DNA from: an uncultured Candidatus Saccharibacteria bacterium
GTDB taxonomy: Bacteria; Patescibacteriota; UBA1384; CAILIB01
Direction: 5' to 3'
DNA length: 64,000 nt
NCBI GenBank assembly: GCA_964593885.1
Contig: CAZQKK010000001.1
Location: forward strand, 24,066-88,065
A program made the translations under genes and the position numbers. Below are positions 1 to 64,000 of this stretch, one piece after another. Under the pieces are notes generated by a model, which was not told the origin of the DNA, made no database searches, and saw only the letters and a program-made list of their open reading frames with translations. How positions within the stretch are numbered: the first letter of the stretch is position 1; the number at the start of each line of letters is the position of its first letter.

Positions 1-3000
1 ATAGTTTCCCGAATAAACGAAGGTTGAGGTTTCTGGAGTAAAAGCAGTGCCAATATTCACAGCACCGAAGCAGGCCATAAAGTCACAGTCCAGGGTTCCT
101 GAGAGTGTCCAAGTCTTTGAGCCCGCATTAAGTTGGTTTGAACCACCACCGCTGTTTGAAAGAATGTCCAGCTTATTGGTAACGGTGATGCCTCCACTAC
201 CCATAGCAGAAGTTGAAACATCAAGAACCCCAGAACTAAAACCAAAGTTGAGGTTGTAGAATGTCCAAGTGGTATTGCCGCCAAAACTACCATTACCTGT
301 GAGCCAGAAGGTGCCCCCAGTAAGGTTGATGGTGCCATTACCAGTAGCATCTCCACCATTCACCGTAATATCGTTTGTACCAGAAAGGGTACCCAACGTT
401 ACCGTAAGGTCATTTGAAACGAGCATGGCTGAGGAGTTACTCCAGCCGCCGCCACTTCCGTTAAAGGTGAGGTTGTAGAAAGCCGATCCGCCATTGAGTG
501 TTCCAGAAAGAGTCTTCCCAGTTGCAGTCGCTGTAAAGGTTACCGTTCCGCTTCGCGCAGTGAAGGTTCCGCTGTTGGAGTAGTTACCAGCAACAGAAAG
601 TGCGTAGTTTGAAGCGGTAACATCGAGGGTACCAGCGGTGATGGTAAGGTCATTATCAACATTGGTAGCGCCCTCTAGCACGTAGGTTTCACCAGCGTTA
701 TTGATGGTAAGGTTGTAGAAAGACGAAGTCATCGATTGCACCGTGGTATTACCTGCGCCATTGTTTCCGGTATAGGTGACGGTTGAACTTGCACCAGCAA
801 AAGCAGCTGCAGGCGAAGCTAGGAGCTGGAATGGATCGCCCCCAGTACCAGAAAGTGTCCAAGTTCGGTTACCAGCATTTAACGTGGTAGCTTGTACATC
901 ACCAGACTTACCCACCCGAAGTATGTGTGAAACTGTAAGACCCCCTGTTCCACCTGTCTGAGTGGTAAAGGTATGCCCACCTGAAGCATCAGAATTTGAG
1001 AATGACAAATCGTAGAAGGTCCATGCTGTGGATCCAGATGTGGTGCCAAAGTTTTTATTCGCTGTTGCGCGTTGCTCAAACTCACCACCAGTGAGATTAA
1101 TTACCCCAGCAGTGCCTGCAACAGCACCCTTTACTCTGACGTCGTTGGTACCTGAGAGGGTTCCAGCTGTCATGGTAAGGTCGTTGGAGACCTCCATAGC
1201 TGATGTGTTACTCCAACCTCCACCTGATCCATTGACGGTCAGGTTGTAAAAACCTGAAGTTCCGTTGAGGGTTCCTGAGAGGGTTTTACCTGTGGAAGTA
1301 GCATTGAGGGTTACCGTTCCACTTCGCGCCGTAAAGGTTCCACTGTTGGAGTAGTTATTCCCTATGGTAAGGCCGTAGTTTGAAGCAGTAACGTCAAGGG
1401 TGCCCGCTGTATTGGTAAGGTTGTTGCTGGCAGTTGTTGCCGCCTCAAGGACAAATGTTTCTGAACCGTTATTAGTCTCAAGGTTGTAGTAGGTTCCTGA
1501 TTGAATAGTGCTATTACCCGCACCATTATTTCCTGTGTACTGGAAGGTTGATGTGTTGGCGGTGAATACCGCAGCTGGCGAAGCAAGGAGTTGGAATGAA
1601 TCTCCTGTCGTACCAGAGAGTATCCAGGTACGGTTTCCAGCATCAAATGTAGTGATATTGGTATCACCAGAGACTCCTGCCTTTAGCACACCTGTCACTG
1701 TGATGGTTCCACTTCCACCTGTTTGAGTATTAAACGTTACTGGAAAGCCTCCACTTGCATACACGGAGAGGTTATTAAATGTCCAGTTATTTGAACCAGA
1801 GGTTGTCCCAATATCTCGAGTTCCCCCTCCACCTCTATGGGTTACGGTCCCACCTGTGAAAGTAATCGTCCCTGCTCCAGTAATGTTTCCAGATACATCA
1901 ACATTCACCGCTCCCGCAAGCGTTCCAAGCGTAACGGTAAGGTGCCTCGCAATGTCTACATTGTTACTAAATGTCCATCCACCGCCTGAACCGTTGAAGC
2001 TGAGGTCGTAGAAGTCACCGTTACTGTAGGTCATTGTTCCTGCCAGGGTTTTCCCCGTTGTAGTAGCGTCAAAGGTAACGGTTCCGGTTCGAGCCTCAAA
2101 TGTTCCACTGTTTGAGTAGCTTCCCCCAATTGTTACGGCGTAGCTACTGGTGGTGTCAACATCAAGCACACCTGTAGTAATCGTGAGGTTGTTGTTCACA
2201 TCCATCGCCCCAGCTAAGAGCACGGTTCCAGCACTCCCGAGGGCCTGGATGTAAGCGTTGTACAGGCTCTGCCCGTTGGTGGTAAATGTCTTAGTACTGG
2301 AGTTTGGAGGGGCGAACCTGAAGTCTGAGGTTCCAGGGGTGAGGGTAATTGCTCCTGTACCATCCACCAACTTCACCGCCCCGCTCACCGTTACATCAGA
2401 GCTGCCAAGGTTAATACTGTGGCTTCCACAGTTATTTCCTACATAGAGCGAGGTGGTGGTATTTGCAAGTACTACGTTTGAATCGTTGAGACTGAGTGCC
2501 CATGAACCGGTACGAGTTGGCGTACATGGGGCGATGTAGATGAAATCAGTGGTAATAGAGTAGTTACTGCCAGTTGTCGTAAAGGTTGAGCCCGTGATTC
2601 CATCTGTTGCCTCAAAACGTAGGCCTCCGGTACTGGTAATGTTTCCAGCTAGCTGGAATGTAATGCTGTTTCCAATTGCTGCATACGGCTGAATACCCCA
2701 GTTACCATAGTTGCCACCAGCAATATTCACCGTGATGCTTGCTGTCCTCCCGTTGAAGTAGATGGAGCCGGTACCGTTGAGTGTCGTAGCTGAGTTGAAG
2801 ACTACAGGTGTGCATGTTGTTGTACACCTAACGTCCATGTACCCACCACTTCCGGTAACCGTTCCTCCGTTAAAGGTGAGGGAAACCTCAATCACAAAAG
2901 AGTTTGCCGAGAGAGTGGTCACAAAACCACTTGCCCCAATATTGAGCGTCTCAAACTTGGAATTATTTGGGACGGTAAGGGTTCCAGTTCCCGTGTGCGT

Positions 3001-6000
3001 CACTACTGAAGTTGTCCCCTCGACGAATTTGTCCCCGCTATCGGTGAAGTGCCTGACAACCGAGAGTGTAGAAGTAGCCGGGGTGTACGAGACACCTGAG
3101 GTATTTGCCAGGGTAAAGTCTCTCCCAACCGTGAGGTTAACACTTGAAGAAGTAACCGCACCGTTGGTAACCGTGAAGTCATTTGAGGTCTCAAGGGCTG
3201 CACTAAAGGTCCAACCTCCAGATACTCCATCAAAGACCAGGTTATAGAACTTTCCGGTAGCACCATTGAGTGTCCCCGAGAGCGTTTTACCTGCAGCCGT
3301 TGAGGAGAAGGTCACGGTTGAGGTACCCATGGTGAAGGTACCACTGTTGGTCCAAGATCCACCAACGGTTACCGAGTTACTTCCAGGAGAGAAGACGCCC
3401 GAGGTATTGATCTTAACATCACCACCAGTAACGTTTGTAGTAACATTTCCACCCGGAGTAAAGGTCTTTGACCCCCAAACGTAGAGACTTATTCCAGACT
3501 CAACAGTAAGGTTACTGGAAGCTACACTGTACCTAATCCCAGCATCGGTATTGTCAGCAGTTGAGAGGTTTGCGTTGGTAATGGGGCCAGCATCCTCGTG
3601 TCTCACAATCAACCTGTTTTGGTAGAGGTTGAAACCGGTAATATTTGAAGTTGTATCTGCTGCACGTGTTACCGTTGTGGCCTTTGGAGTTTCAGTACTA
3701 TCAATCCAGACCGCAATAGGATCCCCCGCAGCGCTTGGGTTAGAAGCCACGGTTACGCTATAGGTACCACCAGCAGCCGTACACGAAGTTGAAGCAGTAC
3801 TACCTCCAGCAACAGCAACCTTAATGGTGAGGTTATCTGATGAACAGTTGTAGACACTTGAACCTTCATCAGAGTAGACGGTTCCCGAAACGGTGATGAG
3901 TACGATGGGTTGGTACTCAACAAGCAACCATGCTGCACTTACCTGCACAGTTCCGCTCCCTGCCGTGTCTCTGAAGCCAATTTGAGCTGCGTCTAGCTGG
4001 GTATCGGTCCAGGCAGTGCTCTGCTCAGGTCTGGTGTAGGCGGTGATTGGGTAGCTATAGGGTGCTACGGTATCATTGGTTTTCCAGGTTGTAGAGGCTG
4101 GGATGAGGGTTTTTGACTCGATAACGGTTCCGTTTGAGGAATCTTTGAGTCTAACCATCATGTCTTCTTCTGTAGCACTACTGGTATTAAACCTTGCACC
4201 CACCGAAACTAGGGAAATAGTTTCACTCCCTAGGGTGCTATCCGCTAGGTTAACGTCAAGGATGTCATTGGTGGTAGTTTCACTTGCCAAGTCGGTTGCA
4301 TCGTTTGGCGGGGTAGTGTCATCGATGTTGGCGTAACCGTTGGTCCAAGCCGAATTATCCCCTGCTGCATTTGGAGAGAGGTGGATGATTTTTCCGGCAC
4401 CTGGCCAAGTATTCTGAGTTGCTCCACTACCACTGTTAATTGCGACATCATCAATTACCGTCTGGCCGGTAGTCATTGATCCAACGTTTCCCACATTATT
4501 TCCAACCGCAAGCTTTGAAACTCCCGTGGAAATACTCCTGTTTGACGCAGAAGCAAACGATGACCCGTCAATGCGTGCATCAACAATATGACTCCCCGCT
4601 GAAGCAGTAGTATCAAACTTGATTTCTAACCTATACCACGTAGCTGTACTGAGCGCAGAGGACGCAGAGCCTACCTGTCCATCTTCGTCGTAGAGCTTGA
4701 CAGTATTGGTTGCCGATAACGTGAGGTAGGCTCGCCGGGTACTTGCCGAATCTCGTAACTCAAGTACTGAGACTTCATTGGAGTTTGTGGTGGTGATGTA
4801 GACGTATGCCCTGGCGTAGAAAGGACCGTTTGAATCTGCGGTAGCAAATGTCTGGCTAATGAAGGTTTGAGCGCCAGCTGTTGCAGATTGAAAGGCGTAG
4901 GTTCCACCATTCGCAGGTGAGGTAACAATGGTTCCTGAACCAGTCATGGTGGTCCACTCCATATCAGCTGTGGTGGAGTTGAGCTCAAAACCACTTGAGT
5001 ACAGCCTTCCACCTGAGAGTGGGGTGTACTCAACTAGAAGCCAGATAGCAGTTGACTTAAATCCAACTGTTGTATCATGGTTACTCACACCAATTTGAGT
5101 GGTATCAAGGTCAGCGGTAGTCCAAGGGGTATAGGTGGTGGCGCCAGGTAGATCGTAAAGGGTAAGTTTTGAGAGTTGGGCGGTATCATCATCATTCGTT
5201 ATCCAGGGACTCCATGAGTCAAGAACCCCAATATTTCCGGAATCCTCAACAGTTCCACCACTTGATGCCCTAATTCTTGTTTTATAGTTGATATCAACAT
5301 CTGAACCCATACATGCCACACCAGCTCCCCCGCTCCAACCAGCCAAATCTCCACCACAAGCGTTCATTCTGGCGCCAACAGATACAAGCTTTACCTTATC
5401 TCCTGAAGTGATACCTGCACTTGAGGCTGATTCAAGGTTGATTTCAGTAACTGAGCCACTCCCTTGGGAATAGATACCACCACCTGTACCATCTGAAGGG
5501 GTAACCTCGTTCACGTCATCGTAGTCGTCGGTGTTGTTTGGCGAACCTGTCCACGCCTCGTTGTCTCCGTCAGCATTCCCGTGCATGTGGACAATCTTTC
5601 CTTCACCTGGCCAGTTGTCAGCCTTGGTGGTGTCGCCGTTGATGGCGATATCGTCAAAGTACATGTTTGCTGTGGTGGAGGTGAGGTTACCCCAAGTGAG
5701 CCTATCAATCCCTGCTGCAAGGTTCTCTGAAGTAGACGAGGCAACCGTCACCCCATCAAGCTTGAGGGTGGCATCGGTTGATGAGAGGGTGGTGGTATCC
5801 ACAAATACCTCAACCCGGTACCAGGTTGAAGCAGTAAGCGCAGATGAGGCGGAGCCAATTTGAGCAGAGTCTTCTTCGTTCCAGAGCTCAATGGTTCTAT
5901 CTGTATTCATCCTCACCCCAATCTTGTTGTTGGTTGAGGTACCAATTTTTAGGAACGCCATTTCAACACCAGGGGTGGTATCTACCCTGACGTATGCCCT

Positions 6001-7290
6001 GAACCAGTACTTGGCAGACTGGGCGCTTGCTGCCCAGGTTTTGTAGATGGTTGCAGTATTTGAGGTAGTGTTGGTTCGAAAAGCGTAGTCACCAGATCGT
6101 TTAGTGGTACCATCTACGGTTGGAGTAGTACCTGAACTACTGGTAATTTCCATGTCAGCGGTGAGACTGTTGAGTTCAGCCCCTGAAGACCAGACACGGT
6201 TTGCTGATGCTGAGCCAACCTCGTCAGAGGCAATCTGCCAAGCTCTACTCTCTTTGAAAGTACCCACCGAAGCAGGCCCCAGGAGGTAGAATTCTGGCGA
6301 AATATCAGGTGCGTCGTAACTGTAGGTAACGGTAACTGGCTTCCCAGCCTCAAGGTTGACCTCCCAGGAGATTTCCTGCACCTGAGCATCCAACTGGGTG
6401 ACAACACCCTTCTTGCCTAGACCGGAAATACTGAAGACATTTGGCACCAGTTCTTTAATACTTTGCTTGCCTACCTGGTCTGAGGTAACCGTTAACGCAA
6501 CCTTGTACTCCGACTTTGGGTAGATCCTCATCGAGGTCTCGCGCTTGATGGTGGTACCAGGGTTTGAGACTACCTGGAAGGAATCTCTGAGGCTTCGCTC
6601 CCCGTCTTTGGTTTGCGCGGTGAGCTGTACCTCGTAGGTACCGGCCTGATCTGCCTTGAGTGAGGCGGCGTAATCTGGAACATCGGTAACATTCTTGTCG
6701 GCACAGATGTCTGAGATGGTTACATTAGGCTTAACCACCTCACCGTTTGGCTGCTTTACCTCTAGGGTAACCTTGGCGTCACAGAGCGTTTTTCCAGCAT
6801 CGTCAAGGACTGCCATGCCCATGGAAACATCGTCCCCAGCTTTGTATGGCTGCTGGTATACATTGAAGGCGAGTACTCCCCAGGTGAAGTCTTGGGTGAT
6901 GGTCTCAACTCCCCTGCCCCTATCAAAGCTTACCGAGAGGAGGTACTTTCCTGGCTTGAAGTTCCTGACTGGTGGAACGCTTATATTGAGAGAACCGTCT
7001 GAGTTCTGGGTGAGAGTTGGCTCCACCGAGATAACCTGCCCATCTTTTACCAGCTTTGCCTCTTTCGCCTCAGCTTTTGAGACGTGTGCCAGCTTGAAAA
7101 CTGGTTGGGAAATAGCTGAAACTTGGTTACTATCGCCCACTATCTTAAGGCTTGGCCTTACCGTTGCACTGTAGATGGCCAACCCAACCACCACCAGTAC
7201 TACAACACCACCAGCAAGGAGGACTGACTTCTGCCGCAAGGCATCGACAAGTCCTCTCCCTGATCTGTTAGTGAAGTAAGAAATTCGCAT
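1..7290 (-). CDS. Giant surface protein B (partial; C-terminal part runs off the window at position 1). N-terminal signal-anchor TM helix, two concanavalin/LamG-like domains, then tandem ~115-aa Gly/Thr/Ser/Asn-rich beta-helix-like repeats
   Basis: ATG at 7290-7288 (rc), 3 nt after the TAG of the upstream giant ORF. Manual minus-strand translation in the frame of 7290 stayed open for over 2400 codons to the window edge. It is absent from the ORF track only because there is no stop codon in the window, and every listed minus ORF in 1-7290 is in a different frame. Product begins MRISYFTNRSGRGLVDALRQKSVLLAGGVVVLVVVGLAIYSA. LamG-like stretches (TWYRVEVFVDTT...LKLDGVTV; TWYRLEIKFDTT...ARIDGSSF) are present. 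The unit TASNYGLTIGNNYSNSGTFTARSGTVTLNATSTGKTLSGTLNG...FYNLT.NGSGGGW recurs at least 4 times in frame. Confidence 0.8.
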   Translation of the reverse strand, partial: MRISYFTNRSGRGLVDALRQKSVLLAGGVVVLVVVGLAIYSATVRPSLKIVGDSNQVSAISQPVFKLAHVSKAEAKEAKLVKDGQVISVEPTLTQNSDGSLNISVPPVRNFKPGKYLLSVSFDRGRGVETITQDFTWGVLAFNVYQQPYKAGDDVSMGMAVLDDAGKTLCDAKVTLEVKQPNGEVVKPNVTISDICADKNVTDVPDYAASLKADQAGTYEVQLTAQTKDGERSLRDSFQVVSNPGTTIKRETSMRIYPKSEYKVALTVTSDQVGKQSIKELVPNVFSISGLGKKGVVTQLDAQVQEISWEVNLEAGKPVTVTYSYDAPDISPEFYLLGPASVGTFKESRAWQIASDEVGSASANRVWSSGAELNSLTADMEITSSSGTTPTVDGTTKRSGDYAFRTNTTSNTATIYKTWAASAQSAKYWFRAYVRVDTTPGVEMAFLKIGTSTNNKIGVRMNTDRTIELWNEEDSAQIGSASSALTASTWYRVEVFVDTTTLSSTDATLKLDGVTVASSTSENLAAGIDRLTWGNLTSTTANMYFDDIAINGDTTKADNWPGEGKIVHMHGNADGDNEAWTGSPNNTDDYDDVNEVTPSDGTGGGIYSQGSGSVTEINLESASSAGITSGDKVKLVSVGARMNACGGDLAGWSGGAGVACMGSDVDINYKTRIRASSGGTVEDSGNIGVLDSWSPWITNDDDTAQLSKLTLYDLPGATTYTPWTTADLDTTQIGVSNHDTTVGFKSTAIWLLVEYTPLSGGRLYSSGFELNSTTADMEWTTMTGSGTIVTSPANGGTYAFQSATAGAQTFISQTFATADSNGPFYARAYVYITTTNSNEVSVLELRDSASTRRAYLTLSATNTVKLYDEDGQVGSASSALSTATWYRLEIKFDTTASAGSHIVDARIDGSSFASASNRSISTGVSKLAVGNNVGNVGSMTTGQTVIDDVAINSGSGATQNTWPGAGKIIHLSPNAAGDNSAWTNGYANIDDTTPPNDATDLASETTTNDILDVNLADSTLGSETISLVSVGARFNTSSATEEDMMVRLKDSSNGTVIESKTLIPASTTWKTNDTVAPYSYPITAYTRPEQSTAWTDTQLDAAQIGFRDTAGSGTVQVSAAWLLVEYQPIVLITVSGTVYSDEGSSVYNCSSDNLTIKVAVAGGSTASTSCTAAGGTYSVTVASNPSAAGDPIAVWIDSTETPKATTVTRAADTTSNITGFNLYQNRLIVRHEDAGPITNANLSTADNTDAGIRYSVASSNLTVESGISLYVWGSKTFTPGGNVTTNVTGGDVKINTSGVFSPGSNSVTVGGSWTNSGTFTMGTSTVTFSSTAAGKTLSGTLNGATGKFYNLVFDGVSGGWTFSAALETSNDFTVTNGAVTSSSVNLTVGRDFTLANTSGVSYTPATSTLSVVRHFTDSGDKFVEGTTSVVTHTGTGTLTVPNNSKFETLNIGASGFVTTLSANSFVIEVSLTFNGGTVTGSGGYMDVRCTTTCTPVVFNSATTLNGTGSIYFNGRTASITVNIAGGNYGNWGIQPYAAIGNSITFQLAGNITSTGGLRFEATDGITGSTFTTTGSNYSITTDFIYIAPCTPTRTGSWALSLNDSNVVLANTTTSLYVGNNCGSHSINLGSSDVTVSGAVKLVDGTGAITLTPGTSDFRFAPPNSSTKTFTTNGQSLYNAYIQALGSAGTVLLAGAMDVNNNLTITTGVLDVDTTSSYAVTIGGSYSNSGTFEARTGTVTFDATTTGKTLAGTMTYSNGDFYDLSFNGSGGGWTFSNNVDIARHLTVTLGTLAGAVNVDVSGNITGAGTITFTGGTVTHRGGGGTRDIGTTSGSNNWTFNNLSVYASGGFPVTFNTQTGGSGTITVTGVLKAGVSGDTNITTFDAGNRTWILSGTTGDSFQLLASPAAVFTANTSTFQYTGNNGAGNSTIQSGTYYNLETNNGSETFVLEAATTASNNLTNTAGTLDVTASNYGLTIGNNYSNSGTFTARSGTVTLNATSTGKTLSGTLNGTSGFYNLTVNGSGGGWSNTSAMEVSNDLTMTAGTLSGTNDVRVKGAVAGTAGVINLTGGEFEQRATANKNFGTTSGSTAWTFYDLSFSNSDASGGHTFTTQTGGTGGLTVSHILRVGKSGDVQATTLNAGNRTWTLSGTGGDPFQLLASPAAAFAGASSTVTYTGNNGAGNTTVQSMTSSFYNLTINNAGETYVLEGATNVDNDLTITAGTLDVTASNYALSVAGNYSNSGTFTARSGTVTFTATATGKTLSGTLNGGSAFYNLTFNGSGGGWSNSSAMLVSNDLTVTLGTLSGTNDITVNGGDATGNGTINLTGGTFWLTGNGSFGGNTTWTFYNLNFGFSSGVLDVSTSAMGSGGITVTNKLDILSNSGGGSNQLNAGSKTWTLSGTLDCDFMACFGAVNIGTAFTPETSTFVYSGNY

Positions 7291-7293
7291 ATT

Positions 7294-10200
7294 CTAGTTA
7301 GGTGAAATCTGGACGAGCACCGCAGGGGTGGCCGAAGCCGCATTTGTCATCACTCTTCCGGCACACGCGGTCACTGCTGCGGTAATATTGTTCACCGAAC
7401 CTGTTGTAGTTGAGGTACCAGCACATACGCCACGTGCGGCACCTGAGACTGCTTGCGCCCAAGCAGTACCTGAAGTATTGAGAATGAAGATTCCGCTTGC
7501 GGTGTTTCCGATAGCGGTGATTCCAGCTACTCCTGTTGCAGCAGCTGAACTTGAGTCATCTACCTGGCCATCAACTGAGGTGTTCTGAATAACGATACTT
7601 CCCGGCTCTACCGATGAAGTACTTACAGCATACACCAGAGTAGAACCGATAAAGAAGCGGGTATCAGCTACCGATGTAATGGATGCCCCTGAAACAACCT
7701 TTGCAAGCACAAGAACCGGGTACTGGGCATTGAAGGTTGGGAGTGTTGCGTTCTTGGCAACGGTACACTGCTTACCTGTGGTGGTATCGGTGGTGCTGGC
7801 AATTAGGTAGACGTACTCGGTGGTACTTGCCGTCATGGCAATGCTGGTATCTGAAGGAATCACACACCTTCGCACCGTGGTACGCGATCCGCTGGTGTAG
7901 TGGTCAGCCGTGTAGGCAGCTCCTGCCGTAATGTTGAGGGTGAGTCCAGCCCCTGCAAATGGGCGAAGTGGGCCGCTTGAAGTGGTGAGGTCTCCCCTAG
8001 TGGCACCTGAGTTTGGATCAACTCCAACCGTTGGTACTCCTGGGAGCGATTCAGAACTTGCCAGCTTACCAGTGGTGTCTACTACGAAGACCTTACCAAC
8101 CGCGATGGTGTCAGCAGTTTGGCTGGCAATTTGGGTAACCGAGAGAAGGGTGGTGGAAACTGAAGTAGGTGCCACGGTAATACCTCCTGAGGCTGAGACG
8201 CTGAAGACAGCGGTTCCTGCAGCGCGGAAATCAAGGAAGTTACCACTGAAAGCGGTTTCTCGGTTTGCACCGATGAAGGTTCCGTTAGTACTCCATCCAG
8301 TGACACTTGCGGTGTATGGTGCTTGGAGCATGAAGGCAACACCAGCATCCGTCGCAAGTGAGGTTTCAAAACTTGAGATTCTCACCCTACCGTTTGCCTG
8401 AACACTCATCCCTGAGCTTACGGTAAGCCTTACCCAGTACGCACTGATACCACTCACTGTTCCTTTCGTAAGGGTATTCGTCCAACTGACGGTGCCACTA
8501 GCCGTGAGCCCGGTAGTCCCATCGCTCCCACCCGAGATTGCTGTCCAAGTAGTACATACCCCACTGGTTAGCTCCGTACACACCTCAAACCCAGTTGCCC
8601 CACCACTACCACTTGTCTCGGTGTAGAGAATAGAGGTAAAGCTAGAGTCTGAAAAGCCGTAGTAGGTTCTATCGTTGAGGGCACCGCTGTTCTTGTAAAC
8701 ATTGTAAGCACCACCAGCGTTTGCAGTAGAAGTGATATCCGTGAACGCAGATTCTGCCGTGGTAGTTTGGAGAACCGATGTAAAGCTCCACGGACTGAGC
8801 TTGGTAGCACCACTAATGGTGGTTGCAAGCACTGTGGTGTCGTTTGCCTTGTACTCAGCCAGGTTCCCAACAAAGGTAGGACTGCTGTTTACCGCAATAC
8901 CGTCGGCAACCTGGAGGCTCTTCACGCCAATTGTCTGAGCAGAGATGGTGCCAGCAGTAAGCTCTGAAACACCTTTAATGGTAGCGTTCTCAATGAGCAC
9001 ATCGCCAATCTGGGCAGACTTCACCGCAAGCCCGGCTGTCGTGCTCTTGATGGTACCGGTCTGGGCGTACCAGATTTGGGTACCCACACTTGCGTTTCCA
9101 ACACTGACGATGAGGTTACCCTTGAAGGCAAGAGCGCTGTAAGAGGTACTGCTTGAGCTACTGCCAAACCCACTGGTATTCACCTGGCTGTAGCTAGAGC
9201 CATCAGCCGAGTAGTAAACCTGACTTCCAGTTGAGGTGTTCCCCGTAACCGCGTAGAGACCACCATTGTAGGCAACCATACTCTGTACCGTTGTGTTGTT
9301 TGCGCTGCCAAAGCCTGAGCCATTTACCTGGGTGAAGGTAGATAGATCGTAGGAACGGTAGAGCTTCGTGCCACTGGTGGTGTTCTTCGTTCCAAAGTAG
9401 TAGGCGCCGTTGAAGTAGAGAGCGGAGGCAAACTCGGTGTTATTGGTATCGCCAAATCCTACGCTTCCAACTGCTGACCAGGTCGTGCCGTTCTGGCTTC
9501 TCTGGAGGTAAGCGCCTCCACTGCTCGCGGCGGAGGCAGCGTAGAGGTACCCCTGGGCACTGAAGAAGCTCCTCACACCTGAGCCGTTTGATCCACCTAG
9601 ATCTGCTGCCAGTGTCCAAGTTGTGCCGTTGAAGCTCCTGAAGGTCTCACCGTTTGCGGTACTCACGTAGGCCGCTCCGCCAAAAACGGTGATCGCCGTT
9701 GCGGTTGTGCGTGAGGCACTACCAAAACCACTCGCATTCACCTGGGTCCAAGTTGAGCCGTCAACGCTTGACCAGACCTGCGCACCAGTTGAGCTGTTTG
9801 TGGTTGCGGCGTAGATGGTACCGGCGTACGAGCCAAGCACGGCTGTGGTGTTGTTGGCGCTACCAAAGCCTGAGGTGTTCACCTGGGTCCAGCTGGTGCC
9901 ATTAGTTGAACGGAAGATTTGTGTTCCAGTACTGGTATTTGTGGTGGCGTAGTAGAGGGCATCGTTGTGGGTAATCGCTCCAGTGATGGCAGTGTTGGCA
10001 GCACTACCAAAGCCGCTTGTATTCCCCTGGGTCCAACTGGTGGTAGCGATTGCAGCACCGGTGAGGTTGAACTGAGCGTCAGCGGTAACGGCAAGTACCT
10101 GGGTTCCGTTCTTCTCTAGCTCGAGGAAGTTACCGGTGAAGCCACTACCCGAGTTGATACCGAGGTAGTTTCCACCGGTTGATCCTGATGCAATAGCGCT

Positions 10201-13200
10201 ACCCAATTGAAGGAGCGATTTTGCAGCGTTGCTAGTAGGGGTGCCAGTTGCCTGGAAGGCACTCTCGGTTGCGCTGTTTGCGGCGAACACAGCCGATGTT
10301 GCGGCTGAGCTGGTTGCACCTGAAGAGGTAACCTTAAAGAAGTTGGTACCACTAACCTGGAAATCTACAAAGTTTCCGGCGAAGCCACCGGTAGCATTGA
10401 GACCAAGGAAGGTTCCGCTAGCACTTCCACCTGCAATGGTGCTCCCCAGCTGTACCAGCGAAGCTGTAGCTGAAGCTTGTGGTGCACCAGTAATAGCGAG
10501 AGCGTTGGCGCCAGTGAGGGTTGAGGTAAGGCTTGAAACAGTTGAAAGAGCTCCGGCGGTAGTAACGGTAAGGCGGTTAGAGCTGTTCACCGCAAGGTTG
10601 AGGAGGTTAGCGGTAAGGCCTGCAGGTCCATTGATGGTGAAGGCAACCGTGCCAGTAGCTGAGGTGTTGAGCGTTGCACCAGTTGAGGTGAGGGTACCCA
10701 CGTTGTAGGTAACACCAGAAGCGTTGAGGTTGAAGGTATCACCACTCTGACCAACCGTAATGGTGTTGCCACCCTGCCCAGAGATGGTTGCTGACTCCTC
10801 AAACACAAGGTTCATGGCAGTACCAACACTTCCAAGGATGAACTGGTTGGTACCGGTTCCCTGGAGCTGGAGCTCACCTGATGAGGAGGTGAGGATGGTG
10901 TTGGTGTTGTCATTTGTCAGCTCTCCGTAGACGCTTCCGCCGCTACCGTAGACTCTCAGGCGGTTCTGCACACCTGATTTGTTGATAGCGAGGGTTCCGC
11001 TAGCTGGCTGGAGGTTAATTGCCCCAGTTGAGGTGCTGATAACACCGTTGGTGGCATCGTGGGTGAGACTGAGGAGCGATGTTCCATTGGTGGAGATTGA
11101 GAGCTTCGCACCGGGAGCTATCGTCCCAACCCCAACGTTTCCTGAAGCATCAACGAGGAGACCCTCTACTGCGCCTGCCCGTATACGCATTGGGAGGACG
11201 GTTGAGCTGGCCCCTGTCTGGATGTTGAGGAGAGCCCCGGTACCGTTTGCCGATGCATCGGTAGTGAGGTTGAAGAGGTTGTTGGTACTGGTACCAGTGG
11301 CGTAGTTCCAGGTAGTAGTGTTCGTCCCCATGGTTAGCGACTGGTTACCAGTTGGGCTAGCGATAGAGTTCCAGCGTACTGAAAGGGCGGCTGGATCTGT
11401 CCAGGTCATTGGGCTTCCAGCGCCACCAGCACTGGTGAGGACGTATCCAGAGGTTCCAGCAGTAGTAGGGAGGTTGAAGTTGTAGGTACCGGCAGCTGCC
11501 TGGGTTTGGATGGTTACCGTACCTGAAGTAGCCCCGGAAAGGTTGAGGGCTCCGGTTGAAGCTCCTGCAGTTCCAACGTTAACTATTGGCGATGTAACTG
11601 AGGTAGAAAGGGTAGTTGCTCCCGCAATAGTAGTGAGGCCTGTCGCACGGTTAATGGTGAAGGCATCTGCGAGGTAAGCCCCAGCATCATCGTAGCGAGC
11701 AATACCGAAGTTGCTCCCTGCGTTACTACCCGATTCTGCTTCGCTAGAAGTGTAGATACCCCAACGTATCGAACCCCCGGTCTGCATTTGGTACATCCTG
11801 AAGTTACCAGCTGCACCACTTAAGATTCCATCAGCTCTACCAGTGGTACTGGTAACTGAGAGCGCTGAGTTACTCGTATTACTTACGGTAAGTGATCCCG
11901 ATGTGACCGACGTTGCACCCGTGAAAGTGTTAGCACTTGAGCCAGACTGGGTGTAACCACCTGTTGTAGCAATGCCTCCAGCCACCTGCAGCTTATTCAC
12001 GCCATCATCAGAAGCAGTTCCAACCAGAAGGTTTCTGTTGGTACTCGAGAACCTAGCTGCTTCTCCACCATTAATGGTGAACGTGATTGGAGCAGCAGCT
12101 CCTGCAACATTGAGGTTAATTCCTCCTGCCCTTCCAATAAGCTGAAGTGCATCTGCAGTATCAAGGTAGGCGATATCAACACCTGTACCAGCAAAGTTCT
12201 TCGCTTTGTAGCTCTGGTTGTTGTTGGTAAGGAATCCGGTAGTAGATGAAACTGATCCTGTTACGGCTAGCAGGCCAGATGATACTGCGGCTGTTACCGA
12301 TCCACCAGGGCGAAGGTTGATCACCGAACCATCAATGTTGTAGGTAGCGTAACCGAGGGTATTTCTGTTGTAAGCCTGAGTGGTAATACCTGTAGAAACA
12401 TCAATCTCAAACCCTGCATTTACCCCACCGGCACCACCCACAACCAGTGCTGAAAGTGGTGTATCGGTACCAATTCCAACGTTACCCGCTCCGGTTAGCA
12501 GAGCGTAGTTTGAAGCAGCGCCAGAAGCGGTGAAGTAGGCACCGATGTTGGTACCACCAGCACGTGGACCATCTGAAACACCGTAAACACCAAGCCCGTA
12601 ACCAGTACCTGTGGTAACGTAGCCAGTTCCTCGGAGTCCCGCATTCCCGTAAGTAGCCGCGGCAGTTCCGTAGGCAATACCGTAGATTCCAGGAAGGTCA
12701 GCTGTGTTTGATGAGGCGAAAGCTGTTGCGTACCCGGCATTAGGAACCCCACCCACACTAAGGGTTCCACCAATACTTGCATTGTTGGTGACTGAAAGTG
12801 CTGTTCCAGCTGCTGAAAGGGTTGTAACCCCGGTAAGCGTGTTAGCACCAGAACCGCTCTGAGTGTAGGATCCGGATGAAGTTATACCAGTCACCCCAGT
12901 AATCGCACCGGCTGTGGAGATATCAAGTGCGGTAGAATCAACTGCAAAGGTATTGAGACCTCCGCCTAGCGTGATTGCTCCCGTTGAGGTGCCTGTATTG
13001 ATGTTGGTAGCGAAGTTTGAAGAAACGTTGAGATTGATAGTGCCACCAGTGACGGTGAGTCCTGCTGAACCTGAGAGTGCTCCTGTAACCGCAAGTCCTG
13101 CGTACTGGGTGGTCTTCTCGGTAACGGAGGTGTAGATTTGGCCACCATCAACAGTAGCTGACATGTACTTGCCATCAGCAGACATCGCAAAGTGGTTCCA

Positions 13201-16200
13201 GTACCTTGAAGATTCTTTACTTGCCCAGGTAACACCGAAGTCTGTGGAAACGTAGATTGTGCCATTGTACTCACCAGCAACCTGGCGGGCACCGTCGTCA
13301 GAAATCTGCATGTCGTTCCAGTTCCTACTAGAGTCACGCCCTGTCCAGGTTGCACCATAGTCTGATGAGGTGTAAATCTGACCTGACTGTACTCCCGCGG
13401 TTTGGTAGGCACCATTTGCAGACATCGCAATACCCTCGTTCCACTGTCGATTTGAATCTTTAGGTGTCCAAGTTGCACCGTAGTCTGACGAAACGTAAAT
13501 TTTGTCGTTCCACACGGTACTGGATTGGTACTTTCCGTCAGCTGACATTGCCATACTCGTCCAGATTCTTGATGAATCCCTAGGCGTCCAAGTTGCACCG
13601 TAGTCTGACGAGGTATAGATTTGGCCACCGTAGTGAGCCGCCGTCTGATACTTTCCGTCAGCAGAAACAGCAATCGCATGCCAAGCTCTGTTTGAATCCT
13701 GAGGAGCCCAGGTTGCACCGTAGTCTGACGAGGTATAGATTTGGCCACCATCAACAACAGCTGTCTGACGAGAACCATCTGCTGACACTGCTACATCTTG
13801 CCAGTTTCTACTTGAATCTCGTGAGGTCCAGGTGACGCCAAAGTTTGATGAGGTATAGATGTTGCCACCATAGACAGTTGCGGCTTGGTACTTTCCATCT
13901 GCCGAGCTTGCGATACCAGTCCAGTTACGGTTTGAGTCACGAGCTGTCCAGAGAGCACCAAAGTTTTCTGCGGTCTCATCTACCGACTGCGAACCAAGTA
14001 GCGTTCGCCCAAAGGCAAGGCGTTCAATTGGACTAGTTGAGCTACCGTTAAGCCTCTGGAGAATTTGCCCTGCAAGTGAGATTTGACCACCAATTGAAAT
14101 ATTGTTGGTAACACTGAGACCTGTGCCAGCGGCAGTAGCTGAAAGTGCCCCGGAAACGGTGGTGGTTCCAGCGAGTACTGTCGCCCCGTTTGCAGCAACG
14201 GTGATGATGTCGGTTCCTGCTGCAGAAACCCTGAGCGGCTTCACCGTAGAAGAAGTGCCTGTGGCGATATTCAAGAGGTAGCCAGTGCCATTTGATGAGT
14301 TTGCCGTGGTGAGGCTGAAGAGGTTATTTGAGCCAGTTCCGGTGGCGTAGTCAAACGCCGTGGTGTTGGTTCCCATGTTAAGGGAGAGGTTGCCGGTTGG
14401 GGCAGTGAGGCTACTCCATGAAACCCCAAGGGCAGATGGGTTTGTCCAGGTCATCGCCCCAGCGCCACCGCCACCGCTAGTAAGAATGTACCCCGAGGTT
14501 CCTGCTGTTGTTGGGAGGTTGAAGTTGTAGGTACCGGCTGCTGCTTGAGTTTGGATGGTAACTGTACCAGAGGTTGCACCTGACAGGTTGAGTGCACCCG
14601 TAGAAGCGCCCGCAGTTCCAACATTAACTATTGGCGATGTCACTGAAGTGGCAACGCTGAGTGTTCCCGTGAGTGATGCGGTTGCACTGATGGTCTGGCC
14701 GTTGAGGGTGCCACCAATGGTTGCGTTGTTGGTGACTGCTAGTGCTGTACCAGCAGCAGAGAAAGTAGTAACTCCCGTTAGAGTGTTAGCACCAGAACCA
14801 CTCTGGGTGTAGGCACCTGAGGTGGTGATACCGGTAACCCCGGTAATTGCTCCAGCGGTTGAGATATCGAGAGCTGTAGAATCAACAGCAAAGGTATTTG
14901 ATCCCCCACCGATAGTAACGGCTCCCGTTGAGGTGCCGGTGTTGATGTTAGTGGCGAAGTTAGAAGAAGCATTAATACTTGCAACACCTCCAGTAATCGT
15001 TAGGCCAGTATTCCCTGTAATGAGACCAGTGATTGAAGCACCCCCGGTGCTCACTATGAGTGATGGGGTGAGCGGAACTGACTGGTAGAGGTAGTCACTC
15101 GTCGCCACCAAGCCATACTTCCCATCACCTGAAAGGGCAATTGCCTGCCAGGCTTTATTCACCGTTAGACCAAGTGTTACCCATGTTACGCCGTAGTCAG
15201 TTGACTTGTAGATGTAGTAGGTACCATTGCCATCCGAGGCAGAAACAAGCTGCAAGGTACCATCGCCAGATATTGCCACATCACTCCAGCTCCAACTGGA
15301 GTCTCTGGCTGTCCAGTTATCACCGTAGTCTGAAGAGGTGTAGATTTGGTTAGTAGATATTTTGAGAGCAGTTTGGTACTGACCACTATCTGACATTGCA
15401 ACAGCAGTCCAAACCCTACTAGAATCCTGTGATACCCAGGTTGCACCGTAGTCTGAGGAGGTGTAGATGAGACCGCTAAGCACCACGGCTGTTTGGTACT
15501 GCCCAGTACTTGAGACCGCAATATCGTACCAGTTCCTACTTGAATCCCGCGGGGTCCAGGTAACTCCATAGTTTGACGAGGTGTAAATTTGACCACCGTA
15601 GACAGTTGCGGCTTGGTACTGCCCATCATCAGAAATGGCAACATCCTGCCAGCCTCTACTTGAATCCCTAGCGGTCCAGGTTGCACCGTAGTCTGAGGAG
15701 GTGTAGATTTGACCGCTGTTTACCACTGCAGCTTGGTACTGACCACCACCTGAAACAGCAACTTCAAACCACCCTCTATCAGAATCTCTAGCTGTCCAGG
15801 TTGCACCGTAGTCTGAGGAGGTGTAAATTTTTCCCCCGTTTTTTACCGCCGCTTGGTACTGGCCAGTAGTGGATACACTCGGCTCACTTAAACCAGTAAC
15901 CGTCCCAACGGGATTCCATGAGCTTAACGGGGTAAACCCACCCGCAACAGTTAATTGACCGTATGCGGTCGTAACACCCCCGGTTACTGAGAATGTCTTC
16001 CCGAGGAAAGCATCAGTAACTGCAAGCGATCCTGAATCTGAAATGGTGAATCGGTCTTGGCCTCCGCTCTGTACCTTAAGCAAGCTTCCCTGGAAGGCAC
16101 TTCCAGCGTTTACCGTAAGGTTGGCTAGGAGTGTATTCTCTTGGGCTACCGATGTGTAGATGTACCCTGGACTTGAATCTGGAGCAACCACAATCCGTTT

Positions 16201-19200
16201 ACCATCAGCCGAGATGTCAAGATTTTCAAAGTTAAATGCTGAGAATGTGCTAGCAATTGGGTAGTTTGACCAGGTTAACCCGTAATCACTAGAGACGTAC
16301 GCTCTGTTGTTATTTCCAGTAACCATCCGTGAACCGTCTGATGACATTTTCACCCGCAACCAGGATCCGCTACCAATGCTCATCGTGGTCCAGGATGTCC
16401 CGAAATCCTCTGAAATAGATATCCCCCCAAAGTACTTAGCACTCACCATTCGTTTACCATCATCAGACAGTGCAAGAGCGTAGTAGGAACCTCCACCTGC
16501 AATGGTAGCCGCATTGCCCCAGGTTACCCCGTAGTCAGATGAGATGCGTGCTGGATTTCCAGCAACAGCCATCTTAGAACCGTTTGCCGAAACAGCAAGC
16601 TGCGTTGCTGAAGCAACACCCTGCGCACCTCGATCTGTCCAGGTAGCACCGTAGTCTGAGGAGGTAAAGACCTTATTCGCGCCAGTCTCACCTGCAATCT
16701 GGTACTTACCGTCTGCTGACATGGCAACCTGCTTCCAAGTCCTACTTGAATCTCTGGCAGTCCAGGTAGCACCATAGTTTGATGAAGTATAGATTTGAGT
16801 ACTATCCCCCGCAGCCGTTTGATACCTTCCATCAGCAGATATTGCAACATCATTCCAGTTTCGATTTGAATCACGAGCAGTATACGTTACTCCATAGTCT
16901 GAGGAAGTATAGATTTGCCCGCCGTAGACCGTACCCGTAAGATACCTACCATCACCCGAGGTTGCTACCCCAGTCCAGTAACTTTGTGCAGATCCACGCT
17001 GCGTCCAGCTCTGGCCAAAACTTGAGATTGAAGCATCGCCTCCATCGGTAGTTACCCTGTTTCGCCCAAAGAAGAGGGAGCTTGAGGAGCCACTGCCAGC
17101 TGGGGTGCCAGAGAGCATCTGGAGCTGCATATTGTTGAAGTTGATGCTCCCAGCAGTTGTGAGGTTACCCTGGTAGTCAACGCTCAGCTTACTTGATCCA
17201 TTCACCTGGAAGTCAGCGAAGTTGCCGGTAAAGCCTGAGCCAGAGTTCACCCCAAGGTAGGTGCCTGCGGTACTTCCACCAACCACTGCTGAGCCAAGTT
17301 GGAGAAGCGATGAGGTAGCTGAAGCTGCCGGAGCACCGGTAATAGCCACGGCGTTTGCACCAGTAGTTGAGAACGTAGAAGCGCCACTGAAGGTATTAGC
17401 TCCCGATCCGCTCTGAGTGTAGCCACCTGAGGTGGTAATGCCGGTGATCCCACTGATTACCCCAGCAGTTGAGACGTCAAAGGCGGTAGAATCAACCGCA
17501 AAGGTGTTGAGACCACCACCAAGCGTAATTGCCCCAGTTGAGGTTCCAGTACCAATGTTGGTGGCGAAGTTAGAAGAGGCGTTGAGGTTAACTGTAGCTC
17601 CGGTAACCGTAAGGCCAGCTTGACCTGTCACTAATCCGCTAAAGGTAGGGTTGGAGACAACCGCAATGGTTGGGTTGGTGGTACCTGTAATTGAAATGTT
17701 GGAGCCCTGGGTGAGCGTTGAGGCAAGGTTGATGAAGGTTGGAGCCGAGGAGCCGTTTGAGGAGAGAATTTGGCCAGCACTTCCACCAACAAATGAGGTA
17801 GCGCCTGCGCCTGTCTGGTATGGGATGTTTCCAGCAGCACCACCAGCAAGGTTGGTTGCGGTGGAGACCGAGAGGGTGGAAGGATCAGTCCAGGTCATTG
17901 CGGTAGCACCGCCACCAGCACTGGTAAGGAAGTAGCCTGAGGTGCCAGCAGCTGTTGGGAGGTTGAAGTTGTAGGTGCCGGCAGCTGCCTGGGTTGTAAT
18001 AGAAACGGTACCCGAGGTTGCGCCAACAAGACCAAGGCTTCCTGACCCCGTAACATAGAATGACCCTGATGCGTTTGGACTTACGGTAACATCGGTACCA
18101 TCTCCGGAAATTCCAGCTCCACCTCCACATGATGGGTCAAAGTTAAGGTAAGTTGCGGTAAACATACTGCAAGAGCCACCAGTTTGTACCTGGAATCCTG
18201 TTGCCGTAATATCTAACGTTGAGACGATGTCGCCACTTGTTACGCTGAAGACATCAGTACCGTTATTCTGAACCGCAAACTTACCGGTAGAACCTGTAGC
18301 GATGTTAATCAGGAAGTTTGGATCGGTGGCGGTGTCCTGCAGGGTGAAGGCAAGGTTCCTAGCGTTGGTGAGTGCGATGGTGTTGCCGTTATCGTAGGCA
18401 GCCTGCAGCGTTACTGAAGCAGTAGCACAGCTAGACCAGCTAGGAACTCCCGAAGCGAGAACGAGACACTGACCATTAACCCCTGCGGTAAGCTTTGAGA
18501 GCGTTGTGGCACCAGAGGCGTAGAGGAGGTCTCCTACGGCGTAGCTTGCCTGGCCGGTTCCACCGTACTGCGCAGCGATGGTGCTTCCGTTGTAGGTAAC
18601 GTTCTGGAGGGTGCCACCATTGGTAAGACGAGTTGTGTTGTTGGTGAGGAGCGATCCATCGAGAAGGTTTAGATCTGCCACTTGCCCAACCTCGGTATTC
18701 ACAACTTTCAGCTGTGAAGTACCCTCACGCATAAGGTTGATAGCGTATTCTTCGGTATCAATTGGTGAGGTAATCCCGCTTGCAGTCACGGTTAGAGATA
18801 AGCCTGTAACACCGTTTTCAAGGGTGAGGTTATCGCCAGAAAGCTTCGTTGTGCCTTGGAATCCAACAACCCTAATTCCTTCTGCTCCTCCTACAGTTGA
18901 GTTGTTAGTGACTGTAAGTGGGGCAACCGTGCTGGCATCATCACTATTGGTAATACTCAAGAGAGAAGCGGTACTATCGTACGTAGCATTGTCAGCCTGG
19001 GTGATGTTAACAAGAGCAGAGCTCCTGGCACCAGCCACAAGGCTAGACTGAACGGTGAGTGTCCGAGCATTAGTTCCACTAAAGGTAGTAGAAGCAGTTG
19101 ACCTCAGGAAATCGGTGGAATCAAGCCCGTCCAAGGTACCGGAGTCTACTCCTGCGATGGTGGTGTTTGTCACGCCGGTAATTCGTCCCTGAGCATCGGT

Positions 19201-22200
19201 GGTAAATACTGGCACCTGGGTGGCTGAACCGTATGTTCCTACTGAACCCACGTTAGGAAGGCTTAGAGAAACGCTGCCGCCAAGCGCAACCGCACCACCA
19301 CCTGAGAGACCTGTGCCAGCAGTAACAGTGAGTGAAGAGTTGGCAAGTGCTGCATTTGCAACAGAACCATTTGGTAGCGATACCGCACCGGCAGTTACCG
19401 TAAAGCCACTGGCTACGGTGAGTGAACCAGTGAAGTTAGCAGAGGAACTAATGGTTTGGCCGTTGTAGGTTCCAGCGGTTAGGTTGCCTGCATTAATGGT
19501 CCCAGCAACAATGTTGCCGTCTTTATTTACACTTAGCTTGCTCACCCCATTCACCTGGAGATCCACTAAGTTTCCGGTGTAACCTCCGACAGCATTGAGA
19601 CCGATGAAGGTACCGGCTGCATCGCCCCCAACAATGGCATTCCCGAGGCGAAGGAGGCTACTGGTAGCCGAGGCGGCTGGAGCTCCAGTGAGCGATAGTG
19701 CTGTACCACCGGTGTTTGAACCGGTAATAAGGCCGGTAAACGTAGGGTTGTTCACAATGTTGAGGGTGGTACTCCCACCCAGTGAGACAGATCCACCGCC
19801 CGACAGGTTGGTACCAGCGGTAACGGTGAGTGAAGAGTTTGCTAGGTTGGCATTTGAGATGCCGGCAGTTCCAGAGAGATTTGCGTTAGTGAGACCTGTA
19901 ATGGTGTTTGTACCAGCATCGATGGTAGCGCCTGAAATGGTACCAGCATCCACGATACCAGCTCCACTGTTATCGATACCGTTCACCCCAAGCAATCCTC
20001 CAATAGAAACGTCATTAGTAACTGAAAGACCGGTACCGGCAGATGAGGCGGTAACCACCCCAGTAAAGGTTGGGTTGTTTACCACATTTAGGGTGGTTGA
20101 GGAACCAAGAGCTACAGATCCGCCACCAGTGAGGTTGGTACCAGCCGTTACCGTGAGAGATGCATTGGCAAGCTCAGCGTTATCAATAGAGCCATTTGGG
20201 AGCGAAACGGTACCAGAGGTAACCGTAAGTCCATTTGCAACGGTGAGCGAACCGGTAAGGTTAGCAGCTGCCGAGATGGTTTGACCATTGATAGTTCCAC
20301 TGGTGATGGTGCCACTACCCAAGCCAAGTGAGGTACCAATAATGGCGCCAGTATCTGAAACGCTGAAGGTGGTGGCACTATCGGTGGTGTTCCTCACCGC
20401 CATGGCGATTCCAGAAGTACCTCGGGTAACGGTGAAGGTTCCGTTGGTGGTGGTAGCCGTACCAATGGCCAGGGCGCCAGCCGCAAAGTTGAGGCCTGAA
20501 GCTGAAGCGATAGTGGTATTGCTGTCCCAGTAGGTAAGGGTGCCGGAACTTCCTGATCCAGTTACCCCACCACCTGCTGAACATGATCCCCAGGTAGGAA
20601 CACCGCCAGAGATAACGAGACACTGGTTGTTTGAACCGTTGGCGATAGCAGACCAAGCACCAGCCGAAATGTAAGGCACGCCAGTTGAGGCGCTTGAATC
20701 AAAGCCAGTGCCACCCCTATTTGGAGCAAGCTGACCAGTGGTGATTGCTGAAGCTGCGAGGGCAATACTGGTTGCCGAAACACCGGTTACCCTTCCCTGG
20801 GCATCAGTGGTGAAGACAGGCACCTGACTTGCTGATCCGTAGGTTGCAGCACTCCCCACATTTGGTAGTGAGAGGGTGGTAGAACTCCCAAGAGAAACCG
20901 CTCCGCCTCCGGAGAGGCCAGTGCCAGCAGTGACGGTGAGCGATGAGTTTGCAAGCTCGGTATTGCCAATTTCCCCGGCTGGGAGCGAAACGGTGCCGGC
21001 AGTTACCGTGAGGCCACCGCTGGTAATGGTGGTAGAACCCGAGGTGACGGCAAACACATCGGTACCATTGTTCTGGACGGCAAACTTGCCGGTAGAACCA
21101 GTGGCAATATTGACGATAAAGTTACTGTCTGTGGTGGTGTTTGCCAGGGTAACGGCAAAGTCTTTTGCATCAGTTGTGGTGATGGTGTTGCCATTCCCGT
21201 AGGCAGCCTGCAAGGTGTTTGAAGCCTGTGCACAGCTTCCCCAAGTTGGGATTCCTGCAGAGACAATGAGACAGTCCCCGTTTGAACCAATTGCGCGTTT
21301 TCCGAGGGTGTTGGCACCTGTGGCATAGATAATATCGCCAGTAGCGTAGCTGGAAAGGCCAGTTCCACCGTAGGTTTCGCCAATGGTTCTTCCGTGCCAG
21401 TCAAAACCAGAAATGGCATTGGTAACATCGCCAACGATATCGGCTCCATCCACAATGTTTACCTGGCTGACGTCTAGGGTGAGTGTTTGGAGGCCGCTAT
21501 TACCGAGGCTGATTGCCCCATTTGCAAGGATACCCACACTTCCACCTGGTGTTGACATTTGAATGGTGCCACCAGTAGCGGTTGCATCAAGGACAATACC
21601 TGGGAGCGAACCAACTGCAGTAAGTGAAGTAACACCAGCACTGGAGGTTGAAATATCAAGCCTATTTGAGGCGTTGTAACGGTTGCTAATCTGGTTTCCT
21701 GCGTTTGAGGTGACAGAGAGCGGCTGGGTAAAGGCATTGGATTGGGCGAGGTACGCAACGTTGCTGAGGGTACCATTTGCATTTACATCAAGCCCACCAA
21801 GCTGGAGAGCTGTGGTGGCATTAATGGTTGGAGCGGTAACCGAGGTAGCGAAACTTGGGTTCCCAATCACGCTAATTGAGGTACTTCCCCCCAGGGCTAC
21901 AGAACCACCACCGGTGAGGTTGGTTCCGGCAGACACCGTGAGTGAGGAATTTGCAAGCTCAGCATTGCCAATTTCGCCGGCAGGGAGCGAAACGGTTCCA
22001 GCACTTACCGTGAGGCCGTTGGCAACGGTGAGTGAGTTGCCACTAATGTCCCCTGTGCTGTTGATTGAGAGTACCGTTGCGTTATCAGCGGTATTCCTGA
22101 CTGCAAGGACGATGCCACTTGAAGCCTTCCTAACCGTGAGAGGAGCGATGGTTGAAGCCGTCCCAATTCCAAGCTCTGATGCGCCAGCGTTCCAGTTGAG

Positions 22201-23250
22201 ACCGGCTGTGTTGGCGATAGTTGATGCGCTATCCCAGTAGCTGAGCTGTCCAGTAACTCCTGATCCAGTAACTCCACCACCACTTGAACATGAACCCCAG
22301 GCAGGAACACCAGCGGTAATGATGAGACACTGGGTATTTGAGCCATTTGCGAGAACAGACCAGGTTCCGCCAGCAAGTACTGGGATACCCGTAGAGCCTG
22401 AGGTGTTGAGTCCGGTGCCACCGTACTGAGCCGCGATAACACTCCCCTGCCAGGACCCACTAATGACGGTGCCTAGCGTGCTATTTCCAGAAACGGTGAG
22501 GGTGGTGGCGTCAGCGGTAGCAACGTAGAGGTTGGCAAAACGGTTTCCGGTAGCACCAAGGTCAATGGTTCCTGAAGGTGTTAGGTTACCGGTAAAGCTA
22601 GTAACACCGAGCGTCTTGTTGGTGAAAGTCTCAGTTCCAGCAAGGGTAGCAAGGACACCAGTAGTTGGCAGGGTAACGCTGGTAGCACCTGTGGTAACCA
22701 GGCTCAAAGGATCAGCGCTAGTGGTAAAGCTGGCGCCAAAGCTGATGGTGGCGCTGTTTGGAATGGTGAGAGTACCCGTTGTGTCAGTAACCGTGAGGCC
22801 GCTCACCTTCTCAGCATTGATTGCCTGAGCAACAGCACCAATCTGGAGACGTGGTGTCATCTCACCGTCGCCGTTGAAGTTAATCCCTAGGTATACCCCG
22901 TCCTGGTTGAAGTTAACCGCGGAGGTGATTGGGTTTGAAGAACCAAGGTTGGTGCCAAAAATACTGTTAGTAACGGTGAGGTTCTTGGTCTCAGTCCAGA
23001 TTGGAGCTCCGCCGGTTGCAACGGTGTAGAGGCTGAAGGTAAAGGAGTACGAACCGGTAACAACCGTGGTTCCGTTGAGGTTAACAACACGTCCCTGGAA
23101 AGGAATCTGGCGATTGATACCTGAAGCAGCAAAAGCTGTAGGTGTCTGAACTACCCAAGAAAAGGCATTTGAGCATGCAAAAGCAACCACTCCGAAGAGT
23201 AGTACCCCGCCCCTGAGGAAATTTCGTGTGGCGAAGCGGTGTTGCGACAT
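7294..23250 (-). CDS. Giant secreted/surface protein A, 5318 aa. Signal peptide, repeated Cys-pair modules, about 20 BNR/Asp-box repeats forming three 6-8-bladed beta-propeller blocks, a fourth SGFGS-type propeller-like block and long Gly/Thr/Ser/Ala-rich repeats
   Basis: Single uninterrupted ORF in the track. N-terminus MSQHRFATRNFLRGGVLLFGVVAFACSNAFSWVV...AFAASG is signal-peptide-like. S-x-D-x-G-x-T-W motifs (IYTSSDYGATWTARDSSRNW) repeat roughly every 40 aa in blocks encoded at about 16250-17050, 15180-15900 and 13150-14000. A block of (S/T)xDG(T/S)(S/T)W(T/S)QVN(T/A)SGFGS repeats is encoded at about 9100-10060. A module YGGTG...ANGSNTQCL(I/V)I..GVP(A/T)WGSC recurs 3 times, and TQAAAGTYNFNLPT(A/T)AGTSGY recurs 3 times. 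Confidence 0.9.
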   Translation of the reverse strand: MSQHRFATRNFLRGGVLLFGVVAFACSNAFSWVVQTPTAFAASGINRQIPFQGRVVNLNGTTVVTGSYSFTFSLYTVATGGAPIWTETKNLTVTNSIFGTNLGSSNPITSAVNFNQDGVYLGINFNGDGEMTPRLQIGAVAQAINAEKVSGLTVTDTTGTLTIPNSATISFGASFTTSADPLSLVTTGATSVTLPTTGVLATLAGTETFTNKTLGVTSFTGNLTPSGTIDLGATGNRFANLYVATADATTLTVSGNSTLGTVISGSWQGSVIAAQYGGTGLNTSGSTGIPVLAGGTWSVLANGSNTQCLIITAGVPAWGSCSSGGGVTGSGVTGQLSYWDSASTIANTAGLNWNAGASELGIGTASTIAPLTVRKASSGIVLAVRNTADNATVLSINSTGDISGNSLTVANGLTVSAGTVSLPAGEIGNAELANSSLTVSAGTNLTGGGSVALGGSTSISVIGNPSFATSVTAPTINATTALQLGGLDVNANGTLSNVAYLAQSNAFTQPLSVTSNAGNQISNRYNASNRLDISTSSAGVTSLTAVGSLPGIVLDATATGGTIQMSTPGGSVGILANGAISLGNSGLQTLTLDVSQVNIVDGADIVGDVTNAISGFDWHGRTIGETYGGTGLSSYATGDIIYATGANTLGKRAIGSNGDCLIVSAGIPTWGSCAQASNTLQAAYGNGNTITTTDAKDFAVTLANTTTDSNFIVNIATGSTGKFAVQNNGTDVFAVTSGSTTITSGGLTVTAGTVSLPAGEIGNTELANSSLTVTAGTGLSGGGAVSLGSSTTLSLPNVGSAATYGSASQVPVFTTDAQGRVTGVSATSIALAASAITTGQLAPNRGGTGFDSSASTGVPYISAGAWSAIANGSNNQCLVISGGVPTWGSCSAGGGVTGSGSSGTLTYWDSNTTIASASGLNFAAGALAIGTATTTNGTFTVTRGTSGIAMAVRNTTDSATTFSVSDTGAIIGTSLGLGSGTITSGTINGQTISAAANLTGSLTVANGLTVTSGTVSLPNGSIDNAELANASLTVTAGTNLTGGGSVALGSSTTLNVVNNPTFTGVVTASSAGTGLSVTNDVSIGGLLGVNGIDNSGAGIVDAGTISGATIDAGTNTITGLTNANLSGTAGISNANLANSSLTVTAGTNLSGGGSVSLGGSTTLNIVNNPTFTGLITGSNTGGTALSLTGAPAASATSSLLRLGNAIVGGDAAGTFIGLNAVGGYTGNLVDLQVNGVSKLSVNKDGNIVAGTINAGNLTAGTYNGQTISSSANFTGSLTVASGFTVTAGAVSLPNGSVANAALANSSLTVTAGTGLSGGGAVALGGSVSLSLPNVGSVGTYGSATQVPVFTTDAQGRITGVTNTTIAGVDSGTLDGLDSTDFLRSTASTTFSGTNARTLTVQSSLVAGARSSALVNITQADNATYDSTASLLSITNSDDASTVAPLTVTNNSTVGGAEGIRVVGFQGTTKLSGDNLTLENGVTGLSLTVTASGITSPIDTEEYAINLMREGTSQLKVVNTEVGQVADLNLLDGSLLTNNTTRLTNGGTLQNVTYNGSTIAAQYGGTGQASYAVGDLLYASGATTLSKLTAGVNGQCLVLASGVPSWSSCATASVTLQAAYDNGNTIALTNARNLAFTLQDTATDPNFLINIATGSTGKFAVQNNGTDVFSVTSGDIVSTLDITATGFQVQTGGSCSMFTATYLNFDPSCGGGAGISGDGTDVTVSPNASGSFYVTGSGSLGLVGATSGTVSITTQAAAGTYNFNLPTAAGTSGYFLTSAGGGATAMTWTDPSTLSVSTATNLAGGAAGNIPYQTGAGATSFVGGSAGQILSSNGSSAPTFINLASTLTQGSNISITGTTNPTIAVVSNPTFSGLVTGQAGLTVTGATVNLNASSNFATNIGTGTSTGAITLGGGLNTFAVDSTAFDVSTAGVISGITGITTSGGYTQSGSGANTFSGASTFSTTGANAVAITGAPAASATSSLLQLGSAVVGGSTAGTYLGVNSGSGFTGNFADFQVNGSSKLSVDYQGNLTTAGSINFNNMQLQMLSGTPAGSGSSSSLFFGRNRVTTDGGDASISSFGQSWTQRGSAQSYWTGVATSGDGRYLTGTVYGGQIYTSSDYGVTYTARDSNRNWNDVAISADGRYQTAAGDSTQIYTSSNYGATWTARDSSRTWKQVAMSADGKYQIAGETGANKVFTSSDYGATWTDRGAQGVASATQLAVSANGSKMAVAGNPARISSDYGVTWGNAATIAGGGSYYALALSDDGKRMVSAKYFGGISISEDFGTSWTTMSIGSGSWLRVKMSSDGSRMVTGNNNRAYVSSDYGLTWSNYPIASTFSAFNFENLDISADGKRIVVAPDSSPGYIYTSVAQENTLLANLTVNAGSAFQGSLLKVQSGGQDRFTISDSGSLAVTDAFLGKTFSVTGGVTTAYGQLTVAGGFTPLSSWNPVGTVTGLSEPSVSTTGQYQAAVKNGGKIYTSSDYGATWTARDSDRGWFEVAVSGGGQYQAAVVNSGQIYTSSDYGATWTARDSSRGWQDVAISDDGQYQAATVYGGQIYTSSNYGVTWTPRDSSRNWYDIAVSSTGQYQTAVVLSGLIYTSSDYGATWVSQDSSRVWTAVAMSDSGQYQTALKISTNQIYTSSDYGDNWTARDSSWSWSDVAISGDGTLQLVSASDGNGTYYIYKSTDYGVTWVTLGLTVNKAWQAIALSGDGKYGLVATSDYLYQSVPLTPSLIVSTGGASITGLITGNTGLTITGGVASINASSNFATNINTGTSTGAVTIGGGSNTFAVDSTALDISTAGAITGVTGITTSGAYTQSGSGANTLTGVTTFSAAGTALAVTNNATIGGTLNGQTISATASLTGTLSVATSVTSPIVNVGTAGASTGALNLSGATSGTVTIQTQAAAGTYNFNLPTTAGTSGYILTSGGGGAGAMTWTNPSALGVSWSSLTAPTGNLSLNMGTNTTAFDYATGTGSNNLFSLTTANSSNGTGYLLNIATGTSSTVKPLRVSAAGTDIITVAANGATVLAGTTTVSGALSATAAGTGLSVTNNISIGGQISLAGQILQRLNGSSTSPIERLAFGRTLLGSQSVDETAENFGALWTARDSNRNWTGIASSADGKYQAATVYGGNIYTSSNFGVTWTSRDSSRNWQDVAVSADGSRQTAVVDGGQIYTSSDYGATWAPQDSNRAWHAIAVSADGKYQTAAHYGGQIYTSSDYGATWTPRDSSRIWTSMAMSADGKYQSSTVWNDKIYVSSDYGATWTPKDSNRQWNEGIAMSANGAYQTAGVQSGQIYTSSDYGATWTGRDSSRNWNDMQISDDGARQVAGEYNGTIYVSTDFGVTWASKESSRYWNHFAMSADGKYMSATVDGGQIYTSVTEKTTQYAGLAVTGALSGSAGLTVTGGTINLNVSSNFATNINTGTSTGAITLGGGLNTFAVDSTALDISTAGAITGVTGITSSGSYTQSGSGANTLTGVTTLSAAGTALSVTNNASIGGTLSVGGVPNAGYATAFASSNTADLPGIYGIAYGTAAATYGNAGLRGTGYVTTGTGYGLGVYGVSDGPRAGGTNIGAYFTASGAASNYALLTGAGNVGIGTDTPLSALVVGGAGGVNAGFEIDVSTGITTQAYNRNTLGYATYNIDGSVINLRPGGSVTAAVSSGLLAVTGSVSSTTGFLTNNNQSYKAKNFAGTGVDIAYLDTADALQLIGRAGGINLNVAGAAAPITFTINGGEAARFSSTNRNLLVGTASDDGVNKLQVAGGIATTGGYTQSGSSANTFTGATSVTSGSLTVSNTSNSALSVTSTTGRADGILSGAAGNFRMYQMQTGGSIRWGIYTSSEAESGSNAGSNFGIARYDDAGAYLADAFTINRATGLTTIAGATTLSTSVTSPIVNVGTAGASTGALNLSGATSGTVTIQTQAAAGTYNFNLPTTAGTSGYVLTSAGGAGSPMTWTDPAALSVRWNSIASPTGNQSLTMGTNTTTWNYATGTSTNNLFNLTTDASANGTGALLNIQTGASSTVLPMRIRAGAVEGLLVDASGNVGVGTIAPGAKLSISTNGTSLLSLTHDATNGVISTSTGAINLQPASGTLAINKSGVQNRLRVYGSGGSVYGELTNDNTNTILTSSSGELQLQGTGTNQFILGSVGTAMNLVFEESATISGQGGNTITVGQSGDTFNLNASGVTYNVGTLTSTGATLNTSATGTVAFTINGPAGLTANLLNLAVNSSNRLTVTTAGALSTVSSLTSTLTGANALAITGAPQASATASLVQLGSTIAGGSASGTFLGLNATGGFAGNFVDFQVSGTNFFKVTSSGATSSAATSAVFAANSATESAFQATGTPTSNAAKSLLQLGSAIASGSTGGNYLGINSGSGFTGNFLELEKNGTQVLAVTADAQFNLTGAAIATTSWTQGNTSGFGSAANTAITGAITHNDALYYATTNTSTGTQIFRSTNGTSWTQVNTSGFGSANNTTAVLGSYAGTIYAATTNSSTGAQVWSSVDGSTWTQVNASGFGSASRTTATAITVFGGAAYVSTANGETFRSFNGTTWTLAADLGGSNGSGVRSFFSAQGYLYAASAASSGGAYLQRSQNGTTWSAVGSVGFGDTNNTEFASALYFNGAYYFGTKNTTSGTKLYRSYDLSTFTQVNGSGFGSANNTTVQSMVAYNGGLYAVTGNTSTGSQVYYSADGSSYSQVNTSGFGSSSSSTSYSALAFKGNLIVSVGNASVGTQIWYAQTGTIKSTTAGLAVKSAQIGDVLIENATIKGVSELTAGTISAQTIGVKSLQVADGIAVNSSPTFVGNLAEYKANDTTVLATTISGATKLSPWSFTSVLQTTTAESAFTDITSTANAGGAYNVYKNSGALNDRTYYGFSDSSFTSILYTETSGSGGATGFEVCTELTSGVCTTWTAISGGSDGTTGLTASGTVSWTNTLTKGTVSGISAYWVRLTVSSGMSVQANGRVRISSFETSLATDAGVAFMLQAPYTASVTGWSTNGTFIGANRETAFSGNFLDFRAAGTAVFSVSASGGITVAPTSVSTTLLSVTQIASQTADTIAVGKVFVVDTTGKLASSESLPGVPTVGVDPNSGATRGDLTTSSGPLRPFAGAGLTLNITAGAAYTADHYTSGSRTTVRRCVIPSDTSIAMTASTTEYVYLIASTTDTTTGKQCTVAKNATLPTFNAQYPVLVLAKVVSGASITSVADTRFFIGSTLVYAVSTSSVEPGSIVIQNTSVDGQVDDSSSAAATGVAGITAIGNTASGIFILNTSGTAWAQAVSGAARGVCAGTSTTTGSVNNITAAVTACAGRVMTNAASATPAVLVQISPN

Positions 23251-23257
23251 CCCACTC

Positions 23258-23287
23258 AGTATAGGTGTCCAACAGGTTAGCGGTCAA
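23258..23287 (-). promoter_or_regulatory. Sigma70-like promoter of giant gene A. -35 TTGACC, 18-bp spacer, -10 TATACT, only 7 nt before the ATG, so near-leaderless
   Basis: rc of 23251-23299 reads TTATTTGACCgctaacctgttggacaccTATACTgagtgggATG. Hexamers match the consensus in 5/6 and 5/6 positions. Confidence 0.5.
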
Positions 23288-23299
23288 ATAACCGTATAT

Positions 23300-23327
23300 A
23301 AAAAAAGAAGCTCCTAGAGCTTCTTTT
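23300..23327 (-). terminator. Intrinsic terminator of the TPR gene. Hairpin GAAGCTC-TAG-GAGCTTC followed by a U7 run, with the stop codon in the loop
   Basis: Plus strand aaaaaaagaagctcctagagcttcttttcc. On the minus strand the stem-loop is followed by TTTTTTT. Separates the upstream operon from the giant-gene promoter. Confidence 0.7.
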
Positions 23328-23940
23328 CCAGCCTCTTGATTATCTCTGAAAGCTCATCACGTTTTGTGGCTTCCAGACCTTGTTTTGAGATATTTACCGC
23401 ATCTTGGATTTTTCCCTGGTCTTCGTAGAGAATCGCCAGGTTTGTGTAGGCAACCACGTAGCCAACATCAGACGAGATTGCTTTCCTGTAGGCTCTTTCC
23501 GCCTCCCCCAATCGCAATACCCTACTTTCATCGTCAATTGCCGCCCAATCACGGTACGAATTTCCAATCCCGTTCCAAGCAAACGCTACGTTTGTCTCAG
23601 CCTTGATCAGCTCTTGGTAGCCACTAATTGCCTCTTCGTACTTCTTGAGACGGTACTTTACGAGTGCCAATTGTGCGCGGTACTCAAGCTTTGCGTCCTT
23701 CACCAACGCCTGTTCGTACAGGGTCTCTGCACCAGTCATATCCCCAGCTCGTTGCTGCTCTGCTGCCCGTGTAGCAAGCTCAAGCGCACTGTAGCTAGGG
23801 GTAGCTTGGTTGAGCTCGCGTACCTTGCTCCAGCCACCAACGGCACTAACCACCAATAGAGCAACTCCAGCAAGCAAAATGGTGGCAAAGAAAACGAGAA
23901 AGGCAAACTTCCAAGGCGATCGACGCATGGTGAACATCAT
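23314..23940 (-). CDS. TPR-repeat protein with N-terminal TM anchor (208 aa)
   Basis: Hydrophobic N-terminus FAFLVFFATILLAGVALLVVSAV, then 3-4 TPR-like repeats (AETLYEQALVKDAKLEYRAQLALVKYRLKKYEEAISGYQELIK; AFAWNGIGNSYRD...AERAYRKAIS; AYTNLAILYEDQGKIQDAVNISKQGLE). Start is 3 nt after the stop of the FN3 gene. Confidence 0.7.
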   Translation of the reverse strand: MMFTMRRSPWKFAFLVFFATILLAGVALLVVSAVGGWSKVRELNQATPSYSALELATRAAEQQRAGDMTGAETLYEQALVKDAKLEYRAQLALVKYRLKKYEEAISGYQELIKAETNVAFAWNGIGNSYRDWAAIDDESRVLRLGEAERAYRKAISSDVGYVVAYTNLAILYEDQGKIQDAVNISKQGLEATKRDELSEIIKRLEKKL

Positions 23941-23943
23941 TTG

Positions 23944-25659
23944 TTACAGCTTACTGAGCCAGCCAAAGTTCGCCCTAATTTGGCCGAAAATGAGATCAAG
24001 GAGGGAAACAGGTTGTGCAGGGGCGAGGACCAGGTAGTCAGGTCTCTCCTCTGGGTTTGCTACGTCTTCGTTCCCCACACGGTCTTTCACCACCACCCTG
24101 AAGTGGTAGGACTGCCCAGGCTGGAGACCGGGGATTACCAGGAACTTTGCCCTACTGAACTGGGTATCGGTAAGCACCTGTTTTTCATACTCGCCACTAG
24201 CTCCCGGGCCGTAGTCAATAACCACCTTAGATGGCTCTGAGAGCTCTAGGGAGACCAGTACCTGCACCGTCTGCCTGCTACCAAGGTCAATGGTGGTATC
24301 GCTCCTAAGGCTCAGGATTTTTGGGCGCGTGCTGTCTGGTGGGGTAGTAAACTTGACGTTGCCCGAAACTGCCTGGTTTCCAAAGACATCCTTTCCAATC
24401 ACGGTGAGCGTATAGACGGTGCTACTCTCAAGCTCGGTGAGGGCGTACGTGTGATCTGTGGAGAGGAGGTCGTTTCCTCCTGATCCCTTCTTCCCAACAA
24501 ACTCTGGGTTGGGGTGTTCAACAATTTCATACCGCAAGAACTCATCGATGGCACTTGAGGATTTCCAGGTTACCTTTGCACTATCTTCGGTGATATCGCT
24601 AACGAGGAGGTCGGTGATCTGAGGAATCACAACGGTAGCAAAAACCTTCTCATCGGATTGTAAGAGGTTTCCCGCTTGGTCCACACCCGAAACCTTGAGG
24701 TAGTAGATGGTTCCACTTGCAAGGTTGGAGAGCCTCACGATGTGGTTGGTGGTGAAGGTGGCATCCTCAATTTTGGTAGTGTAGTTTGAGGTACCTGTAC
24801 CGTACTCAACCTTGGTGGTACTTGAGGTAGAGGTGTTCCACTGCACCACTGCTGAGGTGAGCGTGACGTCGGTGATGGTGAAGCCCGAGATGAAAGGCGA
24901 GTTTGGCGTTGCCAGACGTTGGGTAGCACTCACCACAGAGTTACTTGCCGCATCACGCGATTTCACCCGCCAGAGGTAAGCCTGTGAGGGAGTGAGTCCC
25001 GAAACCTTCACCTGGTGGAAGAGGGTGAGATCTTCCGCCCGTCCAACAGCGTTTTCTGTCACATCGGTGACACCATACTCAACAATGGAGCTTGCTACCT
25101 CATTTGTGGTCCAACTAATGGTGACCAAACTTGCCGAGTCAATAGAGATGAGGGGGCCGACGATGATGATTGGCGCGGTAATATCGCCTGGATCGGTGGT
25201 GAAGCTAAATTCAGAAGACTCAACCTGGTTCCCATCAACGTCGGTAGACCTCACTTTAGAGAAATACGTAGTCCCCTTGGTGAGACGGTCAATCTGGACG
25301 TTGTGAGCGGTTGAGTAGGTATCAACCTGGCCAATCTGGTTGTTGTAGTTGCCGCTGCTCGTTCCCAGGTAGACCACCGAGTTTGCCTGCTTATCGGTTG
25401 TCCAGTTAATGGTTACCTCGGTTTCGGTGATACCCGAGACGCTTGGACCAGCAGTGATGACCGGAGGGAGCGAAGCTGAGTAACTGTAGACAACACCAGT
25501 TGCGCCGAAGAAGAATGACTCAATGCTGTAGTTTCCCGATTGAATTTTGATCGGAGCATCATCAGCAGCAAGTGCTTTGGGAACAGTGGCCGTAACCCCA
25601 ACAAGCACCGCAAGAGCGATGGCAAAGAGTGTGCGAAGCTTACTCGTGGCGGATGGCAT
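23944..25659 (-). CDS. Secreted protein with about six fibronectin type III (FN3/PKD-like) domains. The ORF-track start 25716 is less likely
   Basis: Signal peptide MPSATSKLRTLFAIALAVLVGVTATVPKALA begins at the internal ATG 25659. Repeated ~95-aa beta-sandwich units carry FN3 signatures (TETEVTINWTTDKQANSVVYLG...TTYFSKVRSTD; LVTISWTTNEVASSIVEYG...YLWRVKSRD; AVVQWNTSTSSTTKVEYG...YYLKVSGVD; AKVTWKS...; YHFRVVVKD). Confidence 0.7.
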   Translation of the reverse strand: MPSATSKLRTLFAIALAVLVGVTATVPKALAADDAPIKIQSGNYSIESFFFGATGVVYSYSASLPPVITAGPSVSGITETEVTINWTTDKQANSVVYLGTSSGNYNNQIGQVDTYSTAHNVQIDRLTKGTTYFSKVRSTDVDGNQVESSEFSFTTDPGDITAPIIIVGPLISIDSASLVTISWTTNEVASSIVEYGVTDVTENAVGRAEDLTLFHQVKVSGLTPSQAYLWRVKSRDAASNSVVSATQRLATPNSPFISGFTITDVTLTSAVVQWNTSTSSTTKVEYGTGTSNYTTKIEDATFTTNHIVRLSNLASGTIYYLKVSGVDQAGNLLQSDEKVFATVVIPQITDLLVSDITEDSAKVTWKSSSAIDEFLRYEIVEHPNPEFVGKKGSGGNDLLSTDHTYALTELESSTVYTLTVIGKDVFGNQAVSGNVKFTTPPDSTRPKILSLRSDTTIDLGSRQTVQVLVSLELSEPSKVVIDYGPGASGEYEKQVLTDTQFSRAKFLVIPGLQPGQSYHFRVVVKDRVGNEDVANPEERPDYLVLAPAQPVSLLDLIFGQIRANFGWLSKL

Positions 25660-26905
25660 CAATTGGGTTAAGTTTAGCAGCTCGGTTGGCAGGGTAAATG
25701 CCGGTAAGCCCTGCAATAATCAGTGAGAAGAGGAGCGAGAAAACCGGCCAGTAGATAGGGATATTCACCCCTTGGTACACTACAGGGAAGGTGTTCTGGA
25801 AAATATCCGGGACAGTTCCCTCGGCAATCACAGCCAGCACCTGGAAGATGAATACCGTCACCTGCTGGAAGAGGTGCGCCATGATAATACCAGCAATACC
25901 TCCAAGTATCCCTATGAGGAAAGCTTCAGTGAGGAAGAGCCTCCTTACATCTCCTCGCCTAATCCCCAACGCCTTCATGATACCCACTTCTCTCGTTCGC
26001 TCAAGCAAGCTTACGGTAAGCGTATTGAACATTCCGATACTAGCGACAATGATGGCGATGCCACCCAGAATCGCCAGGGTGAGCTGGATGTAGCCAAAGA
26101 CTCGTTTAATCTCATCTACGGTATCCACTACGGTTGTCACACGGTACCCTTGAGCGATAACTGCAGCAGATGCCGCCTCAATGCCACCAACATTAGTGAC
26201 GGTAACCTTCACATTCTCGTAGTCAGGTTTCACCTCGGTGAGCAGGCTCTCCAGGTACTCGCGTGGGACGTACACGGCAGTTGCCACGTCATCAGAAACT
26301 ACCCCTCGTACCACCACGTCCTTTATCTTGGAATTCAATTTGTACTCTCGGTCTAGGCCAAGGTCAAAGGTGATGAGCGGAGTTTTGTCCTGGTCTAAGC
26401 CAAAGAGGGTAAGGAAGCTAGTAGTTACCAGCATGGCGTTGGTTTCACCATCGCCAAAAGACTTTCCTACCCGTATCTTTCCTTTATCGAGGGTAGTGAA
26501 GTAGTCAGCATCAACCCCAACAACCGTCACGTTACTGGTTTTCCCAGGGATATCCACCGATCCCTTAAGGGTAAGCTTTGGGAGCACCCTGTCTACGTTG
26601 GGGATCTGCCTGAAGGTTGCAACAGCATCAGCGTTGAGAGGTTTAATATCCTTGTTGATGCTTGATACTTCAAAAGAGAGGAGGGTGGAAGATTTGAGGA
26701 CGTTCCCCACGGTTAGCCGTTCTAACCCAAGCCCAAGTGAAATGAGGTAGACCATTGAGGCTACACCAAAGGCAATAGCACCAACGGTGAGTACTGAGCG
26801 AAGTCTGTTTCGCCTCAAACCGCTCCACGCCAGTGGAACGAGGTCAATAACCCTGACGCTTGCAACCTTACCCACGGGATTCTCCTGCTTGCATGCCCGT
26901 TGCAA
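25640..26905 (-). CDS. ABC transporter permease, FtsX/MacB/LolC family (type VII ABC). Four TM helices with a ~230-aa extracytoplasmic domain
   Basis: N-terminal TM VLTVGAIAFGVASMVYLISLGLGL, a large loop, then a C-terminal FtsX domain (IQLTLAILGGIAIIVASIGMFNTLTVSLLERTREVGIMKALGIRRGDVRRLFLTEAFLIGILGGIAGII). Overlaps the downstream FN3 gene by 20 nt. Confidence 0.8.
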   Translation of the reverse strand: MQRACKQENPVGKVASVRVIDLVPLAWSGLRRNRLRSVLTVGAIAFGVASMVYLISLGLGLERLTVGNVLKSSTLLSFEVSSINKDIKPLNADAVATFRQIPNVDRVLPKLTLKGSVDIPGKTSNVTVVGVDADYFTTLDKGKIRVGKSFGDGETNAMLVTTSFLTLFGLDQDKTPLITFDLGLDREYKLNSKIKDVVVRGVVSDDVATAVYVPREYLESLLTEVKPDYENVKVTVTNVGGIEAASAAVIAQGYRVTTVVDTVDEIKRVFGYIQLTLAILGGIAIIVASIGMFNTLTVSLLERTREVGIMKALGIRRGDVRRLFLTEAFLIGILGGIAGIIMAHLFQQVTVFIFQVLAVIAEGTVPDIFQNTFPVVYQGVNIPIYWPVFSLLFSLIIAGLTGIYPANRAAKLNPIDAIRHE

Positions 26906-27821
26906 AATCGCTCTGTGACTCAGAGGTTGGTGGGCTGGTTAAGAGGTTTCCATCGCGGATGTAGAAGACCCTGGTTGCATACGGGAGGAAGTCATTGCTG
27001 TGGGTAACAAGGATAATAGTGCGACGTTCCTGCTTGTGGAGACGTTCAAGCTCATCAATGACCATCTTCGCCGAGCGGCTATCAAGGTTTCCAGTTGGCT
27101 CATCCACCAAGAGGAGGGCTGGATCGTGCACGAGTGCGCGCGCCAAGGCCACTCGCTGCTGCTGTCCACCCGAGAGCTGGCTTGGGAGGTGGTTGGCAAA
27201 ATCAATGAGCCCAAACCTATCCAGGAGCTTCAGAGCTTCATGACGCCTCCAGTCTCTTGGAGCTCCTGCAAGCATGAGTGGAAAGGCTACGTTCTCCCAT
27301 ACGCTCAGTGAATCCAAGAGGTTGAAGCTCTGGAAAACAAGTCCCACCTCTTCTCGGTGGTAGATTGCCATCTCGTCGTCGGTGAACTGCTGGATGGTGT
27401 GGTTTCGCAGTTTGATTTCGCCCCGTGTTGGAGGTTCAAGACCCGAGAGCATGTGGAGGAGGGTAGACTTACCAGAACCAGATGGTCCGAGAATCACGAT
27501 GTACTCGCCATCCTCAACGCTAAAGCTAATGCCCTTCACTACCTCGTTGTAACTGATTCCCTGACCGTAAGCTTTGGTGAGGTTAACTGCCCGAAAAACC
27601 TCCTTGTCTGACATGGGAAGCTGGGAGGTAACCTCTGGCCCATCGGGACTTGAGGTTGGTGAAAAGGATTGGCCAAGCTCTTTCTGGATTGCCGCCACCA
27701 GGGGATCATTCTCATCAATTGCAGAAGAACCCCGCTGGTATGCGAGGGTAGCCTCAGCGCTGGTGTCTGAAGTAGTTTCTTCTTTAGGAAGCTGCAGGTT
27801 TTTCGGATCCTGTGGTGGCAT
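26868..27821 (-). CDS. ABC transporter ATP-binding protein (MacB/LolD-like) with a Ser/Thr/Pro-rich N-terminal extension. Alternative start at 27614 ([12 protein letters not shown])
   Basis: Walker [10 protein letters not shown], signature [15 protein letters not shown], Walker [14 protein letters not shown]-loop ILVTHS. The first ~70 codons are low complexity and overlap the HK gene by 38 nt. Confidence 0.85.
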
Positions 27822-29469
27822 TGGTTGACGGTGGAGTGGCTACCGCTGAAGCCTGATCCGCAGCACTGGCTGTTGTTGCTCCAACCTGGGCATGCTGATC
27901 ATCTCCCTCTTCTCCTCCCGTTGGAGGTGGATTGGGAATCTCCTTAAAGATTGGGAGTGAAAGAATAAAGGACGTGCCTTTTCCTTTCTCTGATTGTACC
28001 TCAATATCGCCTCCATGTTGACGAAGTATTGATTGAGCCACGTACATTCCAAGCCCAGAGCCGTTAGCAAACAGTTTGGAAGCCTCTTTTCCACGTGCAA
28101 AGCGGGTGAAGAGTTTTTGCCTTTCCTCGTCATCCATGCCAATTCCGGTGTCTTGGATGGTGATTTGGATCGCTCCACCAACTTCCTGCGCCTTTACCGT
28201 AACCGAACCATTCGGGGTGTACTTAATAGCGTTATCAACAAAGTTGTTAACCACCTCGTAGAAGCCTTTGGGATCAAGGTAGGAGTCTGGAAGTGGCATC
28301 GGCTCCTCGTAGGTGAGCTGGAGATTCTTGTTTTGCGCCAAGGGTTGGAGGGCAGCAACCAGGTCACGACAAACCTTTCCAAAGTTTGACATCTCCCAGT
28401 TGAGCTCCTTCCTCCCCTGCTCAATACGCGAGATATCCAAGAGGTCGTTCACCATATCAACCATGCGTTTGGTGCTCTTGAGTGACTCTTCAAGAAGCTC
28501 AAGCTGCGGCTTTGGAATGTTCATGTGAGGAGCTTCGTCCACAATCATGGAGAGTGACCAGTGGATAACCGAAAGGGGGGTGCGAAGCTGGTGTGAGGCG
28601 GTATTCAAGAAATCAGTCTTCTGTTTATCAAGCTCCTGGAGCCTTACATTGATTTCTTCCATACGCTTCTTCCCATCCAAAGCCTCTTTCTTCTGGTGGT
28701 ACTCTTGGAAGTAGAATTGCTTGAGCTTTTCAACCATCCCTTGGAACTCTCTGGAAAGCTGCTCAACCTCATCGTTGGTGGCAATAGCAGCGTAGGCGTT
28801 CAGGTTACCTGCCCTAATGGCCAGGGCAGATTCTGTGAGAGCAATAATTGGCTTAGTGAGCTTTGCCGCCAAAAAGTAGGCGGCGAGAATTCCCATAATG
28901 ATGCCAAAACAGCCAAGGTAGATGAAGAGTCTAGAGAGCCTATTAAACTCACCATCAATAACCTGCTCTTCTACCCCAAGTCTAATGGTGTAGACAATCT
29001 CGTTACTTGCCACCAGTGGGTAGGCGTAGTTGTAGAACACCTCACCATCGCGCTCAATCTTGCCTACAACGGTGTCTTTTTTACTGACAATCTGGTTGGT
29101 GAGGGTGTCGGTGTAGCTCTTGCCTTTTAGGCTCTGAGAGCTTGCAATACTGTCGTAGTAGACAACGTTATTCTTATCGATGAGCAGTACGTACCTCACC
29201 CCTTGCTGCCCCTCAACTTTCCTAATCGCGTCGGTAACCGCCTTGTTGTCACCTGTCTGGAATGTCTGGAAAACGCTCGCCGCCAGGTTGTTTACAAGGA
29301 TTTTGTAGGAGTTATCGATGGTATTCACCAACCGAGGCCTCACCGTGAGGTAGAGCGTTCCTGCAAGCAACCCAATAATCAGCGTAATGAAGAGCCCTTG
29401 GGCAAGGGCAAATCTAATTTTTACGCTGGTTCTCGGTTTCCAAACCTGATCAGAAAACGCTGTGAACAC
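27784..29469 (-). CDS. Sensor histidine kinase. TM1, ~130-aa extracytoplasmic sensor, TM2, HAMP, HisKA, HATPase_c, with a low-complexity Ala/Thr/Pro C-terminal tail
   Basis: H-box FLNTASHQLRTPLSVIHWSL. N-box and G boxes (ANGSGLGMYVAQSILRQHGGDIEVQSEKGKGTSFILSLPI). Two hydrophobic segments flank a ~130-residue domain. Confidence 0.85.
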   Translation of the reverse strand: MFTAFSDQVWKPRTSVKIRFALAQGLFITLIIGLLAGTLYLTVRPRLVNTIDNSYKILVNNLAASVFQTFQTGDNKAVTDAIRKVEGQQGVRYVLLIDKNNVVYYDSIASSQSLKGKSYTDTLTNQIVSKKDTVVGKIERDGEVFYNYAYPLVASNEIVYTIRLGVEEQVIDGEFNRLSRLFIYLGCFGIIMGILAAYFLAAKLTKPIIALTESALAIRAGNLNAYAAIATNDEVEQLSREFQGMVEKLKQFYFQEYHQKKEALDGKKRMEEINVRLQELDKQKTDFLNTASHQLRTPLSVIHWSLSMIVDEAPHMNIPKPQLELLEESLKSTKRMVDMVNDLLDISRIEQGRKELNWEMSNFGKVCRDLVAALQPLAQNKNLQLTYEEPMPLPDSYLDPKGFYEVVNNFVDNAIKYTPNGSVTVKAQEVGGAIQITIQDTGIGMDDEERQKLFTRFARGKEASKLFANGSGLGMYVAQSILRQHGGDIEVQSEKGKGTSFILSLPIFKEIPNPPPTGGEEGDDQHAQVGATTASAADQASAVATPPSTNATTGSEKPAAS

Positions 29470-29505
29470 TCCCGCTCCTTTGGGGTGCGCAGGCCGGAAG
29501 GGAGC

Positions 29506-30048
29506 CTACGGGTTATTATTTGGTTCGCCAGGGCGAAGAACCTCAGACATTGGCATAACATCCTGCATGGATGCAAAACTCTGGTAGGGATCAGCTGGAG
29601 GAGTAGCCGGAGTTGGAGCAGCAGCACTCTCACTTGGTGCAGCTGGTGCTGCAGGAGTAGCAACAAGTGGTTCAGCTGGAGCTGGTGCGGCAAAGATTGC
29701 CTTAATTTTACTGAGAATTTCTGCAGGAGAGAATGCAGCCTTCACAATGTAATCAATGGCGCCTAGTGCGTGAGCCCTTTCAACATCAGCTTTCTGAGCG
29801 AAGTTAGAGAATACGATAATCTTTGGGAGCTTACGCTTTTCCTGCTGGAGCTTTTCAAGAACATCAAATCCACTCATCTTTGGCAGAAGCACATCGAGGA
29901 GTACAAGATCAGGCAACTCAGGTTCACAGAGAAGTTTGTACGCCTCTTCGCCATCGTAGGCGTGGAGCACTTCAAACTGCTCTTCCTCAAGTTTCATGCC
30001 GATAATTTTTGCGAGCATCTGCTCGTCTTCAACAACAAGGATTTTCAT
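29506..30048 (-). CDS. Response regulator with receiver domain only (CheY-like) plus a Pro/Ala-rich disordered C-terminal tail, no DNA-binding domain. ORF-track start 30090; ATG at 30048 (MKILVVEDE) preferred
   Basis: MKILVVEDEQMLAKIIGMKLEE...DLVLLDVLLPKMSGFDVLEKL...KIIVFSNFAQ...GAIDYIVKAAFSPAEIL carries the conserved D/D/T/K receiver residues. The tail is AAPAPAEPLVATPAAPAAPSESAAAPTPATPPADP. Confidence 0.8.
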   Translation of the reverse strand: MKILVVEDEQMLAKIIGMKLEEEQFEVLHAYDGEEAYKLLCEPELPDLVLLDVLLPKMSGFDVLEKLQQEKRKLPKIIVFSNFAQKADVERAHALGAIDYIVKAAFSPAEILSKIKAIFAAPAPAEPLVATPAAPAAPSESAAAPTPATPPADPYQSFASMQDVMPMSEVLRPGEPNNNP

Positions 30049-30139
30049 AGGAAGAGAGGCTAGTGCTGATTCATAGCTATTTTGGCACATACTATCTCTC
30101 CGTTACAAGCTAACCGACACGCATGGTACACTGAGGTAT

Positions 30140-31225
30140 ATGGAATTCGCCCTCGGCCTACTGAGTGGAACCGCTATAATCCTTCTCTTGCAAGCAGGCA
30201 TCTTTAAGCGTGGAAGTGCGTCAGGCACCCCGGGTAATATGGTGAGTACCAACCCAGAAGAAGCCCTCCTCTTCGCTGAAGCCCCATTTGCGGTATGTGC
30301 CACATCGGTAACAGGAGCGATTACCTGGGGAAACGAGAAATTCTGGAAGATCTGTGGAAAACGTGAGGTGAGAAACCTGGGTGACCTCGGAAAGCTGTTT
30401 AACACAACCTTCTACCCAGTACGGAAGACTCCTAAACTCCACGCAAACCTCACAATTCCAGGTAAACAGGTTGATCAACTCCACCACTACAGCGCTCTTC
30501 GTTGGCCTACCCAGGGTGCAAAAAGGGGAAGGAGTGAAATGTTTAGCTTCCACGAGCAAACTCACCGCGAAGTACGCCACTACCAGCAGGCCTCATTTGA
30601 ACACCAGCTTGTGAGGTACCTTTCGCTTGTCGGAAGTGAGCTACGTAGTATTTCAGCAAGAGGAGGAAATGTAAGTCCGGAAAGATTAGAGGCACTGGTA
30701 CAAGAGGTTGAGAACCTCAGCTCACTGGTTTTAGAGACCCACGAGCTAACTCGTAGAACTCCTTCACAAACAACGGTTGATTTGAAGAAAATTATTGCAA
30801 CGGTTCTCTCACAACATAGGAGTGAATTTGAGGCAAAGAGTACGCACCTCATAAAAACCTTCCCACATACCTCACTGGTTCACGGAAGTGAAGTTGAGTT
30901 CCTCGTACTCTTCCAAACCATATTTGGAGCACTCCTGACCATGCTGCCAAAGCACAAATCTCTCAAAGTACAGGTTCTGCAAGATGGCAAACGTTTCCAA
31001 GTGGCAATGAGTATCCCCGACTACCAGCTCCACCCAAGCCTGGTCAATAAGCCTTTCAATTTCGCAACTGCCGAAACCGGCATCCCTACGCCCTACAGAC
31101 TCTGGAGGCTGCAACTTGCCATCGCTCACCAAATTGCCGCTAAGCACCACGGGAACCTCCAGGTTACTAGCAATGCGTTTGAAGGAACCTCTTACATCCT
31201 CACTCTAGCTGCACGAGATAGCTAG
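30140..31225 (+). CDS. Membrane-anchored PAS-domain protein with a degenerate (pseudo) histidine-kinase core. The phospho-acceptor His and the G2-box glycines are replaced
   Basis: N-terminal TM EFALGLLSGTAIILLLQAGIF. PAS-like AVCATSVTGAITWGNEKFWKICGKREV. The H-box-like SLVGSELRSISA has Ser where HELRTPL has His. The HATPase-like C-terminus RLQLAIAHQIAAKHHGNLQVTSNAFEGTSYILTLA has GLGL replaced by RLQL. Divergent from the REC gene across a 90-bp intergenic region. Confidence 0.5.
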   Translation: MEFALGLLSGTAIILLLQAGIFKRGSASGTPGNMVSTNPEEALLFAEAPFAVCATSVTGAITWGNEKFWKICGKREVRNLGDLGKLFNTTFYPVRKTPKLHANLTIPGKQVDQLHHYSALRWPTQGAKRGRSEMFSFHEQTHREVRHYQQASFEHQLVRYLSLVGSELRSISARGGNVSPERLEALVQEVENLSSLVLETHELTRRTPSQTTVDLKKIIATVLSQHRSEFEAKSTHLIKTFPHTSLVHGSEVEFLVLFQTIFGALLTMLPKHKSLKVQVLQDGKRFQVAMSIPDYQLHPSLVNKPFNFATAETGIPTPYRLWRLQLAIAHQIAAKHHGNLQVTSNAFEGTSYILTLAARDS

Positions 31226-33476
31226 CGGTAATGCCAAAGATGGGGTTGAGTATCGATGCTATCCTTCCTAGTGTAAGAATCTTCTGTGTATCGAGGCGTA
31301 GTGCTCTCTTCAGTTTAGTAGTGATGGTGAGACGTGGCACATCCTGTTTCTGTAAAGTCGTGGCCTCAGCAGCATGAGATGCATACGTTTGCAGCTTAGT
31401 CTCAAGGTAGTTTGGCGTGAAAACTAACGCGAACCCCTTGGAGAGTTGGGCATCACGTGTTGTATCGCTACTGGTGACAACCTGAGCTCCATTGCTATCA
31501 CTGCCAGCTGGGGTGACTTCCTCTAGTTTGAGAGGAATATCCTGCTTTTCACCTTTTTTCATCACAAACGTATGTATAGAATCTGTATCTAGCCAGTACC
31601 TCACCGCGGTATCCTCAAGTGCCGTTATAGCAGCGTTGTAGGTAACACCTGGTTCATCGGGAAGGAGAAACCACTGCATCTCCGGCGAAACCTCAACATC
31701 TCCTTCGCCTGCTTCGTTGCTCTCGGTGGTAGTTGCCCGGTAGCCGTTACTTCCTGTAACCGTAACATCTACCGGACAGTCTATGGAGAACAGGATCACT
31801 TTCTTGTAGGGAAGTGGGGGTTTTGGCTGCTGAAAAATTTCAGCAAGGTACTTGAGGATTACACCCGCCCCAGTACCTGGTAAGTCCTGGTGCTTCCCAC
31901 TTGCCTTGAGTACGTCTGCACCCTCAAGCGGAGAGCTCTGGATAGGCACGGTACCGTCACCTCCGTTACTGAGTGACGTAATCTCCCCCAACATTTCCCC
32001 GTCTGGCCATATGTCTTGGTCTTTCACTGGTTGTACGAGCGTCCAGGTTGGAGTGTTTTCACCCTCTGAAACTACCGTAGCAACGCTCACCCGCTTGTGA
32101 AGCTCAGGAATGCTCGCATTGAGTTTGAGCAGCCTGGTATTGGCGTAAGCCATTTCACTTGGGATAAGAAAGCTCCTCCCGCGCTTGAGAGCAGGGTACA
32201 CCGGCTGCAAATCTTGCACCGAGGAAAAGTTGCTGTGGATAACATCATGGTTCTTAGCGGGACTTTCAGGTATCCCTTTCCCATAGAGCCTCATGAGACT
32301 GCCTACAGCTGCCCAGTCTTTTGGAAGCACCCCAGCTTGCCAGAGCGGATAGGCTTTCACCGCACCCGCGTTTGGAGTACCAACCTGCACGAGGGAATGG
32401 ACATCCCCCAAGTAACCTGCACCTTGGATGTAGGCTCTGGATAAGATACCCCCGTACGAGTGTGCGACCACATTTACGTACCTACTTCCTGCCTTCCGCT
32501 TCAGCCTAGCGAGGGCTGGTAAGATGTAACTTTTGAGGATAACCTCTGCCGGTTGCCGCCAATCGTAGTAGGCAACCTCGTAGGTGGCGTGGGCATCATC
32601 TAGTGCCTTGAGAAAGTCAGTGTAGCCTGGCGTAAGCTTACCAATGAAGTGGAGGTTGTGGATAACTTCACCAGGGTTTGGTGGGTGGCTCATGGCGCCA
32701 AGGTGAATTGATGTTCCGTAGCCAGGAATGAAGAGAATGGGAAGTTCTTTCTGGAGGCAATTCTCTTTTGGAATGAGACCATACTCATGTTGGTAGACAA
32801 TGACAGTCTTTGACTCACACCCCGAGAAGGTAACGTTGTTGTAGCTAACAAACTTACTTGCACCTACTGCCTTCACAAAACCAACACCTCGTTGTTTTGC
32901 TTGGAAGTGAACACCATCAACGGTAAGAAGGTGATCAATTCCGTTAAATGTCATCCCTGTTTCCAGCATTGCAGCATCGGCGTCACGATTCTCAAACCAG
33001 ATATCTTGAAAGACGTAGTTTCGCTCATAGCGAAAACCACCCGTTCCAACGCTGATGGTGTTACGAATATTGTCCAGCATGTGGACGCCCCTGAATACCG
33101 AAGGCGGATCTGAAAACTGCAATCCTTCCGAACTTCCAGTGACCACAAGGTTGCTCACCTCAACTCCTGCTCCCGCCTCCCCAACCATCCCCTTCCACGG
33201 AGCTCCACTGGAGGCTGAGGTGAGTGTAACTGGACTACCGGGGAGTCCTGCTACCTCAAGACTCCCAAGCACCCTGAGGCGTGCACCCGCCTTGAACTTC
33301 ACCGTCACACCCGCCCGAAGCTTGAGCTTGCAGCCAACGGGCACCGTTACGGTGCTGACCACATACTCTTTACCGGGTGTACTGAGGCTTGGCACACTCT
33401 CACACCCCGCTGCACGGGTAAGCCTGGCAGGTAAACAGAGGAGCACAACGAGAATGAGTGAGGTAAGGCGGCGCAT
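31200..33476 (-). CDS. Secreted two-domain protein. N-terminal beta-helix-like region plus alpha/beta-hydrolase (lipase/esterase, GxSxG-type) domain. ORF-track start 33491
   Basis: Signal peptide MRRLTSLILVVLLCLPARLTRAAG begins at ATG 33476. Lipase-type motifs LPILFIPGYGTS (oxyanion region) and NVVAHSYGGILSRAY (nucleophile elbow AHSYG). Convergent 26-nt overlap with the pseudo-HK gene. Confidence 0.6.
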   Translation of the reverse strand: MRRLTSLILVVLLCLPARLTRAAGCESVPSLSTPGKEYVVSTVTVPVGCKLKLRAGVTVKFKAGARLRVLGSLEVAGLPGSPVTLTSASSGAPWKGMVGEAGAGVEVSNLVVTGSSEGLQFSDPPSVFRGVHMLDNIRNTISVGTGGFRYERNYVFQDIWFENRDADAAMLETGMTFNGIDHLLTVDGVHFQAKQRGVGFVKAVGASKFVSYNNVTFSGCESKTVIVYQHEYGLIPKENCLQKELPILFIPGYGTSIHLGAMSHPPNPGEVIHNLHFIGKLTPGYTDFLKALDDAHATYEVAYYDWRQPAEVILKSYILPALARLKRKAGSRYVNVVAHSYGGILSRAYIQGAGYLGDVHSLVQVGTPNAGAVKAYPLWQAGVLPKDWAAVGSLMRLYGKGIPESPAKNHDVIHSNFSSVQDLQPVYPALKRGRSFLIPSEMAYANTRLLKLNASIPELHKRVSVATVVSEGENTPTWTLVQPVKDQDIWPDGEMLGEITSLSNGGDGTVPIQSSPLEGADVLKASGKHQDLPGTGAGVILKYLAEIFQQPKPPLPYKKVILFSIDCPVDVTVTGSNGYRATTTESNEAGEGDVEVSPEMQWFLLPDEPGVTYNAAITALEDTAVRYWLDTDSIHTFVMKKGEKQDIPLKLEEVTPAGSDSNGAQVVTSSDTTRDAQLSKGFALVFTPNYLETKLQTYASHAAEATTLQKQDVPRLTITTKLKRALRLDTQKILTLGRIASILNPIFGITASYLVQLE

Positions 33477-33523
33477 ACGGTCACTATGCACCCCAACTCT
33501 TACACCTTACCCAACTAAAAGTT

Positions 33524-34615
33524 TCAGTTTCCCGATCGCTGGAGAGTGGCCAACCAGAGCGCTCTTTCGTCAATAATTGGAGGCTGGTTACCTGCAGATG
33601 CGTGCTGCAAGCGTATGCAGAGGAGGTCAGCAACGAGGGGGAGCGAAACGAAACCGTTCTTCACCAAGAGCTCTACCTCGGCAAGGAGGGTGAGCATGTA
33701 GCGAGAGTAGCCAGAGTGAGCCAATCCACGTTTTGCATCGCGCCTCAAGAGGTGGAAGAGCCTAAAGTAGTTACTATCGTCTCCATCCTGGCTTTCCCAA
33801 GCTGCGAGGAGCTTACGCGCTTTTGAGATGTTGCGGGAGGTAATCGCATTGCAAATCTCAAAGACTCCTACAGGATCCTCAAAGTTTTCTGTCACTTCTT
33901 CAAGCATTTCAGCTGATACAACCTGACCCTCACGTGAGCTCAAGATGAGGCTCTCTACCACGTGGTGAAGCCACCAGCTTCGCTCATCCTGCTTGAGGAC
34001 GTCTTGAGCTTTCAGCTGCTTGTCGAGACGCTGCGTTTTCTCCAAGGTTGCCAGCTTCCTTACGAGGAGCTGCTCGGCTTCACGCGAGAGCCTCAGTCCC
34101 ACCTCTCCCAGCTCTTCTCCAACTACTGCGAGGATTTTTGAGGTTTGAGGTAGCCTGTGGAGTTTCACCACAGCTTCTTGCTTCAAGCTGGCAGTGACAA
34201 ACCACTTCATGAGCGAGTGGGTATCGGGAAGCTCGAGCTCCTCCCATACCACCAGCGTCATGGTTTCGGGCACACCCCTCTCAAGCACTTCTCTGAGTGC
34301 TGAGGAGTAGTCGCCGCCGCTCCCCTTTTCACGCGAAGTTGGCCGCTTTACGAGAACTAGGCTAGTCTCACCAAAAAGACCCTGAGCCTGGGTCACGTTA
34401 CGTAACCTTTCAGCAAAGGTTTGAGCATCTGTTTCATCGGCGTGAATCCTGTGGAGCATTTCGGTGCCATGCTTCTTACTGAAAAGGTTCACCCAACGTG
34501 AAACAGCCCTGCTACTGGCAAGGCTATCTGAGCCATGGAAGAGGAAAATTCGCTCACGCGGGGCCATGGATGGTTTTATCGAGGTGAAATCTGAGTTCTT
34601 GGTTAGAGAGGACAA
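33524..34615 (-). CDS. holA: DNA polymerase III delta subunit-like protein (HolA family). Possible alternative start at 34567
   Basis: N-terminal IFLFHGSDSLASSRAVSRWVNLF...GLFGETSLVLVKRP matches the HolA N-domain pattern (YLLYGEE...SLFG...LVIV). A helical C-terminal region follows. Confidence 0.45.
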   Translation of the reverse strand: MSSLTKNSDFTSIKPSMAPRERIFLFHGSDSLASSRAVSRWVNLFSKKHGTEMLHRIHADETDAQTFAERLRNVTQAQGLFGETSLVLVKRPTSREKGSGGDYSSALREVLERGVPETMTLVVWEELELPDTHSLMKWFVTASLKQEAVVKLHRLPQTSKILAVVGEELGEVGLRLSREAEQLLVRKLATLEKTQRLDKQLKAQDVLKQDERSWWLHHVVESLILSSREGQVVSAEMLEEVTENFEDPVGVFEICNAITSRNISKARKLLAAWESQDGDDSNYFRLFHLLRRDAKRGLAHSGYSRYMLTLLAEVELLVKNGFVSLPLVADLLCIRLQHASAGNQPPIIDERALWLATLQRSGN

Positions 34616-35207
34616 CTATGTTGCTCCCAACCGTTACCCGTGGGTCTCGTGAGTAGCGTCGTACCTGGAACTCCTCAAGCTTGCGCTCCAGGAAACCTGC
34701 AATTGGCGACAACAGCGCTTCAAGCCCCCGCTGCACAACGTACGTAAGCACACTATGACGGAGCACTACCTGGTGTACAACCGGCCGGTAGCCCGCCTCC
34801 TCCATCCACTGGTTTTCCTGACAGAATCTCTCGTACACGCCAGGGGAAGCAAAGAGAGGAAAGGTGTTATGGAAAACGCGTGAGTGGTAGCTGTCGCGGG
34901 GAGTAATCTGGAGAAAGGAGGTTGTGGCGAAGCGATTCATGCACACCCTCCCAGCAACATGGTTGCCGTGCCTACGCAAACCGAGTAGCTGTACTGCGCC
35001 TAGTGAAAGGAACCTGCAGAGGTAGATGTGCTGTGGCTTGGTGGCGATGTAGAAATCAATATCGCTACCCTCGTGGAAATTTCCGGTAGCCATAGAACCA
35101 TTGAGACCAACCATTCTGACGTAGGGCACAAGCCTAAGAAATGCGCTGGTAATGAGCGCTCGAAACCAGAGTTTTCGCCAGAGTTTTCGGTTACTTTCTT
35201 GTGCCAT
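34554..35207 (-). CDS. Nucleotidyltransferase-domain protein (Pol-beta superfamily). The ORF track extends to 35357 but overlaps smpB by 125 nt, so ATG 35207 is preferred
   Basis: GS...D.D motif GLNGSMATGNFHEGSDIDFYIATKP. Confidence 0.5.
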   Translation of the reverse strand: MAQESNRKLWRKLWFRALITSAFLRLVPYVRMVGLNGSMATGNFHEGSDIDFYIATKPQHIYLCRFLSLGAVQLLGLRRHGNHVAGRVCMNRFATTSFLQITPRDSYHSRVFHNTFPLFASPGVYERFCQENQWMEEAGYRPVVHQVVLRHSVLTYVVQRGLEALLSPIAGFLERKLEEFQVRRYSRDPRVTVGSNIVVLSNQELRFHLDKTIHGPA

Positions 35208-35232
35208 ACAGGCACTATAGCAGCCCGTTTTC

Positions 35233-35691
35233 CTAGCGTCTGCCCCGTTTTGCGGTGAGCTCGAGGTCACGCAGTACCGCACGCTCGCGCAGGAGGTTGC
35301 GTTTGTCAGACTTCTTTCGTCCCGTACCAATACCGATAGTGAGCTTTGCCCAGCCACGCTTCATGTGGAGATCGAGGGGAACTGCCGTTTTGCCTTTGGC
35401 TGAGAGCTGCTCTTGGAGCATCCTCACCTCGCGGGTGTGGAGGAGGAGTGATCTGGTGCGCTCAGGCTCTCCTGCAAGTCCCAGGTGCATGCCAACCACC
35501 ACCACCTTTGGGAGGGCTTGGGGGTTGGTGCCTTGCGTGAGCTTCACGTAGGCACCAGTTAGCTGAACTCTCTCGGCTCTAATTGATTTGATCTCGTCTC
35601 CGGTGAGCGAAATCCCGGCTTCGAGGGTTTCCTCTACCGCAATATCAAAACGGGCCCGACGGTTTTCAGCTCGACGGTTACCCTTCTGCAT
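35233..35691 (-). CDS. smpB: SsrA-binding protein SmpB
   Basis: NRRARFDIAVEETLEAGISLTGDEIKSIRAERVQLTGAYV...RSLLLHTREV...GKTAVPLDLHMKRGWAKLTIGIGTGRKKSDKR matches the conserved SmpB pattern (ENKKARHDY.IEE..EAGIVL.G.EVKS.R.G...L.D.Y....GKTLVPL.......K..IAL.KGKK..DKR). Confidence 0.85.
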   Translation of the reverse strand: MQKGNRRAENRRARFDIAVEETLEAGISLTGDEIKSIRAERVQLTGAYVKLTQGTNPQALPKVVVVGMHLGLAGEPERTRSLLLHTREVRMLQEQLSAKGKTAVPLDLHMKRGWAKLTIGIGTGRKKSDKRNLLRERAVLRDLELTAKRGRR

Positions 35692-36747
35692 CTACTTAGA
35701 CTTAGCTGTCTCAGGATCTTCCCAGAGCTGCTTGAGGTTGTGCCAATCGCCAATGATCACCGAGACAATGGCAGCACTTGGGAGGGCGATAATGGCACCT
35801 GTAACCCCAAAGAGGGCAATACCAACGAGCATGGCGAGGATGACAAATACCGGTGAAAGCCCTACTGCCTTTGCCATTACTCGGGGGGTAATGTAGAAGT
35901 TCTGAATCTGTTGGATAACAAAGAAGTTGACGATGATAACCAGAGCAACGGTAAGGATATCTCCAGTATTGATAGCAACAAAGACTCCTGGCATCACCCC
36001 GATAACCGGCCCAATGTAAGGAATAACCTCCATGAGCCCTGACCAGAGCCCAAGCGGGAGGGGCGATGATACGCCAATGATCGTGTAGACGATAACGTTC
36101 AAGAGACCAACGAAGAGCATGATGGTAAGCTGCCCCCTAATCCAAGCACCCATCTGGTGAGAAATCTTCCTGAGCATGGCGTAGGCCGGCTCAAAACGGT
36201 TCCGAGGCATGATCTGGTGGAGGAACTCTCGGGCGTTCTTTTCTTCAAGGAGAAGGTAGAAGCTGAGGACGAGACCGGTAACTACACTAGCTAGGCCGCC
36301 AAAGAAGCTGAGAGCGGCACTAAAGGCGTTACTTCCGGCACTGCCAAGGCTTCCACTAGCGTTTGAGATGACATCGTTCACCGTTGAGCTAGAAGATCCA
36401 GAACGAAGAGACTCAAGGGCAGGTCTCAATTTGTTGATGATATCTGGGATGATTTCCCCAAGCGTATTAACCTGGGTAATCAGTTTTGGCAGGAACAGGT
36501 AAGAAAGCAGGGTGAATGCGACAACGAGAATGGTAAAGAAGAGTGCTACCGCAAGCCCACGCGACATGTGCTTCTGCATGTTCTTGATAGTAGGGTTAAC
36601 CGCTGCCACAAAGATGAACACCACGAAGAGCATGAAGAGAATCTCGCGCACCGCAAAGAAAGCCCAAACCGCAACTGCAGTGATGAGAATCTTGAAAATA
36701 GCTGACCAGCTAATATCAAAGGTTAGCGTTGACTTTGATGGTTCCAT
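35692..36747 (-). CDS. AI-2E family transporter (UPF0118/PerM-like), 7-8 TM helices
   Basis: Multiple hydrophobic segments and the family-typical LGLWSGLMEVIPYIGPVIGVMPGVFVAINTG. Stop abuts the smpB start. Confidence 0.7.
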   Translation of the reverse strand: MEPSKSTLTFDISWSAIFKILITAVAVWAFFAVREILFMLFVVFIFVAAVNPTIKNMQKHMSRGLAVALFFTILVVAFTLLSYLFLPKLITQVNTLGEIIPDIINKLRPALESLRSGSSSSTVNDVISNASGSLGSAGSNAFSAALSFFGGLASVVTGLVLSFYLLLEEKNAREFLHQIMPRNRFEPAYAMLRKISHQMGAWIRGQLTIMLFVGLLNVIVYTIIGVSSPLPLGLWSGLMEVIPYIGPVIGVMPGVFVAINTGDILTVALVIIVNFFVIQQIQNFYITPRVMAKAVGLSPVFVILAMLVGIALFGVTGAIIALPSAAIVSVIIGDWHNLKQLWEDPETAKSK

Positions 36748-36789
36748 AGGTGGATGTTACGAGAATACTTCTCTAGTAGCGTAGCATGT

Positions 36790-36864
36790 TGGCGCCCTCG
36801 ACAGGAATCGAACCCATATCTCCCCCTTAGGACGGGGTAGCTCTATCCATTGAGCTACGAGGGC
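36790..36864 (-). tRNA. tRNA-Arg (anticodon CCU)
   Basis: rc GCCCTCGTAGCTCAATGGATAGAGCTACCCCGTCCTAAGGGGGAGATATGGGTTCGATTCCTGTCGAGGGCGCCA. 7-bp acceptor GCCCTCG/CGAGGGC, D-arm GCTC/GAGC, anticodon loop GTCCTAA, T-loop TTCGATT, CCA encoded. Confidence 0.85.
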
Positions 36865-36871
36865 AGGCGTC

Positions 36872-36943
36872 ACATCCGCTTTGGTAAAATCCGTGGGACA
36901 AAGAATACGATACTACCCACAAGGTTTTTACCAAAGCGGATGT
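36872..36943. repeat. Perfect 18-bp inverted repeat (acatccgctttggtaaaa / ttttaccaaagcggatgt) with a 36-nt loop, immediately 5' of tRNA-Arg(CCU)
   Basis: Arms at 36872-36889 and 36926-36943 are exact reverse complements. Confidence 0.8.
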
Positions 36944-37038
36944 TCCTTATGCAGTCATGTAGGGACAGTATTTTTAGTCGGTGCTAAAAGATACGCCTCA
37001 TACCCTCAATTCTCCACAAGCTATGTGTGCGAAGAAAT

Positions 37039-37162
37039 GGGTATTGTGGTGAGATCATATTCATCTTCATACAGCCATGCCAGAGTATATGTAGTTGAAA
37101 ATAGGTATTGTGGGAGAATCATATTCCTCTTCCACACGAGCTATTTTCAACTACATATACTC
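37039..37162. repeat. Non-coding repeat cluster. A ~36-bp direct repeat occurs twice (37039-37074, 37103-37138, about 80% identity). A perfect 22-bp inverted repeat gagtatatgtagttgaaaatag / ctattttcaactacatatactc (37083-37104, 37141-37162) encloses DR copy 2 in a 36-nt loop
   Basis: Read directly from the sequence. Region is AT-rich relative to flanks and lies between tRNA-Arg and the hup terminator. Confidence 0.75.
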
Positions 37163-37175
37163 CATTTATAACAGA

Positions 37176-37201
37176 AAAAGTGCCCGAGTGGACACTTTTT
37201 C
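37176..37201 (-). terminator. Intrinsic terminator downstream of hup (bidirectional hairpin flanked by an A-run and a T-run)
   Basis: aaaaagtgcccgagtggacactttttc; on the minus strand the stem-loop is followed by a U-run. Confidence 0.6.
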
Positions 37202-37217
37202 GTAACCTGAGAGTTGG

Positions 37218-37490
37218 TTACTTTACCAGAGAGCGGAGAGCCTTACCTGCACGGAAGCGCGGGAGACGGAGAGATGGGATCTCAATGTGCTTCTTGGTGT
37301 GTGGGTTAACACCACGGCGTGCTTGGCGAAGTCCGACATCGAAGGCACCGAAACCGGTGATAGTGACCTTCTCGTTCTTTGCCAGTGCATCAGAAACAAG
37401 GTCAACAACTGCGTTAACGCCTGCCGCAGCCTCTGTTTTTGAGAGACCTGTTTTCTTTGCAACCGCAGCGATAAGCTCAACTTTATTCAT
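37218..37490 (-). CDS. hup: DNA-binding protein HU
   Basis: MNKVELIAAVAKKTGLSKTEAAAGVNAVVDLVSDALAKNEKVTITGFGAFDV...RRGVNPHTKKHIEIPS has the canonical HU/IHF family signature and length (90 aa). Confidence 0.9.
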   Translation of the reverse strand: MNKVELIAAVAKKTGLSKTEAAAGVNAVVDLVSDALAKNEKVTITGFGAFDVGLRQARRGVNPHTKKHIEIPSLRLPRFRAGKALRSLVK

Positions 37491-37502
37491 AGGGCTCGTT
37501 GC

Positions 37503-38294
37503 TTAACTGTTGGTAAACCGGCGGATGTGTTCAAGGTGTGTTGCACGCTGCGTAGTGACGTCTACTATGCAGAAAGCGGCTCCTAGCTCACATTGTCCTG
37601 TCCCTAGACTATAGCGCCACGGTAGCCCTGTCAAGAAACTTTTAATGATCGGTTCTTTATCTGCTCCTAGACTGGAATTTCGTGGTCCAACCATCCCAAG
37701 ATCAGATATAAACGCGGTGTTATCACCTTCCAACAGTTGGGCGTCTGCAGTAGGTACATGAGTGTGTGTCCCCACTACTAACTGCACCCTCCCGTTGAGG
37801 TACTCTGCCAGCATTCGCTTCTCACTGGTTGCCTCAGCGTGCACATCAACCAGGACTACATCAGGCTTAGGTGAAATCGCCAAAATCTCGTCCATGGTGT
37901 GGAAAGGGTTGTCTACACTTGGCTGCATGAAGACCCTCCCGAGGATGTTGATGAGCCTCACCCGCTTGCCCTTCACGGTAATATCCAGGAATCGCTTACC
38001 CGGTGCGTTACGGTAGTTTGCAGGGCGAACCAGCATGGTGTCAGGCTTATCGATAATCTCCAGCAAATCCTCTTTATCCCAAATGTGGTCACCCATGCTG
38101 AAGGCATCAATGCCAAGGCCGAGAAGCTGCTTGTAGTGCTCCCTAGAGAGCCCATGGCCGTGGGTGGCATTCTCAGCGTTGGCGATGATGAGATCGGGCT
38201 TGTAGTCGTTCCTGAGGGCAGGGAGCAGCTCTTCAACCGCCTCCCTCCCCGGCCTCCCAACAATATCGCCAATGAAAATGACTCTAAGCTCCAT
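37503..38294 (-). CDS. ymdB: YmdB-family metallophosphoesterase (2',3'-cyclic-nucleotide phosphodiesterase, TIGR00282)
   Basis: MELRVIFIGDIVGRPGREAV...DLIIANAENATHGHGL...DAFSMGDHIWDK...VDVHAEATSEK...VVGTHTHVPTAD matches the YmdB metal-binding motifs. Sits downstream of rny as in Firmicutes (1-nt TAATG overlap). Confidence 0.85.
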   Translation of the reverse strand: MELRVIFIGDIVGRPGREAVEELLPALRNDYKPDLIIANAENATHGHGLSREHYKQLLGLGIDAFSMGDHIWDKEDLLEIIDKPDTMLVRPANYRNAPGKRFLDITVKGKRVRLINILGRVFMQPSVDNPFHTMDEILAISPKPDVVLVDVHAEATSEKRMLAEYLNGRVQLVVGTHTHVPTADAQLLEGDNTAFISDLGMVGPRNSSLGADKEPIIKSFLTGLPWRYSLGTGQCELGAAFCIVDVTTQRATHLEHIRRFTNS

Positions 38295-39778
38295 TAGGCT
38301 GCGGTTGCCTGGTAGCGAGCTTCCCGAATCACGTTAACCTTCACCTGACCTGGGTAGGTGAGCTCTTCCTCAATCTTTGCGGCAATTGTTTTAGCAAGTT
38401 TGGCGGCAGCAAGGTCATCAACCTCACCTGGCCTTACGTACACGCGAACCTCACGTCCAGCTTGGATGGCGTAGGTCTTGTCTACCCCTGGGAAGGAGTT
38501 GGCTGTTTTCTCGAGGTCACGGAGACGCTCAACGTACTCTTCGTAGTTTCCTCGGCGAGCACCTGGACGAGCACCCGAGATGGCGTCTGCAGTTTTCACA
38601 ATCCAGGCCTCAGTAGTCTCGGCGGGAACGTCATCGTGGTGGGCAATAATGGCATGAGCCACATCTTCACCAAGCTTGTACTTGCGGGCGATGTCAGCAG
38701 AAATGTGGTGGTGGGGAGCCTTAATATCGTGGTCGAGTGCTTTTCCAAGGTCATGGAGCAGGCCTGCCATTCTTGCAAGCGGCACGTTAGCACCTAGCTC
38801 TTCGGCAATAAGCCCTGAAATTTTGGATACCTCAATGGAGTGAGCAAGCATGTTCTGACCGTACGAGGTGCGGAACTTGAGCTGTCCAAGAATCCTAATT
38901 ACCTCCTTAGGCAGGCCACTCACCTTAGCTTCAACCACAGCAGCTTCGCCAGCTTTCCTGATGGTGTTGTTCACCTCTTCAGTTGCCTTCTGAACAATCT
39001 CTTCAATACGAGCTGGCTGAATTCGCCCATCTCTAATGAGCTGTTCAAGAGAGACGCGGCCAATTTCACGACGAACAGGATCAAACGAGCTGATCATGAC
39101 GGTATCTGGGCTGTCATCAATGAGGAGGTCTACTCCTGTAGCTTTCTCAAAAGCGATGATGTTCCTACCCTCTTTTCCAATCAGTCTCCCTTTCATCTCT
39201 TCGGTAGGGATGGTGACGGCAAAGACGGTGTTCTCAGCAGTTACATCTGAGGCAATACGGGAGAGAATGGTAGAAAGACGCTTGCGAGCCTCGTTTTCTA
39301 CCTCGGTCTCGGTCATCTCATCCATGGCCTTCATCCGCTTGATGATGTCATCTTTCTGACTCTTCTCTACCAGGTTGAGGAGGGCGGTTTTAGCCTCTTC
39401 CTTGGTCATCTTGGCGATGCGCTCAAGTGAAGATTCCTGCTTCTCCCTAATGTCCCTTACCGCATCCTTAAGTTTGTTGAGCTCTTCGCTCTTCGTCTCG
39501 AGGTCACGACGCTGCTTCTCAAGCTCATCAATGCGCTTCTCAGCCAGTTGCTCTCTATTTTGGATAGACTTCTCGAGGTCCTTCACAAACTTTTGGCGCT
39601 CTTCAGCCTCAGCCAGGAGCTCACTCTTACGCTTCTGGGCTTCCCGCTCAGCTTCTTCAATCATCTTCTTCGCCTGTTTTTCAGCCTGCTCAGACTTCCC
39701 TGACTGTTTTCGTGAGGCTACCGCAAAGCCACCGGCTCCTGCTACGAGAGCAGCCAGAATGGGCAAAATAATCTCCAT
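38294..39778 (-). CDS. rny: Ribonuclease Y
   Basis: N-terminal TM MEIILPILAALVAGAGGFAVA, coiled-coil region, KH domain (GRLIGKEGRNIIAFEKATGVDLLIDDSPDTVMISSFDPVRREIGRVSLEQLI) and HD domain (LLHDLGKALDHDIKAPHHHISADIARKY). SD AAAGGAG sits upstream of the ATG. Confidence 0.9.
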   Translation of the reverse strand: MEIILPILAALVAGAGGFAVASRKQSGKSEQAEKQAKKMIEEAEREAQKRKSELLAEAEERQKFVKDLEKSIQNREQLAEKRIDELEKQRRDLETKSEELNKLKDAVRDIREKQESSLERIAKMTKEEAKTALLNLVEKSQKDDIIKRMKAMDEMTETEVENEARKRLSTILSRIASDVTAENTVFAVTIPTEEMKGRLIGKEGRNIIAFEKATGVDLLIDDSPDTVMISSFDPVRREIGRVSLEQLIRDGRIQPARIEEIVQKATEEVNNTIRKAGEAAVVEAKVSGLPKEVIRILGQLKFRTSYGQNMLAHSIEVSKISGLIAEELGANVPLARMAGLLHDLGKALDHDIKAPHHHISADIARKYKLGEDVAHAIIAHHDDVPAETTEAWIVKTADAISGARPGARRGNYEEYVERLRDLEKTANSFPGVDKTYAIQAGREVRVYVRPGEVDDLAAAKLAKTIAAKIEEELTYPGQVKVNVIREARYQATAA

Positions 39779-39965
39779 AAAGCTCCTTTCGCCACCTCAA
39801 ACCAACCAAAAATGCAACCTATTCTCCTATGAGAGATTGAAACGTGAGGTTGCGGAATAATCTGAAAACATGGTTAGTGAGGGGCAAATTACCGTAATTG
39901 TAGGTGTTTGACAGTCCCCAAAGGGACTTAAGCGCACTATAGCGAAGGAGCTCCCGCTTGGCAAT

Positions 39966-39997
39966 TAAAAAACCCTCAGCCAATTAGGCGATGAGGG
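39966..39997 (-). terminator. Intrinsic terminator with the stop codon of gene 39984..40403 inside the hairpin (CCCTCA...TGAGGG + U6)
   Basis: Plus strand aaaaaaccctcagccaattaggcgatgaggg; on the minus strand the hairpin is followed by TTTTTT. Confidence 0.6.
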
Positions 39998-40403
39998 AGG
40001 GAAGGATTCTCATGAACTCGCCGGGAGTTCCATCAAATAGCGTGACAGCAGTACAGCACATGAAGACGCTCTGGTCTTCTTTGGAGAGATCAGTTGCCCA
40101 GATGATCTGTTTGACACCTGCCCCAAGGGCAATGCCAAGCTCGATGTAGACACCACGTGCTCCGGGACTGTCGTAGCCAAGGAGGATAACGACGTCAGCA
40201 TCCTGGACAGCAGCCTTGAAAGCGTCTGCCCACTCTCGGTTTTCCTCAATGTGCTCAGCATATGGCTTGAGGACAACGTGGACCTGCGTCCAGTCAACCG
40301 TTGGCTCCATGCCCTGCTCTTCGAGGAGCGATACGACGGCCGAGACCATCTCGGCATTGCGGGTTCGACCCGCGACGTAGAACGTTCTTTTAGGTTCAGG
40401 CAT
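39984..40403 (-). CDS. Nucleoside 2-deoxyribosyltransferase-like (flavodoxin-fold, YtoQ/Nuc_deoxyri_tr2-like) protein, 139 aa
   Basis: TFYVAGRTRN...ADVVILLGYDSPGARGVYIELGIALGAGVKQIIW resembles the G..G..E.G.A.A.GK core of this family. Confidence 0.4.
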   Translation of the reverse strand: MPEPKRTFYVAGRTRNAEMVSAVVSLLEEQGMEPTVDWTQVHVVLKPYAEHIEENREWADAFKAAVQDADVVILLGYDSPGARGVYIELGIALGAGVKQIIWATDLSKEDQSVFMCCTAVTLFDGTPGEFMRILPSLIA

Positions 40404-40528
40404 ACTTCATCATCTCGATATCTTAGCAAAATGAGCGGTGTGAGCAAGTTCAGGTTGACCAGAGGTATGAAATCGGGTAGGTTATATGGGTTGAAATAAC
40501 TGTGGAAACACAGCTATTCTCGGGGGCT

Positions 40529-40606
40529 ATCGTGCTTCGCACGATGCGACCCTCGCAAGTCATCAACTCTCGTGGGCTCGATTTGCTTCGCAAATCGCGA
40601 CCCTCG
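40529..40606 (+). repeat. Two copies of a palindromic hairpin motif with a TTC loop (atcgtgcTTCgcacgat; gatttgcTTCgcaaatc), each followed by gcgaccctcg. They lie about 50-125 nt upstream of tRNA-Pro
   Basis: 40529-40555 and 40580-40606. Similar hairpins recur at 42654-42672 and 42967-42981 upstream of other tRNAs. Confidence 0.7.
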
Positions 40607-40653
40607 TCGAAATCCAAAAGCGAAAACTTGTTTTCACTTTTGTCTTTCTCCTC

Positions 40654-40729
40654 GGGGCGTAGCACAGTTGGCTAGTGCGCCTGGTTTGGGACCAGGAGGT
40701 CCGCAGTTCGAGTCTGCGCGCCCCGACCA
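40654..40729 (+). tRNA. tRNA-Pro (anticodon UGG)
   Basis: CGGGGCGTAGCACAGTTGGCTAGTGCGCCTGGTTTGGGACCAGGAGGTCCGCAGTTCGAGTCTGCGCGCCCCGACCA. Acceptor CGGGGCG/CGCCCCG, anticodon loop TTTGGGA, CCA encoded. Closely resembles bacterial proM. Confidence 0.9.
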
Positions 40730-40819
40730 AGAAAGAACCTGCAGTAATGCGGGTTTTTTCTTGTCAAAATATAGTATTGACGGGAAAGGTTCTATGGCTT
40801 ATACCGAACATATACCGAT

Positions 40820-41512
40820 ATGCCAAAACTACCCATCCCTCCCCAAACAATCGAAAAAATACGAAACCTGCGCAAGGAAGGTTACTCGTTGAGGGATATT
40901 GAGCGACTAGTTCCTCATAGCAGATCTACTCTCCACAAATACACCTCAGATATCCTCTTTGTGCAGAATGGTGATTCAAAGAATTCTGCAACTATTGAAC
41001 AATACAACAAGAGAACTAGGCTTCGTGAAGCAAAGCTATTTAAACAAGAAAAGGCTGCAGAAGATCTTTTGCCCGATATTACTAACCAGGAGCTCTTCTA
41101 CCTTGGTCTAGGAATTTATATTGGAGAGGGAACAAAAACACATCACCAAACCAGAATTACAAACTCTGACCCAACAGTGTTACTGATCTGTAAAACCTGG
41201 CTAATCAAGTGTCTTAACGTTCCAGAAGATAACATTCGCATTGCGCTTCATATTTATCCAGACGTATCTGAAAGGGCTTCAATAGACTATTGGTCAAATA
41301 CATTAAACATTTCTCAGTCACAATTCTATAAATGCACGACTGACTTGAGAAATAAGTCAAAAACTGGTAGAAACAACAGGGTACTACAGTACGGAACAGC
41401 TCAGATGTATGTAACCGCCAATGGGAATAAGAATTTTGGCTCAAGGTTACATGACGTTATAATGAGCTACATCGATAGATCAAAATACCTTGCGGGTATG
41501 GTTCAATGGTAG
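40820..41512 (+). CDS. AT-rich ORF (230 aa) with N-terminal HTH and a LAGLIDADG-like motif (LGLGIYIGEG). Putative homing-endonuclease-like mobile gene whose last 21 nt overlap tRNA-Gly
   Basis: N-terminal HTH IEKIRNLRKEGYSLRDIERLVPHSRSTLHKY. Motif ELFYLGLGIYIGEGTK resembles the single LAGLIDADG motif plus the downstream Lys. About 38-40% GC versus about 52% in flanks. The reading frame ends ...KYLAGMVQW-TAG inside tRNA-Gly (41492-41512). Confidence 0.4.
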   Translation: MPKLPIPPQTIEKIRNLRKEGYSLRDIERLVPHSRSTLHKYTSDILFVQNGDSKNSATIEQYNKRTRLREAKLFKQEKAAEDLLPDITNQELFYLGLGIYIGEGTKTHHQTRITNSDPTVLLICKTWLIKCLNVPEDNIRIALHIYPDVSERASIDYWSNTLNISQSQFYKCTTDLRNKSKTGRNNRVLQYGTAQMYVTANGNKNFGSRLHDVIMSYIDRSKYLAGMVQW

Positions 41513-41565
41513 AATTCCTCCCTTCCAAGGAGAAGATGCGGGTTCGATTCCCGCTACCCGCTCCA
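41492..41565 (+). tRNA. tRNA-Gly (anticodon UCC)
   Basis: GCGGGTATGGTTCAATGGTAGAATTCCTCCCTTCCAAGGAGAAGATGCGGGTTCGATTCCCGCTACCCGCTCCA. The 3' half is nearly identical to E. coli glyT. Anticodon loop CTTCCAA. Confidence 0.9.
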
Positions 41566-41582
41566 AGATTTCTCAAGTACAT

Positions 41583-41657
41583 GGAGGCCATGGTGTAGTG
41601 GTAACACAACAGATTGTGGATCTGTTATCACGGGTTCGATACCCGTTGGCCTCCCCA
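41583..41657 (+). tRNA. tRNA-His (anticodon GUG) with encoded G-1 and CCA
   Basis: G-1 pairs with C73. Acceptor GAGGCCA/TGGCCTC, D-stem GTGT/ACAC, anticodon stem ACAGA/TCTGT, loop TTGTGGA, T-loop TTCGATA. Confidence 0.85.
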
Positions 41658-41664
41658 ATAAAAG

Positions 41665-41699
41665 GACAAATTGCCTCGTGTAATTTGTCTTTTTATTTT
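41665..41699 (+). terminator. Intrinsic terminator after tRNA-His (GACAAATT-gcctcgtgt-AATTTGTC followed by a T-run)
   Basis: ggacaaattgcctcgtgtaatttgtctttttatttt. Confidence 0.7.
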
Positions 41700-41760
41700 G
41701 AGCGAAATAATGGGTATTGAACCCGTGAGCTGAGGGATGTATCCCGAAGCTGCATAGTGA

Positions 41761-41780
41761 GATACCCGTTGGCCTCCCCA
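41761..41780 (+). repeat. Exact 20-bp direct repeat of the tRNA-His 3' end (gatacccgttggcctcccca; original copy at 41638-41657). att-like scar
   Basis: Identical 20-mers 123 bp apart, with a terminator and tRNA-fragment-like sequence between them. Confidence 0.8.
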
Positions 41781-41837
41781 AGAATGAACATCACCTAGGT
41801 GGTGTTTTTTCTTTTGCCTGAAGCCTACAATAGAGAC

Positions 41838-42572
41838 ATGCACGCTACCTCAACCGTTTTCTGGCTCTCACTGCTCACCGCAGCCACAACAGCCCTAGGT
41901 GCGCTTCCCCTCATGTTCTGGAAGCAGAGCCGACACGGCTGGCAGAGCTACGGTAACTCGGTTGCAGCTGGGTGCATGCTTGGTGCTAGCGTCCTCCTAG
42001 TTGTCCACGGCCTCGATACTAACGTTCTTGGTGTACTTGCTGGAATTCTCATCGGAGCACTCGCAGTCTGGATCACCCAGGTAATAGTTGAGAAACATAA
42101 GGCTTTCCACCTCAAGGGAATGACGGCAATCACCGCTCGAAAAGCCTTTCTCATTGTGAGCATCATGACCATCCACTCGGCTATGGAAGGGTTGAGCATT
42201 GGTGTTTCCTTTGCCGAGAGCGGGAACTTTGGTCTCATCGTGGTTGCCGCCATGGCACTCCAGAACATACCCGAGGGACTGGCCATCTCGCTGGTTCTCG
42301 TACCTCGAGGAGCAACCATTCTGGCAGCAGCTTTCTGGAGCTTCTTCTCAAGCATCCCTCAGGTACTCTTTGCTGTTCCCGCATTCGCGTTTGTGGAGCG
42401 ATTCCACCCGTTCCTCGCACCAGGCTTAGGATTTGCAGCTGGAGCAATGGCGTGGATGTGCTTCAAAGACCTTATCCCTGAAGCAAGTCAGCACCTTGGT
42501 GGTGAGCGAGTCTGGCTCACCGTGACGCTCACCGGTATCGCAACCTTCCTTCTAGATGCCCTCCTGAACTAA
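41838..42572 (+). CDS. zupT: ZIP-family divalent metal (zinc) transporter, ZupT-like. The ORF track starts at GTG 41799; ATG 41838 is preferred
   Basis: 8 TM helices and the ZIP signature HSAMEGLSIGVSFAESGNFGLIVVAAMALQNIPEGLAISLVL. Confidence 0.8.
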   Translation: MHATSTVFWLSLLTAATTALGALPLMFWKQSRHGWQSYGNSVAAGCMLGASVLLVVHGLDTNVLGVLAGILIGALAVWITQVIVEKHKAFHLKGMTAITARKAFLIVSIMTIHSAMEGLSIGVSFAESGNFGLIVVAAMALQNIPEGLAISLVLVPRGATILAAAFWSFFSSIPQVLFAVPAFAFVERFHPFLAPGLGFAAGAMAWMCFKDLIPEASQHLGGERVWLTVTLTGIATFLLDALLN

Positions 42573-42727
42573 AACCTGGAAAAAAGGGTGGTAATCTGGT
42601 AGTGTACGGCAAGCGAGTTTTTCTGCGCCGTATCGATGCAGTAAAGCAGCGCCGTATCGCTTTCAGCGATACAAGGCACTCGCTCGCATGAAAAGAGAAA
42701 GCCAGCTTTCTCTTTCCCTTCTCGCTC

Positions 42728-42803
42728 GCGCCTGTAGCTCAGTGGATAGAGCATCTGTCTTCGGAACAGAGGGTCGGGGGTTCGATCCCCTCCAGGCGCG
42801 CCA
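42728..42803 (+). tRNA. tRNA-Arg (anticodon UCG)
   Basis: GCGCCTGTAGCTCAGTGGATAGAGCATCTGTCTTCGGAACAGAGGGTCGGGGGTTCGATCCCCTCCAGGCGCGCCA. Anticodon stem TCTGT/ACAGA, loop CTTCGGA (U33, TCG, G37). Confidence 0.75.
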
Positions 42804-42817
42804 AATCACCCAAACAT

Positions 42818-42894
42818 GTCCCGATAGCTCAGTTGGATAGAGCGAGAGCCTTCTAAGCTCTAGGTCGCTGGTTCGATCCCAGCTCGGGACGCCA
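42818..42894 (+). tRNA. tRNA-Arg (anticodon UCU)
   Basis: GTCCCGATAGCTCAGTTGGATAGAGCGAGAGCCTTCTAAGCTCTAGGTCGCTGGTTCGATCCCAGCTCGGGACGCCA. Resembles bacterial argU. Confidence 0.9.
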
Positions 42895-42996
42895 GTATTC
42901 AGGTTACACCTGGTTGCCTACTGATAATTTTTCTGGTACTATTTTTCCGTTACTTCGCAGGTCTCAGTCGCTTTCGGCGACAGTGACTCTCGCTTC

Positions 42997-43071
42997 GGGT
43001 CTATAGCTCAATGGTAGAGCAGTGCCCTCTTAAGGCATTGGTTCTGGGTTCGAGTCCCAGTGGGCCCACCA
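42997..43071 (+). tRNA. tRNA-Lys (anticodon CUU)
   Basis: GGGTCTATAGCTCAATGGTAGAGCAGTGCCCTCTTAAGGCATTGGTTCTGGGTTCGAGTCCCAGTGGGCCCACCA. Anticodon loop CTCTTAA. Confidence 0.85.
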
Positions 43072-43086
43072 AAATATTCAACAACC

Positions 43087-43164
43087 AGGCGCGGTCGTCT
43101 AGTTGGTCCAGGACATCAGATTCTCATTCTGAAGATCACGGGTTCGAATCCCGTCCGCGCTACC
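43087..43164 (+). tRNA. tRNA-Glu (anticodon CUC)
   Basis: GGCGCGGTCGTCTAGTTGGTCCAGGACATCAGATTCTCATTCTGAAGATCACGGGTTCGAATCCCGTCCGCGCTACCA. Glu-type D-arm (GTCTAG..CCAGGAC), anticodon loop TTCTCAT. The 5' boundary is +/-1 nt. Confidence 0.8.
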
Positions 43165-43172
43165 AAAAAGAG

Positions 43173-43204
43173 AAACTCTATCGCAAGATAGGGTTTTTCT
43201 TTTT
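43173..43204 (+). terminator. Intrinsic terminator after tRNA-Glu (CTCTATC-gcaa-GATAGGG followed by a T-run)
   Basis: aaactctatcgcaagatagggtttttcttttt. Confidence 0.7.
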
Positions 43205-43216
43205 GTATTGAGATTA

Positions 43217-43349
43217 AACGGGATTCGTTCGTGCTTCTGGCGTAAGTAAGCGAAGCGCTACAGACCAGAAAGCGATGCGAAGCATGTACCTACAAGGAAA
43301 TGTCACATGCTGGGAGCATGTGATTAGAACGAATCCCGTCCGCACTCCA
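43217..43349 (+). repeat. Structured ~130-nt non-coding segment. An inverted copy (43217-43229) and a direct near-copy (43328-43349, 19/21 identical) of the tRNA-Glu 3' end form a 13-bp long-range helix. It encloses internal hairpins including TCACATGC-tggga-GCATGTGA
   Basis: acgggattcgttc is the rc of gaacgaatcccgt. cgaatcccgtccgc is identical to tRNA-Glu positions 43144-43157. Confidence 0.7.
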
Positions 43350-43383
43350 AGGTGAAAGAGCGCAAGTTTGGTACCATACATGT

Positions 43384-44754
43384 ATGCATGAATCGCCTAT
43401 TACCAAACCGCAGATTCCCGATGCAGAGACTACCTTGGTGCCAGAAACCGAGCCATTTGAGTTTGTATACATTCAACGTGAAATCGACCAAAAGTTCATT
43501 GCTGCTCGTTCGCTCCAAATTGTCGAAAGTGCGCGTTCAGAAAACGCACAAAGCTTCATTTTCCTGGATAAATCAGCACGTCCGCTCAACGAAGTTGTTC
43601 GGGAAACCTGGAGATATACCACTGACACCCCACCTCCTCCTACCTACTTCTTTAACATTGGTCGAGAACTCTCATCACCACTTTTCAGTAATCAAGAGAA
43701 CGGTCCACATACAACTATTAGCCCTGGTCTTCTCAACTTACTGTCAGACGCGGAGGCCCTTGAAGCCTACAGACGGCAGTATCGCGGTCTGAATAACCTT
43801 CCTGAAGGAGCTCAGGTCATGATTATTGATGATGTGAGCTCGAGCGGTTCAACGCAAAGAAATGCGCTAGACGCGCTGGAGCTTATGTTCCCGCATATAC
43901 ACTTCACCTTTGAGAGTTTCGTGCCTCAGCACGCTTCAATCCAAAAAAGCGATCAAGAAGAACCAGGCCTGTACTTTCGCAATTCTAGCGTTCACTTGGG
44001 AGAATACATTTTGCCACCTTGGAGTCATAAACCAGGCATAACAGGCGTCACAGACCCAATCCCAAGTATTAATGAAACTAACCTCGTTTCTCGGAAAGTT
44101 CCAAATAGAGCGGAAAGACCAGAAACATCGCCAGCAATAGAGCATGAGCAGGGTATGAGTGGCAACGAAGAGGAGTACGAGCTTCTACCAAACCAGGTTA
44201 ATTACAACACCAGGTTTACTACTCCAGAAGCGCTCTCAAATCTATCAAATGCCCTCGCAGTGGAGGTTAGCGGAATCCTTAGTAACATTGGCCAAAGTTC
44301 GGAATCTGAAAATGTAAGGAGGCTACTCCAAGAAGTTCCGAATTTTGTTCATACACAGAGTATGTCTGCAACTCTCATCGAGTGGGAGCGAGAGCCAGAG
44401 GTAGATGTACTCGTTCTTAACAATCTAAAAGCTCTCCTTTACCGTTTTAATTCTTGGTGCCAACAAGTCAGAGAAAGCGTCACCAGCTGCACTACTGATT
44501 TGGATTTCGATCAAAGAGAAAAGTTGCAAATTCACCTTGATAACCTTCAGAAGATTTTTTTAACGAATATCACTGAGAGATCAGAGCAATTTGAAACCAT
44601 GTTTACCGAAGACAACAACCATACTGACTATGCTTCCACAAACGAAGTGTTACAGTTAAAAAAAGAATTGAAGCAAATCCTTGAAAAATATATTTCGCAT
44701 TCATCAGAAGAAGAACTGCAAGAGCTAAAACATTGGCTTGAGGCACAGCAGTAA
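43384..44754 (+). CDS. Hypothetical protein with an N-terminal phosphoribosyltransferase (PRTase type I)-like domain and an acidic helical C-terminal half (456 aa)
   Basis: PRPP-binding-loop-like motif GAQVMIIDDVSSSGSTQRNALDAL (four hydrophobics, DD, then xxxxGxT). The C-terminal ~250 aa are E/L/Q-rich. GC is lower than the surroundings (about 43-46%). Confidence 0.45.
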   Translation: MHESPITKPQIPDAETTLVPETEPFEFVYIQREIDQKFIAARSLQIVESARSENAQSFIFLDKSARPLNEVVRETWRYTTDTPPPPTYFFNIGRELSSPLFSNQENGPHTTISPGLLNLLSDAEALEAYRRQYRGLNNLPEGAQVMIIDDVSSSGSTQRNALDALELMFPHIHFTFESFVPQHASIQKSDQEEPGLYFRNSSVHLGEYILPPWSHKPGITGVTDPIPSINETNLVSRKVPNRAERPETSPAIEHEQGMSGNEEEYELLPNQVNYNTRFTTPEALSNLSNALAVEVSGILSNIGQSSESENVRRLLQEVPNFVHTQSMSATLIEWEREPEVDVLVLNNLKALLYRFNSWCQQVRESVTSCTTDLDFDQREKLQIHLDNLQKIFLTNITERSEQFETMFTEDNNHTDYASTNEVLQLKKELKQILEKYISHSSEEELQELKHWLEAQQ

Positions 44755-44765
44755 GTACCCGTCCC

Positions 44766-45572
44766 ATGGAAAAAATATCCGGCAACATCTACGAAACAAC
44801 CGCTGACAAGAAGGAAGTTATTGAAGGCGAAGCTGAGCGCCTCAGGAACGCAGACTTCCCAGGCTTTGTGAGTCGTGAACTCATTGGCGAAATTACGCCT
44901 GAGATGCGGGTGCTTGATATCGGATCGGGTGAGAATTCAAACCTTGCAGCTCTCACCTCTGAGAAAGGTGGCCAGTACGTGGCACTTGATAGAAGGCTGG
45001 ATGCCCTTCAAACCCTCGTTAGCTCACCAGACTGGAAAGGAACTGCTATCCAGGCAAACGCAACCGAGCTTCCCCTGAGAGATAGATCTGTAGATATCTC
45101 CCACAGTCGCCTCGTCCACGCTTGGCTCAACGATGAACAGCGGGTAGCCGCAGTACAGGAAATGTTCCGCGTCCTTAGAGAAGGAGGAAAGTTTGTTGCC
45201 ATAGATTTTGACTGGGAAACCATGGAAGGCTCACCCGCCATCATGAGGTTTGCCGAGGTTGCAACCACCATTCTTGGGAGGGTTGGTTTTGATAGCACCT
45301 ACGGCAGCCACGCACTCCAAACCGTTTCTGAAGCCTCCCCTCGCCTCACCTCGCTCACCGAGCAGAGGTTCCACCGAGAAGCAGGCATGTTCTACAACGA
45401 AATCTTTGACAAAGAAGGGCCTCTCTTTTTCATGGCAAACCGTATCCAGAGCCCTGAGCTTGCTGAGGAAGTCACGCACGTATTCAAGCTCCTTCGCGTA
45501 GAAGAACAGGCTGGGCAGCTACAACCTTTTGTTCCACCAGACCTTGTAGGAGTTACTGGTTCCAAGAGCTAG
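44766..45572 (+). CDS. Class I SAM-dependent methyltransferase (Methyltransf_11/25-like, small-molecule type)
   Basis: Motif I VLDIGSGENSN, acidic loop YVALDRR, motif post II RVLREGGKFVAIDFDW. No DPPY/NPPY DNA-methylase motif. Confidence 0.7.
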   Translation: MEKISGNIYETTADKKEVIEGEAERLRNADFPGFVSRELIGEITPEMRVLDIGSGENSNLAALTSEKGGQYVALDRRLDALQTLVSSPDWKGTAIQANATELPLRDRSVDISHSRLVHAWLNDEQRVAAVQEMFRVLREGGKFVAIDFDWETMEGSPAIMRFAEVATTILGRVGFDSTYGSHALQTVSEASPRLTSLTEQRFHREAGMFYNEIFDKEGPLFFMANRIQSPELAEEVTHVFKLLRVEEQAGQLQPFVPPDLVGVTGSKS

Positions 45573-45589
45573 TTGAAACCCAGCACACT

Positions 45590-45622
45590 AAAAAAGCCCC
45601 GCCTTCCGGCGAGGCTTTTTTC
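45590..45622. terminator. Bidirectional intrinsic terminator between convergent genes (AGCCCCGCC-ttcc-GGCGAGGCT with A-run and T-run)
   Basis: aaaaaagccccgccttccggcgaggcttttttcg. Confidence 0.75.
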
Positions 45623-45633
45623 GAATTACACCC

Positions 45634-46386
45634 CTACTTCTCTGGGGTGACCGTACAATCCTTACACTTAGCGGGGTCGAGAGTGCCGATGGTAACCTTG
45701 TTTGTCTTAGCAAGCACAATACAGGCATCGATCATGATCTTGTAGGTTGAGTAGTCTCCCTTGTCTGGTGCCGGCTCCCAGTACGGTAGTGGCGGAAGTC
45801 CACCCTCCTGTGGCTTGTACTTCAGGTTGTAGACCACCGAGAAAGCGTCAGTAGAGTAGGTTCTAATCACCTTTTCTACGCACTTACCATCTACCATTTT
45901 CAGTGCAGTAACCGTTACCTTCATTTTTCCAACCACGTTTGCCACGATGTCAAAAGGCTCTTTGGTATTTTTGAAGAGGAGCACCTTGAGATCTGGCTCA
46001 ATCACCACTTTCTGACAGCCATCATTGGTAAACAGCTTAGCGTCTATCAGTATCTTGGTCAGGAGATCACCCATGTTGTACGTGTCGAAAGGCTTGCAGG
46101 TTTCCTGAGCAGCTGCAACGTTCACAGCAAATGGGTTACTCAAGCTAGCACCATCAGCTTGTGTGAGCGCAGCAGGATTAGGGTAACTAGAGAGCAAGAG
46201 CGCCTGAATTGCCTTGTCCTCAATGGTTCCCAACCTTACCGTCCCCGTAGTCTGCTGACCACCGATGTAGCTTGCACCAGCTAGGTTGTTTGTCGCGAGG
46301 TAGTAGCCAAACAGGGTGCCAAAGATGAAGGTTGCGATACTAAACATCGCGAGAGTTCTCACAACTGGCGTACGACGGAGTTCCAT
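45634..46386 (-). CDS. Hypothetical membrane-anchored/secreted protein (250 aa)
   Basis: N-terminal hydrophobic helix TLAMFSIATFIFGTLFGYYLA. No recognisable catalytic motifs. Four Cys in the C-terminal half. Confidence 0.5.
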   Translation of the reverse strand: MELRRTPVVRTLAMFSIATFIFGTLFGYYLATNNLAGASYIGGQQTTGTVRLGTIEDKAIQALLLSSYPNPAALTQADGASLSNPFAVNVAAAQETCKPFDTYNMGDLLTKILIDAKLFTNDGCQKVVIEPDLKVLLFKNTKEPFDIVANVVGKMKVTVTALKMVDGKCVEKVIRTYSTDAFSVVYNLKYKPQEGGLPPLPYWEPAPDKGDYSTYKIMIDACIVLAKTNKVTIGTLDPAKCKDCTVTPEK

Positions 46387-46456
46387 GAAGGATGGTTTAG
46401 GTTAGTTACTACTCCAGTCTAGCACTGTTACGCATTTGAAATAGTATACTTACACT

Positions 46457-46741
46457 ATGCAGGCAACCTTCACCTCACCCATCTGGTCATACCCGGGTCC
46501 TGGCAGTTGGTACTTCATTACCCTTCCCGAAGATCTCGCCAAAGACCTCAACGAACACGCCCCAAAGGGTGGCTGGGGGAGTGTAAAGGTACAGGTTACT
46601 ATTGGCACTTCAACCTGGAAAACCTCGGTCTTCCCTGACAAGCGCTACAACTCCTACATCCTTCCCGTTAAAAAGCAGGTGAGGAGCGATGAAAACCTCA
46701 TCACCGACAGCCCGGTAACTGTAACCATTTCGGTAGTGTAA
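46457..46741 (+). CDS. DUF1905-family small protein (94 aa)
   Basis: GSWYFITLPEDLAKDL...GGWGSVKVQVTIGTSTWKTSVFPDKRYNSYILPVKKQVR matches the DUF1905 pattern (GW.FV.LP.E......G...V.V..G...W.TSL.P....GY.LPVK..VR). Confidence 0.55.
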   Translation: MQATFTSPIWSYPGPGSWYFITLPEDLAKDLNEHAPKGGWGSVKVQVTIGTSTWKTSVFPDKRYNSYILPVKKQVRSDENLITDSPVTVTISVV

Positions 46742-46879
46742 CTGGCAAGTTTTCACAACATTGACTGCGCTTTCCACTCCAGTCAGACTAAATTAGTAAT
46801 AGCCTTTTGAAAGAGGATTACCCTCAGTGCTCGGTCGAAGTACTGCCTCATTTTATCCACACTTCATAACAGTCAACCT

Positions 46880-47476
46880 ATGAAAACAATCCTTCGCAGT
46901 GTCATGATGATCGCCGCTGTTGCCATGCTGGCAACTGGTACAACCCGCGCTCTATTCACGAGCACCGTTGCTCTCAGTGGAACTTTCTCAACCGGTACGC
47001 TCCACATGAGCCTTACCGATGGTACAACTACCAACCTCTCGTTTGCTAACCTCAAGCCAGGCGATACTGTACGCAAGTGGGTAATGCTCACCAATGATGG
47101 TACCCTCGATATCGCTGGCATGAACCTCCAAACTGCCAACGTTACTGGCGACGCTGGTCTCCTCGACCAGGTTCGCGTTTCAGTGATTGGTTGGAACAAC
47201 AACCCAGGTGGAAACGCTTACTTCACCCCGGGTTGGAACACCACAGCTGGTCAGGCTGTAAACTGGTACGGTACCGCTGATGATGTCTTCACCACCCCAG
47301 AGTGGCAGTCAGGCACCATTCCTACAGTACTCGCTCCAGGACAGAGCATTCAGTACGTCCTCGATTTCACCGTTCCAACAACCATGGACGATGCTTGGCA
47401 GGATAAGTCAGTTACCTTTGACATGAACTTCACCGCTCAACAGGGTGCAGGTACTGCTTACTCAATCTGGCCATAG
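46880..47476 (+). CDS. TasA/CalY/camelysin-family secreted protein with a SipW-cognate-type signal peptide (198 aa)
   Basis: MKTILRSVMMIAAVAMLATGTTRALFTSTVALSGTFSTGTLHMSL...NLSFANLKPGDTVRKWVMLTNDGTLDIAG parallels B. subtilis TasA AAFNDIKSKDATFASGTLDLS...NLSNLKPGDKLTKDFQFENNGSLAI. Confidence 0.7.
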   Translation: MKTILRSVMMIAAVAMLATGTTRALFTSTVALSGTFSTGTLHMSLTDGTTTNLSFANLKPGDTVRKWVMLTNDGTLDIAGMNLQTANVTGDAGLLDQVRVSVIGWNNNPGGNAYFTPGWNTTAGQAVNWYGTADDVFTTPEWQSGTIPTVLAPGQSIQYVLDFTVPTTMDDAWQDKSVTFDMNFTAQQGAGTAYSIWP

Positions 47477-47528
47477 TAATGGCTTACCGATCGCCTGAGG
47501 TTCCTCGGGCGATCACCTAAGCTATTCC

Positions 47529-48236
47529 ATGAAAAACTACCGACACCACCTCAGCACCGTAGGTTTTGTACTCATATTTCTGCTGGGTGGGTTTGTCCTC
47601 GTCTCAGTACTCCCTATCCCAGGAGCTTGGCGTATTCTCTCGGTACTCTCAGGTTCAATGGAGCCAACCCTCCACACGGGAAGCGTTGTCATCATTCAGC
47701 CTACAGACACCTATGAGATTGGTGATGTGATCACCTTCCAGCAAGCCTCAACAGACTCAAAGAATACCGGTTCAATTACCCACAGGATCATTAAGAAGCA
47801 GCGAGTTAACGGCACTGACATCTTCCAGACCAAAGGAGATGCCAACAATGCTGCAGACGTACTTCCCATTAGCCAGGGAAACATTCTGGGCAAGGTAAAG
47901 GGTACTGTTCCAATCCTGGGGTACATCCTTGAGTTCCTCCGTAACCCGGTAGGACTCATCATCTTTGTGATCATTCCTTCAACCCTCATCATCAGTGAAG
48001 AAGCTAAGAAGATCTGGAAAGAGGTAACTCGCATCCGCACTGAGCGCAAGGCGAAAAAAGCCGCTCTTGAAAAGCCAGAGGCTGAAACCCCAGAGGAGGA
48101 AGCTGTACCAGTAGTGGTTGACCCGCCAGCGAAGAAGAAGACGACAGTAAAAACTGTAGCTCCCAAGAAGAAAGCTCCTAAGGCTAAAGTCCCCAAGACT
48201 AAACCAACCAAGCCAAGTAAGCAAACGTCGTCATGA
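47529..48236 (+). CDS. sipW: Signal peptidase I of the SipW/archaeal-eukaryal type, with a Lys/Pro-rich C-terminal tail
   Basis: N-terminal TM, catalytic-Ser box VLSGSMEPTLHTGSVVII, THRII, and TKGDANNAADVLPI matching SipW TKGDNN..D. C-terminal tail KKKTTVKTVAPKKKAPKAKVPKTKPTKPSK. Confidence 0.8.
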   Translation: MKNYRHHLSTVGFVLIFLLGGFVLVSVLPIPGAWRILSVLSGSMEPTLHTGSVVIIQPTDTYEIGDVITFQQASTDSKNTGSITHRIIKKQRVNGTDIFQTKGDANNAADVLPISQGNILGKVKGTVPILGYILEFLRNPVGLIIFVIIPSTLIISEEAKKIWKEVTRIRTERKAKKAALEKPEAETPEEEAVPVVVDPPAKKKTTVKTVAPKKKAPKAKVPKTKPTKPSKQTSS

Positions 48237-49231
48237 CCATACGCATCTCTCGCCTGGTTAGTCTACCGGCACTTCTCGGCATCGTTGCCCTCGCTGCTTT
48301 CGGTCCAGTCCAGAGCATTCGCGCCGCATCTTTTGAAACTGGTGGCTTGAAGATTACCTACGACGGCCCCGCAGCACTCACCTTTGGAAACATTAAACCA
48401 GGCGATAGTAACCGTAAGCAGTTTACGGTTCAGAACGTCTCTAGTGTTGATCAAAACATTGCCATCGGTGCCACCACGTTTGCCGACCTCCTGAGCACCT
48501 CACTCTTGGTTACCCCTGATATCAATGGCACCCCAATTTGGACGAGGACACTCGCTTCGCTCTCAGGAACTGCGACCACCGGAATTGAGATCACACCAAT
48601 CCTCTCACCAGGCTTTAGCGTAACCCTCGGGGTAACGATCTCGCTCCCCTCTACTGCAGCTAACGAATTTCAGGGCCTCGTATCTGATGGGTTCTCAATT
48701 GTAATAGGTAGCCAGATCGGGCTCCCAGAAACTACCCCTACACCCTCTCCTGGTGATGGCGGAAACGGTGGAGATGGGACGGGTGGTGGTGACAACAGAC
48801 CAGCAGCAGCCCCTGGCGGACAGTTTGACGGCCAGCCACTCGCACTCCTCGCTCCAGGTAACATCGCCACAAATAACGCAGCCCAGCCGAACACCCTTAC
48901 CGATGGTGCTGGAAATCAGTCACCTAGCCCTTCAGTAAACAACGTTCTTGGTGCCGCAACTTCTCAAAACCTCCCTGACTGTTTCTGGTGGTGGTTGTTA
49001 CCAGTAATCTTTGCTGCCCTCTTGGTGGCGTACCGAGTAGTAGGTAATAAGCGAAAGATTGCCTTTGAGTCAGTTTGGCCTGCAGTGGTAGCTATTGGCA
49101 CCATCGCACTCCACCTCTACCTCCACACCTGGTACCGAGAGGTAGCCGGATGTGACTACACCACCTACATCGTCATCGCGGAGCTCGCCATCTACTACGT
49201 ATTCCTCTTCAAACAGGGTAAAAACGAGTAG
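48233..49231 (+). CDS. Second TasA/camelysin-like secreted protein (332 aa) with a Gly/Pro-rich linker and C-terminal hydrophobic membrane-anchor segments (TapA-like role)
   Basis: Signal peptide VSLPALLGIVALAAFGPVQSIRAASFETGGLKITYDGPAALTFGNIKPGDSNRKQFTVQNVS (TasA-type core). Linker PSPGDGGNGGDGTGGGD. C-terminal WWWLLPVIFAALLVAYRVV...AVVAIGTIALHLYL...YIVIAELAIYYVFLF. 4-nt overlap with sipW. Confidence 0.6.
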   Translation: MTIRISRLVSLPALLGIVALAAFGPVQSIRAASFETGGLKITYDGPAALTFGNIKPGDSNRKQFTVQNVSSVDQNIAIGATTFADLLSTSLLVTPDINGTPIWTRTLASLSGTATTGIEITPILSPGFSVTLGVTISLPSTAANEFQGLVSDGFSIVIGSQIGLPETTPTPSPGDGGNGGDGTGGGDNRPAAAPGGQFDGQPLALLAPGNIATNNAAQPNTLTDGAGNQSPSPSVNNVLGAATSQNLPDCFWWWLLPVIFAALLVAYRVVGNKRKIAFESVWPAVVAIGTIALHLYLHTWYREVAGCDYTTYIVIAELAIYYVFLFKQGKNE

Positions 49232-49243
49232 GTAGCTGTAGTT

Positions 49244-49570
49244 CTACCTGAGCGTCACGTGTTCCGGCAGTGTTGGTGTCTCTTCCCAAACCTCTTTGAG
49301 AATGCGGCACGGATCAATAATCCGAGGATCAACAATTTGGTAGAACACGTTGAGTCCTTCTTTCCGAGTCCTCACCAGCTTCGTATGCCTGAGCATTGCG
49401 AGATGCTGCGAGACATTAGCTTTCTTCAATCCCAGCATTTCAACGAGCTGCTCAACCGAGGCTTCCTGAAACTTTATCGTGTTCAAAATTTCCAAACGAA
49501 TAGGATTTGAGAGTACCTTGTAGATTTCAGCGTTGCGGTTGTAAACAGTTTTTGGAAATGGAGATTTCAC
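49244..49570 (-). CDS. ArsR/SmtB-family transcriptional regulator
   Basis: YKVLSNPIRLEILNTIKFQEASVEQLVEMLGLKKANVSQHLAMLRHTKLVRTRKEG is a winged-HTH ArsR signature. Confidence 0.8.
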   Translation of the reverse strand: MKSPFPKTVYNRNAEIYKVLSNPIRLEILNTIKFQEASVEQLVEMLGLKKANVSQHLAMLRHTKLVRTRKEGLNVFYQIVDPRIIDPCRILKEVWEETPTLPEHVTLR

Positions 49571-49700
49571 GGTTTCGCAATTAATGATTCGCGCTAAGTA
49601 TAGCTTTTGCGCGCTGGATTGACTACCAATACCACTTTTTCTGTCCCTCGGCCGTCACGGGGTATCATTGGCACTTCACAATGTGCGAAAGTACGAAGGC

Positions 49701-49726
49701 ATTAGTTTCGTTATTTCGAAACTAAT
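49701..49726. promoter_or_regulatory. Perfect 10-bp inverted repeat ATTAGTTTCG-ttattt-CGAAACTAAT overlapping a -10-like TAATAC (49724-49729) about 35 nt upstream of nrdD. Candidate repressor operator
   Basis: Arms are exact reverse complements. Located in the divergent arsR/nrdD intergenic region. SD GGAGG lies 8 nt before the nrdD ATG. Confidence 0.5.
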
Positions 49727-49759
49727 ACATCAGTAAGCCCTAACCCTCCCGGAGGCGAC

Positions 49760-51868
49760 ATGTTCAAACAGGTACGGAAACGCGACGGTAAACTCACAAC
49801 GTTTGACACGTCAAAGATTGCTATCGCTATTGGGAAGGCGGGGGTAGCAACGGGTGAATTTGGCTACAAAGAAGCTGAACGACTGACAAAGCTGGTGCTC
49901 AAAGAACTCCCTAAGCTAAAGAAGCTTCAAACTCCAGGCGTAGAAGATGTCCAGAATAGTGTTGAGAAAGTCCTTCTCAACTCGCCCTACCAACAAACTG
50001 CAAAGGCCTACATTCTCTACCGCGAGCAGCACGCGCAGCTACGCAATCTCGCCCACGCAAGTCAGGTTGAACTGATGGATCAGTACCTCCAAAACTTGGA
50101 CTGGCAGGTTTCGGAAAACTCGAATATGTCGTACTCACTCCAAGGATTGAATAACTACGTCTCATCCGAGGTTTCCAAAACCTACTGGCTGCGAAAGGTC
50201 TATCCACCTGAGGTATTTGAGCCAGCTGAGCGCGGAGACTTCCACATCCACGACCTCAACACCCTCTCCACCTACTGCGTAGGCTGGGATCTCCAAGATC
50301 TCCTTGTATCCGGCTTCAAGGGCACCCGAGACAAGATTGAGTCAAAGCCCGCCAAGCACTTCAAGACCATCCTCGGCCAGATTGTAAACTTCTTCTACAC
50401 CCTCCAGGGCGAATCGGCAGGAGCCCAGGCATTCTCCAACTTCGACACCCTCCTCGCCCCGTTCATTCGCTACGACACGCTCACCCAGGCAGAGGTTGAG
50501 CAGTCCCTCCAAGAGTTCATCTTCAACATGAACGTCCCTACCAGGGTAGGCTTCCAGTCCCCTTTCACAAACATTACCCTTGATCTCATTGCCCCAAGCA
50601 CCCTCGCTAACCAGCAGGTCACCATTGGGGGCGAAAGTAAGCCAGAAACCTACGGTGATTTCCAGAAAGAAATGGACATGTTCAATGCCGCCTTCACCAA
50701 GGTTATCGCTGAGGGTGATGCCAAGGGTAGGGTCTTCACCTTCCCCATCCCTACCTACAACATCTCCAAGGACTTTGACTGGGACAACCCAAAGCTTGAG
50801 GGACTATGGAAGATGACCGCCAAGTACGGCATCCCCTACTTCTCTAACTTTGTGAACTCGGACATGGACCCTGAGGATGCCCGGAGCATGTGCTGCAGGC
50901 TGCGCCTCGATAACCGAGAGCTCAGGAAGCGCGGTGGCGGTCTCTTTGGCGCCAACCCGCTCACCGGATCAGTTGGGGTGGTCACCATCAACCTCCCCCG
51001 CATTGGCTACCTGGCGAAGAACCAGAAAGAGTTCCTCTCTCACCTCGCCCACCTCATGGACATCGCCAAGGAGAGCCTCGAGATTAAGCGCAAGCTCATC
51101 GAGAAGCTTACCGACGCCGGACTCTACCCCTACAGCAAGTTCTACCTGCGGGACATCAAGGCGCGCAACGGTACGTACTGGACCAACCACTTCTCAACCA
51201 TCGGCCTCGTTGGCCTCAATGAAGCCTGTCTCAACCTCTTTAGTGAGAACGTCGCCACCGAGAAGGGCCAGCGCTTCGCCGTAAAGGTGCTGGAGTTCAT
51301 GAGGAAGCGAATCCAAGGCTACCAGGAGGAAACCGGCAACTACTACAACCTCGAGGCCACCCCGGCTGAAGCCACCGCCTACCGTTTCGCCAGCAAGGAT
51401 AAGGGCCTCTACCCAGACATCGTGGTTGCCAACGAAGCTGCCTACCAGAAAACCGGCGAGCAACCCTTCTACACCAACTCGTCGCACCTGCCAGTAGACT
51501 TCACTAACGACATCTTCGAGCTCCTCGACCTCCAGGATGAGCTGCAGACTAAGTACACGGGAGGCACCGTGGTACACCTGTTTGTGGGCGAAGAGATCAC
51601 CGACACACGTGCTGTGAAGTCCCTCGTCAAAACCATCTGCACCAAGTACCGCCTCCCCTACTTCACCCTCACCCCAACATTTTCGGTCTGCCCTGAGCAC
51701 GGCTACGTCGCCGGCAAGGTGCCAACCTGTGAGACGTGTGGCGCCGAGAACAACGTCTACTCGCGAATTGTCGGCTACCTAAGGCCGGTGAAGCAGTGGA
51801 ACCCTGGGAAGAAAGCTGAGTTTGGGAAACGCACCACGTACGTCATGCCCGAGAAAGCAACGGTATGA
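49760..51868 (+). CDS. nrdD: Anaerobic ribonucleoside-triphosphate reductase (class III RNR) with an N-terminal ATP-cone
   Basis: ATP-cone MFKQVRKRDGKLTTFDTSKIAIAIGKAG. C-terminal Zn-ribbon and glycyl-radical region CPEHGYVAGKVPTCETCGAENNVYSRIVGYLRPVKQWNPGKKAEFGKR. 702 aa. Confidence 0.9.
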   Translation: MFKQVRKRDGKLTTFDTSKIAIAIGKAGVATGEFGYKEAERLTKLVLKELPKLKKLQTPGVEDVQNSVEKVLLNSPYQQTAKAYILYREQHAQLRNLAHASQVELMDQYLQNLDWQVSENSNMSYSLQGLNNYVSSEVSKTYWLRKVYPPEVFEPAERGDFHIHDLNTLSTYCVGWDLQDLLVSGFKGTRDKIESKPAKHFKTILGQIVNFFYTLQGESAGAQAFSNFDTLLAPFIRYDTLTQAEVEQSLQEFIFNMNVPTRVGFQSPFTNITLDLIAPSTLANQQVTIGGESKPETYGDFQKEMDMFNAAFTKVIAEGDAKGRVFTFPIPTYNISKDFDWDNPKLEGLWKMTAKYGIPYFSNFVNSDMDPEDARSMCCRLRLDNRELRKRGGGLFGANPLTGSVGVVTINLPRIGYLAKNQKEFLSHLAHLMDIAKESLEIKRKLIEKLTDAGLYPYSKFYLRDIKARNGTYWTNHFSTIGLVGLNEACLNLFSENVATEKGQRFAVKVLEFMRKRIQGYQEETGNYYNLEATPAEATAYRFASKDKGLYPDIVVANEAAYQKTGEQPFYTNSSHLPVDFTNDIFELLDLQDELQTKYTGGTVVHLFVGEEITDTRAVKSLVKTICTKYRLPYFTLTPTFSVCPEHGYVAGKVPTCETCGAENNVYSRIVGYLRPVKQWNPGKKAEFGKRTTYVMPEKATV

Positions 51869-52551
51869 AGATTGGCGGCCTGCAGCGAACTACCCTCGTA
51901 GACTATCCGGGTAAGGTTGCTGCCACCGTCTTCACCCAGGGGTGCAACTTTAGGTGTCCGTACTGCCACAACCCCGAACTGGTCCTACCCGAGAGGTTTG
52001 AAGCACCGCTCCCCACCGAAGACTTCTTCTCGTTCTTAGCATCGCGCCAGGGCAAGCTAGATGCGGTGTGCATAACCGGGGGCGAACCCACCGTCCAGCC
52101 AGACCTCGCAAGCTTCATTGCAAGGATTAAAGAGCTGGGCTTCCTGGTGAAGCTTGATAGCAACGGCTCTCGCCCAGACCTTCTGGCAAAGATTTTGGCT
52201 GGGGGAAACGTTGACTACGTGGCGATGGACGTAAAGGCGCCACTTGAGAAGTACTCTGAAGTTGCAGGAATATCACCCTTCCTGGTGAAACAGATCGAGA
52301 AGAGCATCACCGTCATCATGGAGAGCGGCGTAGACTACGAGTTCAGAACCACGGTGATGCACCCGCTGCTCGACGTAAACGATATTGAGATTATTGGCGG
52401 CTCAATCCGTGGCGCAAAACGCTACTTCCTCCAGAACTACCAGAAGTCCAAACAAGTCTCTAGTGATACCTTTACGCCTTTCACTCCTGGTGAGCTAGCG
52501 ATCAGTAAGTGCATTATGGAAACCTACGTCAAAGAGGTTGGAATACGCTAG
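51865..52551 (+). CDS. nrdG: Anaerobic RNR activating protein (radical SAM)
   Basis: TLVDYPGKVAATVFTQGCNFRCPYCHNPELV (CxxxCxxC). ATGA overlap with nrdD. Confidence 0.85.
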   Translation: MKIGGLQRTTLVDYPGKVAATVFTQGCNFRCPYCHNPELVLPERFEAPLPTEDFFSFLASRQGKLDAVCITGGEPTVQPDLASFIARIKELGFLVKLDSNGSRPDLLAKILAGGNVDYVAMDVKAPLEKYSEVAGISPFLVKQIEKSITVIMESGVDYEFRTTVMHPLLDVNDIEIIGGSIRGAKRYFLQNYQKSKQVSSDTFTPFTPGELAISKCIMETYVKEVGIR

Positions 52552-52631
52552 CGCCACTTCACTCCGCCGCTTCCCCCAGCTACCTCACATCCCGTATACT
52601 GAAACTACCTAGTTTCAACGTGCAACCAACC

Positions 52632-53699
52632 ATGGATACCCAACTCCTCGAATCCACCGCTCGTCAGCTCGTCAGAGAGGGCCACGGTATCTTGGCGGCA
52701 GATGATAGCAGCGCCAGCTCTGCCAGGCGTTTTGAGGCTGTTGGTGTTGAGAACTCAGACGAAGCCCGTCGCACCTACCGCCAGCTCCTAATGACGGCTA
52801 GCAAGGCAGAAGAGGTACTCAGTGGTGTCATCCTTTTTGAGGAAACCTTCAGCCAGAAGGTAGATTCTGGGCAAACCTTCCCAGAGTACCTAGCCTCTGT
52901 TGGCATCCTTCCTGGCATCAAGCTTGACCAAGGGCTCCAGGATCTTCCAGGATTCCCCGGTGAAAAAGTTACCGCCGGTCTTGATTCGCTCCCAAAACGT
53001 GCAGAAGAGTTCTCGAAGAATGGGGCTCGTTTCGTGAAGTGGCGTAACGTCATCGCTATTGGCGATGGTATCCCAACTGATGAGTGCATTGGCGCCAACA
53101 CCTACATCCTCGCCCGCTACGCCAGGATTTGCCAGGACAACAACATGGTTCCTATCGTAGAGCCTGAGGTTCTCATGGATGGCACCCACAGTTCTGAAGA
53201 CTGTGAGCGCGTCACCGCTCGGGTCTACGACATCATGTTCCAAACCCTCCGAGCCTTCCGTGTCCACCTCCCAGGGTGTGTGATGAAGACAGCCATGGTT
53301 CTCCCGGGAAAGCAGGGTGAACAAGAGATGGAGGCCGATGATGTTGCCGAGCGAACCGTCCGGGTTCTCAAGAACCACGTCCCCGCTGAACTTGGCGGAG
53401 TTGTCTTCCTCTCAGGTGGTCAAAGCACCGGTCAGGCACTGGTTAACCTCAACAGAATTGAGAGGAAGGCGAAGGAACAGCAACTCCCATTCAACGTGAC
53501 CTTCTCATACCTCAGATCTCTCCAGGATCCTGCCCTCAACCACTGGGCGAAAGACCAGGCAGACGTTGCTGGTGCCCAGGAAGTCCTCAATGACCTCCTC
53601 ATGAAGGCTTCAGATGCCCGTAACGGGGTTCTGGATGAATCAAGCCTCCACCCAGACCACGTCAGCGGCAATAAAGAGTCAGGCTTCTGGGAGTACTAG
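52632..53699 (+). CDS. fba: Fructose-bisphosphate aldolase class I (eukaryote-type). The ORF track starts at 52509; ATG 52632 (MDTQLLEST) is preferred
   Basis: GILAADDSSASSARRF (versus GILAADESTGS), Schiff-base-Lys region MVLPGKQG, VFLSGGQS, and the C-terminal LLMKAS...GVL pattern of class I aldolases. Confidence 0.8.
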   Translation: MDTQLLESTARQLVREGHGILAADDSSASSARRFEAVGVENSDEARRTYRQLLMTASKAEEVLSGVILFEETFSQKVDSGQTFPEYLASVGILPGIKLDQGLQDLPGFPGEKVTAGLDSLPKRAEEFSKNGARFVKWRNVIAIGDGIPTDECIGANTYILARYARICQDNNMVPIVEPEVLMDGTHSSEDCERVTARVYDIMFQTLRAFRVHLPGCVMKTAMVLPGKQGEQEMEADDVAERTVRVLKNHVPAELGGVVFLSGGQSTGQALVNLNRIERKAKEQQLPFNVTFSYLRSLQDPALNHWAKDQADVAGAQEVLNDLLMKASDARNGVLDESSLHPDHVSGNKESGFWEY

Positions 53700-53706
53700 G
53701 CCCACT

Positions 53707-54807
53707 ATGAGAAAACCCCTCCTCGCTCGTATCACAAAACTGGGGTATACGGGTCTCCTCAAACCGATTTTCTTCAAACTTGATCCTGAGAAGGTGCATG
53801 AGCGCGCACTCCATTCAGGTGTATCTCTTGGTAACAACGAAACTGCCCGCAAGCTGGTGTCAAAGGTTTTTGGGAAGCGCTACCCATCACTTCGCAGAAC
53901 CGTTGACGGGGTAAAGTACCCCTCGCCTATTGGGCTAGCGGCTGGCTTCGATAAGAACGGTGAGCTTCTCAACATCCTACCGAGCATTGGCTTTGGATTC
54001 ATGGAGGTTGGGAGTGTCACCAAAAGGTCTTACCTAGGAAATACCGGAAAGCGCCTGGTAAGAGCACCCCACGAAAAAGGAATTTTCGTAAACTACGGAC
54101 TGAAGAGTGAGGGCGCTGAAAGCGTCGCAGAGCGGCTCAGCCAGTACCGCAAGCAGGAACTTTCAGAACCATTCCCTGTAGGTGTCAGTGTCGCTCCCAC
54201 CAATGATGGGAGGTGCACCGATCCCACTCTCATGGTTGAAGAGTATGTCTGGGGGGTGAAGCACTTCGAAAAGCTTGCCAACTACCTCACCCTCAACCTC
54301 AGCTGTCCCAACACCTCGTGCGGTCAACCCTTCCTTGAGGCCAAAAACCTACGGATGCTCCTGGATGCACTCCCAGAGGTGAGCATCCCACTCTACCTCA
54401 AGCTGTCTCCAGATAAGGATGACAGCCACATTGTAGAGCTCCTTTCCATAGCTTCAGACTACCCAGTGGTAAAGGGGGTGGTCTTAAGTAACCTCACAAA
54501 AGATAGAACGAAACTGAAAGACGCTGAGAAGTACACCAACGTGCAGGGAGGGCTAAGTGGCAAAACCCTCTTCCCGAGAACCCTCTCGCTCATCACCCAC
54601 ATCAAGAAACAGTTTGGCGACAGGTTCACCCTCATTGCTTGCGGAGGCATCACAACGGCAGCCGAAATCTACGAGCTTGAAAAAGTGGGGGCCGATCTCG
54701 TCCAACTCGTAACCGCCATCATCTACAACGGACCTAGCTCAATCACGCTCATCAGCGCTGATCTTGACCAACTCTACAGGTTACAAGGACCACCTACCCG
54801 CCAGTAA
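53707..54807 (+). CDS. pyrD: Dihydroorotate dehydrogenase (quinone), class 2. The ORF track starts at 53614; ATG 53707 is preferred
   Basis: N-terminal amphipathic segment, GLAAGFDKNGE, GFGFMEVGSVT, LNLSCPNT, and C-terminal IACGGITTAAEIYELEKVGADLVQLVTAIIYNGP. Confidence 0.85.
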   Translation: MRKPLLARITKLGYTGLLKPIFFKLDPEKVHERALHSGVSLGNNETARKLVSKVFGKRYPSLRRTVDGVKYPSPIGLAAGFDKNGELLNILPSIGFGFMEVGSVTKRSYLGNTGKRLVRAPHEKGIFVNYGLKSEGAESVAERLSQYRKQELSEPFPVGVSVAPTNDGRCTDPTLMVEEYVWGVKHFEKLANYLTLNLSCPNTSCGQPFLEAKNLRMLLDALPEVSIPLYLKLSPDKDDSHIVELLSIASDYPVVKGVVLSNLTKDRTKLKDAEKYTNVQGGLSGKTLFPRTLSLITHIKKQFGDRFTLIACGGITTAAEIYELEKVGADLVQLVTAIIYNGPSSITLISADLDQLYRLQGPPTRQ

Positions 54808-54949
54808 CGGGGTCTTTCATACCATTTTCACGGGGCGATACTACGCTAGTACTGTCAGCAGCAGGATGTTGGCAGAAAGGAGTTCACATGGAAGGCGAGG
54901 AATAACTACCCCCTTCACATTTTGCACCTACTTCACTAACTATTTCCCC

Positions 54950-55432
54950 ATGCATATTCCAAAAAAAGTTGCGCTCAGCCTTGGCGCCATCGCGCTCATG
55001 CTTACCGCAGGTCTCGCCACGCAATCTGTCTCCGCTCACATGAACGGAGCTGGAACCAACCTCGCTAGCTCACTTGCCAATAAGCTTGGCGTTGAAGAGA
55101 GCAAGGTGAACACCGCCCTTGATAGCGTCAGGAGCGAAAACCAAGCCTCTCGCGCAACTGAGATGAAGACCAACTACACCGAGAAACTCACCGAGGCTGT
55201 AACCGCTGGAAAGCTCACAGAGGCTCAAAAGACCCTCCTCCTCACCAAGTTTGATGAGGTCAAAACCAAGCAGGACGACCTAAGGAAGCAGCAGGAAACC
55301 CTGCGTACCGAAACCGAAACTTGGGCAAAGACCAACAACATCCATACCAGCTACCTTATGGGTGCCGGAATGAAAGGTGGTCCTAGCGGTCGTGGTCACG
55401 GTGGACCCGGTGGTCCAGGCATGATGCGCTAA
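54950..55432 (+). CDS. Small secreted coiled-coil protein with a Gly-rich C-terminus (160 aa). The ORF track starts at 54764
   Basis: Signal peptide MHIPKKVALSLGAIALMLTAGLATQSVSA. Helical repeats (TEKLTEAVTAGKLTEAQKTLLLTKFDEVKTKQDDLRKQQETLRTE). Tail GGPSGRGHGGPGGPGMMR. Confidence 0.5.
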   Translation: MHIPKKVALSLGAIALMLTAGLATQSVSAHMNGAGTNLASSLANKLGVEESKVNTALDSVRSENQASRATEMKTNYTEKLTEAVTAGKLTEAQKTLLLTKFDEVKTKQDDLRKQQETLRTETETWAKTNNIHTSYLMGAGMKGGPSGRGHGGPGGPGMMR

Positions 55433-55455
55433 CTAGGTGAGTTACACACGTACAA

Positions 55456-55490
55456 CAAAAAGAGGCTCGCACACGTGCGAGCCTCTTTAA
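55456..55490 (+). terminator. Intrinsic terminator (GAGGCTCGCAC...GTGCGAGCCTC) after the small secreted protein gene
   Basis: aaaaagaggctcgcacacgtgcgagcctcttt. Confidence 0.6.
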
Positions 55491-55500
55491 TAATGTCTCA

Positions 55501-55526
55501 ACAAGAAAAGCCCCCTTGCGGAGGCT
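55501..55526 (-). terminator. Intrinsic terminator of the convergent lipoprotein gene (AGCCTCC-gcaa-GGGGGCT + U-run on the minus strand)
   Basis: Plus strand acaagaaaagcccccttgcggaggct. Confidence 0.6.
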
Positions 55527-55548
55527 TTGAAGTTATTTCTGGATGGTG

Positions 55549-56829
55549 TTAGCCACCCATAGATGGGGAAATTGTCAGCTTTACGTCACCGGTCAGCTCG
55601 ACGCCCTGGTGCTCTTTGAAGAGCTGGAACGTCCACGCCGCAATTCCGTCCTCCAGCTCACCTGGAGTACCACTGAACGTATACTTGGCTTGACCGCTGG
55701 CAGTCTCAGCCACGATCACCGCGTCGTATATGGTGCTGGGCAGCAGCTTGGCAGCGTTCTTTTGGAAGAGCACTATCAAGTTGATGAAGTTGAAGTAGTA
55801 CTGATCTTCACTGCCACCATCGTGACCGAGGAAGTAGCTACCACTTGCAATCTGCTTCCCAGTTTCGTCAACCATCGAGAGAACGCTATGCACAACCTGT
55901 GGATCCATATTCGGATCAACGGCGGTGTGGAACATTCCCCAACCAGTGACGGTCCCGGCGAAATCTTCACCAGTTATGGGAAGACACGCGTAGGTGCCAT
56001 CGTTCATGGTGTAGCTGTAGCCAACTTGTGCCGGGAGGCGACTTGCGCGCACCTCACTCGTCATACCGTGGCCGAAACAGAGGAGAGGACTCCCCTTGCC
56101 TTCGTTGGCGTTCATGGTGACGTGACCGCTGGCGTATACCAGGGTTGAGTACATCACCACCACTCCCGTCCCTTGGGACAGGGTGTAGGGAGAACCTCCA
56201 CGGGTCTGCCTCGCAGGGAGATTGCTCTCCTTGGGCACCTGGATGAAACGAAGGTTTCGCTCCTTCTGGATGTCCTTTCCACCCCAGGTGGAAATTCGCT
56301 CCAGAGGAGCATCAACCCAGATTTCTCGAGGCGTTTGTGCCTGCTTAGCTGCGAGCGAACGGGTTGCCGCAGAGCGGAGCAAAACACCGTTGTACTCGTC
56401 GAGCATCGTTTGGGCAGGGATCACGAAGGCGTGCGAAGTATCCGACACACCGGCACTGTTTCCAGTGCCAGCTGACACAGCTCCAACCAGGCGAACGCCA
56501 TCGTGGAGAGTTACACCGCTCCAACCATGGTTGAACATGGTGCCGTTGAGGGCGCTGATCAAGATGTAGGTACCGTCTTCGCTGTCGAAGACGGTCTCCA
56601 CCTTTGCCTCGCCTCTGTGGTCAGAGGGATCGTATCCCTTAGCCCTTCTGGTGAAGAGTTGAGTGGAAGGCGAAACCTCCTTGAGAGGAAGGATTCCGTG
56701 AAGAACCGGGAAAGTTCCCGTCTCATTTCCGGAGCTGACAGGCGCCACACCATTTCCGCCACACCCGAAGGTGCAGAAAAAAACGATGGAAGCGGCGAAG
56801 ACTGCAAACGTAGCCTGTAAGTTTTTCAT
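55549..56829 (-). CDS. Putative secreted lipoprotein of unknown function (about 426 aa). The ORF-track start 56871 is a TTG at the predicted transcription start and is rejected in favour of ATG 56829
   Basis: MKNLQATFAVFAASIVFFCTFGCGGNG is a signal peptide with a lipobox-like TFGC. A consensus promoter lies upstream. Confidence 0.5.
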   Translation of the reverse strand: MKNLQATFAVFAASIVFFCTFGCGGNGVAPVSSGNETGTFPVLHGILPLKEVSPSTQLFTRRAKGYDPSDHRGEAKVETVFDSEDGTYILISALNGTMFNHGWSGVTLHDGVRLVGAVSAGTGNSAGVSDTSHAFVIPAQTMLDEYNGVLLRSAATRSLAAKQAQTPREIWVDAPLERISTWGGKDIQKERNLRFIQVPKESNLPARQTRGGSPYTLSQGTGVVVMYSTLVYASGHVTMNANEGKGSPLLCFGHGMTSEVRASRLPAQVGYSYTMNDGTYACLPITGEDFAGTVTGWGMFHTAVDPNMDPQVVHSVLSMVDETGKQIASGSYFLGHDGGSEDQYYFNFINLIVLFQKNAAKLLPSTIYDAVIVAETASGQAKYTFSGTPGELEDGIAAWTFQLFKEHQGVELTGDVKLTISPSMGG

Positions 56830-56876
56830 GGACAACTCTGGTTCCTTGGACGCATTCGCCCAAGACAACAAGCGGG

Positions 56877-56905
56877 ACTATACATAAAAAAATGCATTTT
56901 GTCAA
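56877..56905 (-). promoter_or_regulatory. Consensus sigma70-type promoter (TTGACA, 17-bp spacer, TATAGT) driving the lipoprotein gene
   Basis: rc reads cattgacaaaatgcatttttttatgtatagtcc. Both hexamers match the consensus at 6/6 and 5/6 positions. Confidence 0.6.
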
Positions 56906-56952
56906 TGCTCTACAGATGACCATGGTTATGCTAATGCTTTTCGTTTGAAAGT

Positions 56953-58092
56953 CTAACCTGTAACCGGCAGTGAAACGGTAAACTTTAGACCAGGCTTTGC
57001 ATCTTCAGCACTCACCTGCCAACCGTGGGCGTGAGAAATTTCTCTGACAATGGCGAGACCAAGCCCAAGACCACCTTCGCTCCGGTTTCGGGACTGGTTA
57101 ACTCTGAAGAACCTCTCAAAGAGATCCCCGAGAACTTCCTTTGGCACACCTTTCCCATTATCTGAAACGCTAAATTGATGCTCTGATCCGGTAATAACAA
57201 GCTTGGTTGCTCCTGCATGGGCAACGGCGTTACTAACAAGATTGGTGAGCAGCTGGGTGAGGAGCGACCTATCAGCCTGGTAGCTGAGAGTATCTTCAAA
57301 GCGCTTTTCTACAGTAATGCCAGCCTTTTCAAGATCAACCTCGTGCTCAGCAAGAACAGCACTCACCACCTTGCTGAATGAGACAGTCTTTTTCTGGAGC
57401 GATGCCGCCTTACTCCTCAAGCGAGCGTAATCCTGAAGCCTCTCGGTAAGGTCTGAGAGCCTATCTACCTGATCAATGAGAACCGTAGTTCTTGCGGCAT
57501 CAAGAGTCACTACCCCATCTTTAATCCCCTCAAGCTGAATTTTGAGGGCGCTGAGTGGTGTTTTGAGCTCGTGAGAGGTATCTGAGATGAGGTTCTGCCT
57601 GAGGAGCTCTACCCGGGTAAGCTCGGTTGCAAGCCCATTAAAATCCCCAATCAGTTCGTCAAACTCCATGACCCCGGTTGGTTCTACCTCACCCTGCTGT
57701 TCTCGCTTCTTGAGCTTCTCCACAGCATGGCGCAAACGCTGCAGCGGCTTTGCCACAAAAAGGTATGCCATGAGGTAACCCAAAGCCATTGAGACGAAGA
57801 TGCTCACCATGGTTACCCAGAAGAGAATGCCCTGGAACTGCCGCTTGAAAAACTCTCTCGGGCCACCTTCGCGGGGGCCAACCTGAGCATCACCTGTGCG
57901 AATAATACCAGCAACAGGAGCCAGCTCACCGTTCTCAAGCCTTTCCTCAAGCTGGTAAACCTGGATGGTGTGAGCAAACTGGCTATCACTCTGACTAGTT
58001 ACAATGGCGTTGAGCCCAAGGAGGATGGTAGTAGTAGCGAGTGCAAAGCCACCCGCCAGCCTCAATCCTGTTGAAATGGTGTACTTGGTCAT
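56953..58092 (-). CDS. Sensor histidine kinase (TM, HAMP-like, HisKA, HATPase_c)
   Basis: H-box ISDTSHELKTPLSALKIQLEGI. N/G boxes LVSNAVAHAGATKLVI...DNGKGVP...GGLGLGLAIVREISHAHGWQV. 4-nt overlap with the RR gene. Confidence 0.85.
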   Translation of the reverse strand: MTKYTISTGLRLAGGFALATTTILLGLNAIVTSQSDSQFAHTIQVYQLEERLENGELAPVAGIIRTGDAQVGPREGGPREFFKRQFQGILFWVTMVSIFVSMALGYLMAYLFVAKPLQRLRHAVEKLKKREQQGEVEPTGVMEFDELIGDFNGLATELTRVELLRQNLISDTSHELKTPLSALKIQLEGIKDGVVTLDAARTTVLIDQVDRLSDLTERLQDYARLRSKAASLQKKTVSFSKVVSAVLAEHEVDLEKAGITVEKRFEDTLSYQADRSLLTQLLTNLVSNAVAHAGATKLVITGSEHQFSVSDNGKGVPKEVLGDLFERFFRVNQSRNRSEGGLGLGLAIVREISHAHGWQVSAEDAKPGLKFTVSLPVTG

Positions 58093-58760
58093 GCAGACTC
58101 CACGCTAAACTTGTACCCACTCCCAACTACCGTCTGGAGGTAGTGCGAGCAGCTGCCAAGTTTCTTACGAATTCCTTTCACGTGTGCATCGATAACCCTA
58201 TCAAACACCTCAACTCCTTCCTCGCCGTACACCCTATCTAGAATTTCGTCCCTACTGAAGATCTTTTCAGGGTGCTCTGCTAGCAAGCTGAGAATCTGGA
58301 AAGGGAGGGTGGTGAGCTGCTGCCAATTTCCATCAACCTCAACCGCTTGTCTCTCGGCACTAATGGTGAGGCCTGGAAACTCTCTGAGCACATCCTTCTG
58401 GTTGCGTCTGAGGAGCGCCTTTACCCGAGCAACCAAGACTTTTGCCGAGAAAGGTTTCTTGAGGTAGTCATCTGCACCAAGGGCGAGACCCTTGAGCTCA
58501 TCAGATTCCTCAACCCTAGCGGTAACCATAAAAATGGGGATCTCAGTGTTCTCTCGCCTCATTTCCCTACATACCTCTAAGCCATCCATTCCAGGCAAAT
58601 TGAGGTCTAAAAGTACTACATCAGGTTTGTCTGCCTTCCAGAGCTTTAAGCCCTCACTACCATCTGCGGCTTGGTCTACCTCAAAGCCTGCCTGAACCAG
58701 GTACGCAGCAGCAACTTCTCTGATAGCTGCTTCATCTTCAATGAGGAGGACTTTCTGCAT
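58089..58760 (-). CDS. OmpR/PhoB-family response regulator (receiver plus winged-helix DNA-binding domain)
   Basis: MQKVLLIEDEAAIREVAAAYL...DVVLLDLNLPGMDGLEVCREMR...PIFMVTAR. C-terminal wHTH ...IDAHVKGIRKKLG...YLQTVVGSGYKF. Confidence 0.85.
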   Translation of the reverse strand: MQKVLLIEDEAAIREVAAAYLVQAGFEVDQAADGSEGLKLWKADKPDVVLLDLNLPGMDGLEVCREMRRENTEIPIFMVTARVEESDELKGLALGADDYLKKPFSAKVLVARVKALLRRNQKDVLREFPGLTISAERQAVEVDGNWQQLTTLPFQILSLLAEHPEKIFSRDEILDRVYGEEGVEVFDRVIDAHVKGIRKKLGSCSHYLQTVVGSGYKFSVESA

Positions 58761-58777
58761 TACTGTAATCTAGCAGA

Positions 58778-60634
58778 TTATGCCTGTTTTAGTGCTTCGG
58801 CAGGCTTCACGTTTGCGGCAACCGCACTCATGGCAACACTCACCACCATGGTAACAATGAAGAGGATACCGACGTACAAGCCAATACTCTGCCAATCGAT
58901 GATCCTAAATATCCCACTCTGCACTTCTCGCACTGTTGGGTATGTCTCACGGAGCGTGGAATTAATCACACCATTGAACCAACGTGAGAGTAGCGGACTA
59001 ACCACTACAATACTTGCGAGACCCAAACCAATACCAGCAACCCCAGCAACGAGGGATGCAATGAGTGACTGCCCAAGCACCAGTTGCCTGATTTGACCGC
59101 TCCTTGCACCTAGAGCCCTAAAGACGGCTATCTCACGTCTGCTCTCACTGATAAAGCGCGAGAGTGAAAGGGCAAGTACTACCCCCACAACTACTATGAA
59201 AAGTATGGTGAAGATAGAGGTTGCAAGCTGCAATCTTCCTTTTAGATCACCAAGAACTCCGAGCTTAACCGCATCTTGGTAGGCGTAGCCTTTTGCATTG
59301 AGTGAGGTAACCACGGTACTCCTATCCTGTACACTCCCAACTTGTACCAGCATCGTTGCTGAAGTTCTCGCTGCGGTATCATATATCTTACTATTGGCAA
59401 GAACACCAACCACATCTCCTGAGCTGAATGGGTTACCTGCTTCGGCAGTCTCCCTTTTTGTTTCAATGATTAAGCCTGGCACAACGTAGCTTGTACTCGC
59501 TTCATTTGCGCCTCCGCCAAAGCTAATTGCACCCCCACGAGGCCCGCCTCCAGCTACTGCTGAGCTACTCACCCTCAGTGGCCTACCTCCAAAACTTGCT
59601 CCCTGCCCAAGCTGCACACCATCATAGGTTGTGCCCATGTAGGTCTGGTTGAGATCAGCAACGGGAATAGCCTCACTATTTCTCGCAGTTAACTGCTTAT
59701 CAATGAGGCGCTGCATGAGGTCAGATGCTGCGGACTCTGGGATGTAGTTTGTCCCTGCCTGGTTATCGCCCTCAAGTATTCCTACCACCTTGAAAGTAAC
59801 CTCAAGCGGTGCTGCCAGTTTACTGTAATCCCAGTACTTACTGAGAGACTCTTTACGTGTAGTCTCAAGTTTTGCCAACTCATCAGCAGTACGCTTCTTA
59901 AACGTGATACCTTCACTAGTTGGATTTACCGTAAAGCTCTGCTCTTTACTGAGCTCACCGTATCTTGCAGTAAATGTTTTTCCAATCAACTCCTGTTTAT
60001 TGAAGGTTAGCTGAGTTGACTTGTTGGGGCCAAAGCTTGTTGCGCCACCTACCTCAATAGCACCTCCACTCCCCCGTCCTGGACGGCTCAGTGTTGTGGT
60101 GATTTCATCCTTGCCTTGCCAGTCTTCGCTCCTATCAACCAGCTGACTTGCCGAGATTACGATTGGAACCACACCACCTGGGGTATAGGAAAAGTCTCCT
60201 TCGGTGTACGAAGCAGCCATGCCACTTGGAATACTAGTGATTTGTCCAAAGGTAATTGGCGTTTCACCAATAAGGTTAGTTGTGGCAATTTCTCCTAGCG
60301 GCACCGCATTCAGTAGTGAGGCATTTGAGACCCCAGCGACTGCCTTTACCGTTTCAAGATCAGTTTCTGTGTAGAGACTATCCTCAGAAATGAGCCTGAA
60401 ACGTCCTCCCCCGGCATTTGTGGAGCTCTGCTTCTCAAGGGTAATCATCCTACTCTGATCTTCAATGGTACCAAAAACACTCTGCTCGGTAGCTGATTGG
60501 ATATTCTGGGTAAGCGAAGTTAAGAACACACCGCAAGCAAGTAGCACCGCAATTGGCACTACGAGGAACACCGTCTTTAACTTGTAAGACCTGAGTTTCT
60601 TTGCGCTTATCCTTGCTGTTTGAGAAATTCTCAT
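58778..60634 (-). CDS. ABC transporter permease, MacB/FtsX family, with a ~400-aa extracytoplasmic domain (618 aa)
   Basis: N-terminal TM TVFLVVPIAVLLACGVFLTSL. Large Gly/Ser/Thr-rich periplasmic region. C-terminal FtsX domain LATSIFTILFIVVVGVVLALSLSRFISESRREIAVFRALGARSGQIRQL... Confidence 0.8.
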   Translation of the reverse strand: MRISQTARISAKKLRSYKLKTVFLVVPIAVLLACGVFLTSLTQNIQSATEQSVFGTIEDQSRMITLEKQSSTNAGGGRFRLISEDSLYTETDLETVKAVAGVSNASLLNAVPLGEIATTNLIGETPITFGQITSIPSGMAASYTEGDFSYTPGGVVPIVISASQLVDRSEDWQGKDEITTTLSRPGRGSGGAIEVGGATSFGPNKSTQLTFNKQELIGKTFTARYGELSKEQSFTVNPTSEGITFKKRTADELAKLETTRKESLSKYWDYSKLAAPLEVTFKVVGILEGDNQAGTNYIPESAASDLMQRLIDKQLTARNSEAIPVADLNQTYMGTTYDGVQLGQGASFGGRPLRVSSSAVAGGGPRGGAISFGGGANEASTSYVVPGLIIETKRETAEAGNPFSSGDVVGVLANSKIYDTAARTSATMLVQVGSVQDRSTVVTSLNAKGYAYQDAVKLGVLGDLKGRLQLATSIFTILFIVVVGVVLALSLSRFISESRREIAVFRALGARSGQIRQLVLGQSLIASLVAGVAGIGLGLASIVVVSPLLSRWFNGVINSTLRETYPTVREVQSGIFRIIDWQSIGLYVGILFIVTMVVSVAMSAVAANVKPAEALKQA

Positions 60635-61323
60635 GCGACCACCTTTCCTTTATTGAGCTTCAACTGCTTTGGGAAAGCTTTTGCAACCAACGGATCGTGG
60701 GTAATCACTACAACTGAAGTACCATCTTCTGTGATATCCTTCAGTAACTTGAGAACACTTGCAGCGTTTTCAGCATCAAGGTTCCCCGTTGGCTCATCTG
60801 CCAAGATCAGTTTAGGATTGTTGATGAGCGCACGCGCAACTGCAACACGCTGCATTTCTCCACCTGAGAGACCCGCGGGAGTGTGATCCATTCTATCCCG
60901 TAAACCCACCCTTTCCAGGAGCACCTCCGCCCTGGCAAAAGCAGCTTGGGTTCTTACACCTGCAAGCATGAGAGGGAGCGCAACATTTTCCCTGGCCGTG
61001 AAGTACGACTGCAGGTTAAAAAACTGGAAGACAAACCCAATGGTTTGGTTACGGAAAGCCGCAAGCTTCCTATCTGAGAGAGCATCAAGACGCTGCCCAA
61101 CAACACTTACATGACCACTTGTGGGCGAATCTAACCCACCAAGAATTTGGAGGAGTGTTGATTTACCGGAACCACTTGGACCAACAATGGCGAGCGACTC
61201 ACCATTAGCAACCGTGAAAGAGAGGGTATCGAGGGCAAGCGTCTCGTGCTTTCCCTTGGCGTAAACTTTTTTGAGCTCCACCGCTTCGATGAGTGGTGCG
61301 CTCTCACCTTTTGGGTGAGACAT
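60631..61323 (-). CDS. ABC transporter ATP-binding protein (MacB/LolD-like)
   Basis: Walker [11 protein letters not shown]-loop, signature LSGGEMQRVAVARAL, Walker [14 protein letters not shown]-loop VVITHD. 4-nt overlap with the permease. Confidence 0.9.
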   Translation of the reverse strand: MSHPKGESAPLIEAVELKKVYAKGKHETLALDTLSFTVANGESLAIVGPSGSGKSTLLQILGGLDSPTSGHVSVVGQRLDALSDRKLAAFRNQTIGFVFQFFNLQSYFTARENVALPLMLAGVRTQAAFARAEVLLERVGLRDRMDHTPAGLSGGEMQRVAVARALINNPKLILADEPTGNLDAENAASVLKLLKDITEDGTSVVVITHDPLVAKAFPKQLKLNKGKVVA

Positions 61324-61384
61324 ACAGCGATATTAGGTACTAGGTACCTTCATCTTAGTACCTCAGTATGAATTACCTGTGAAA

Positions 61385-61780
61385 CTACTTGAATGCCCAG
61401 AACTTACTCCAACCATAGTTCCAGAAGAACACCACAGCTACAGCTATGAGCTTGGCCTGGAATGCGGTGAGCTGGAAGAGATCAACGTGGAAGAGGTGAA
61501 TAATCAGCTCGGTAATCGCAAGTCCCCCCAGTGAGATGAGGGCGTACTTCACGTACCTAGATGTAGTGTGTTCAGTTTTAAAGACAAACCTCCCATTCAT
61601 TGCAAAGCCAATGCTGAGCCCTAGGAGAAAACCAAGTGCCGTTGCTACATAGACGTTAACCCCAATAACCACCAGAATCTTGAAAAGAGCGAGGTCTGAA
61701 AGCGTACTCACCACCCCAACGCCTGCAAACTTTACAATAGACCTCTCAAATACCCACTGGAGACTGGCTGGTTTAGACAT
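61385..61780 (-). CDS. GtrA-family membrane protein (polysaccharide synthesis/translocation associated)
   Basis: 131 aa with 4 TM helices. KFAGVGVVSTLSDLALF...NGRFVFK...FFWNYGWSKFWAF fits the GtrA pattern. Confidence 0.6.
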   Translation of the reverse strand: MSKPASLQWVFERSIVKFAGVGVVSTLSDLALFKILVVIGVNVYVATALGFLLGLSIGFAMNGRFVFKTEHTTSRYVKYALISLGGLAITELIIHLFHVDLFQLTAFQAKLIAVAVVFFWNYGWSKFWAFK

Positions 61781-61825
61781 GGTCTGATAGTAGCATGCAC
61801 CAGTTATGAGCTACAATGTACCCAT

Positions 61826-62980
61826 ATGCTGATGAAGGCACTGCCAGACCACCCGTTTTTCCGCGCTCCAACGCGTGTTTCTCGTGTCTACCCAGTTCTT
61901 GCCCTAGTGCTCATGCTCGTGGGAAGTGGTGCTCTCTACCGGTGGCAACTCACCCAAGTTAATGCTGACAGTGCTGTTCAGCAGCGAGATAGGACTATTG
62001 CCTCGCTCCAGCTTGAGGTAGATTCTCTCAAAGCCCAGCAGAGCCTCGATCAGACTGAGCTCAAGGAAAAACGTCAGGCACTTGAAAGTGCTACCACCAA
62101 ACTTACTACTGTTGAGAGTGAGCTTTCAGCTAAGTTGAGCCAGCTTGCCGAGAAGGAAAAGACACTCGCTGAAGCTCAGGTAAAACTGAAACAGCAGGAG
62201 TCACAGCTTTCTAGCAACTCAACTGAACTTGAGAAGCTCCGTAACCGCCCTCCCCTCTTCAGCTTCCAGAACAAGTCGTCACAGACCAACCTCGAGAGCC
62301 AGCAGGCAGAGCTAAAAGAAGTAGTCACCAACGCCTACGATTACATCCAGGAGCTCTACGGCAAACCCTACCTCCTCAACCAAATCACCATTACCTTTGT
62401 AGACTCTTTCACCATCTCAGGAGCATCGGGAGAGATTAGCATTGAGAACGGGCCTAGCGGTATCAGTATCGACATCCACCTCAAGAGCTTCAGCAAGAGC
62501 AGCTTCCAAGATGTTAACACCATCATCCACGAGGTCATCCACGGCTTCCATGGTGTTGCAGTCCTGGAGGCATCAGCACTTGAAGAGGGTATCACCGTCG
62601 CTGCAACCGATGCGGTAATGGAGCGAATGATCGCTGACGGGAAGCTCCCTAAGTTCAGCAACCTCTACATCATTCTCAGCCAGGCACAGTACAACTCCTG
62701 GAATACCAGCATCGATATTCCCGATGCAGCAGAGGCATTCTACGGGAGTAGCGACATTTCAAAAATCTACCAGATCATTGGTAAGGCATGGTTTAACCTC
62801 TACCGGGAGGACCCAAACTTCTTCAAGAAGTTTAACGATGCCTACTACCCCAGTATCCAATCGGGCAACGTTGCGACAACCAGCTTCGTAAAGGGTAAGA
62901 TTGAGAGTGTTATCTCTAACGTGCAGGGTAATCCTATAGCAACCTACCTCAGCCAGAACAGCGCCTTCAATCCCAAATGA
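61826..62980 (+). CDS. Membrane-anchored protein with a coiled-coil region and a C-terminal putative zinc-metallopeptidase domain (HExxH)
   Basis: N-terminal TM VYPVLALVLMLVGSGALY. Coiled coil (LQLEVDSLKAQQSLDQTELKEKRQALESATTKLTTVESELSAKLSQLAEKEKTLAEAQVKLKQQESQ). The HEVIH motif sits in IIHEVIHGFHG. Confidence 0.5.
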   Translation: MLMKALPDHPFFRAPTRVSRVYPVLALVLMLVGSGALYRWQLTQVNADSAVQQRDRTIASLQLEVDSLKAQQSLDQTELKEKRQALESATTKLTTVESELSAKLSQLAEKEKTLAEAQVKLKQQESQLSSNSTELEKLRNRPPLFSFQNKSSQTNLESQQAELKEVVTNAYDYIQELYGKPYLLNQITITFVDSFTISGASGEISIENGPSGISIDIHLKSFSKSSFQDVNTIIHEVIHGFHGVAVLEASALEEGITVAATDAVMERMIADGKLPKFSNLYIILSQAQYNSWNTSIDIPDAAEAFYGSSDISKIYQIIGKAWFNLYREDPNFFKKFNDAYYPSIQSGNVATTSFVKGKIESVISNVQGNPIATYLSQNSAFNPK

Positions 62981-64000
62981 GCACTGCACCCCAGCAAGCA
63001 GCTAACCCAAACGATAACCCAAAACGCTACTCGCGTTTCTGGTTTAGGTTCTTTGAGATTGTTCCTGGAGCATCCGTCTGGATCTGTCTCATCGCCCCCT
63101 TCATCCTCTCCTACTACACCCCTCTCTGGGTCACCATCTTCATCATCCTCTTTGATGTCTACTGGCTCCTTCGCTCCCTCGGCTATGGAAAGATCTTGCT
63201 CAAGGGTTACAAGCGGCTCAAGACTAACATTGAAACAGATTGGCTTGCCAAACTTAAAGCTCTTGAATCACTGAGCCAAGATGAGATGGATAAGCTTGGC
63301 ATTTTTGACTGGCGCGATCTCTACCATGCCGTACTCATTCCAACCTACACAGAAGACCTTCCTACCCTCCAGAAAAATATCGATTCCCTCCTGGAGTGTG
63401 AGTACCCCAAGGATCGCGTTATTGTTGTCCTCGCAACAGAGGAGCGAGCTGGCGAATCATCACAGAAAATTGCTGCTGCTCTTCTTAAGAAGTATGAGGG
63501 AGCTTTCTTCAAGTTTATTGTCACCTCCCACCCAGATGGCATTATTGGCGAAGTAAAGGCAAAGGGAGCAAACGCTAGCTGGGCCGCCCGTCAACTCACC
63601 CGCTTCATTAAAGGCGAGCACATCCCCTACGACCACGTCATAGTATCCACTGCCGATGCAGACTCCAGGTACCACCAGCAGTACCTATCAAGCCTCTCCT
63701 ACTACTACCTCACAACCCCTGATAGGGTGAGGGCATGTTTCCAACCGGTAGCAATGTACTTCAACAACATCTGGGAGGCACCGATGCTCTCGCGGGTGAT
63801 GGCATTTGGAACAACCTTCTGGCAGCTCATTGAGTCAATCAGAGACTACCGCCTCATTACCTTTTCAACCCACTCAACCAGCCTGCAAACCTTGGTTGAA
63901 ACAGACTACTGGTGCACCTCAATTGTTAACGAAGATTCGCGCCAGTTCTTCAGGGCCTACTTCCACTACCGCGGCCAGTTTAGGGTTATCCCCCTCTTCA
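62977..64000 (+). CDS. Family-2 glycosyltransferase (processive, cellulose-synthase-like), 5' partial; continues beyond the window end
   Basis: Open frame from ATG 62977 (ATGA overlap with the upstream stop) to the window edge, missed by the ORF track because there is no stop. N-terminal TM helices. VLIPTYTEDLPTLQKNIDSLLECEYPKDRVIVVLATEE, DxD-like STADADS, and NEDSRQFFRAY (ED plus a QxxRW-like motif). Confidence 0.65.
   Translation, partial: MSTAPQQAANPNDNPKRYSRFWFRFFEIVPGASVWICLIAPFILSYYTPLWVTIFIILFDVYWLLRSLGYGKILLKGYKRLKTNIETDWLAKLKALESLSQDEMDKLGIFDWRDLYHAVLIPTYTEDLPTLQKNIDSLLECEYPKDRVIVVLATEERAGESSQKIAAALLKKYEGAFFKFIVTSHPDGIIGEVKAKGANASWAARQLTRFIKGEHIPYDHVIVSTADADSRYHQQYLSSLSYYYLTTPDRVRACFQPVAMYFNNIWEAPMLSRVMAFGTTFWQLIESIRDYRLITFSTHSTSLQTLVETDYWCTSIVNEDSRQFFRAYFHYRGQFRVIPLF

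What the first reader, a model, noticed from the sequence alone, without database searches (positions are those of the whole stretch)
1..23250. Two tandem giant adhesin-like genes (5318 aa plus over 2400 aa partial) fill over a third of the window
Gene A (7294..23250) and gene B (<1..7290) are separated by 3 nt and are co-oriented, so they are probably co-translated from one >23-kb transcript. Each protein has its own signal peptide or anchor and a very different domain make-up. A carries BNR propellers plus Thr/Gly-rich modules; B carries LamG-like domains plus a beta-helix-like repeat array. Proteins of this size in a compact genome are the classic signature of host-attachment or surface-layer machinery in epibiotic/CPR-like bacteria and are usually unannotated. 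Gene B is invisible in the supplied ORF track.
Basis: partly seen in the sequence, partly recalled or inferred. Interest (0 to 1): 0.85.

Follow-up and report, generated by a model that had tools for sequence, protein, structure and literature searches.

The report
Two giant surface-fibre genes, CPR bacterium
Two back-to-back giant genes in a tiny-genome Berkelbacteria-like (CPR) bacterium encode exported cell-surface proteins, and parts of them resemble predatory-bacterium fibre and phage virion (tail-type) proteins. They are most likely sugar-binding attachment fibres: an interesting variant of a known theme, not a new kind of system.

Summary
Gene A (7294..23250, minus strand, 5318 aa) is intact. 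Gene B (<1..7290, minus strand) is open for all 2430 codons and starts 3 nt after A's stop.

The closest relatives are Candidatus Berkelbacteria (CPR). B orthologues are 3840-3874 aa, so about 1400 aa of B lie outside the window.

A has:
- a cleavable signal peptide;
- a conserved N-terminal beta-sandwich shared by more than 14,000 protein clusters;
- Thr/Gly/Ser/Ala-rich repeat modules;
- three BNR/Asp-box propellers and a fourth propeller-like repeat domain;
- a module homologous to the trimeric beta-helix tip of the Bdellovibrio MAT fibre Bd3182;
- an orphan C-terminal domain.

B has an N-terminal membrane anchor and a weak MG2 (Ig-like) match. It also has two modules (ConA-like jelly roll plus beta-sandwich, pLDDT 92) homologous to phage virion and minor-tail proteins, and 255-aa super-repeats whose fold I could not test.

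A hairpin-terminator and promoter pair precedes A and is conserved in a relative, so A-B is probably its own operon.

The pair is not obligate. The same syntenic locus carries A-like genes of 1636 to 5318 aa, with or without B.

The best reading is glycan-binding attachment fibres. That function is inferred, not shown.

The parts
7294..23250 (-). Gene A: complete ORF of 5318 aa, a secreted giant modular fibre-like protein
   Evidence: The orthologue P0183 (3748 aa) is collinear at both ends.
23125..23250 (-). A residues 1-42: signal peptide (hydrophobic segment 15-35, AFA|AS site)
   Evidence: Hydropathy scan and direct reading of the sequence. No dedicated signal-peptide predictor was available.
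22546..23118 (-). A residues 45-235: conserved N-terminal region. Residues 45-140 form a confident beta-sandwich, followed by a conserved extended linker.
17026..22830 (-). A residues 141-2075: Thr/Gly/Ser/Ala-rich shaft made of several recurring module types
   Evidence: Chunked self-BLAST and diverged DNA repeat families D6 and D8.
11611..17163 (-). A residues 2030-3880: lineage-specific cassette, largely absent from orthologue P0183
   Evidence: Chunked BLAST of A against P0183. Chunks starting at residues 2001-2501, 3001-3201 and 3501-3701 find no match, and the few hits inside the region fall on off-diagonal repeat modules. P0183 has no Asp boxes and no Pfam hit.
16126..17013 (-). BNR/Asp-box beta-propeller 1 (A residues ~2080-2375)
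   Evidence: Pfam BNR_6, motif positions, 120-nt periodic DNA repeats.
15046..15903 (-). BNR/Asp-box beta-propeller 2 (A residues ~2450-2735)
13081..13968 (-). BNR/Asp-box beta-propeller 3 (A residues ~3095-3390)
11548..11919 (-). A residues 3778-3901: module homologous to the trimeric intertwined beta-helix tip of Bdellovibrio MAT fibre Bd3182 (PDB 8OJN)
   Evidence: phmmer against PDB, E 2.3e-8 and 9.4e-10, with an alignment carrying RW...E.G.NAGSN..I.RYDD.GA. The identity of 8OJN is taken from PMC10769870.
9046..10053 (-). A residues 4400-4735: fourth, non-BNR repeat domain ('W[TS]QVN.SGFG' repeats) that looks propeller-like
   Evidence: Self-similarity and DNA repeat family D10. This roughly 320-aa stretch is shared with 59 proteins of many architectures. 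There is a weak DUF6242 hit. The propeller fold itself was not modelled.
7297..8334 (-). A residues 4973-5318: conserved orphan C-terminal domain with 4 invariant Cys, ending P-x-V-L-x-x-x-P-N
   Evidence: There is no PDB or PHROG match with the domain alone and no Pfam match in the scan of the enclosing A fragment.
1..7290 (-). Gene B: first 2430 aa of a membrane-anchored giant protein. Orthologues are 3840-3874 aa, so roughly 1400 aa lie beyond base 1.
7159..7227 (-). B residues 22-44: single N-terminal transmembrane or signal-anchor segment
   Evidence: Hydropathy 2.6 over residues 17-48. No AXA-type cleavage site is visible.
6226..7113 (-). B residues 60-355: membrane-proximal region with a weak MG2 (Ig-like) match
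   Evidence: Pfam MG2, E 1.2e-6, below the gathering score. Many homologues carry PF01835. A stalk role is inferred.
3886..6225 (-). B residues 356-754 and 755-1135: two copies of a roughly 385-aa module. Each is a ConA-like lectin/glucanase jelly roll plus a second beta-sandwich.
1..3573 (-). B residues 1240-2430+: repeat region with about 255-aa super-repeats (1689-1943, 1945-2200, 2202->2430). The fold was not determined; a beta-solenoid is only inferred.
   Evidence: and DNA repeat family D7. No Pfam Beta_helix hit and no PDB profile hit.
23258..23329 (-). Intergenic control region. A 13-bp hairpin plus U-run (23301-23329) holds the upstream gene's TAG stop in its loop. It is followed by TTGACC-18 nt-TATACT (23287..23258), which ends 7 nt before A's ATG.
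   Evidence: dG -14.5 kcal/mol, z -3.0. The same layout occurs in relative L089.
23314..30090 (-). Conserved upstream neighbours: TPR protein, FN3/Pur_ac_phosph_N protein, MacB/FtsX permease, ABC ATPase, histidine kinase and response regulator. They are syntenic with A-like genes in three other loci (L089, L091, L092) but sit in a separate transcription unit.
   Evidence: Pfam. Synteny in L089, L091 and L092.

Best explanation
The window comes from a Berkelbacteria-like CPR/Patescibacteria genome. A and B form a bicistronic operon that encodes two very large proteins exported by the Sec pathway to the cell surface.

A is released from its signal peptide. It is a modular fibre with the same design logic as the Bdellovibrio 'mosaic adhesive trimer' (MAT) fibres and phage tail fibres:
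- a conserved N-terminal beta-sandwich, presumably the end held at the cell;
- a long Thr/Gly-rich repeat shaft;
- interchangeable binding modules. Here these are three BNR/Asp-box propellers, a fourth propeller-like domain, a Bd3182-like beta-helix module and an orphan C-terminal domain.

B stays in the membrane through an N-terminal anchor. It projects a weakly MG2-like region, two ConA-like lectin modules of a type common in phage virion proteins, and a long repeat array.

Both proteins most likely bind surface glycans of a partner or host cell, or of a substrate. Module gain and loss at this locus would tune what they bind.

Shown here: the gene structures, export signals, domain folds and homologies, operon signals and synteny. 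Inferred: trimeric fibre assembly, glycan binding and a role in host attachment.
For: Genes and junction.

Taxonomy.

Export signals.

A's N-terminal domain family is very large, and the listed targets range from about 200 to 5716 aa. A scan of 41 members found occasional lectin, SH3, beta-helix and K1-lyase domains.

The design is mosaic:
- P0185 (1636 aa) has the same N- and C-terminal ends as A.
- P0186 (2207 aa) has the same N-terminus but a different C-terminus.
- P0183 (3748 aa) lacks all the propellers.

A module is homologous to a solved adhesive fibre tip (PMC10769870).

BNR propellers.

B module fold and phage relatives.

Operon signals and their conservation. A-B spacing is 1-3 nt in four loci.

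The literature reports giant membrane proteins in a CPR predator and suggests they act in host recognition and attachment (PMC8080830).
Against: - There are no expression, localisation or binding data.
- Trimerisation was not tested, and the monomer model of A beyond residue 140 has low confidence.
- The link between A's N-terminal domain and the MAT N-terminal domain rests on position and on my memory of the motif, not on a comparison.
- No S74 chaperone domain is present.
- Beta-propellers inserted in a trimeric shaft would be unusual.
- The top structural neighbours of B's jelly roll are polysaccharide lyases, so catalysis is not excluded.
- B is dispensable at this locus in relatives, so the two proteins need not act together.
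- The lifestyle of Berkelbacteria is not established.
Confidence: 0.6

Rival explanations
1. The proteins are surface-displayed polysaccharide-degrading enzymes (lyases or glycosidases). They would cut host cell-wall or environmental glycans for feeding or entry, rather than act as passive adhesins.
Against: The NCBIfam hit is far below its cut-off (175 bits). No sialidase, GH or PL Pfam family hits either protein. The same jelly-roll fold also scores highly against non-catalytic lectin and CBM domains, including a phage Dit CBM2 and a mycobacteriophage baseplate protein. The propeller blades are only about 40 aa long and repeat the Asp box in most blades, which in my experience is typical of binding or scaffold propellers. 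Catalytic residues were not mapped.
Confidence: 0.15
2. The proteins are structural envelope components, such as an S-layer-like coat, a spacer or a protective fibre mat. They would have no specific partner recognition.
For: Both are exported, very large, repetitive and Thr/Ser/Gly-rich.
Against: Length and module content at this locus vary strongly between close relatives: 1636 to 5318 aa, with B present or absent. In a closely related contig (L084), B is only 75% identical while A's C-terminus is 92% identical. This pattern fits recognition proteins under diversification better than a conserved lattice. No SLH or S-layer family hits A or B.
Confidence: 0.12
3. The region is a phage-derived element, such as a prophage remnant, a tailocin-like fibre cluster or a phage-receptor decoy, not host-encoded attachment machinery.
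For: B's module matches phrog_14065, phage minor tail proteins and many viral contigs. A carries a tailspike-like beta-helix module.
Against: No other phage genes flank the pair. The neighbours are a two-component system, an ABC transporter, RNase Y and tRNAs. GC content is uniform. The locus is syntenic in several genomes. A's N-terminal globular domain was not matched on viral contigs or in the phage collection. Both proteins carry cellular export signals.
Confidence: 0.05

Closest known systems
Bdellovibrio bacteriovorus MAT (mosaic adhesive trimer) fibres, e.g. Bd3182 (PDB 8OJN/8ONB/8ONC; Caulton et al. 2024, PMC10769870)
   Same: Both have a signal peptide followed by a conserved beta-rich N-terminal domain with no PDB neighbour. 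Both have a long repeat shaft and a mosaic, exchangeable distal part. A residues 3778-3901 are sequence-homologous to the Bd3182 tip beta-helix (E 9e-10). MAT-type proteins occur in organisms that live on other cells.
   Different: A is 3-12 times longer: 5318 aa against 417-1915 aa in the paper's Table S3. A carries internal BNR propellers and has no S74 chaperone. The Bd3182-like module sits inside A, not at its tip. Patescibacteria are not among the lineages listed in that table. Homology of the N-terminal domains and trimerisation were not tested. In some lineages A is coupled to a second giant gene.
Phage virion / minor tail proteins carrying the phrog_14065 module (Streptomyces phage Hiyaa gp13; stand-alone 320-390 aa proteins in BFVD and IMG/VR)
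   Same: B's two roughly 385-aa modules align over their full length at 30-44% identity on IMG/VR contigs and about 32% to Hiyaa gp13. They share the two-domain fold, with TM-scores of roughly 0.7-0.85 for the best matches.
   Different: In B the module is duplicated and embedded in a membrane-anchored protein of about 3850 aa in a cellular genome with no phage context. The function of the phage proteins is itself unknown.
Giant membrane proteins of the CPR predator Vampirococcus lugosii (PMC8080830)
   Same: It is a small CPR genome encoding several proteins of 1392-4163 aa. These are predicted to be membrane or surface located, carry interaction domains including alpha-2-macroglobulin-type domains, and were proposed to mediate host recognition and attachment.
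   Different: The reported domain sets differ (WD40, PKD, integrin, DUF11). I did not make any sequence comparison with those proteins. No link to phage or MAT proteins was described there.
Tandem giant extracellular proteins Giant1-5 of Apilactobacillus kunkeei (PMC12863079; abstract only)
   Same: Consecutive genes for 3000-8000 aa surface proteins take up several percent of a small genome.
   Different: The phylum and lifestyle are different. The domain content was not compared here, so the likeness is in genome organisation only.
BNR/Asp-box beta-propellers (Pfam BNR_6)
   Same: The S-x-D-x-G-x-T-W motif recurs about every 40 aa in three blocks of roughly 290 aa each.
   Different: Only the repeat model hits. 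No catalytic sialidase or GH family model reaches threshold. The propellers are inserted into a fibre protein.

Membership tests
MAT (mosaic adhesive trimer) fibre superfamily | N-terminal signal peptide | tested here: met
   Hydrophobic segment at A residues 15-35, followed by AFA|AS.
MAT (mosaic adhesive trimer) fibre superfamily | Conserved beta-rich domain of about 130 aa directly after the signal peptide, homologous to that of the Bdellovibrio MATs | not testable with these tools
   A has a conserved beta-sandwich at that position, shared by more than 14,000 clusters. Like the MAT domain as the paper describes it, it has no PDB neighbour. No Bdellovibrio N-terminal sequence or AFDB library was available, so homology is untested. 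The motif resemblance is from memory only.
MAT (mosaic adhesive trimer) fibre superfamily | Beta-helix or beta-prism shaft modules homologous to solved MAT structures | tested here: met
   A residues 3778-3901 against Bd3182 632-782 (8OJN), E 9.4e-10, aligned across about 120 residues.
MAT (mosaic adhesive trimer) fibre superfamily | Intertwined trimer along the fibre | not testable with these tools
   Only monomer prediction was available. The low pLDDT beyond residue 140 is what a monomer model of an obligate oligomer would give, but it proves nothing.
MAT (mosaic adhesive trimer) fibre superfamily | Conserved N-terminal end, diversified C-terminal end | tested here: met
   P0186 and P0233 share only the N-terminal roughly 210 aa (P0186 also one short internal module). 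P0185 shares both ends. The central cassette differs between A and P0183.
MAT, S74 subgroup | C-terminal Peptidase_S74 chaperone/protease domain | tested here: not met
   No S74 hit in A or in 41 family members. If A is a MAT, it would belong to the non-S74 subgroup.
BNR/Asp-box repeat propeller | Repeated Asp-box motif at blade spacing | tested here: met
   Pfam BNR_6, E 1e-22 and 6e-20, above the gathering score. There are 16 motif matches and 120-nt DNA periodicity.
Sialidase / BNR glycoside hydrolase | Match to a catalytic-domain family model at its threshold | tested here: not met
   No Pfam sialidase or BNR_2 hit. NF045728 scores 51.9 bits against a cut-off of 175.
Concanavalin A-like lectin/glucanase (LamG-like) fold | Jelly-roll fold | tested here: met
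Pfam Laminin_G_3 (PF13385) | Sequence match to the family model | tested here: not met
   No hit in B at E<=0.1. Some distant B-family homologues do carry PF13385 elsewhere in their sequence.
Right-handed parallel beta-helix (Pfam Beta_helix / NosD) | Match of B's 255-aa repeats to the family, or a predicted solenoid | tested here: inconclusive
   No Pfam hit. A profile of the repeat finds nothing in the PDB. The Beta_helix hit in distant homologue P0058 lies in a region not shown to align with B.
phrog_14065 / phage minor tail protein module | Full-length match to the family profile | tested here: met
   E 5e-91, 2 stretches. tblastn to Hiyaa gp13 covers 98% of the query. This makes the module a member of the family. 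It does not make the locus a phage.
Gram-positive LPXTG or RTX/T1SS giant adhesins | C-terminal sortase motif, or RTX repeats with a T1SS signal | tested here: not met
   A ends ...PAVLVQISPN with no LPXTG motif or terminal hydrophobic segment. No RTX, Big or cadherin Pfam hits. B's C-terminus lies outside the window.

The most novel reading that the evidence does not exclude
CPR/Patescibacteria may carry their own branch of the predator-type MAT fibre superfamily. In that case this locus would be a hypervariable host-range determinant. A conserved cell-proximal domain stays fixed while binding cassettes are swapped in and out, so that the protein ranges from 1.6 to 5.3 thousand residues at one syntenic site. 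The cassettes would include BNR propellers, tailspike-like beta-helices and an optional second giant carrying phage-virion lectin modules. If so, episymbiotic bacteria and their phages would draw on a shared pool of receptor-binding modules.
Probability: 0.3. Interest if true: 0.65.

Novelty: new variant of a known kind. Interest (0 to 1): 0.45.

Why it matters
How CPR bacteria recognise and hold on to partner cells is largely unknown, and most lineages cannot be cultured. This locus offers concrete, testable candidates:
- modules with solved or confidently predicted folds (BNR propellers, a ConA-like lectin module, a Bd3182-like beta-helix) that could be expressed and screened on glycan arrays;
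- a natural series of length variants at one syntenic site for comparative work.

The sequence-level link to Bdellovibrio prey-recognition fibres and to phage virion proteins suggests that very different 'cell-on-cell' lifestyles reuse the same attachment toolkit. Giant surface proteins in CPR genomes are already a known theme, though, so this refines that picture and does not overturn it.

Tried and rejected
**Calls that failed or gave little**
- A full-length A query was too long, and a 5000-aa query timed out.
- The query with A residues 4400-5318 was dominated by the propeller-like repeat domain. It returned only unrelated architectures sharing that domain, so it was a poorly chosen query.
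- Source names for 10 members of the N-terminal-domain family gave nothing informative.
- The AFDB fold library, needed to test the link to the Bdellovibrio N-terminal domains, was not installed.
- A profile of B's 255-aa repeat against the PDB gave nothing.
- A's C-terminal domain gave nothing against the PDB, and only a marginal PHROG hit (E 0.0025, 'head decoration', in two of the five homologues but not in the window's own copy).
- A single propeller against the PDB gave only noise-level hits.

**Ideas rejected**
- *A's conserved C-terminal domain docks onto B.* Rejected because the domain occurs without a following B-like gene in L085, L092 and L180.
- *A and B are fused by TAG read-through, since they are in frame here.* Rejected because the spacing is 1 nt, out of frame, in L001/L089 and L086. 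B also has its own membrane anchor.
- *The upstream ABC transporter and two-component genes are co-transcribed with A.* Unlikely, because a strong hairpin with a U-run and a promoter-like site separate them from A. They are nevertheless syntenic in three other loci.
- *Prophage origin.* Rejected on gene context.
- *Assembly artefact.* Rejected because the internal repeats are only 60-78% identical.
Full report
**1. Observation**

The ORF scan lists one ORF at 7294..23250 on the minus strand, 5318 aa, with an ATG start. Translating the minus strand from 7290 down to base 1 gives 2430 codons without a stop. The other two frames contain 82 and 175 stops.

The junction reads ...ISPN-TAG-AAT-ATG. 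The gap is 3 nt and the two genes are in the same frame. Gene B is missing from ORF lists only because it runs off the window edge.

Both proteins are rich in Thr, Gly, Ser and Ala. Internal DNA repeats are only 60-78% identical, so repeat collapse during assembly is unlikely.

**2. Organism and context**

The window also encodes RNase Y, YmdB, anaerobic ribonucleotide reductase NrdD with a radical-SAM partner (presumably its activase), class I aldolase and eight tRNAs. GC content is even, at 0.47-0.56.

The best homologues of B come from Candidatus Berkelbacteria and other Patescibacteria, with weaker ones in DPANN archaea. The best hit among species-representative genomes is Candidatus Berkelbacteria RIFCSPLOWO2_01_FULL_50_28, at 59% identity. 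The window's own genome is not in the collections searched.

**3. Gene A**

- *Export signal.* A has a single N-terminal hydrophobic segment (residues 15-35) followed by AFA|AS, which reads as a Sec signal peptide. There is no other hydrophobic segment.
- *N-terminal domain family.* An exhaustive HMMER search with residues 1-330 found 14,412 cluster representatives at E<=1e-3 and 186 at E<=1e-30. In nearly all listed hits the match lies at the N-terminus of the target, and the targets range from about 200 to 5716 aa.
- *Other family members.* They mostly lack Pfam domains. A few carry an H-type lectin, SH3, beta-helix or K1-lyase C-terminal domain.
- *Shaft.* Behind the N-terminal domain, A consists of several recurring module types.
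- *BNR propellers.* There are three blocks of about 290 aa, each with an Asp box roughly every 40 aa (Pfam BNR_6, E 1e-22 and 6e-20; motif positions; 120-nt DNA periodicity).
- *Fourth repeat domain.* Residues 4400-4735 form a non-BNR, propeller-like repeat domain that is shared with many unrelated architectures.
- *C-terminal domain.* The last 345 aa form a strongly conserved domain with four invariant cysteines and the ending P-x-V-L-x-x-x-P-N. It has no match in Pfam, the PDB or PHROGs.
- *Link to a solved structure.* Residues 3778-3901 match PDB 8OJN at E 9e-10, with a convincing alignment. 8OJN is the mature tip (residues 632-782) of Bdellovibrio bacteriovorus Bd3182. That tip is an intertwined trimeric beta-helix of a 'mosaic adhesive trimer' (MAT) fibre. 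MAT fibres are displayed on the predator surface and implicated in prey recognition (PMC10769870).

**4. Gene B**

- *Anchor.* B has one N-terminal hydrophobic segment (residues 22-44) with no obvious cleavage site, which suggests a signal anchor.
- *Membrane-proximal region.* Residues 60-355 contain a weak MG2 (Ig-like) match, below the Pfam cut-off.
- *Phage relatives of the module.* The whole two-domain module matches phrog_14065 at E 5e-91. It is about 32% identical over its full length to the N-terminal part of the 1110-aa 'minor tail protein' gp13 of Streptomyces phage Hiyaa and its relatives. It superposes on whole phage proteins of 320-365 aa, with TM-scores of roughly 0.7-0.85 for the best matches. 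It occurs on at least 101 IMG/VR contigs, in some as a stand-alone ORF of about 390 aa.
- *Repeat region.* From about residue 1240 to the window edge, B consists of roughly 255-aa super-repeats that are 50-74% identical to each other. I could not determine their fold.
- *Full length.* Orthologues are 3840 and 3874 aa. About 1400 aa of B therefore lie outside the window.

**5. Operon structure**

Directly upstream of A lies a 13-bp hairpin followed by a U-run, with the upstream gene's TAG stop in its loop (dG -14.5 kcal/mol, z -3.0). After it comes TTGACC-18 nt-TATACT, ending 7 nt before A's ATG. The same hairpin, promoter and spacing appear in the relative L089, as TTGACG-18 nt-TATAAT-7 nt-ATG.

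There is no room for signals between A and B. The A-B gap is 3 nt here and in L084, and 1 nt in L001/L089 and L086. A-B is therefore most likely a separate two-gene transcription unit. B is probably translated by re-initiation, because no Shine-Dalgarno-like sequence precedes it. The short distance from the -10 box to the ATG suggests a leaderless mRNA, but this is inference.

Read-through fusion of A and B is unlikely. The in-frame arrangement is not conserved, and B has its own anchor.

**6. Conservation**

The gene order response regulator, histidine kinase, ABC ATPase, MacB/FtsX permease, FN3 protein, TPR protein, A-like gene is shared by the window, L089 and L091. L092 also shares it as far as that contig reaches upstream, to a truncated first gene in the kinase position. 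The gene at the A position differs greatly between them:

| Locus | Length of the A-like gene | Features |
|---|---|---|
| L092 | 1636 aa | same N- and C-terminal domains as A |
| L091 | 2207 aa | same N-terminus, different C-terminus |
| L089 | 3748 aa | collinear with A at both ends, no propellers |
| window | 5318 aa | three BNR propellers |

A residues 2030-3880 hold the three propellers and the Bd3182-like module. This stretch is a lineage-specific cassette.

B follows A only in the window, in the closely related contig L084 and in L001/L089. A differently built, membrane-anchored LamG giant follows an A-like C-terminus in L086. B is absent after A-like genes in L085, L091, L092 and L180. 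B-family genes stand alone next to trigger factor in other Berkelbacteria.

In L084, A's C-terminus is 92% identical to the window's, but B is only 75% identical and its repeats are rearranged.

So the two genes are co-expressed here but are independent, mobile building blocks. The locus is a hot spot of modular change.

**7. Interpretation**

The best-supported reading is that A and B are exported cell-surface proteins that bind glycans on a partner cell or surface.

- A follows the design logic described for MAT fibres and phage tail fibres. It has a conserved base domain, a long shaft and exchangeable binding modules.
- B presents phage-virion-type lectin modules from a membrane anchor.

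Giant membrane proteins with proposed host-attachment roles have been reported in the CPR predator Vampirococcus (PMC8080830).

The following steps are not shown here: trimer formation, surface location, ligand binding and any role in symbiosis. I put this reading at about 0.6.

The rival readings are:
- surface-displayed polysaccharide-degrading enzymes, about 0.15. The jelly roll's top structural neighbours are lyases, but no catalytic family model reaches threshold;
- a purely structural envelope coat, about 0.12, which is hard to reconcile with the locus variability;
- a phage-derived element, about 0.05, which the gene context and export signals contradict.

**8. Comparison with known systems and novelty**

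The closest characterised system is the MAT fibre family. One module is demonstrably homologous, and the overall design matches. Homology of the defining N-terminal domain and trimerisation could not be tested. The S74 chaperone is absent.

A is also several times longer than any MAT listed in the paper's Table S3, and Patescibacteria are not among the lineages listed there.

I therefore rate the finding as a new variant of a known kind, namely giant modular attachment proteins of cell-associated bacteria. It is not a categorically new system.

It is useful as a concrete, testable set of candidate attachment modules in an uncultured lineage. It also shows that cellular fibres and phage virions share receptor-binding modules. 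Interest: 0.45.

Noticed in passing
window 7290-7296 (-); L084 1195-1225; L001 9880-9910: A's TAG stop and B's ATG are in the same reading frame here (...ISPN* N MRISY...) and in L084 (TAG TCC ATG). In L001/L089 and L086 the gap is 1 nt and out of frame. A read-through A-B fusion is possible here in principle, but the arrangement is not conserved.
   Followed up: partly
window 23258-23329 (-); L089 9930-10003: A strong hairpin with a U-run holds the upstream gene's stop codon in its loop. It is followed by a promoter-like site whose -10 box ends 7 nt before A's ATG. The layout is conserved in a relative that shares roughly 60-80% protein identity. This suggests a leaderless transcript for a mRNA of more than 23 kb.
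   Followed up: partly
window 23314-30090 (-); L089, L091, L092: A two-component system, a MacB/FtsX-type ABC transporter, an FN3 protein and a TPR protein always precede the A-like gene in the three other loci examined, although a terminator separates them from A. Whether they regulate, export or process the fibre is unknown.
   Followed up: partly
L084 (JGI 3300048690) versus window 1-8400: In a closely related contig, A's C-terminal domain is 92% identical, but B is only 75% identical and its 255-aa repeats are rearranged. B therefore seems to evolve much faster than A's C-terminal end.
   Followed up: partly
window 46880-49231 (+): Two camelysin/TasA-like (Peptidase_M73) genes, one of them a weak sub-threshold match, flank a weak signal-peptidase (Peptidase_S26) match. 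The arrangement recalls the TasA/SipW fibre operon (my recollection) and may be a second surface-fibre system in this small genome.
   Followed up: no
window 56953-61323 (-): There is a second cluster of ABC ATPase, FtsX-type permease, OmpR-type response regulator and histidine kinase. It parallels the cluster upstream of gene A.
   Followed up: no
window 40653-43165 (+) and 36790-36864 (-): Eight tRNA genes are present. Seven of them lie in a 2.5-kb stretch (Pro, Gly, His, Arg x2, Lys, Glu).
   Followed up: no
L002 21466-29164; L003 19845-25269: In other Berkelbacteria, the stand-alone B-family giant is followed by four to seven genes of 320-410 aa, plus one of 166 and one of 552 aa in L002. 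They have no or only weak Pfam matches (WxLIP_PGBD, Cohesin, Big_1). These may be accessory surface-complex proteins. What follows B in the window's own genome is unknown.
   Followed up: no
L096 7995-9158; L097 7995-10574 (IMG/VR contigs): The B-type lectin module occurs on viral contigs as a stand-alone 387-aa ORF or as the N-terminal part of an 859-aa ORF. Most neighbouring ORFs have no PHROG match, so these may be phages of poorly sampled hosts, perhaps CPR.
   Followed up: partly
window 31200-33491 (-); L091 285-2459: A protein of about 760 aa with a weak lipase/PGAP1-like alpha/beta-hydrolase match lies upstream of the cluster. A similar-sized protein with a weak lipase-type (LCAT) match occupies the same position in relative L091.
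   Followed up: no

Follow-up and report, generated by a model that had tools for sequence, protein, structure and literature searches.

A conserved operon of two-component, type VII ABC transporter, FN3 and TPR genes beside giant surface-protein genes in an uncultured Candidatus Saccharibacteria bacterium, and a C-terminal tag genomically linked to its ABC pair

Operon organization

Six co-oriented genes occupy the minus strand of positions 23314..30090 in the window, i.e., the whole 64-kb stretch of DNA that was analysed (ORF and domain calls). In the direction of transcription they encode a REC-type response regulator, a sensor kinase, an ABC ATPase, a MacB-type permease, a protein with five FN3 domains and a TPR protein, and the successive junctions are a gap of 36 nt, overlaps of 38, 8 and 20 nt and a gap of 3 nt. 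The initial annotation had counted seven genes, of which reading the sequence gives six; its domain calls (REC-only regulator, kinase, ABC pair, FN3 and TPR proteins) were upheld by Pfam and TM scans, and the ORF coordinates confirmed a co-oriented block with overlaps or gaps of 3-38 nt. The block is a single tightly coupled operon in which two-component genes are joined to a type VII (MacB/FtsX-like) ABC pair and to genes for an FN3 and a TPR protein. Most related genomes have a seventh gene of the same orientation, encoding an LCAT/PGAP1-like hydrolase, immediately ahead of the REC gene. The window carries its counterpart at 31200..33491 (minus strand), a secreted alpha/beta-hydrolase (motif AHSYGG) with weak matches to the Pfam families PGAP1 and Palm_thioest; here an opposite-strand ORF lies between the hydrolase and the REC gene, as an opposite-strand gene does in L001 and L010.

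The end of the TPR gene is 63 nt from the ATG of a giant ORF of 5,318 codons (7294..23250). The same distance had been given to a giant-gene promoter; the number stands, but its endpoint is the start codon of the giant, and the spacer holds the promoter-like site. That site, TTGACC-18-TATACT (23287..23258, minus strand), lies just upstream of giant gene 1 and is the best match of the region (10/12), although shuffled sequence would be expected to give just as many such matches; L001 carries a similar TTGCCC…TATACT. A terminator-like hairpin read from the sequence, GAAGCTC-TAG-GAGCTTC followed by T7 (23300..23327, minus strand), encloses the TPR stop codon and folds with -28.2 kcal/mol (z = -3.3); no obvious conservation of a counterpart was seen in other loci.

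Response regulator and sensor kinase

The first gene (29506..30090, minus strand; true start likely M15 at 30048) encodes a single-domain response regulator composed of a REC domain (Pfam Response_reg, 84 bits), an Ala/Pro-rich linker of varying length and, in ortholog alignments, an invariant C-terminal peptide of about 28 aa (Y..F.SMQDVMPMSEVLRPGEPNNNP), which is covered by about 100 ortholog clusters. The Pfam scan found no output domain and no Trans_reg_C domain, so that sensing probably does not directly control transcription of the giant genes. Numbered from M15, the receiver residues D8, D52, S81 and K103 are conserved, the last three being invariant among 34 orthologs. In an AF2 model the REC domain is predicted with a pLDDT above 90 and the tail with 50-60, the latter without docking.

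The sensor histidine kinase (27784..29469, minus strand) consists of TM1 (residues 25-43), an ectodomain of about 137 aa, TM2 (181-199), HAMP, HisKA (56.9 bits) and HATPase_c (99 bits) domains and a low-complexity tail. With the H-box SHQLRTP and the HATPase in the kinase, and the acidic pocket, phospho-Asp, S/T and Lys in the receiver, the pair has the elements of a two-component phosphorelay. Orthologs of the kinase show a faint sCache_3_2 match in the ectodomain, and the top NCBIfam match, WalK, is far below its cut-off.

ABC ATPase and permease

The ATPase (26868..27821, minus strand; ABC_tran, 131 bits) is of the MJ0796/LolD/MacB-NBD type, and its nearest solved relatives are MJ0796, PsdA, Spr0694, BceA, MacB (NBD) and LolD. 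It carries an N-terminal extension of about 75 aa with a conserved 12-residue motif (residues 39-50), which is retained in orthologs accompanied by a two-component system and absent from distant relatives without one, a co-occurrence seen in one clade only. Because the regulator combines the lack of a DNA-binding domain with an invariant tail, and the ATPase has this clade-specific motif, control of the system is probably post-translational, as judged from the sequences.

The permease (25640..26875, minus strand), whose GTG start lies in an 8-nt overlap with the end of the ATPase gene, comprises TM1, a MacB-type periplasmic core domain and TM2-4 with the FtsX domain (Pfam, TM scan). Hydrophobic segments were located at residues 26-44, 264-282, 317-347 and 369-387, in agreement with an FtsX-type bundle of four TM helices; Pfam FtsX scores 77 bits (cut-off 25.5), and MacB_PCD, lying between TM1 and TM2, scores 52.7 bits (cut-off 27) over profile positions 1-205 of 207. 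Together with the adjacent LolD/MJ0796/FtsE-type ATPase, these features place the pair among type VII systems. Against all NCBIfam models of FtsX, LolC/E and MacB the permease remains far under the cut-offs. A LolCDE assignment was rejected (lolCE, 77 bits versus a cut-off of 362; LolE/LolC exceptions, 36-47 bits versus 439-540). The nearest solved chains are YtrF (9o9x), Spr0695 (5xu1) and MacB (5gko/5lil), and these belong to efflux or stress-type systems, which counts against the tag-handling role discussed below.

A second cassette at 56953..61323 had been regarded as paralogous and as reuse of the same architecture. It is a distant relative within the same superfamily, neither a close paralogue nor a reuse of the architecture: its permease, which shares 25% identity with that of the operon over the TM part only, has an ectodomain of 430 aa in which no MacB_PCD match was found, the regulator is of the OmpR type and includes a DNA-binding domain, and the gene order is unlike that of the operon.

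FN3 rod and TPR protein

The fifth gene (23944..25659, minus strand) encodes a secreted rod of 571 aa with a signal peptide, a conserved N-terminal hairpin (SxNYxIESxxFGxTG), five FN3 domains of the Pur_ac_phosph_N type and a C-terminal tag (Pfam). Its AF2 model (pLDDT 82) places the FN3 domains at residues 65-545 and a helix at 553-568. In every clade locus the start of this gene overlaps the end of the permease gene, by 20 nt (from the ATG) in the window and by 8 nt in L001-L008, indicating tight coupling. The ortholog family is sharply bounded (about 55 proteins, all of 537-598 aa).

The last gene (23314..23940, minus strand) encodes a membrane-anchored TPR protein (Pfam TPR families; TM 13-31). 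Since RR/K residues precede the N-terminal TM helix, the TPR domain is predicted to face outward. No clade locus lacks the gene, and comparably sized TM-TPR proteins (211-217 aa) adjoin tag and ABC genes in other orders in L037, L043, L054 and L093.

Giant proteins

Giant protein 1 (7294..23250, minus strand) is a secreted, T/G/S/A-rich protein of 5,318 aa with a signal peptide, an N-terminal module of about 110 aa and BNR/Asp-box repeats (a BNR_6 match and 14 SxDxGxxW motifs). Composition and a TM scan revealed no C-terminal TM helix, LPXTG motif or tag. Giant gene 2 (1..7290, minus strand) starts 3 nt after the stop codon of giant gene 1 and extends as an open frame past the left end of the window; its product has at least 2,430 aa and an N-terminal TM anchor. 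The N-terminal module of giant 1 is common to the downstream giants of L001-L009. Tagged giants from elsewhere share non-FN3 domains with the clade giants: giant 1 is 50% identical to the tagged giant P0388 over about 200 aa, and giant 2 is 34% identical to the tagged giant P0300 over 316 aa.

C-terminal tag and its linkage to ABC pairs

The FN3 rod ends in the tag YLVLAPAQPVSLLDLIFGQIRANFGWLSKL (23947..24036, minus strand), predicted to form an amphipathic helix. Its form in the window family is …SLLDLIFGQIxxNFGWL, and the widespread form is …(F/Y)T(I/L)LTPxxxxS(V/I)xQ(V/I)IxxNFExTFG(W/F)(V/L)KK…. The tag is too polar for a TM helix (maximum 19-mer KD mean 0.66; muH 0.27-0.44), is followed by a net positive tail, and has a modest AF2 confidence (pLDDT about 63). 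Neither Pfam nor NCBIfam models cover it. It is conserved in all FN3-rod orthologs and in the distant relatives L014-L018 and L020, and it forms the extreme C-terminus in 42-57 of the 149 best library matches, whose tagged members are mostly large, ranging from 962 to 6,321 aa. Its position after an FN3 array corresponds to the customary stalk layout of C-terminally held adhesins.

Among 42 non-redundant tagged loci, each with at least 2.5 kb downstream, an ABC ATPase gene lies immediately downstream (≤1.5 kb, same strand) in 27, and a MacB-type permease gene comes next in 25 of these. The ABC pair is present in another position in L037, L077 and L090. Between 13 and 15 of the 42 lack an ABC pair within 10 kb; most of these belong to one subgroup with tandem tagged giants, which fits several clients per machine and loosens a strict one-to-one partnership. 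Conversely, all five distant permease relatives sampled (L014-L018, 34-38% identity) directly follow a protein ending in FN3 plus tag. In L020, an untagged giant of 4,394 aa, a 538-aa tagged protein and the ABC pair occur in an order unlike that of the window, and L015 has a short tagged protein and an ABC pair with no giant nearby. A proposed new family defined by an FGW-tagged FN3 stalk adjacent to a MacB_PCD permease/ATPase pair comprises the window, the clade loci, L014-L018, L020 and 27 of the 42 metagenome loci. The deep, rearrangement-proof genomic partner of the ABC pair is the C-terminal helix tag of the FN3 proteins, not the untagged adjacent giants. Given this linkage, the ABC pair most likely docks or extracts the tag instead of exporting neighbouring giants.

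Conservation across related loci

The block was found in at least 10 independent contigs, with FN3-protein identities of 45-66%, and so it is not a chance arrangement. Gene order is the same in all related (Berkelbacteria-type) loci long enough to judge. Whether the block regularly precedes giant genes had been proposed as a check on the initial annotation, and in every related locus with enough flank it is indeed followed by a giant gene with the conserved N-terminal module of about 110 aa. In L006, L008, L009 and L010 the TPR gene and the giant are separated by one to six unrelated genes (six in L009 and L010). Clade-wide synteny spans the whole neighbourhood of about 20 kb (SmpB, AI-2E, LCAT-like), so that adjacency to the giants is weak evidence there on its own and could be inherited rather than functional.

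Outside the clade, among 29 loci with a downstream flank of 5 kb or more, TPR genes (2 loci) and two-component genes (1-4 loci) are uncommon; genes for TM-TPR and REC-only proteins nevertheless recur near tag and ABC genes in other orders (L037, L042, L043, L054 and L093). The hydrolase, whose orthologs have LCAT matches and whose gene overlaps the REC gene in L004, is confined to clade loci, none of the tag/ABC loci elsewhere having it; it is only a possible member of the system. The tie between this ABC subfamily and giant surface proteins holds well beyond the clade. It is real but indirect, as elsewhere the giant itself is tagged, while in the window the tagged rod is encoded separately from the untagged giants.

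Comparison with known systems

The module resembles FtsEX-EnvC/PcsB/RipC, LolCDE-LolA, MacAB-TolC and YbbAP-TesA in its four-TM FtsX permease with a periplasmic core domain, its separate LolD/MJ0796-like ATPase and the dedicated extracytoplasmic protein beside them; by analogy, its action would be mechanotransmission or extraction at the outer face, not transport. It differs in its partner or client, which is an FN3 array that terminates in an amphipathic helix and often belongs to a giant, and not a coiled-coil hydrolase activator, LolA, membrane-fusion protein or thioesterase, in that no curated FtsX, LolC/E or MacB cut-off is reached, and in its monoderm-like, ultra-small host. MacAB-TolC, Spr0693-5 and YknXYZ were rejected, as the adjacent HlyD-family adaptor gene that marks them was not found in the operon or in the related loci shown.

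The module shares with BceAB-BceRS a genomic, and probably also functional, coupling of a type VII-related ABC transporter to a kinase and a regulator. However, a BceAB-BceRS system combines a 10-TM permease, in which the ectodomain separates TM7 from TM8, with an intramembrane-sensing kinase and an OmpR regulator, whereas here there are 4 TM helices in the permease and a 137-aa ectodomain in the kinase, and the regulator carries the conserved C-terminal peptide instead of an OmpR DNA-binding domain; this assignment was likewise rejected.

The tag recalls LPXTG/sortase, PEP-CTERM/exosortase, GlyGly-CTERM/rhombosortase and the T9SS CTD in being a short C-terminal signature (LTP, helix of about 18 aa, basic tail) on many, often very large and in some cases tandemly encoded surface proteins, with a stalk-then-signal layout and dedicated machinery beside some but not all carriers. 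In contrast to those systems, the tag helix is amphipathic and not transmembrane, and the machinery is an ATP-driven ABC pair and not a transpeptidase or protease. No sign of tag cleavage or covalent attachment was seen in the material at hand, and the window proteins scanned gave no sortase or exosortase match, with the LTP motif and basic tail present.

RTX adhesin loci (LapA/LapBCE-LapG-LapD) also place giant repetitive surface proteins beside an ABC-containing machine and a signalling input, and giant genes lie next to secretion systems in Omnitrophota (bioRxiv 10.1101/2023.11.21.568195), likewise giant loci with dedicated machinery. Unlike in giant adhesin loci, the ABC transporter is type VII instead of a T1SS exporter, the giants rely on Sec signal peptides, retention would depend on a C-terminal helix, and neither a protease nor a c-di-GMP receptor was seen. 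As in those loci, the signalling input beside the giants could control their display or release.

Proposed function and alternatives

With slightly better than even confidence, the whole is best explained as a Patescibacteria-specific envelope machine that handles tagged giant surface proteins. Its core would be a type VII (MacB-like) ABC mechanotransducer and the Sec-exported five-FN3 rod. The tag may dock on or in the permease, ATP-driven movements then being passed to the rod, or it may sit in the outer leaflet, from which the permease would extract it. In most related lineages the tag terminates the FN3 stalk of a large or giant adhesin-like protein, which suggests that the system holds or handles giant surface proteins at the membrane. 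In the clade of the window, stalk and tag form a separate 571-aa protein, and untagged giants that lack an anchor of their own are encoded next door; the rod, with the outward-facing TPR protein, is thus the most likely membrane-proximal base for these giants. The kinase ectodomain would sense a signal, upon which the kinase would phosphorylate the regulator, with its invariant C-terminal peptide and no DNA-binding domain; the best candidate for the regulator's target is the clade-specific N-terminal extension of the ATPase. Export of the giants across the membrane, one of the roles that the initial annotation had envisaged, is unlikely, because giant 1 itself carries a Sec-type signal peptide and type VII ABC systems are known to work from the membrane's outer face (PMC5985334, PMC12646458).

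The strongest competitor, clearly less probable than tag-based handling of giants yet to be taken seriously, is that the module acts only on its own tagged FN3 rod and that the untagged giants are neighbours by descent without a functional tie. The clade-wide synteny of the 20-kb neighbourhood, the genes intervening between the TPR gene and the giant in four loci, and the short tagged protein with an ABC pair but no nearby giant in L015 favour such a separation, and the terminator-like hairpin and separate promoter-like site preceding giant 1 count against a functional tie. On the other side, L020 again brings an untagged giant together with a small tagged protein and an ABC pair in a different order, the tag is elsewhere fused to giants with the domain types of those in the window, and giant 1 has no anchor of its own.

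Two further readings are unlikely, the second by a shade more than the first. The ABC pair might be a MacB/YknYZ/Spr0694-5-like efflux or peptide-resistance pump, with the FN3 protein as extracytoplasmic adaptor in place of a membrane-fusion protein and the two-component system as a toxin sensor. YtrF, Spr0695 and MacB are indeed the nearest solved permeases, the FN3 gene of distant loci holds the usual place of a membrane-fusion gene upstream of ATPase and permease, and peptide-resistance modules typically join two-component genes to ABC genes. Yet no HlyD or membrane-fusion domain was found in any operon protein or in the related loci shown, the supposed adaptor reaches 6,321 aa and bears adhesin-like propellers, tandem tagged giants exist without an ABC pair, the regulator cannot bind DNA, and the kinase has a true ectodomain, unlike Bce-type sensors. 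Alternatively, the pair might handle lipids like YbbAP-TesA, extracting lipids or hydrophobic compounds for the LCAT/PGAP1-like hydrolase with the FN3 and TPR proteins as scaffolds, which would be useful to a bacterium scavenging host lipids. A complex of a type VII ABC transporter with a lipid hydrolase has a precedent (PMC12646458), and the secreted hydrolase gene directly precedes the module in most clade loci, even overlapping it in L004; but outside the clade the hydrolase is missing from the tag/ABC loci, while the tag-ABC link is deep, and an opposite-strand gene parts it from the module in the window, L001 and L010. Least probable by far is an FtsEX-type divisome module activating a cell-wall hydrolase, despite the FtsX-domain permease and the FtsE-like ATPase (FtsE model, 189 bits). 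The permease reaches only 34.9 (FtsX_Gpos), 31.3 (FtsX_actino) and 26.3 bits (FtsX_Gneg) against cut-offs of 225-255 and has a MacB_PCD and not an FtsX ectodomain, the ATPase scores equally on the DarD, LolD and MacB models, and the Pfam scan found no coiled-coil, LytM, CHAP or NlpC partner in the operon. Orthology to FtsEX, named beforehand as a finding that would speak against the initial annotation, is contradicted by these family scores and the ectodomain.

Taken with the preferred reading, in which giant surface proteins are handled by way of their C-terminal tag, the linkage of tag and ABC pair points to a previously undescribed system for handling giant surface proteins in ultra-small bacteria.

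Operon structure

The region 23314..30090 holds six tightly packed minus-strand ORFs, not the seven of the initial annotation, whose domain calls were borne out by Pfam and NCBIfam. In gene order they encode a response regulator with a receiver (REC) domain only, a sensor histidine kinase, an ABC ATPase, a permease carrying both MacB_PCD and FtsX domains, a 571-aa rod protein (23944..25659) and a TPR protein. The kinase has HAMP, HisKA and HATPase domains and, in a TM scan, two TM helices around an outside domain of about 137 aa. The rod has a signal peptide followed by five FN3 domains (FN3/Pur_ac_phosph_N repeats), and the TPR protein has a single N-terminal TM helix (Pfam, TM scan). Read directly from the sequence, the successive junctions are a gap of 36 nt, overlaps of 38, 8 and 20 nt, and a gap of 3 nt.

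The ORF of the first giant protein, giant 1 (7294..23250, 5,318 aa), begins 63 nt 3' of this module; that of giant 2 (1..7290, at least 2,430 aa) begins 3 nt past the giant 1 stop and runs out of the window. Inside the 63-nt spacer lie a hairpin, GAAGCTC-TAG-GAGCTTC followed by T7, with a more stable fold than every shuffle, and the best promoter-like match of the region; together they suggest that the module and giant 1 are probably separate transcription units in the window. Conservation of the hairpin was checked in the other loci and none was obvious.

Elsewhere in the window, housekeeping genes (including 37503..39778, minus strand, and 49760..52551, plus strand) comprise a YmdB-RNase Y pair, the anaerobic ribonucleotide reductase NrdD with its activase, a class I aldolase, dihydroorotate dehydrogenase and SmpB, a context consistent with a small anaerobic Patescibacteria genome. 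A Peptidase_M73 (camelysin/TasA-like) gene followed by co-oriented ORFs of 235 and 332 aa that lack a family match (46880..49231, plus strand) may form a cluster for a TasA-like fibre or for secreted proteins.

Conservation in related loci

Orthologs of the FN3 rod form about 55 clusters with 43-97% identity, all of 537-598 aa, and the family is sharply bounded, scores falling from 413 to 209 bits beyond the ortholog set. A scan of species genomes with the single protein gave no match; an alignment-based scan recovered five loci of Berkelbacteria/Patescibacteria lineage. According to tblastn with the window proteins and gene calls, the common order in this clade is LCAT/PGAP1-like hydrolase, REC, kinase, ATPase, permease, FN3, TPR, and it holds, within the reach of each contig, in L001, L002/3, L004/5, L006/7, L008 and L009-L012. 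The next gene is a giant whose first ~150 aa resemble giant 1 (36-66% identity) and whose remainder is strongly divergent, with LVIVD, Kelch, PGDYG or BNR content. The expectation that the module precedes a giant gene in relatives thus holds in the clade loci, with the caveats that the entire ~20-kb neighbourhood (AI-2E transporter, SmpB, nucleotidyltransferase) is conserved as well, that one to six additional genes may separate the TPR gene from the giant, and that in the window, L001 and L010 an opposite-strand 361-aa ORF parts the hydrolase gene from the REC gene.

This ORF (30140..31225, plus strand) has no Pfam match and lies 49-91 nt from the REC start; the other related loci lack it, and a weak HATPase_c match is on record for the L001 copy. 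The hydrolase (31200..33491, minus strand), a secreted alpha/beta-hydrolase with an AHSYGG nucleophile motif and a long N-terminal region without assignment, is encoded by a gene that overlaps the REC gene in L004. PDB sequence searches with these two proteins gave nothing useful. In L009 (4612..10134) and L010 (12558..18067) an insertion of six co-oriented genes, one of them with Big_6 and Dockerin matches, separates TPR gene and giant; in the distant relative L020, too, a Big_6/Dockerin gene comes after the ABC cluster (15601 onwards). Pfam was uninformative for the six inserted L009 genes and for a 148-aa gene of L006.

The giants, otherwise hypervariable, share an N-terminal module of about 110 aa (PFQGRVVNLNGTxVxxGxYxFTFSLYxxxTGGxPxWTE; window 22800..23130, i.e., giant 1 residues ~40-150; L001-L009), which has no Pfam match and is internal in L008 (residues 171-271). 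Giant 1 carries a signal peptide but lacks any recognizable anchor.

The C-terminal tag and its association with ABC pairs

Alignment of the rod orthologs revealed two conserved elements outside the FN3 domains, an N-terminal hairpin (SxNYxIESxxFGxTG) and the extreme C-terminus (YLVLAPxQPVSLLDLIFGQIxxNFGWLxxL), here called the FGW tag. An AF2 model of the rod (pLDDT 82) comprises the signal helix, a low-confidence hairpin, the five FN3 domains and a terminal helix (553-568). The tag helix is amphipathic (muH 0.27-0.44), too polar for a TM segment, and has no model in Pfam or NCBIfam.

All five sampled distant permease relatives (34-38% identity) directly follow a protein whose end consists of FN3 repeats and the tag helix; four of these five proteins are large (from 1,458 aa to over 2,900 aa) and carry NHL or Kelch propellers. 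No two-component system, TPR gene or separate giant was present in these five neighbourhoods. The gene of another tagged protein, P0094 (weak FN3 match, 25% identity), has an untagged giant of 4,394 aa on one side and an ATPase-permease pair on the other. When a profile of the last FN3 domain plus helix was compared with 1.84 billion representatives, the tag occupied the last residues in 42 (strict pattern) to 57 (looser pattern) of the best 149 matches. These tagged proteins measure 962-6,321 aa (median ~2,350), and a net positive tail follows the helix in 49 of 57. Named taxa among tagged sequences are Berkelbacteria, Magasanikbacteria (P0056, the gene of which begins at a contig end) and Saccharimonadales fragments; the Saccharimonadales fragment P0084 has a tag-like helix at its end.

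Scanning metagenomes with the tag in its widespread form, and calling tag ORFs by tblastn anchoring, yielded 79 loci, of which 42 were counted after collapsing identical tails (a crude criterion, being based on tail strings) and requiring 2.5 kb or more of downstream sequence. In 27 of these 42 the start of an ABC ATPase gene lies no further than 1.5 kb downstream on the same strand, and a MacB-type permease comes next in 25 of the 27; in L037, L077 and L090 the ABC pair lies elsewhere within the locus. Loci without a pair belong mostly to one subgroup with tandem tagged giants, other members of which (L055/L056) do have the pair, as would be expected were one machine to serve several tagged proteins.

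In six loci (L059, L061, L062, L072, L073 and L095) a TGA stands right after the tag and the frame remains open further; these may use code 25, in which TGA is glycine, and the tag would then not be strictly terminal there. An alanyl-tRNA synthetase gene adjoins the tag/ABC cluster in two differently arranged lineages (L014, 172..1908; L043, 14405..16276), perhaps left over from an ancestral neighbourhood.

Accessory genes

TM-TPR proteins (211-217 aa) and receiver-only regulators (129-132 aa) recur beside tag/ABC genes in other orders, in one locus together with a 321-aa kinase. L043 has the order tagged gene (2,958 aa), ATPase, permease, TM-TPR, alanyl-tRNA synthetase, kinase, REC, and L054 has tagged gene, ATPase, permease, REC, TM-TPR. 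The TM-TPR gene immediately follows the tagged gene in L037 and L093, and a REC gene lies between tagged gene and ATPase in L042. Among loci with at least 5 kb downstream, a TPR gene is found in 2 of 29 and a REC gene in 4 of 29. Neither is general, which argues that the core consists of the tag and the ABC pair; TPR protein and phosphorelay are additions that recur across loci and have become fixed in the clade of the window.

All regulator orthologs keep the tail Y..F.S(M/L)(Q/E)(D/E)V(M/T)PMSEVL(R/H)PGE(P/S)NNN(P/S), spanned by about 100 ortholog clusters; the linker that precedes it differs greatly in length and composition. AF2 gave a confident REC fold with a disordered, low-confidence tail, and showed no docking of the tail on the REC domain. 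Conserved, disordered and undocked, the tail thus resembles a short linear motif directed at some other protein. The clade ATPase has an N-terminal extension of ~75 aa, variable except for a conserved DP(L/M)VxAI(Q/E)(K/R)E(L/I)G. Neither the distant relatives without the two-component system nor a second type VII ABC cassette of the window (cassette 2) have this extension. Co-occurrence of two-component system and extension within this one clade suggests that the phosphorylated regulator may act on the ATPase. Tag-linked ATPases of L020 (8705..10033), L043 (10491..11834) and L054 (4542..5882), 442-447 aa in total, have a C-terminal extension of ~200 aa in place of the clade's N-terminal one.

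Comparison with known systems

The ABC pair of the module has the defining features of the MacB/FtsX-like superfamily and reaches no curated family cut-off. Orthology to FtsEX was rejected, the FtsX models scoring 26-35 bits against cut-offs of 225-255 and the ectodomain being of the wrong type, as was identity with LolC/E (77 bits against a cut-off of 362). A MacB with membrane-fusion partner does not apply, there being no such partner, and a Bce-type system does not fit a 4-TM permease, a kinase with an ectodomain and the lack of an OmpR output. Among solved permeases, YtrF, Spr0695 and MacB come closest, mostly through matches in the TM region. The upstream LCAT-like hydrolase recalls the ABC-lipid hydrolase pairing of YbbAP-TesA, but it is confined to the window's clade and is not found near tag/ABC genes elsewhere. 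In layout the tag is like a C-terminal sorting signal; it differs in failing the TM criterion and in having no sortase-like enzyme nearby.

Cassette 2 (56953..61323, minus strand) encodes an ATPase, a 618-aa permease, an OmpR-type regulator and a BaeS-like kinase. It had been described as a paralogous reuse of the same architecture; it is not a copy of the module, and close paralogy is rejected. Its permease has four TM helices, which speaks against a Bce-type identity here too, and the ~430-aa ectodomain of that permease has no Pfam or NCBIfam match. A 440-aa ORF without family match follows (55549..56871).

Searches of Pfam, NCBIfam and the searchable literature turned up no account of the tag or of its association with MacB-type ABC pairs, coverage of the latter being incomplete.

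Proposed function

Type VII ABC systems do not move substrates across the cytoplasmic membrane; ATP-driven motion of their periplasmic domains acts on partners or on molecules of the outer leaflet (PMC5985334, PMC7668044, PMC12646458). The export of the giants proposed in the initial annotation is accordingly replaced by one of two modes at the outer face. In docking, the tag helix would be stably bound and motions would be transmitted to the FN3 stalk; in extraction, it would lie in the outer leaflet and then be extracted or passed on. As far as sequence can tell, a Sec-exported protein ending in an amphipathic helix with a basic tail fits either mode. The translational coupling of permease and rod favours a stoichiometric complex in this clade, and the tandem tagged giants without an ABC pair of their own speak for a client-machine relation in other lineages.

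The initial annotation had also proposed that the module serves in sensing and scaffolding and is tied to the giant surface proteins. This idea is partly supported. What the ABC motor acts on directly is most likely the FN3 rod with its tag. The window giants have domain types in common with the tagged giants of other lineages, which, together with the anchorless giant 1, makes a split arrangement the simplest reading: the 571-aa rod would serve as stalk and anchor, and the giants would attach to it, perhaps via the rod's N-terminal hairpin, the giants' N-terminal module or an outward-facing TPR domain.

On comparative evidence throughout, we tentatively propose, as a reading that more probably fails than holds in full, that the FGW helix is the recognition signal of a pathway, hitherto unrecognized, by which Patescibacteria sort or anchor proteins. 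FN3-stalk proteins exported through Sec, giant adhesins in many cases, would be captured at their C-terminal tag by a dedicated type VII ABC system for ATP-driven retention, deployment or release at the cell surface; in Berkelbacteria-type lineages this system would be switched by a phosphorelay, the regulator acting directly on the ATPase via short peptide motifs. The module appears to be a variation on the type VII ABC theme, and there is a real, if minority, chance that it represents a new pathway of protein anchoring.

It is believed that ultra-small Patescibacteria live attached to other cells, and a large share of their genomes is given to giant surface proteins. The tag with its MacB-type ABC motor is a concrete, testable candidate machine for holding, displaying or releasing such proteins, and it is easily searched for by a tag regular expression or profile plus an adjacent ABC pair. 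The short invariant peptide that is the regulator's apparent sole output suggests direct phospho-control of the ABC ATPase. If true, the proposal would give the type VII ABC family a fifth sort of partner, beyond hydrolase activators, LolA, efflux ducts and lipid hydrolases; it would describe a functional counterpart of sortase/LPXTG based on mechanotransmission, and would provide a handle on host attachment by epibiotic ultra-small bacteria.

What the first reader, a model, noticed from the sequence alone, without database searches (positions are those of the whole stretch)
40820..41565. AT-rich HTH plus LAGLIDADG-like ORF whose reading frame terminates 21 nt inside tRNA-Gly
The ORF is about 38-40% GC against a local ~52% and sits between tRNA-Pro and tRNA-Gly. 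It carries an HTH and a single LGLGIYIGEG motif resembling LAGLIDADG homing endonucleases. Its last seven codons (YLAGMVQW) are read through the 5' acceptor and D-arm of a perfectly canonical tRNA-Gly. This looks like a mobile selfish gene that has invaded the tRNA cluster. Its stop codon is supplied by the tRNA, or expression is coupled to tRNA processing.
Basis: partly seen in the sequence, partly recalled or inferred. Interest (0 to 1): 0.55.

Follow-up and report, generated by a model that had tools for sequence, protein, structure and literature searches.

The report
Free-standing homing endonuclease gene beside tRNA-Gly
The AT-rich gene wedged between tRNA-Pro and tRNA-Gly is a real, intact DNA-cutting "selfish" gene (a helix-turn-helix domain plus one LAGLIDADG nuclease domain) that closely related genomes lack, and it belongs to a large family, not labelled as a nuclease in any annotation I saw, whose members nearly always sit right against tRNA genes.

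Summary
ORF 40820-41512 (+, 230 aa, GC 0.39 against 0.51 for the window) runs 21 nt into tRNA-Gly(UCC): six sense codons, AGMVQW, plus a TAG in the D-loop.

The gene is absent from every relative examined. Those genomes keep the Pro-Gly-His cluster, but the Pro-Gly spacer is 2, 98 or 287 nt, or holds unrelated genes. Homology to the nearest relative breaks at 40762 and resumes at 41521.

The family has about 1,840 clusters at 50% identity. All 80 genome loci of the closest clade (all the named ones Patescibacteria) have tRNA-Gly(UCC) within -15 to +37 nt of the ORF end or overlapping it. Other clades abut tRNA-Met, Ile, Gln, Lys and others. Members also sit in tRNA arrays of large viral contigs and beside tRNA-Gln in a Streptomyces.

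Best reading: a free-standing, homodimeric LAGLIDADG homing endonuclease gene that homes into the 5' flank of tRNA-Gly. The overlap with the tRNA is incidental packing; 50 of 80 relatives have their own stop codon. Cleavage activity and the target site are untested.

The parts
40653..40729 (+). tRNA-Pro(UGG). This is the conserved left flank and a possible left homology arm.
   Evidence: ARAGORN and Rfam, 65.6 bits. It is 100% identical to the copy in relative L081.
40728..40763 (+). A 16-bp hairpin with a U-rich 3' side directly after tRNA-Pro, which looks like an intrinsic terminator. It is the last sequence shared with the relative before homology is lost.
   Evidence: Fold energy is -23.2 kcal/mol, z = -8.6, and the same hairpin is present in L081. 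The blastn alignment to L081 ends at 40762.
40763..41520 (+). A 758-nt segment with no counterpart in the nearest relative. It contains the ORF plus the first 29 nt of tRNA-Gly, and is the presumed inserted or converted tract.
   Evidence: blastn of the window against L081: flanks are 86-90% identical, with a gap in homology from 40763 to 41520. tblastn of the ORF finds nothing in six relatives.
40820..41512 (+). The HTH-LAGLIDADG gene, 230 aa. The true start is the ATG at 40820. The NCBI protein (207 aa) starts at the TTG at 40889 and removes conserved HTH helix 1.
   Evidence: In the family alignment, M1, L17, R18 and G21 are nearly invariant or invariant. Profile E = 1.2e-64.
40841..40960 (+). 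N-terminal three-helix HTH DNA-binding domain, residues about 8-47.
41084..41131 (+). LAGLIDADG helix, residues 89-104, ending in GLGIYIGEG. Glu103 (41126-41128) is the presumed metal-binding catalytic residue, and Lys106 follows it.
   Evidence: G104 is invariant; E103, K106, G96 and Y100 are kept in at least 90% of 85 relatives. The profile aligns to I-DmoI 'GLYVAEGDKT'.
41132..41491 (+). The rest of the LAGLIDADG core (beta strands and helices) with the family motifs NSDP, YWS and YGT.
41436..41463 (+). Promoter-like site TTGGCT-16-TATAAT inside the 3' end of the ORF, 28 nt before tRNA-Gly. It is a possible internal promoter for tRNA-Gly and tRNA-His.
   Evidence: Consensus scan, 10 of 12 matches. 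Conservation is weak: a match of at least 9/12 occurs in 28% of 81 loci against 12% of shuffles, and it overlaps the conserved protein motif FG..LHRRIM.
41492..41565 (+). tRNA-Gly(UCC). Its first 21 nt double as the last six codons and the stop of the ORF. Its 5' part differs from that of all relatives examined.
   Evidence: It is 72-81% identical to the tRNA-Gly of relatives, whereas tRNA-Pro and tRNA-His are 100% identical to L081.
41584..41657 (+). tRNA-His(GUG). This is the conserved right flank, identical to the copy in L081.
41657..41697 (+). Inverted repeat followed by T-rich sequence after tRNA-His. It is the likely end of the ORF/tRNA-Gly/tRNA-His transcription unit.
   Evidence: Inverted repeat I6: 16-nt arms, 94% complementary.

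Best explanation
This is a free-standing homing endonuclease gene. It lies in no intron or intein.

**Protein.** It has an N-terminal helix-turn-helix domain, a long linker helix and a single LAGLIDADG nuclease domain. By analogy with I-CreI-type single-motif enzymes (inferred), two copies pair through the LAGLIDADG helix. Each contributes Glu103 to a shared metal site, and together they make a staggered double-strand cut in a long DNA site. The HTH domains would extend or anchor recognition.

**Target (inferred).** The target is the gene-less version of the tRNA-Pro/tRNA-Gly(UCC) interval, most likely a site spanning the 5' edge of tRNA-Gly. Insertion of the gene would split that site, which would explain why the carrier is not cut.

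**Spread (inferred).** The broken chromosome is repaired by recombination with a gene-carrying copy. The conserved tRNA genes on either side provide the homology, and the adjoining 5' part of tRNA-Gly is converted along with the gene.

**Shown here:**
- the fold and the conserved LAGLIDADG-helix Glu;
- absence of the gene from all close relatives examined, with an intact empty site;
- a sharp loss of homology to the nearest relative that includes the first 29 nt of tRNA-Gly;
- foreign base composition;
- strict adjacency to tRNA genes across the family.

**Inferred:** nuclease activity, dimerisation, the position of the target, and the repair route.

**The overlap.** The 21-nt overlap with the tRNA is incidental. 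The gene is inserted flush against the tRNA, and the reading frame stops at the first in-frame stop, the TAG of the D-loop.
For: **Fold and active site**
- Profile A1 against PDB sequences matches the C-terminal LAGLIDADG domain of I-DmoI at E = 8e-6. 'GLgLYwGEGsK' aligns on 'GLYVAEGDK'.
- The AlphaFold model built with 85 sequences has pLDDT 92.3.
- E103, G104 and K106 are kept in at least 90% of 85 relatives.

**Mobility**
- Relatives found through RNase Y (79-99% protein identity) keep the Pro-Gly-His cluster. Their Pro-Gly spacers are:
  - 2 nt in L088, L089 and L093;
  - 98 nt in L092;
  - 287 nt in L084;
  - 906-1021 nt with unrelated genes in L081, L082, L090 and L094 (on the opposite strand in L081/L082 and L090).
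- tblastn of the ORF finds no remnant in any of them.
- Homology to L081 ends at 40762 and resumes at 41521, within flanks that are 86-90% identical.
- ORF GC is 0.39 against 0.51 for the window. That is about twice the usual family deficit of -5.3 points, seen in 76 of 79 loci.

**Site specificity**
- All 80 genome loci found by protein pattern alone have tRNA-Gly(tcc) on the same strand at the ORF's 3' end.
- In 10 loci tRNA-Pro ends 14-98 nt before the ATG, so the gene fills the Pro-Gly spacer.
- In a second set of 80 metagenome loci, 41 abut another tRNA on the same strand within -45 to +44 nt: Met 15, Ile 13, Gln 4, Lys 3, Gly(gcc) 2, and one each of Gly(tcc), Phe, Trp and Val. Many of the rest have a divergent tRNA-Val(tac) upstream of the ORF start.
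- Family members on large viral contigs are wedged inside tRNA arrays.
- A Streptomyces member ends 23 nt before tRNA-Gln.

**Free-standing**
- No group I or group II intron model matches 36000-46000, even at E <= 1.
Against: - No cleavage assay exists, and the target site is not identified.
- Across the family, ORF GC tracks host GC (r = 0.87). Many copies are therefore long-resident, and vertical inheritance with losses contributes to the distribution.
- tRNA-Gly(UCC) is also only 75-83% identical among the gene-less relatives themselves. The divergent tRNA-Gly in the window is consistent with co-conversion but does not prove it.
- tRNA-Gly alleles linked to the gene show no common 'resistant' signature. 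Both D-arm types occur among them.
- The nearest relative is about 88% identical in DNA, not a sister strain, so the gain is not tightly dated.
- No close donor exists in the databases; the best homologue is 41% identical.
- No consensus promoter or Shine-Dalgarno sequence precedes the ATG.
- No Pfam LAGLIDADG model is matched.
Confidence: 0.72

Rival explanations
1. Domesticated DNA-binding protein. Like WhiA, this would be a LAGLIDADG scaffold plus an HTH that no longer cuts DNA. It would act as a transcription factor or architectural protein for the adjacent tRNA operon, inherited vertically and lost in some lineages.
For: - Database sources call relatives 'HTH transcriptional regulator' or 'predicted transcriptional regulator'.
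- The position next to a tRNA is conserved across very diverse Patescibacteria.
- ORF GC tracks host GC, r = 0.87.
- A promoter-like site for the tRNA lies inside the ORF.
Against: - The LAGLIDADG-helix Glu, Gly and Lys are kept in at least 90% of relatives. By my own knowledge, WhiA has lost them.
- All relatives examined lack the gene yet keep functional-looking tRNA clusters, some with a 2-nt spacer.
- Composition in the window is foreign.
- Different clades sit beside different tRNAs and inside phage tRNA arrays. This fits site-specific invasion better than a housekeeping role.
Confidence: 0.1
2. Sharing 21 nt with tRNA-Gly would exist to tie expression of the gene to tRNA processing. RNase P would cut the co-transcript at 41491/41492 and remove the stop codon. 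The protein would then be made from a non-stop mRNA and tagged by tmRNA, which would throttle a toxic nuclease.
For: - The ORF and the tRNA must be co-transcribed at least in part, because no terminator can fit between them.
- A strong terminator isolates the unit from tRNA-Pro.
- smpB is encoded nearby in the relatives, and its counterpart lies in the window.
- 29 of 80 relatives also overlap their tRNA.
Against: - 50 of 80 relatives end with their own stop codon 0-37 nt before the tRNA.
- The commonest overlap lengths (10 and 15 nt, 21 here) follow the positions of TAG or TAA triplets in the tRNA 5' part in the three frames.
- The residues encoded by the tRNA are not conserved.
- The physical consequence may still occur, but nothing indicates selection for it.
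Confidence: 0.08
3. Passive cargo. The gene plus the tRNA-Gly 5' part would have arrived by ordinary recombination with foreign DNA, for example a large phage's tRNA array. The endonuclease would have played no part, and it could be an inert relic in this genome.
For: - Relatives occur in tRNA arrays of large viral contigs.
- The tRNA cluster and those of its relatives are littered with partial tRNA duplications, which indicates frequent recombination.
- Unrelated genes occupy the same spacer in L081 and L090.
Against: - The ORF is intact, with every family-invariant residue.
- The same clade is found beside the same tRNA in 80 of 80 unrelated genomes, which random recombination would not produce.
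- No match exists in 50,697 deposited phage genomes.
Confidence: 0.08

Closest known systems
Single-motif homodimeric LAGLIDADG homing endonucleases (I-CreI, I-CeuI, I-MsoI, I-CvuI) and I-DmoI
   Same: - The sequence profile matches I-DmoI at E = 8e-6.
- There is one LAGLIDADG helix ending in an acidic residue followed by Gly, which implies a homodimer and a roughly palindromic target of about 20 bp. That last step rests on family knowledge.
   Different: - Those enzymes are encoded in group I or archaeal introns of rRNA or protein genes. This one is free-standing in an intergenic spacer.
- It carries an extra N-terminal HTH and a long linker helix.
- It matches no Pfam LAGLIDADG model.
- Its motif is G-L-x-L-Y-x-G-E-G-x-K.
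Phage T4 SegB, a free-standing GIY-YIG homing endonuclease in the T4 tRNA gene cluster (PMC2330249). By my own knowledge, also the HNH endonucleases of the phage T5 tRNA region.
   Same: Each is a free-standing endonuclease gene lodged among tRNA genes. It is inherited preferentially together with flanking tRNA sequence by double-strand-break repair ('intronless homing'). In way of life this is the closest analogue.
   Different: - The catalytic fold differs: GIY-YIG or HNH against LAGLIDADG.
- Those are phage-borne, whereas this one is in a cellular (Patescibacteria) chromosome. Relatives do occur in viral tRNA arrays.
- Here adjacency to the tRNA 5' end is tight to within tens of nucleotides and specific to each clade.
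LAGLIDADG endonucleases in rRNA insertions of CPR/Patescibacteria (Tsurumaki et al. 2024, cited in PMC13011429 and PMC11809585)
   Same: Same host phylum and same nuclease superfamily. Both target highly conserved RNA genes.
   Different: - Those sit inside 16S or 23S rRNA insertions or introns and are recognised by standard LAGLIDADG models.
- The survey of Patescibacteria tRNA introns reports HNH, not LAGLIDADG, endonucleases there, and does not mention tRNA-flanking free-standing genes.
WhiA (DUF199), a domesticated LAGLIDADG plus HTH transcription factor
   Different: - By my own knowledge, WhiA has two degenerate LAGLIDADG domains without catalytic residues and a C-terminal HTH, and is universally conserved in its lineages.
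- This protein has one domain, an N-terminal HTH and a retained catalytic Glu, and is patchily present.

Membership tests
LAGLIDADG homing endonuclease superfamily | A LAGLIDADG helix ending in a conserved acidic residue followed by Gly | tested here: met
   The motif GLGIYIGEG is residues 96-104. G104 is invariant and E103 is kept in at least 90% of 85 relatives. It aligns with I-DmoI ...VAEGDK.
LAGLIDADG homing endonuclease superfamily | An alpha-beta-beta-alpha-beta-beta-alpha core fold | tested here: met
   [not shown]
LAGLIDADG homing endonuclease superfamily | A match to the curated Pfam models LAGLIDADG_1, _2, _3 or _WhiA | tested here: not met
   Only HTH families match, for the window protein at E <= 10 and for the 85 relatives at E <= 0.01. 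NCBIfam gives nothing relevant. The protein is a member of the superfamily by profile and structure, but not of any curated family.
LAGLIDADG homing endonuclease superfamily | Site-specific double-strand DNA cleavage leaving 4-nt 3' overhangs | not testable with these tools
   This needs a biochemical assay on the empty Pro-Gly alleles.
Homing (mobile) endonuclease genes in general | Presence/absence polymorphism at one conserved genomic site, with intact empty sites in relatives | tested here: met
   Relatives have Pro-Gly spacers of 2, 98 or 287 nt and no trace of the ORF. All 80 loci of the same clade are at tRNA-Gly(tcc).
Homing (mobile) endonuclease genes in general | Residence in a self-splicing intron or an intein | tested here: not met
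   No intron model matches 36000-46000 at E <= 1, and the ORF is intergenic. The gene is therefore of the free-standing class.
Free-standing endonucleases of tRNA clusters (T4 SegB type) | The gene lies between tRNA genes, and flanking tRNA sequence is co-converted with it | tested here: inconclusive
   Location: met. Co-conversion: the non-homologous tract includes the first 29 nt of tRNA-Gly, and that tRNA is only 72-81% identical to those of relatives. However, the relatives differ from each other by as much.
Free-standing endonucleases of tRNA clusters (T4 SegB type) | A GIY-YIG catalytic domain | tested here: not met
   [not shown]
WhiA-like domesticated LAGLIDADG regulators | Two degenerate LAGLIDADG domains lacking catalytic residues, a C-terminal HTH, and universal vertical conservation | tested here: not met
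   This protein has a single domain, an N-terminal HTH and a conserved Glu103. It is absent from all close relatives examined.
Integrase-driven islands inserted at tRNA genes | A tyrosine or serine integrase, plus a direct repeat of the tRNA 3' end flanking the island | tested here: not met
   The novel tract is only 758 nt and contains one ORF. No repeat of tRNA-Gly flanks it. The tRNA-His 3' repeat at 41763-41782 lies outside the tract and is shared with L081.

The most novel reading that the evidence does not exclude
The family may be a distinct, previously unrecognised class of minimal mobile elements that use tRNA genes both as target and as homology arms, and that carry tRNA sequence with them as 'endonuclease plus tRNA' cassettes.

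If so, they would drive horizontal exchange and rapid turnover of tRNA alleles in Patescibacteria. That would explain why tRNA-Gly(UCC) is far more variable than its neighbours. They would also help assemble and reshuffle the large tRNA arrays of huge phages.

Where the ORF runs into the tRNA, RNase P processing and tmRNA would in addition limit the nuclease dose.
Probability: 0.25. Interest if true: 0.78.

Novelty: new variant of a known kind. Interest (0 to 1): 0.6.

Why it matters
- **Annotation.** The family has roughly 1,840 clusters at 50% identity and is currently labelled 'hypothetical' or 'HTH transcriptional regulator'. It would be re-read as nucleases.
- **A new cellular niche for homing endonucleases.** The 5' flank of tRNA genes would join rRNA introns as a niche in the small genomes of Patescibacteria. 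The same niche links these bacteria to the tRNA arrays of huge phages.
- **tRNA clusters as hot spots.** This would explain why tRNA clusters there carry unrelated inserts and partial tRNA duplications, and possibly why some tRNA alleles turn over quickly.
- **Practical value.** Compact single-motif LAGLIDADG enzymes with an added HTH and many clade-specific targets are raw material for meganuclease engineering. A member in a culturable Streptomyces makes experiments feasible.
- **Annotation caveat.** Gene callers truncate the N-terminus here, and the C-termini of many family members are simply translated tRNA.

Tried and rejected
- **Single-sequence searches gave little.** Pfam and NCBIfam found only a marginal HTH. 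PDB phmmer gave I-DmoI at E = 0.55 only. The word-indexed protein search found only the protein itself. Single-sequence AlphaFold was useless beyond the HTH, pLDDT 43.
- **Look-ups that failed.** Looking up the annotated protein's contig failed. The first locus search, with the 85-sequence alignment, had no conserved stretch to search with.
- **Degraded copies in relatives.** I looked for remnants of the gene in the relatives' spacers. None was found.
- **A 'resistant' tRNA-Gly allele.** I tested whether tRNA-Gly alleles linked to the gene share a common signature. They do not; both D-arm types occur. I therefore dropped the model in which the target lies wholly inside the tRNA.
- **Divergent tRNA-Gly as proof of co-conversion.** This is weakened by the equally high divergence among relatives.
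- **Conserved internal tRNA promoter.** The signal is weak, 28% against 12% in shuffles, and is confounded by a conserved peptide motif.
- **Other elements considered and rejected.** There is no group I or II intron and no integrase or attachment-site repeat, so this is not an integrative island.
- **Deposited phage genomes.** No match.
- **Gene tree against host taxonomy.** I did not attempt this comparison, because many MAG taxon labels look unreliable.
- **Literature.** Five full-text searches found no description of tRNA-flanking LAGLIDADG genes.
Full report
**1. The observation**

The window carries an ATG-to-TAG reading frame at 40820-41512 (+, 230 aa). It lies between tRNA-Pro(UGG) at 40653-40729 and tRNA-Gly(UCC) at 41492-41565, with tRNA-His(GUG) following at 41584-41657. 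All three score 65-69 bits against the Rfam tRNA model.

The frame enters the tRNA by exactly 21 nt: GCG GGT ATG GTT CAA TGG TAG.

ORF GC is 0.39 and GC3 0.38. The rest of the window is 0.51, and the flanking genes have GC3 of 0.53-0.61.

**2. What the protein is**

On its own the sequence shows only a marginal resolvase-type HTH and a sub-threshold similarity to I-DmoI. An exhaustive HMMER scan of 1.84 billion cluster representatives changes the picture. It finds 1,839 relatives at E <= 1e-3 and 310 at E <= 1e-10. Most are 215-230 aa with the same layout.

An alignment of 85 of them (A1) shows four conserved elements:
- an N-terminal HTH, 'LRKxGxSYxxI...SKSTLSxW';
- a long helix;
- the block 'RxLFxxGLxLYWGEGxK';
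- the motifs NSDP, YWS and YGT.

G104 is invariant. E103, K106, G96 and Y100 are kept in at least 90% of the sequences.

Pfam LAGLIDADG models do not match any of the 85 members. Database sources call relatives 'hypothetical', 'HTH transcriptional regulator' or 'transposase-like'.

The NCBI version of this protein starts at the TTG at 40889 (207 aa). That start deletes conserved HTH helix 1. The family alignment supports the ATG at 40820.

**3. Is it mobile?**

I used the neighbouring RNase Y gene (38294-39778, -) to find relatives and fetched their loci. All but one relative (L086/L087, where only tRNA-Pro remains near RNase Y) keep the tRNA-Pro/tRNA-Gly/tRNA-His cluster in the same place. 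None has the ORF.

| Locus | RNase Y protein identity | Pro-to-Gly spacer | Content |
|---|---|---|---|
| L088, L089 | 84% | 2 nt | empty |
| L093 | 84% | 2 nt | empty |
| L092 | 87% | 98 nt | empty |
| L084 | 85% | 287 nt | no large gene |
| L081, L082 | 99% | 906 nt | unrelated gene, opposite strand |
| L090 | 88% | 1021 nt | unrelated gene, opposite strand |
| L094 | 79% | 959 nt | unrelated gene |

The unrelated genes have no Pfam match.

The closest relative, L081, is only 86-90% identical in flanking DNA despite its 99% RNase Y protein identity. It is a related species rather than a sister strain. Its homology with the window stops at 40762, just after a conserved 16-bp terminator hairpin behind tRNA-Pro. 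It resumes at 41521, inside tRNA-Gly. The novel tract is therefore 758 nt: the ORF plus the first 29 nt of the tRNA.

tRNA-Pro and tRNA-His are 100% identical between the window and L081, whereas tRNA-Gly is only 72% identical, with a different D-arm. This fits co-conversion of the adjoining tRNA sequence. The gene-less relatives, however, also differ from each other by 17-25% in this tRNA, so it is not proof.

**4. The family-wide pattern**

A protein-pattern search of one genome per species found 423 confirmed loci. The best 80 are MAGs or single-cell genomes; all whose record titles name a lineage are Patescibacteria, apart from three labelled Gammaproteobacteria or Pseudomonadales, which I take to be mis-binned. 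In all 80, tRNA-Gly(UCC) lies on the same strand at the 3' end of the ORF:
- 50 have their own stop codon 0-37 nt before the tRNA;
- 29 run into the tRNA, mostly by 10 or 15 nt, which are the positions of TAG or TAA triplets in the tRNA 5' part;
- 1 has an early stop.

tRNA-Pro(UGG) is the nearest upstream tRNA on the same strand in 39 of the 73 loci with enough upstream sequence. In ten of those it ends 14-98 nt before the ATG.

A second clade set was taken from metagenomes. Of 80 loci, 41 abut another tRNA on the same strand within -45 to +44 nt: Met 15, Ile(UAU) 13, Gln 4, Lys 3, Gly(GCC) 2, and one each of Gly(UCC), Phe, Trp and Val. Many of the remainder have a divergent tRNA-Val(UAC) about 65-230 nt upstream of the ORF start.

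On IMG/VR contigs of 15-527 kb, nearly all members are wedged inside dense tRNA arrays. None occurs in 50,697 deposited phage genomes. A member in Streptomyces sp. TLI_185 ends 23 nt before tRNA-Gln.

The many C-termini in the family that read '...AGVV', '...MRV', '...RSSVG' or '...VAQLDRASA' are simply translated tRNA 5' ends.

**5. Composition across the family**

ORF GC is below flank GC in 76 of 79 loci, by a mean of 5.3 points. It also tracks host GC (r = 0.87). Many copies are therefore old residents. The window's 12-point deficit suggests a comparatively recent arrival.

**6. Mechanism**

*Shown:* the fold, the conserved LAGLIDADG-helix Glu, intact empty sites in relatives, the sharp homology break, and the site specificity of each clade.

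*Inferred from knowledge of single-motif LAGLIDADG enzymes and of free-standing endonucleases such as T4 SegB (PMC2330249):* the protein dimerises and cuts a long site in the gene-less allele. Recombinational repair then copies the gene and some adjoining tRNA sequence.

Alleles linked to the gene share no 'resistant' tRNA-Gly signature. I therefore favour a target that spans the insertion point at the 5' edge of tRNA-Gly and is destroyed by insertion.

The strong terminator after tRNA-Pro means that the ORF, tRNA-Gly and tRNA-His form their own transcription unit. That unit ends at the hairpin at 41657-41697. A promoter-like site at 41436-41463 inside the ORF could serve the tRNAs, but its conservation is weak and confounded by a peptide motif.

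If the ORF and tRNA are co-transcribed, RNase P would remove the stop codon. That is a plausible side-effect. It is not a conserved design, because most relatives carry their own stop.

**7. Rivals**

- A WhiA-like domesticated regulator is disfavoured by the conserved catalytic residues and the patchy presence.
- An integrase-driven island is excluded: the tract is 758 nt, has one ORF and has no flanking repeats.
- Passive cargo from phage DNA cannot explain 80 of 80 associations with the same tRNA.

**8. Novelty**

LAGLIDADG endonucleases, and free-standing endonucleases in phage tRNA clusters, are both known. Five full-text searches found no paper describing the following: a very large free-standing HTH-plus-single-LAGLIDADG family, invisible to Pfam, that is bound clade by clade to the flanks of particular tRNA genes in Patescibacteria, in large viral contigs and in at least one actinomycete.

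I rate it a new variant of a known kind, interest about 0.6. What is missing is biochemistry: whether it cuts, and where.

Noticed in passing
window 41709-41728 and 41763-41782: Downstream of tRNA-His there is an inverted copy of its T-arm (20 nt, 90% complementary) and a direct copy of its 3' end (GATACCCGTTGGCCTCCCCA). Both are also present in relative L081, so they predate the ORF insertion. They look like footprints of earlier recombination at the tRNA cluster.
   Followed up: partly
window 40533-40555 and 40584-40606: Two small hairpin-plus-'GCGACCCTCG' repeat units, 51 nt apart, lie just upstream of tRNA-Pro. They are also present (both units alike) in L081. They may be a regulatory or promoter-region repeat of the tRNA-Pro gene.
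   Followed up: no
L081 4234-4968 (+), L090 4712-5506 (+), L094 4690-5010 (-): In related genomes the same Pro-Gly spacer holds unrelated genes of 233-264 aa (opposite strand) or 106 aa. None has a Pfam match. The spacer is a hot spot for different inserts.
   Followed up: partly
L084 (reverse-complement coordinates 8052-8338) and L088 (8318-8443): The 287-nt Pro-Gly spacer of L084 contains a second copy of the tRNA-Pro 3' end followed by a second terminator-like hairpin. The Gly-His spacer of L088 contains a copy of the tRNA-His 5' end (GAGGCCATGGTGTAGTGG). Partial tRNA duplications recur in this cluster.
   Followed up: no
L175-L203 (IMG/VR contigs): Family members on large viral contigs (15-527 kb) sit inside dense tRNA arrays, up to 21 tRNAs in 6.5 kb. 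They occur in either orientation and often overlap a tRNA end. None is found in deposited phage genomes.
   Followed up: partly
L204 3001-3861 and 3885-3957 (Streptomyces sp. TLI_185, GCA_003814765.1): A 286-aa family member in a cultured actinomycete ends 23 nt before tRNA-Gln(UUG), upstream of a nucleotidyltransferase (glmU-like by its Pfam hits) and a ribose-phosphate pyrophosphokinase gene. This could be a tractable experimental system.
   Followed up: partly
window 40889 (the TTG start used by the NCBI protein P0001): The deposited annotation starts the protein 23 residues too late, probably attracted by the Shine-Dalgarno-like AAGGAAGG at 40874-40881. This removes the conserved first HTH helix.
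   Followed up: yes
window 7294-23250 (-): A single 5,318-aa open reading frame, which would be a giant protein typical of ultra-small episymbiotic bacteria. It was not examined.
   Followed up: no
window 36900-37200 and 44400-44850: Two further AT-rich patches, GC 0.36-0.40 against about 0.51. The first lies next to tRNA-Arg(CCU). Neither encodes a relative of the endonuclease family.
   Followed up: partly
tRNA-Gly(UCC) in the window and in L081, L084, L088, L090, L092, L094: Among these close relatives, tRNA-Gly(UCC) is only 72-83% identical pairwise. tRNA-Pro is nearly invariant, and tRNA-His is identical between the window, L081 and L088. This is an unusually fast-changing tRNA gene, possibly through repeated gene conversion at this locus.
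   Followed up: partly
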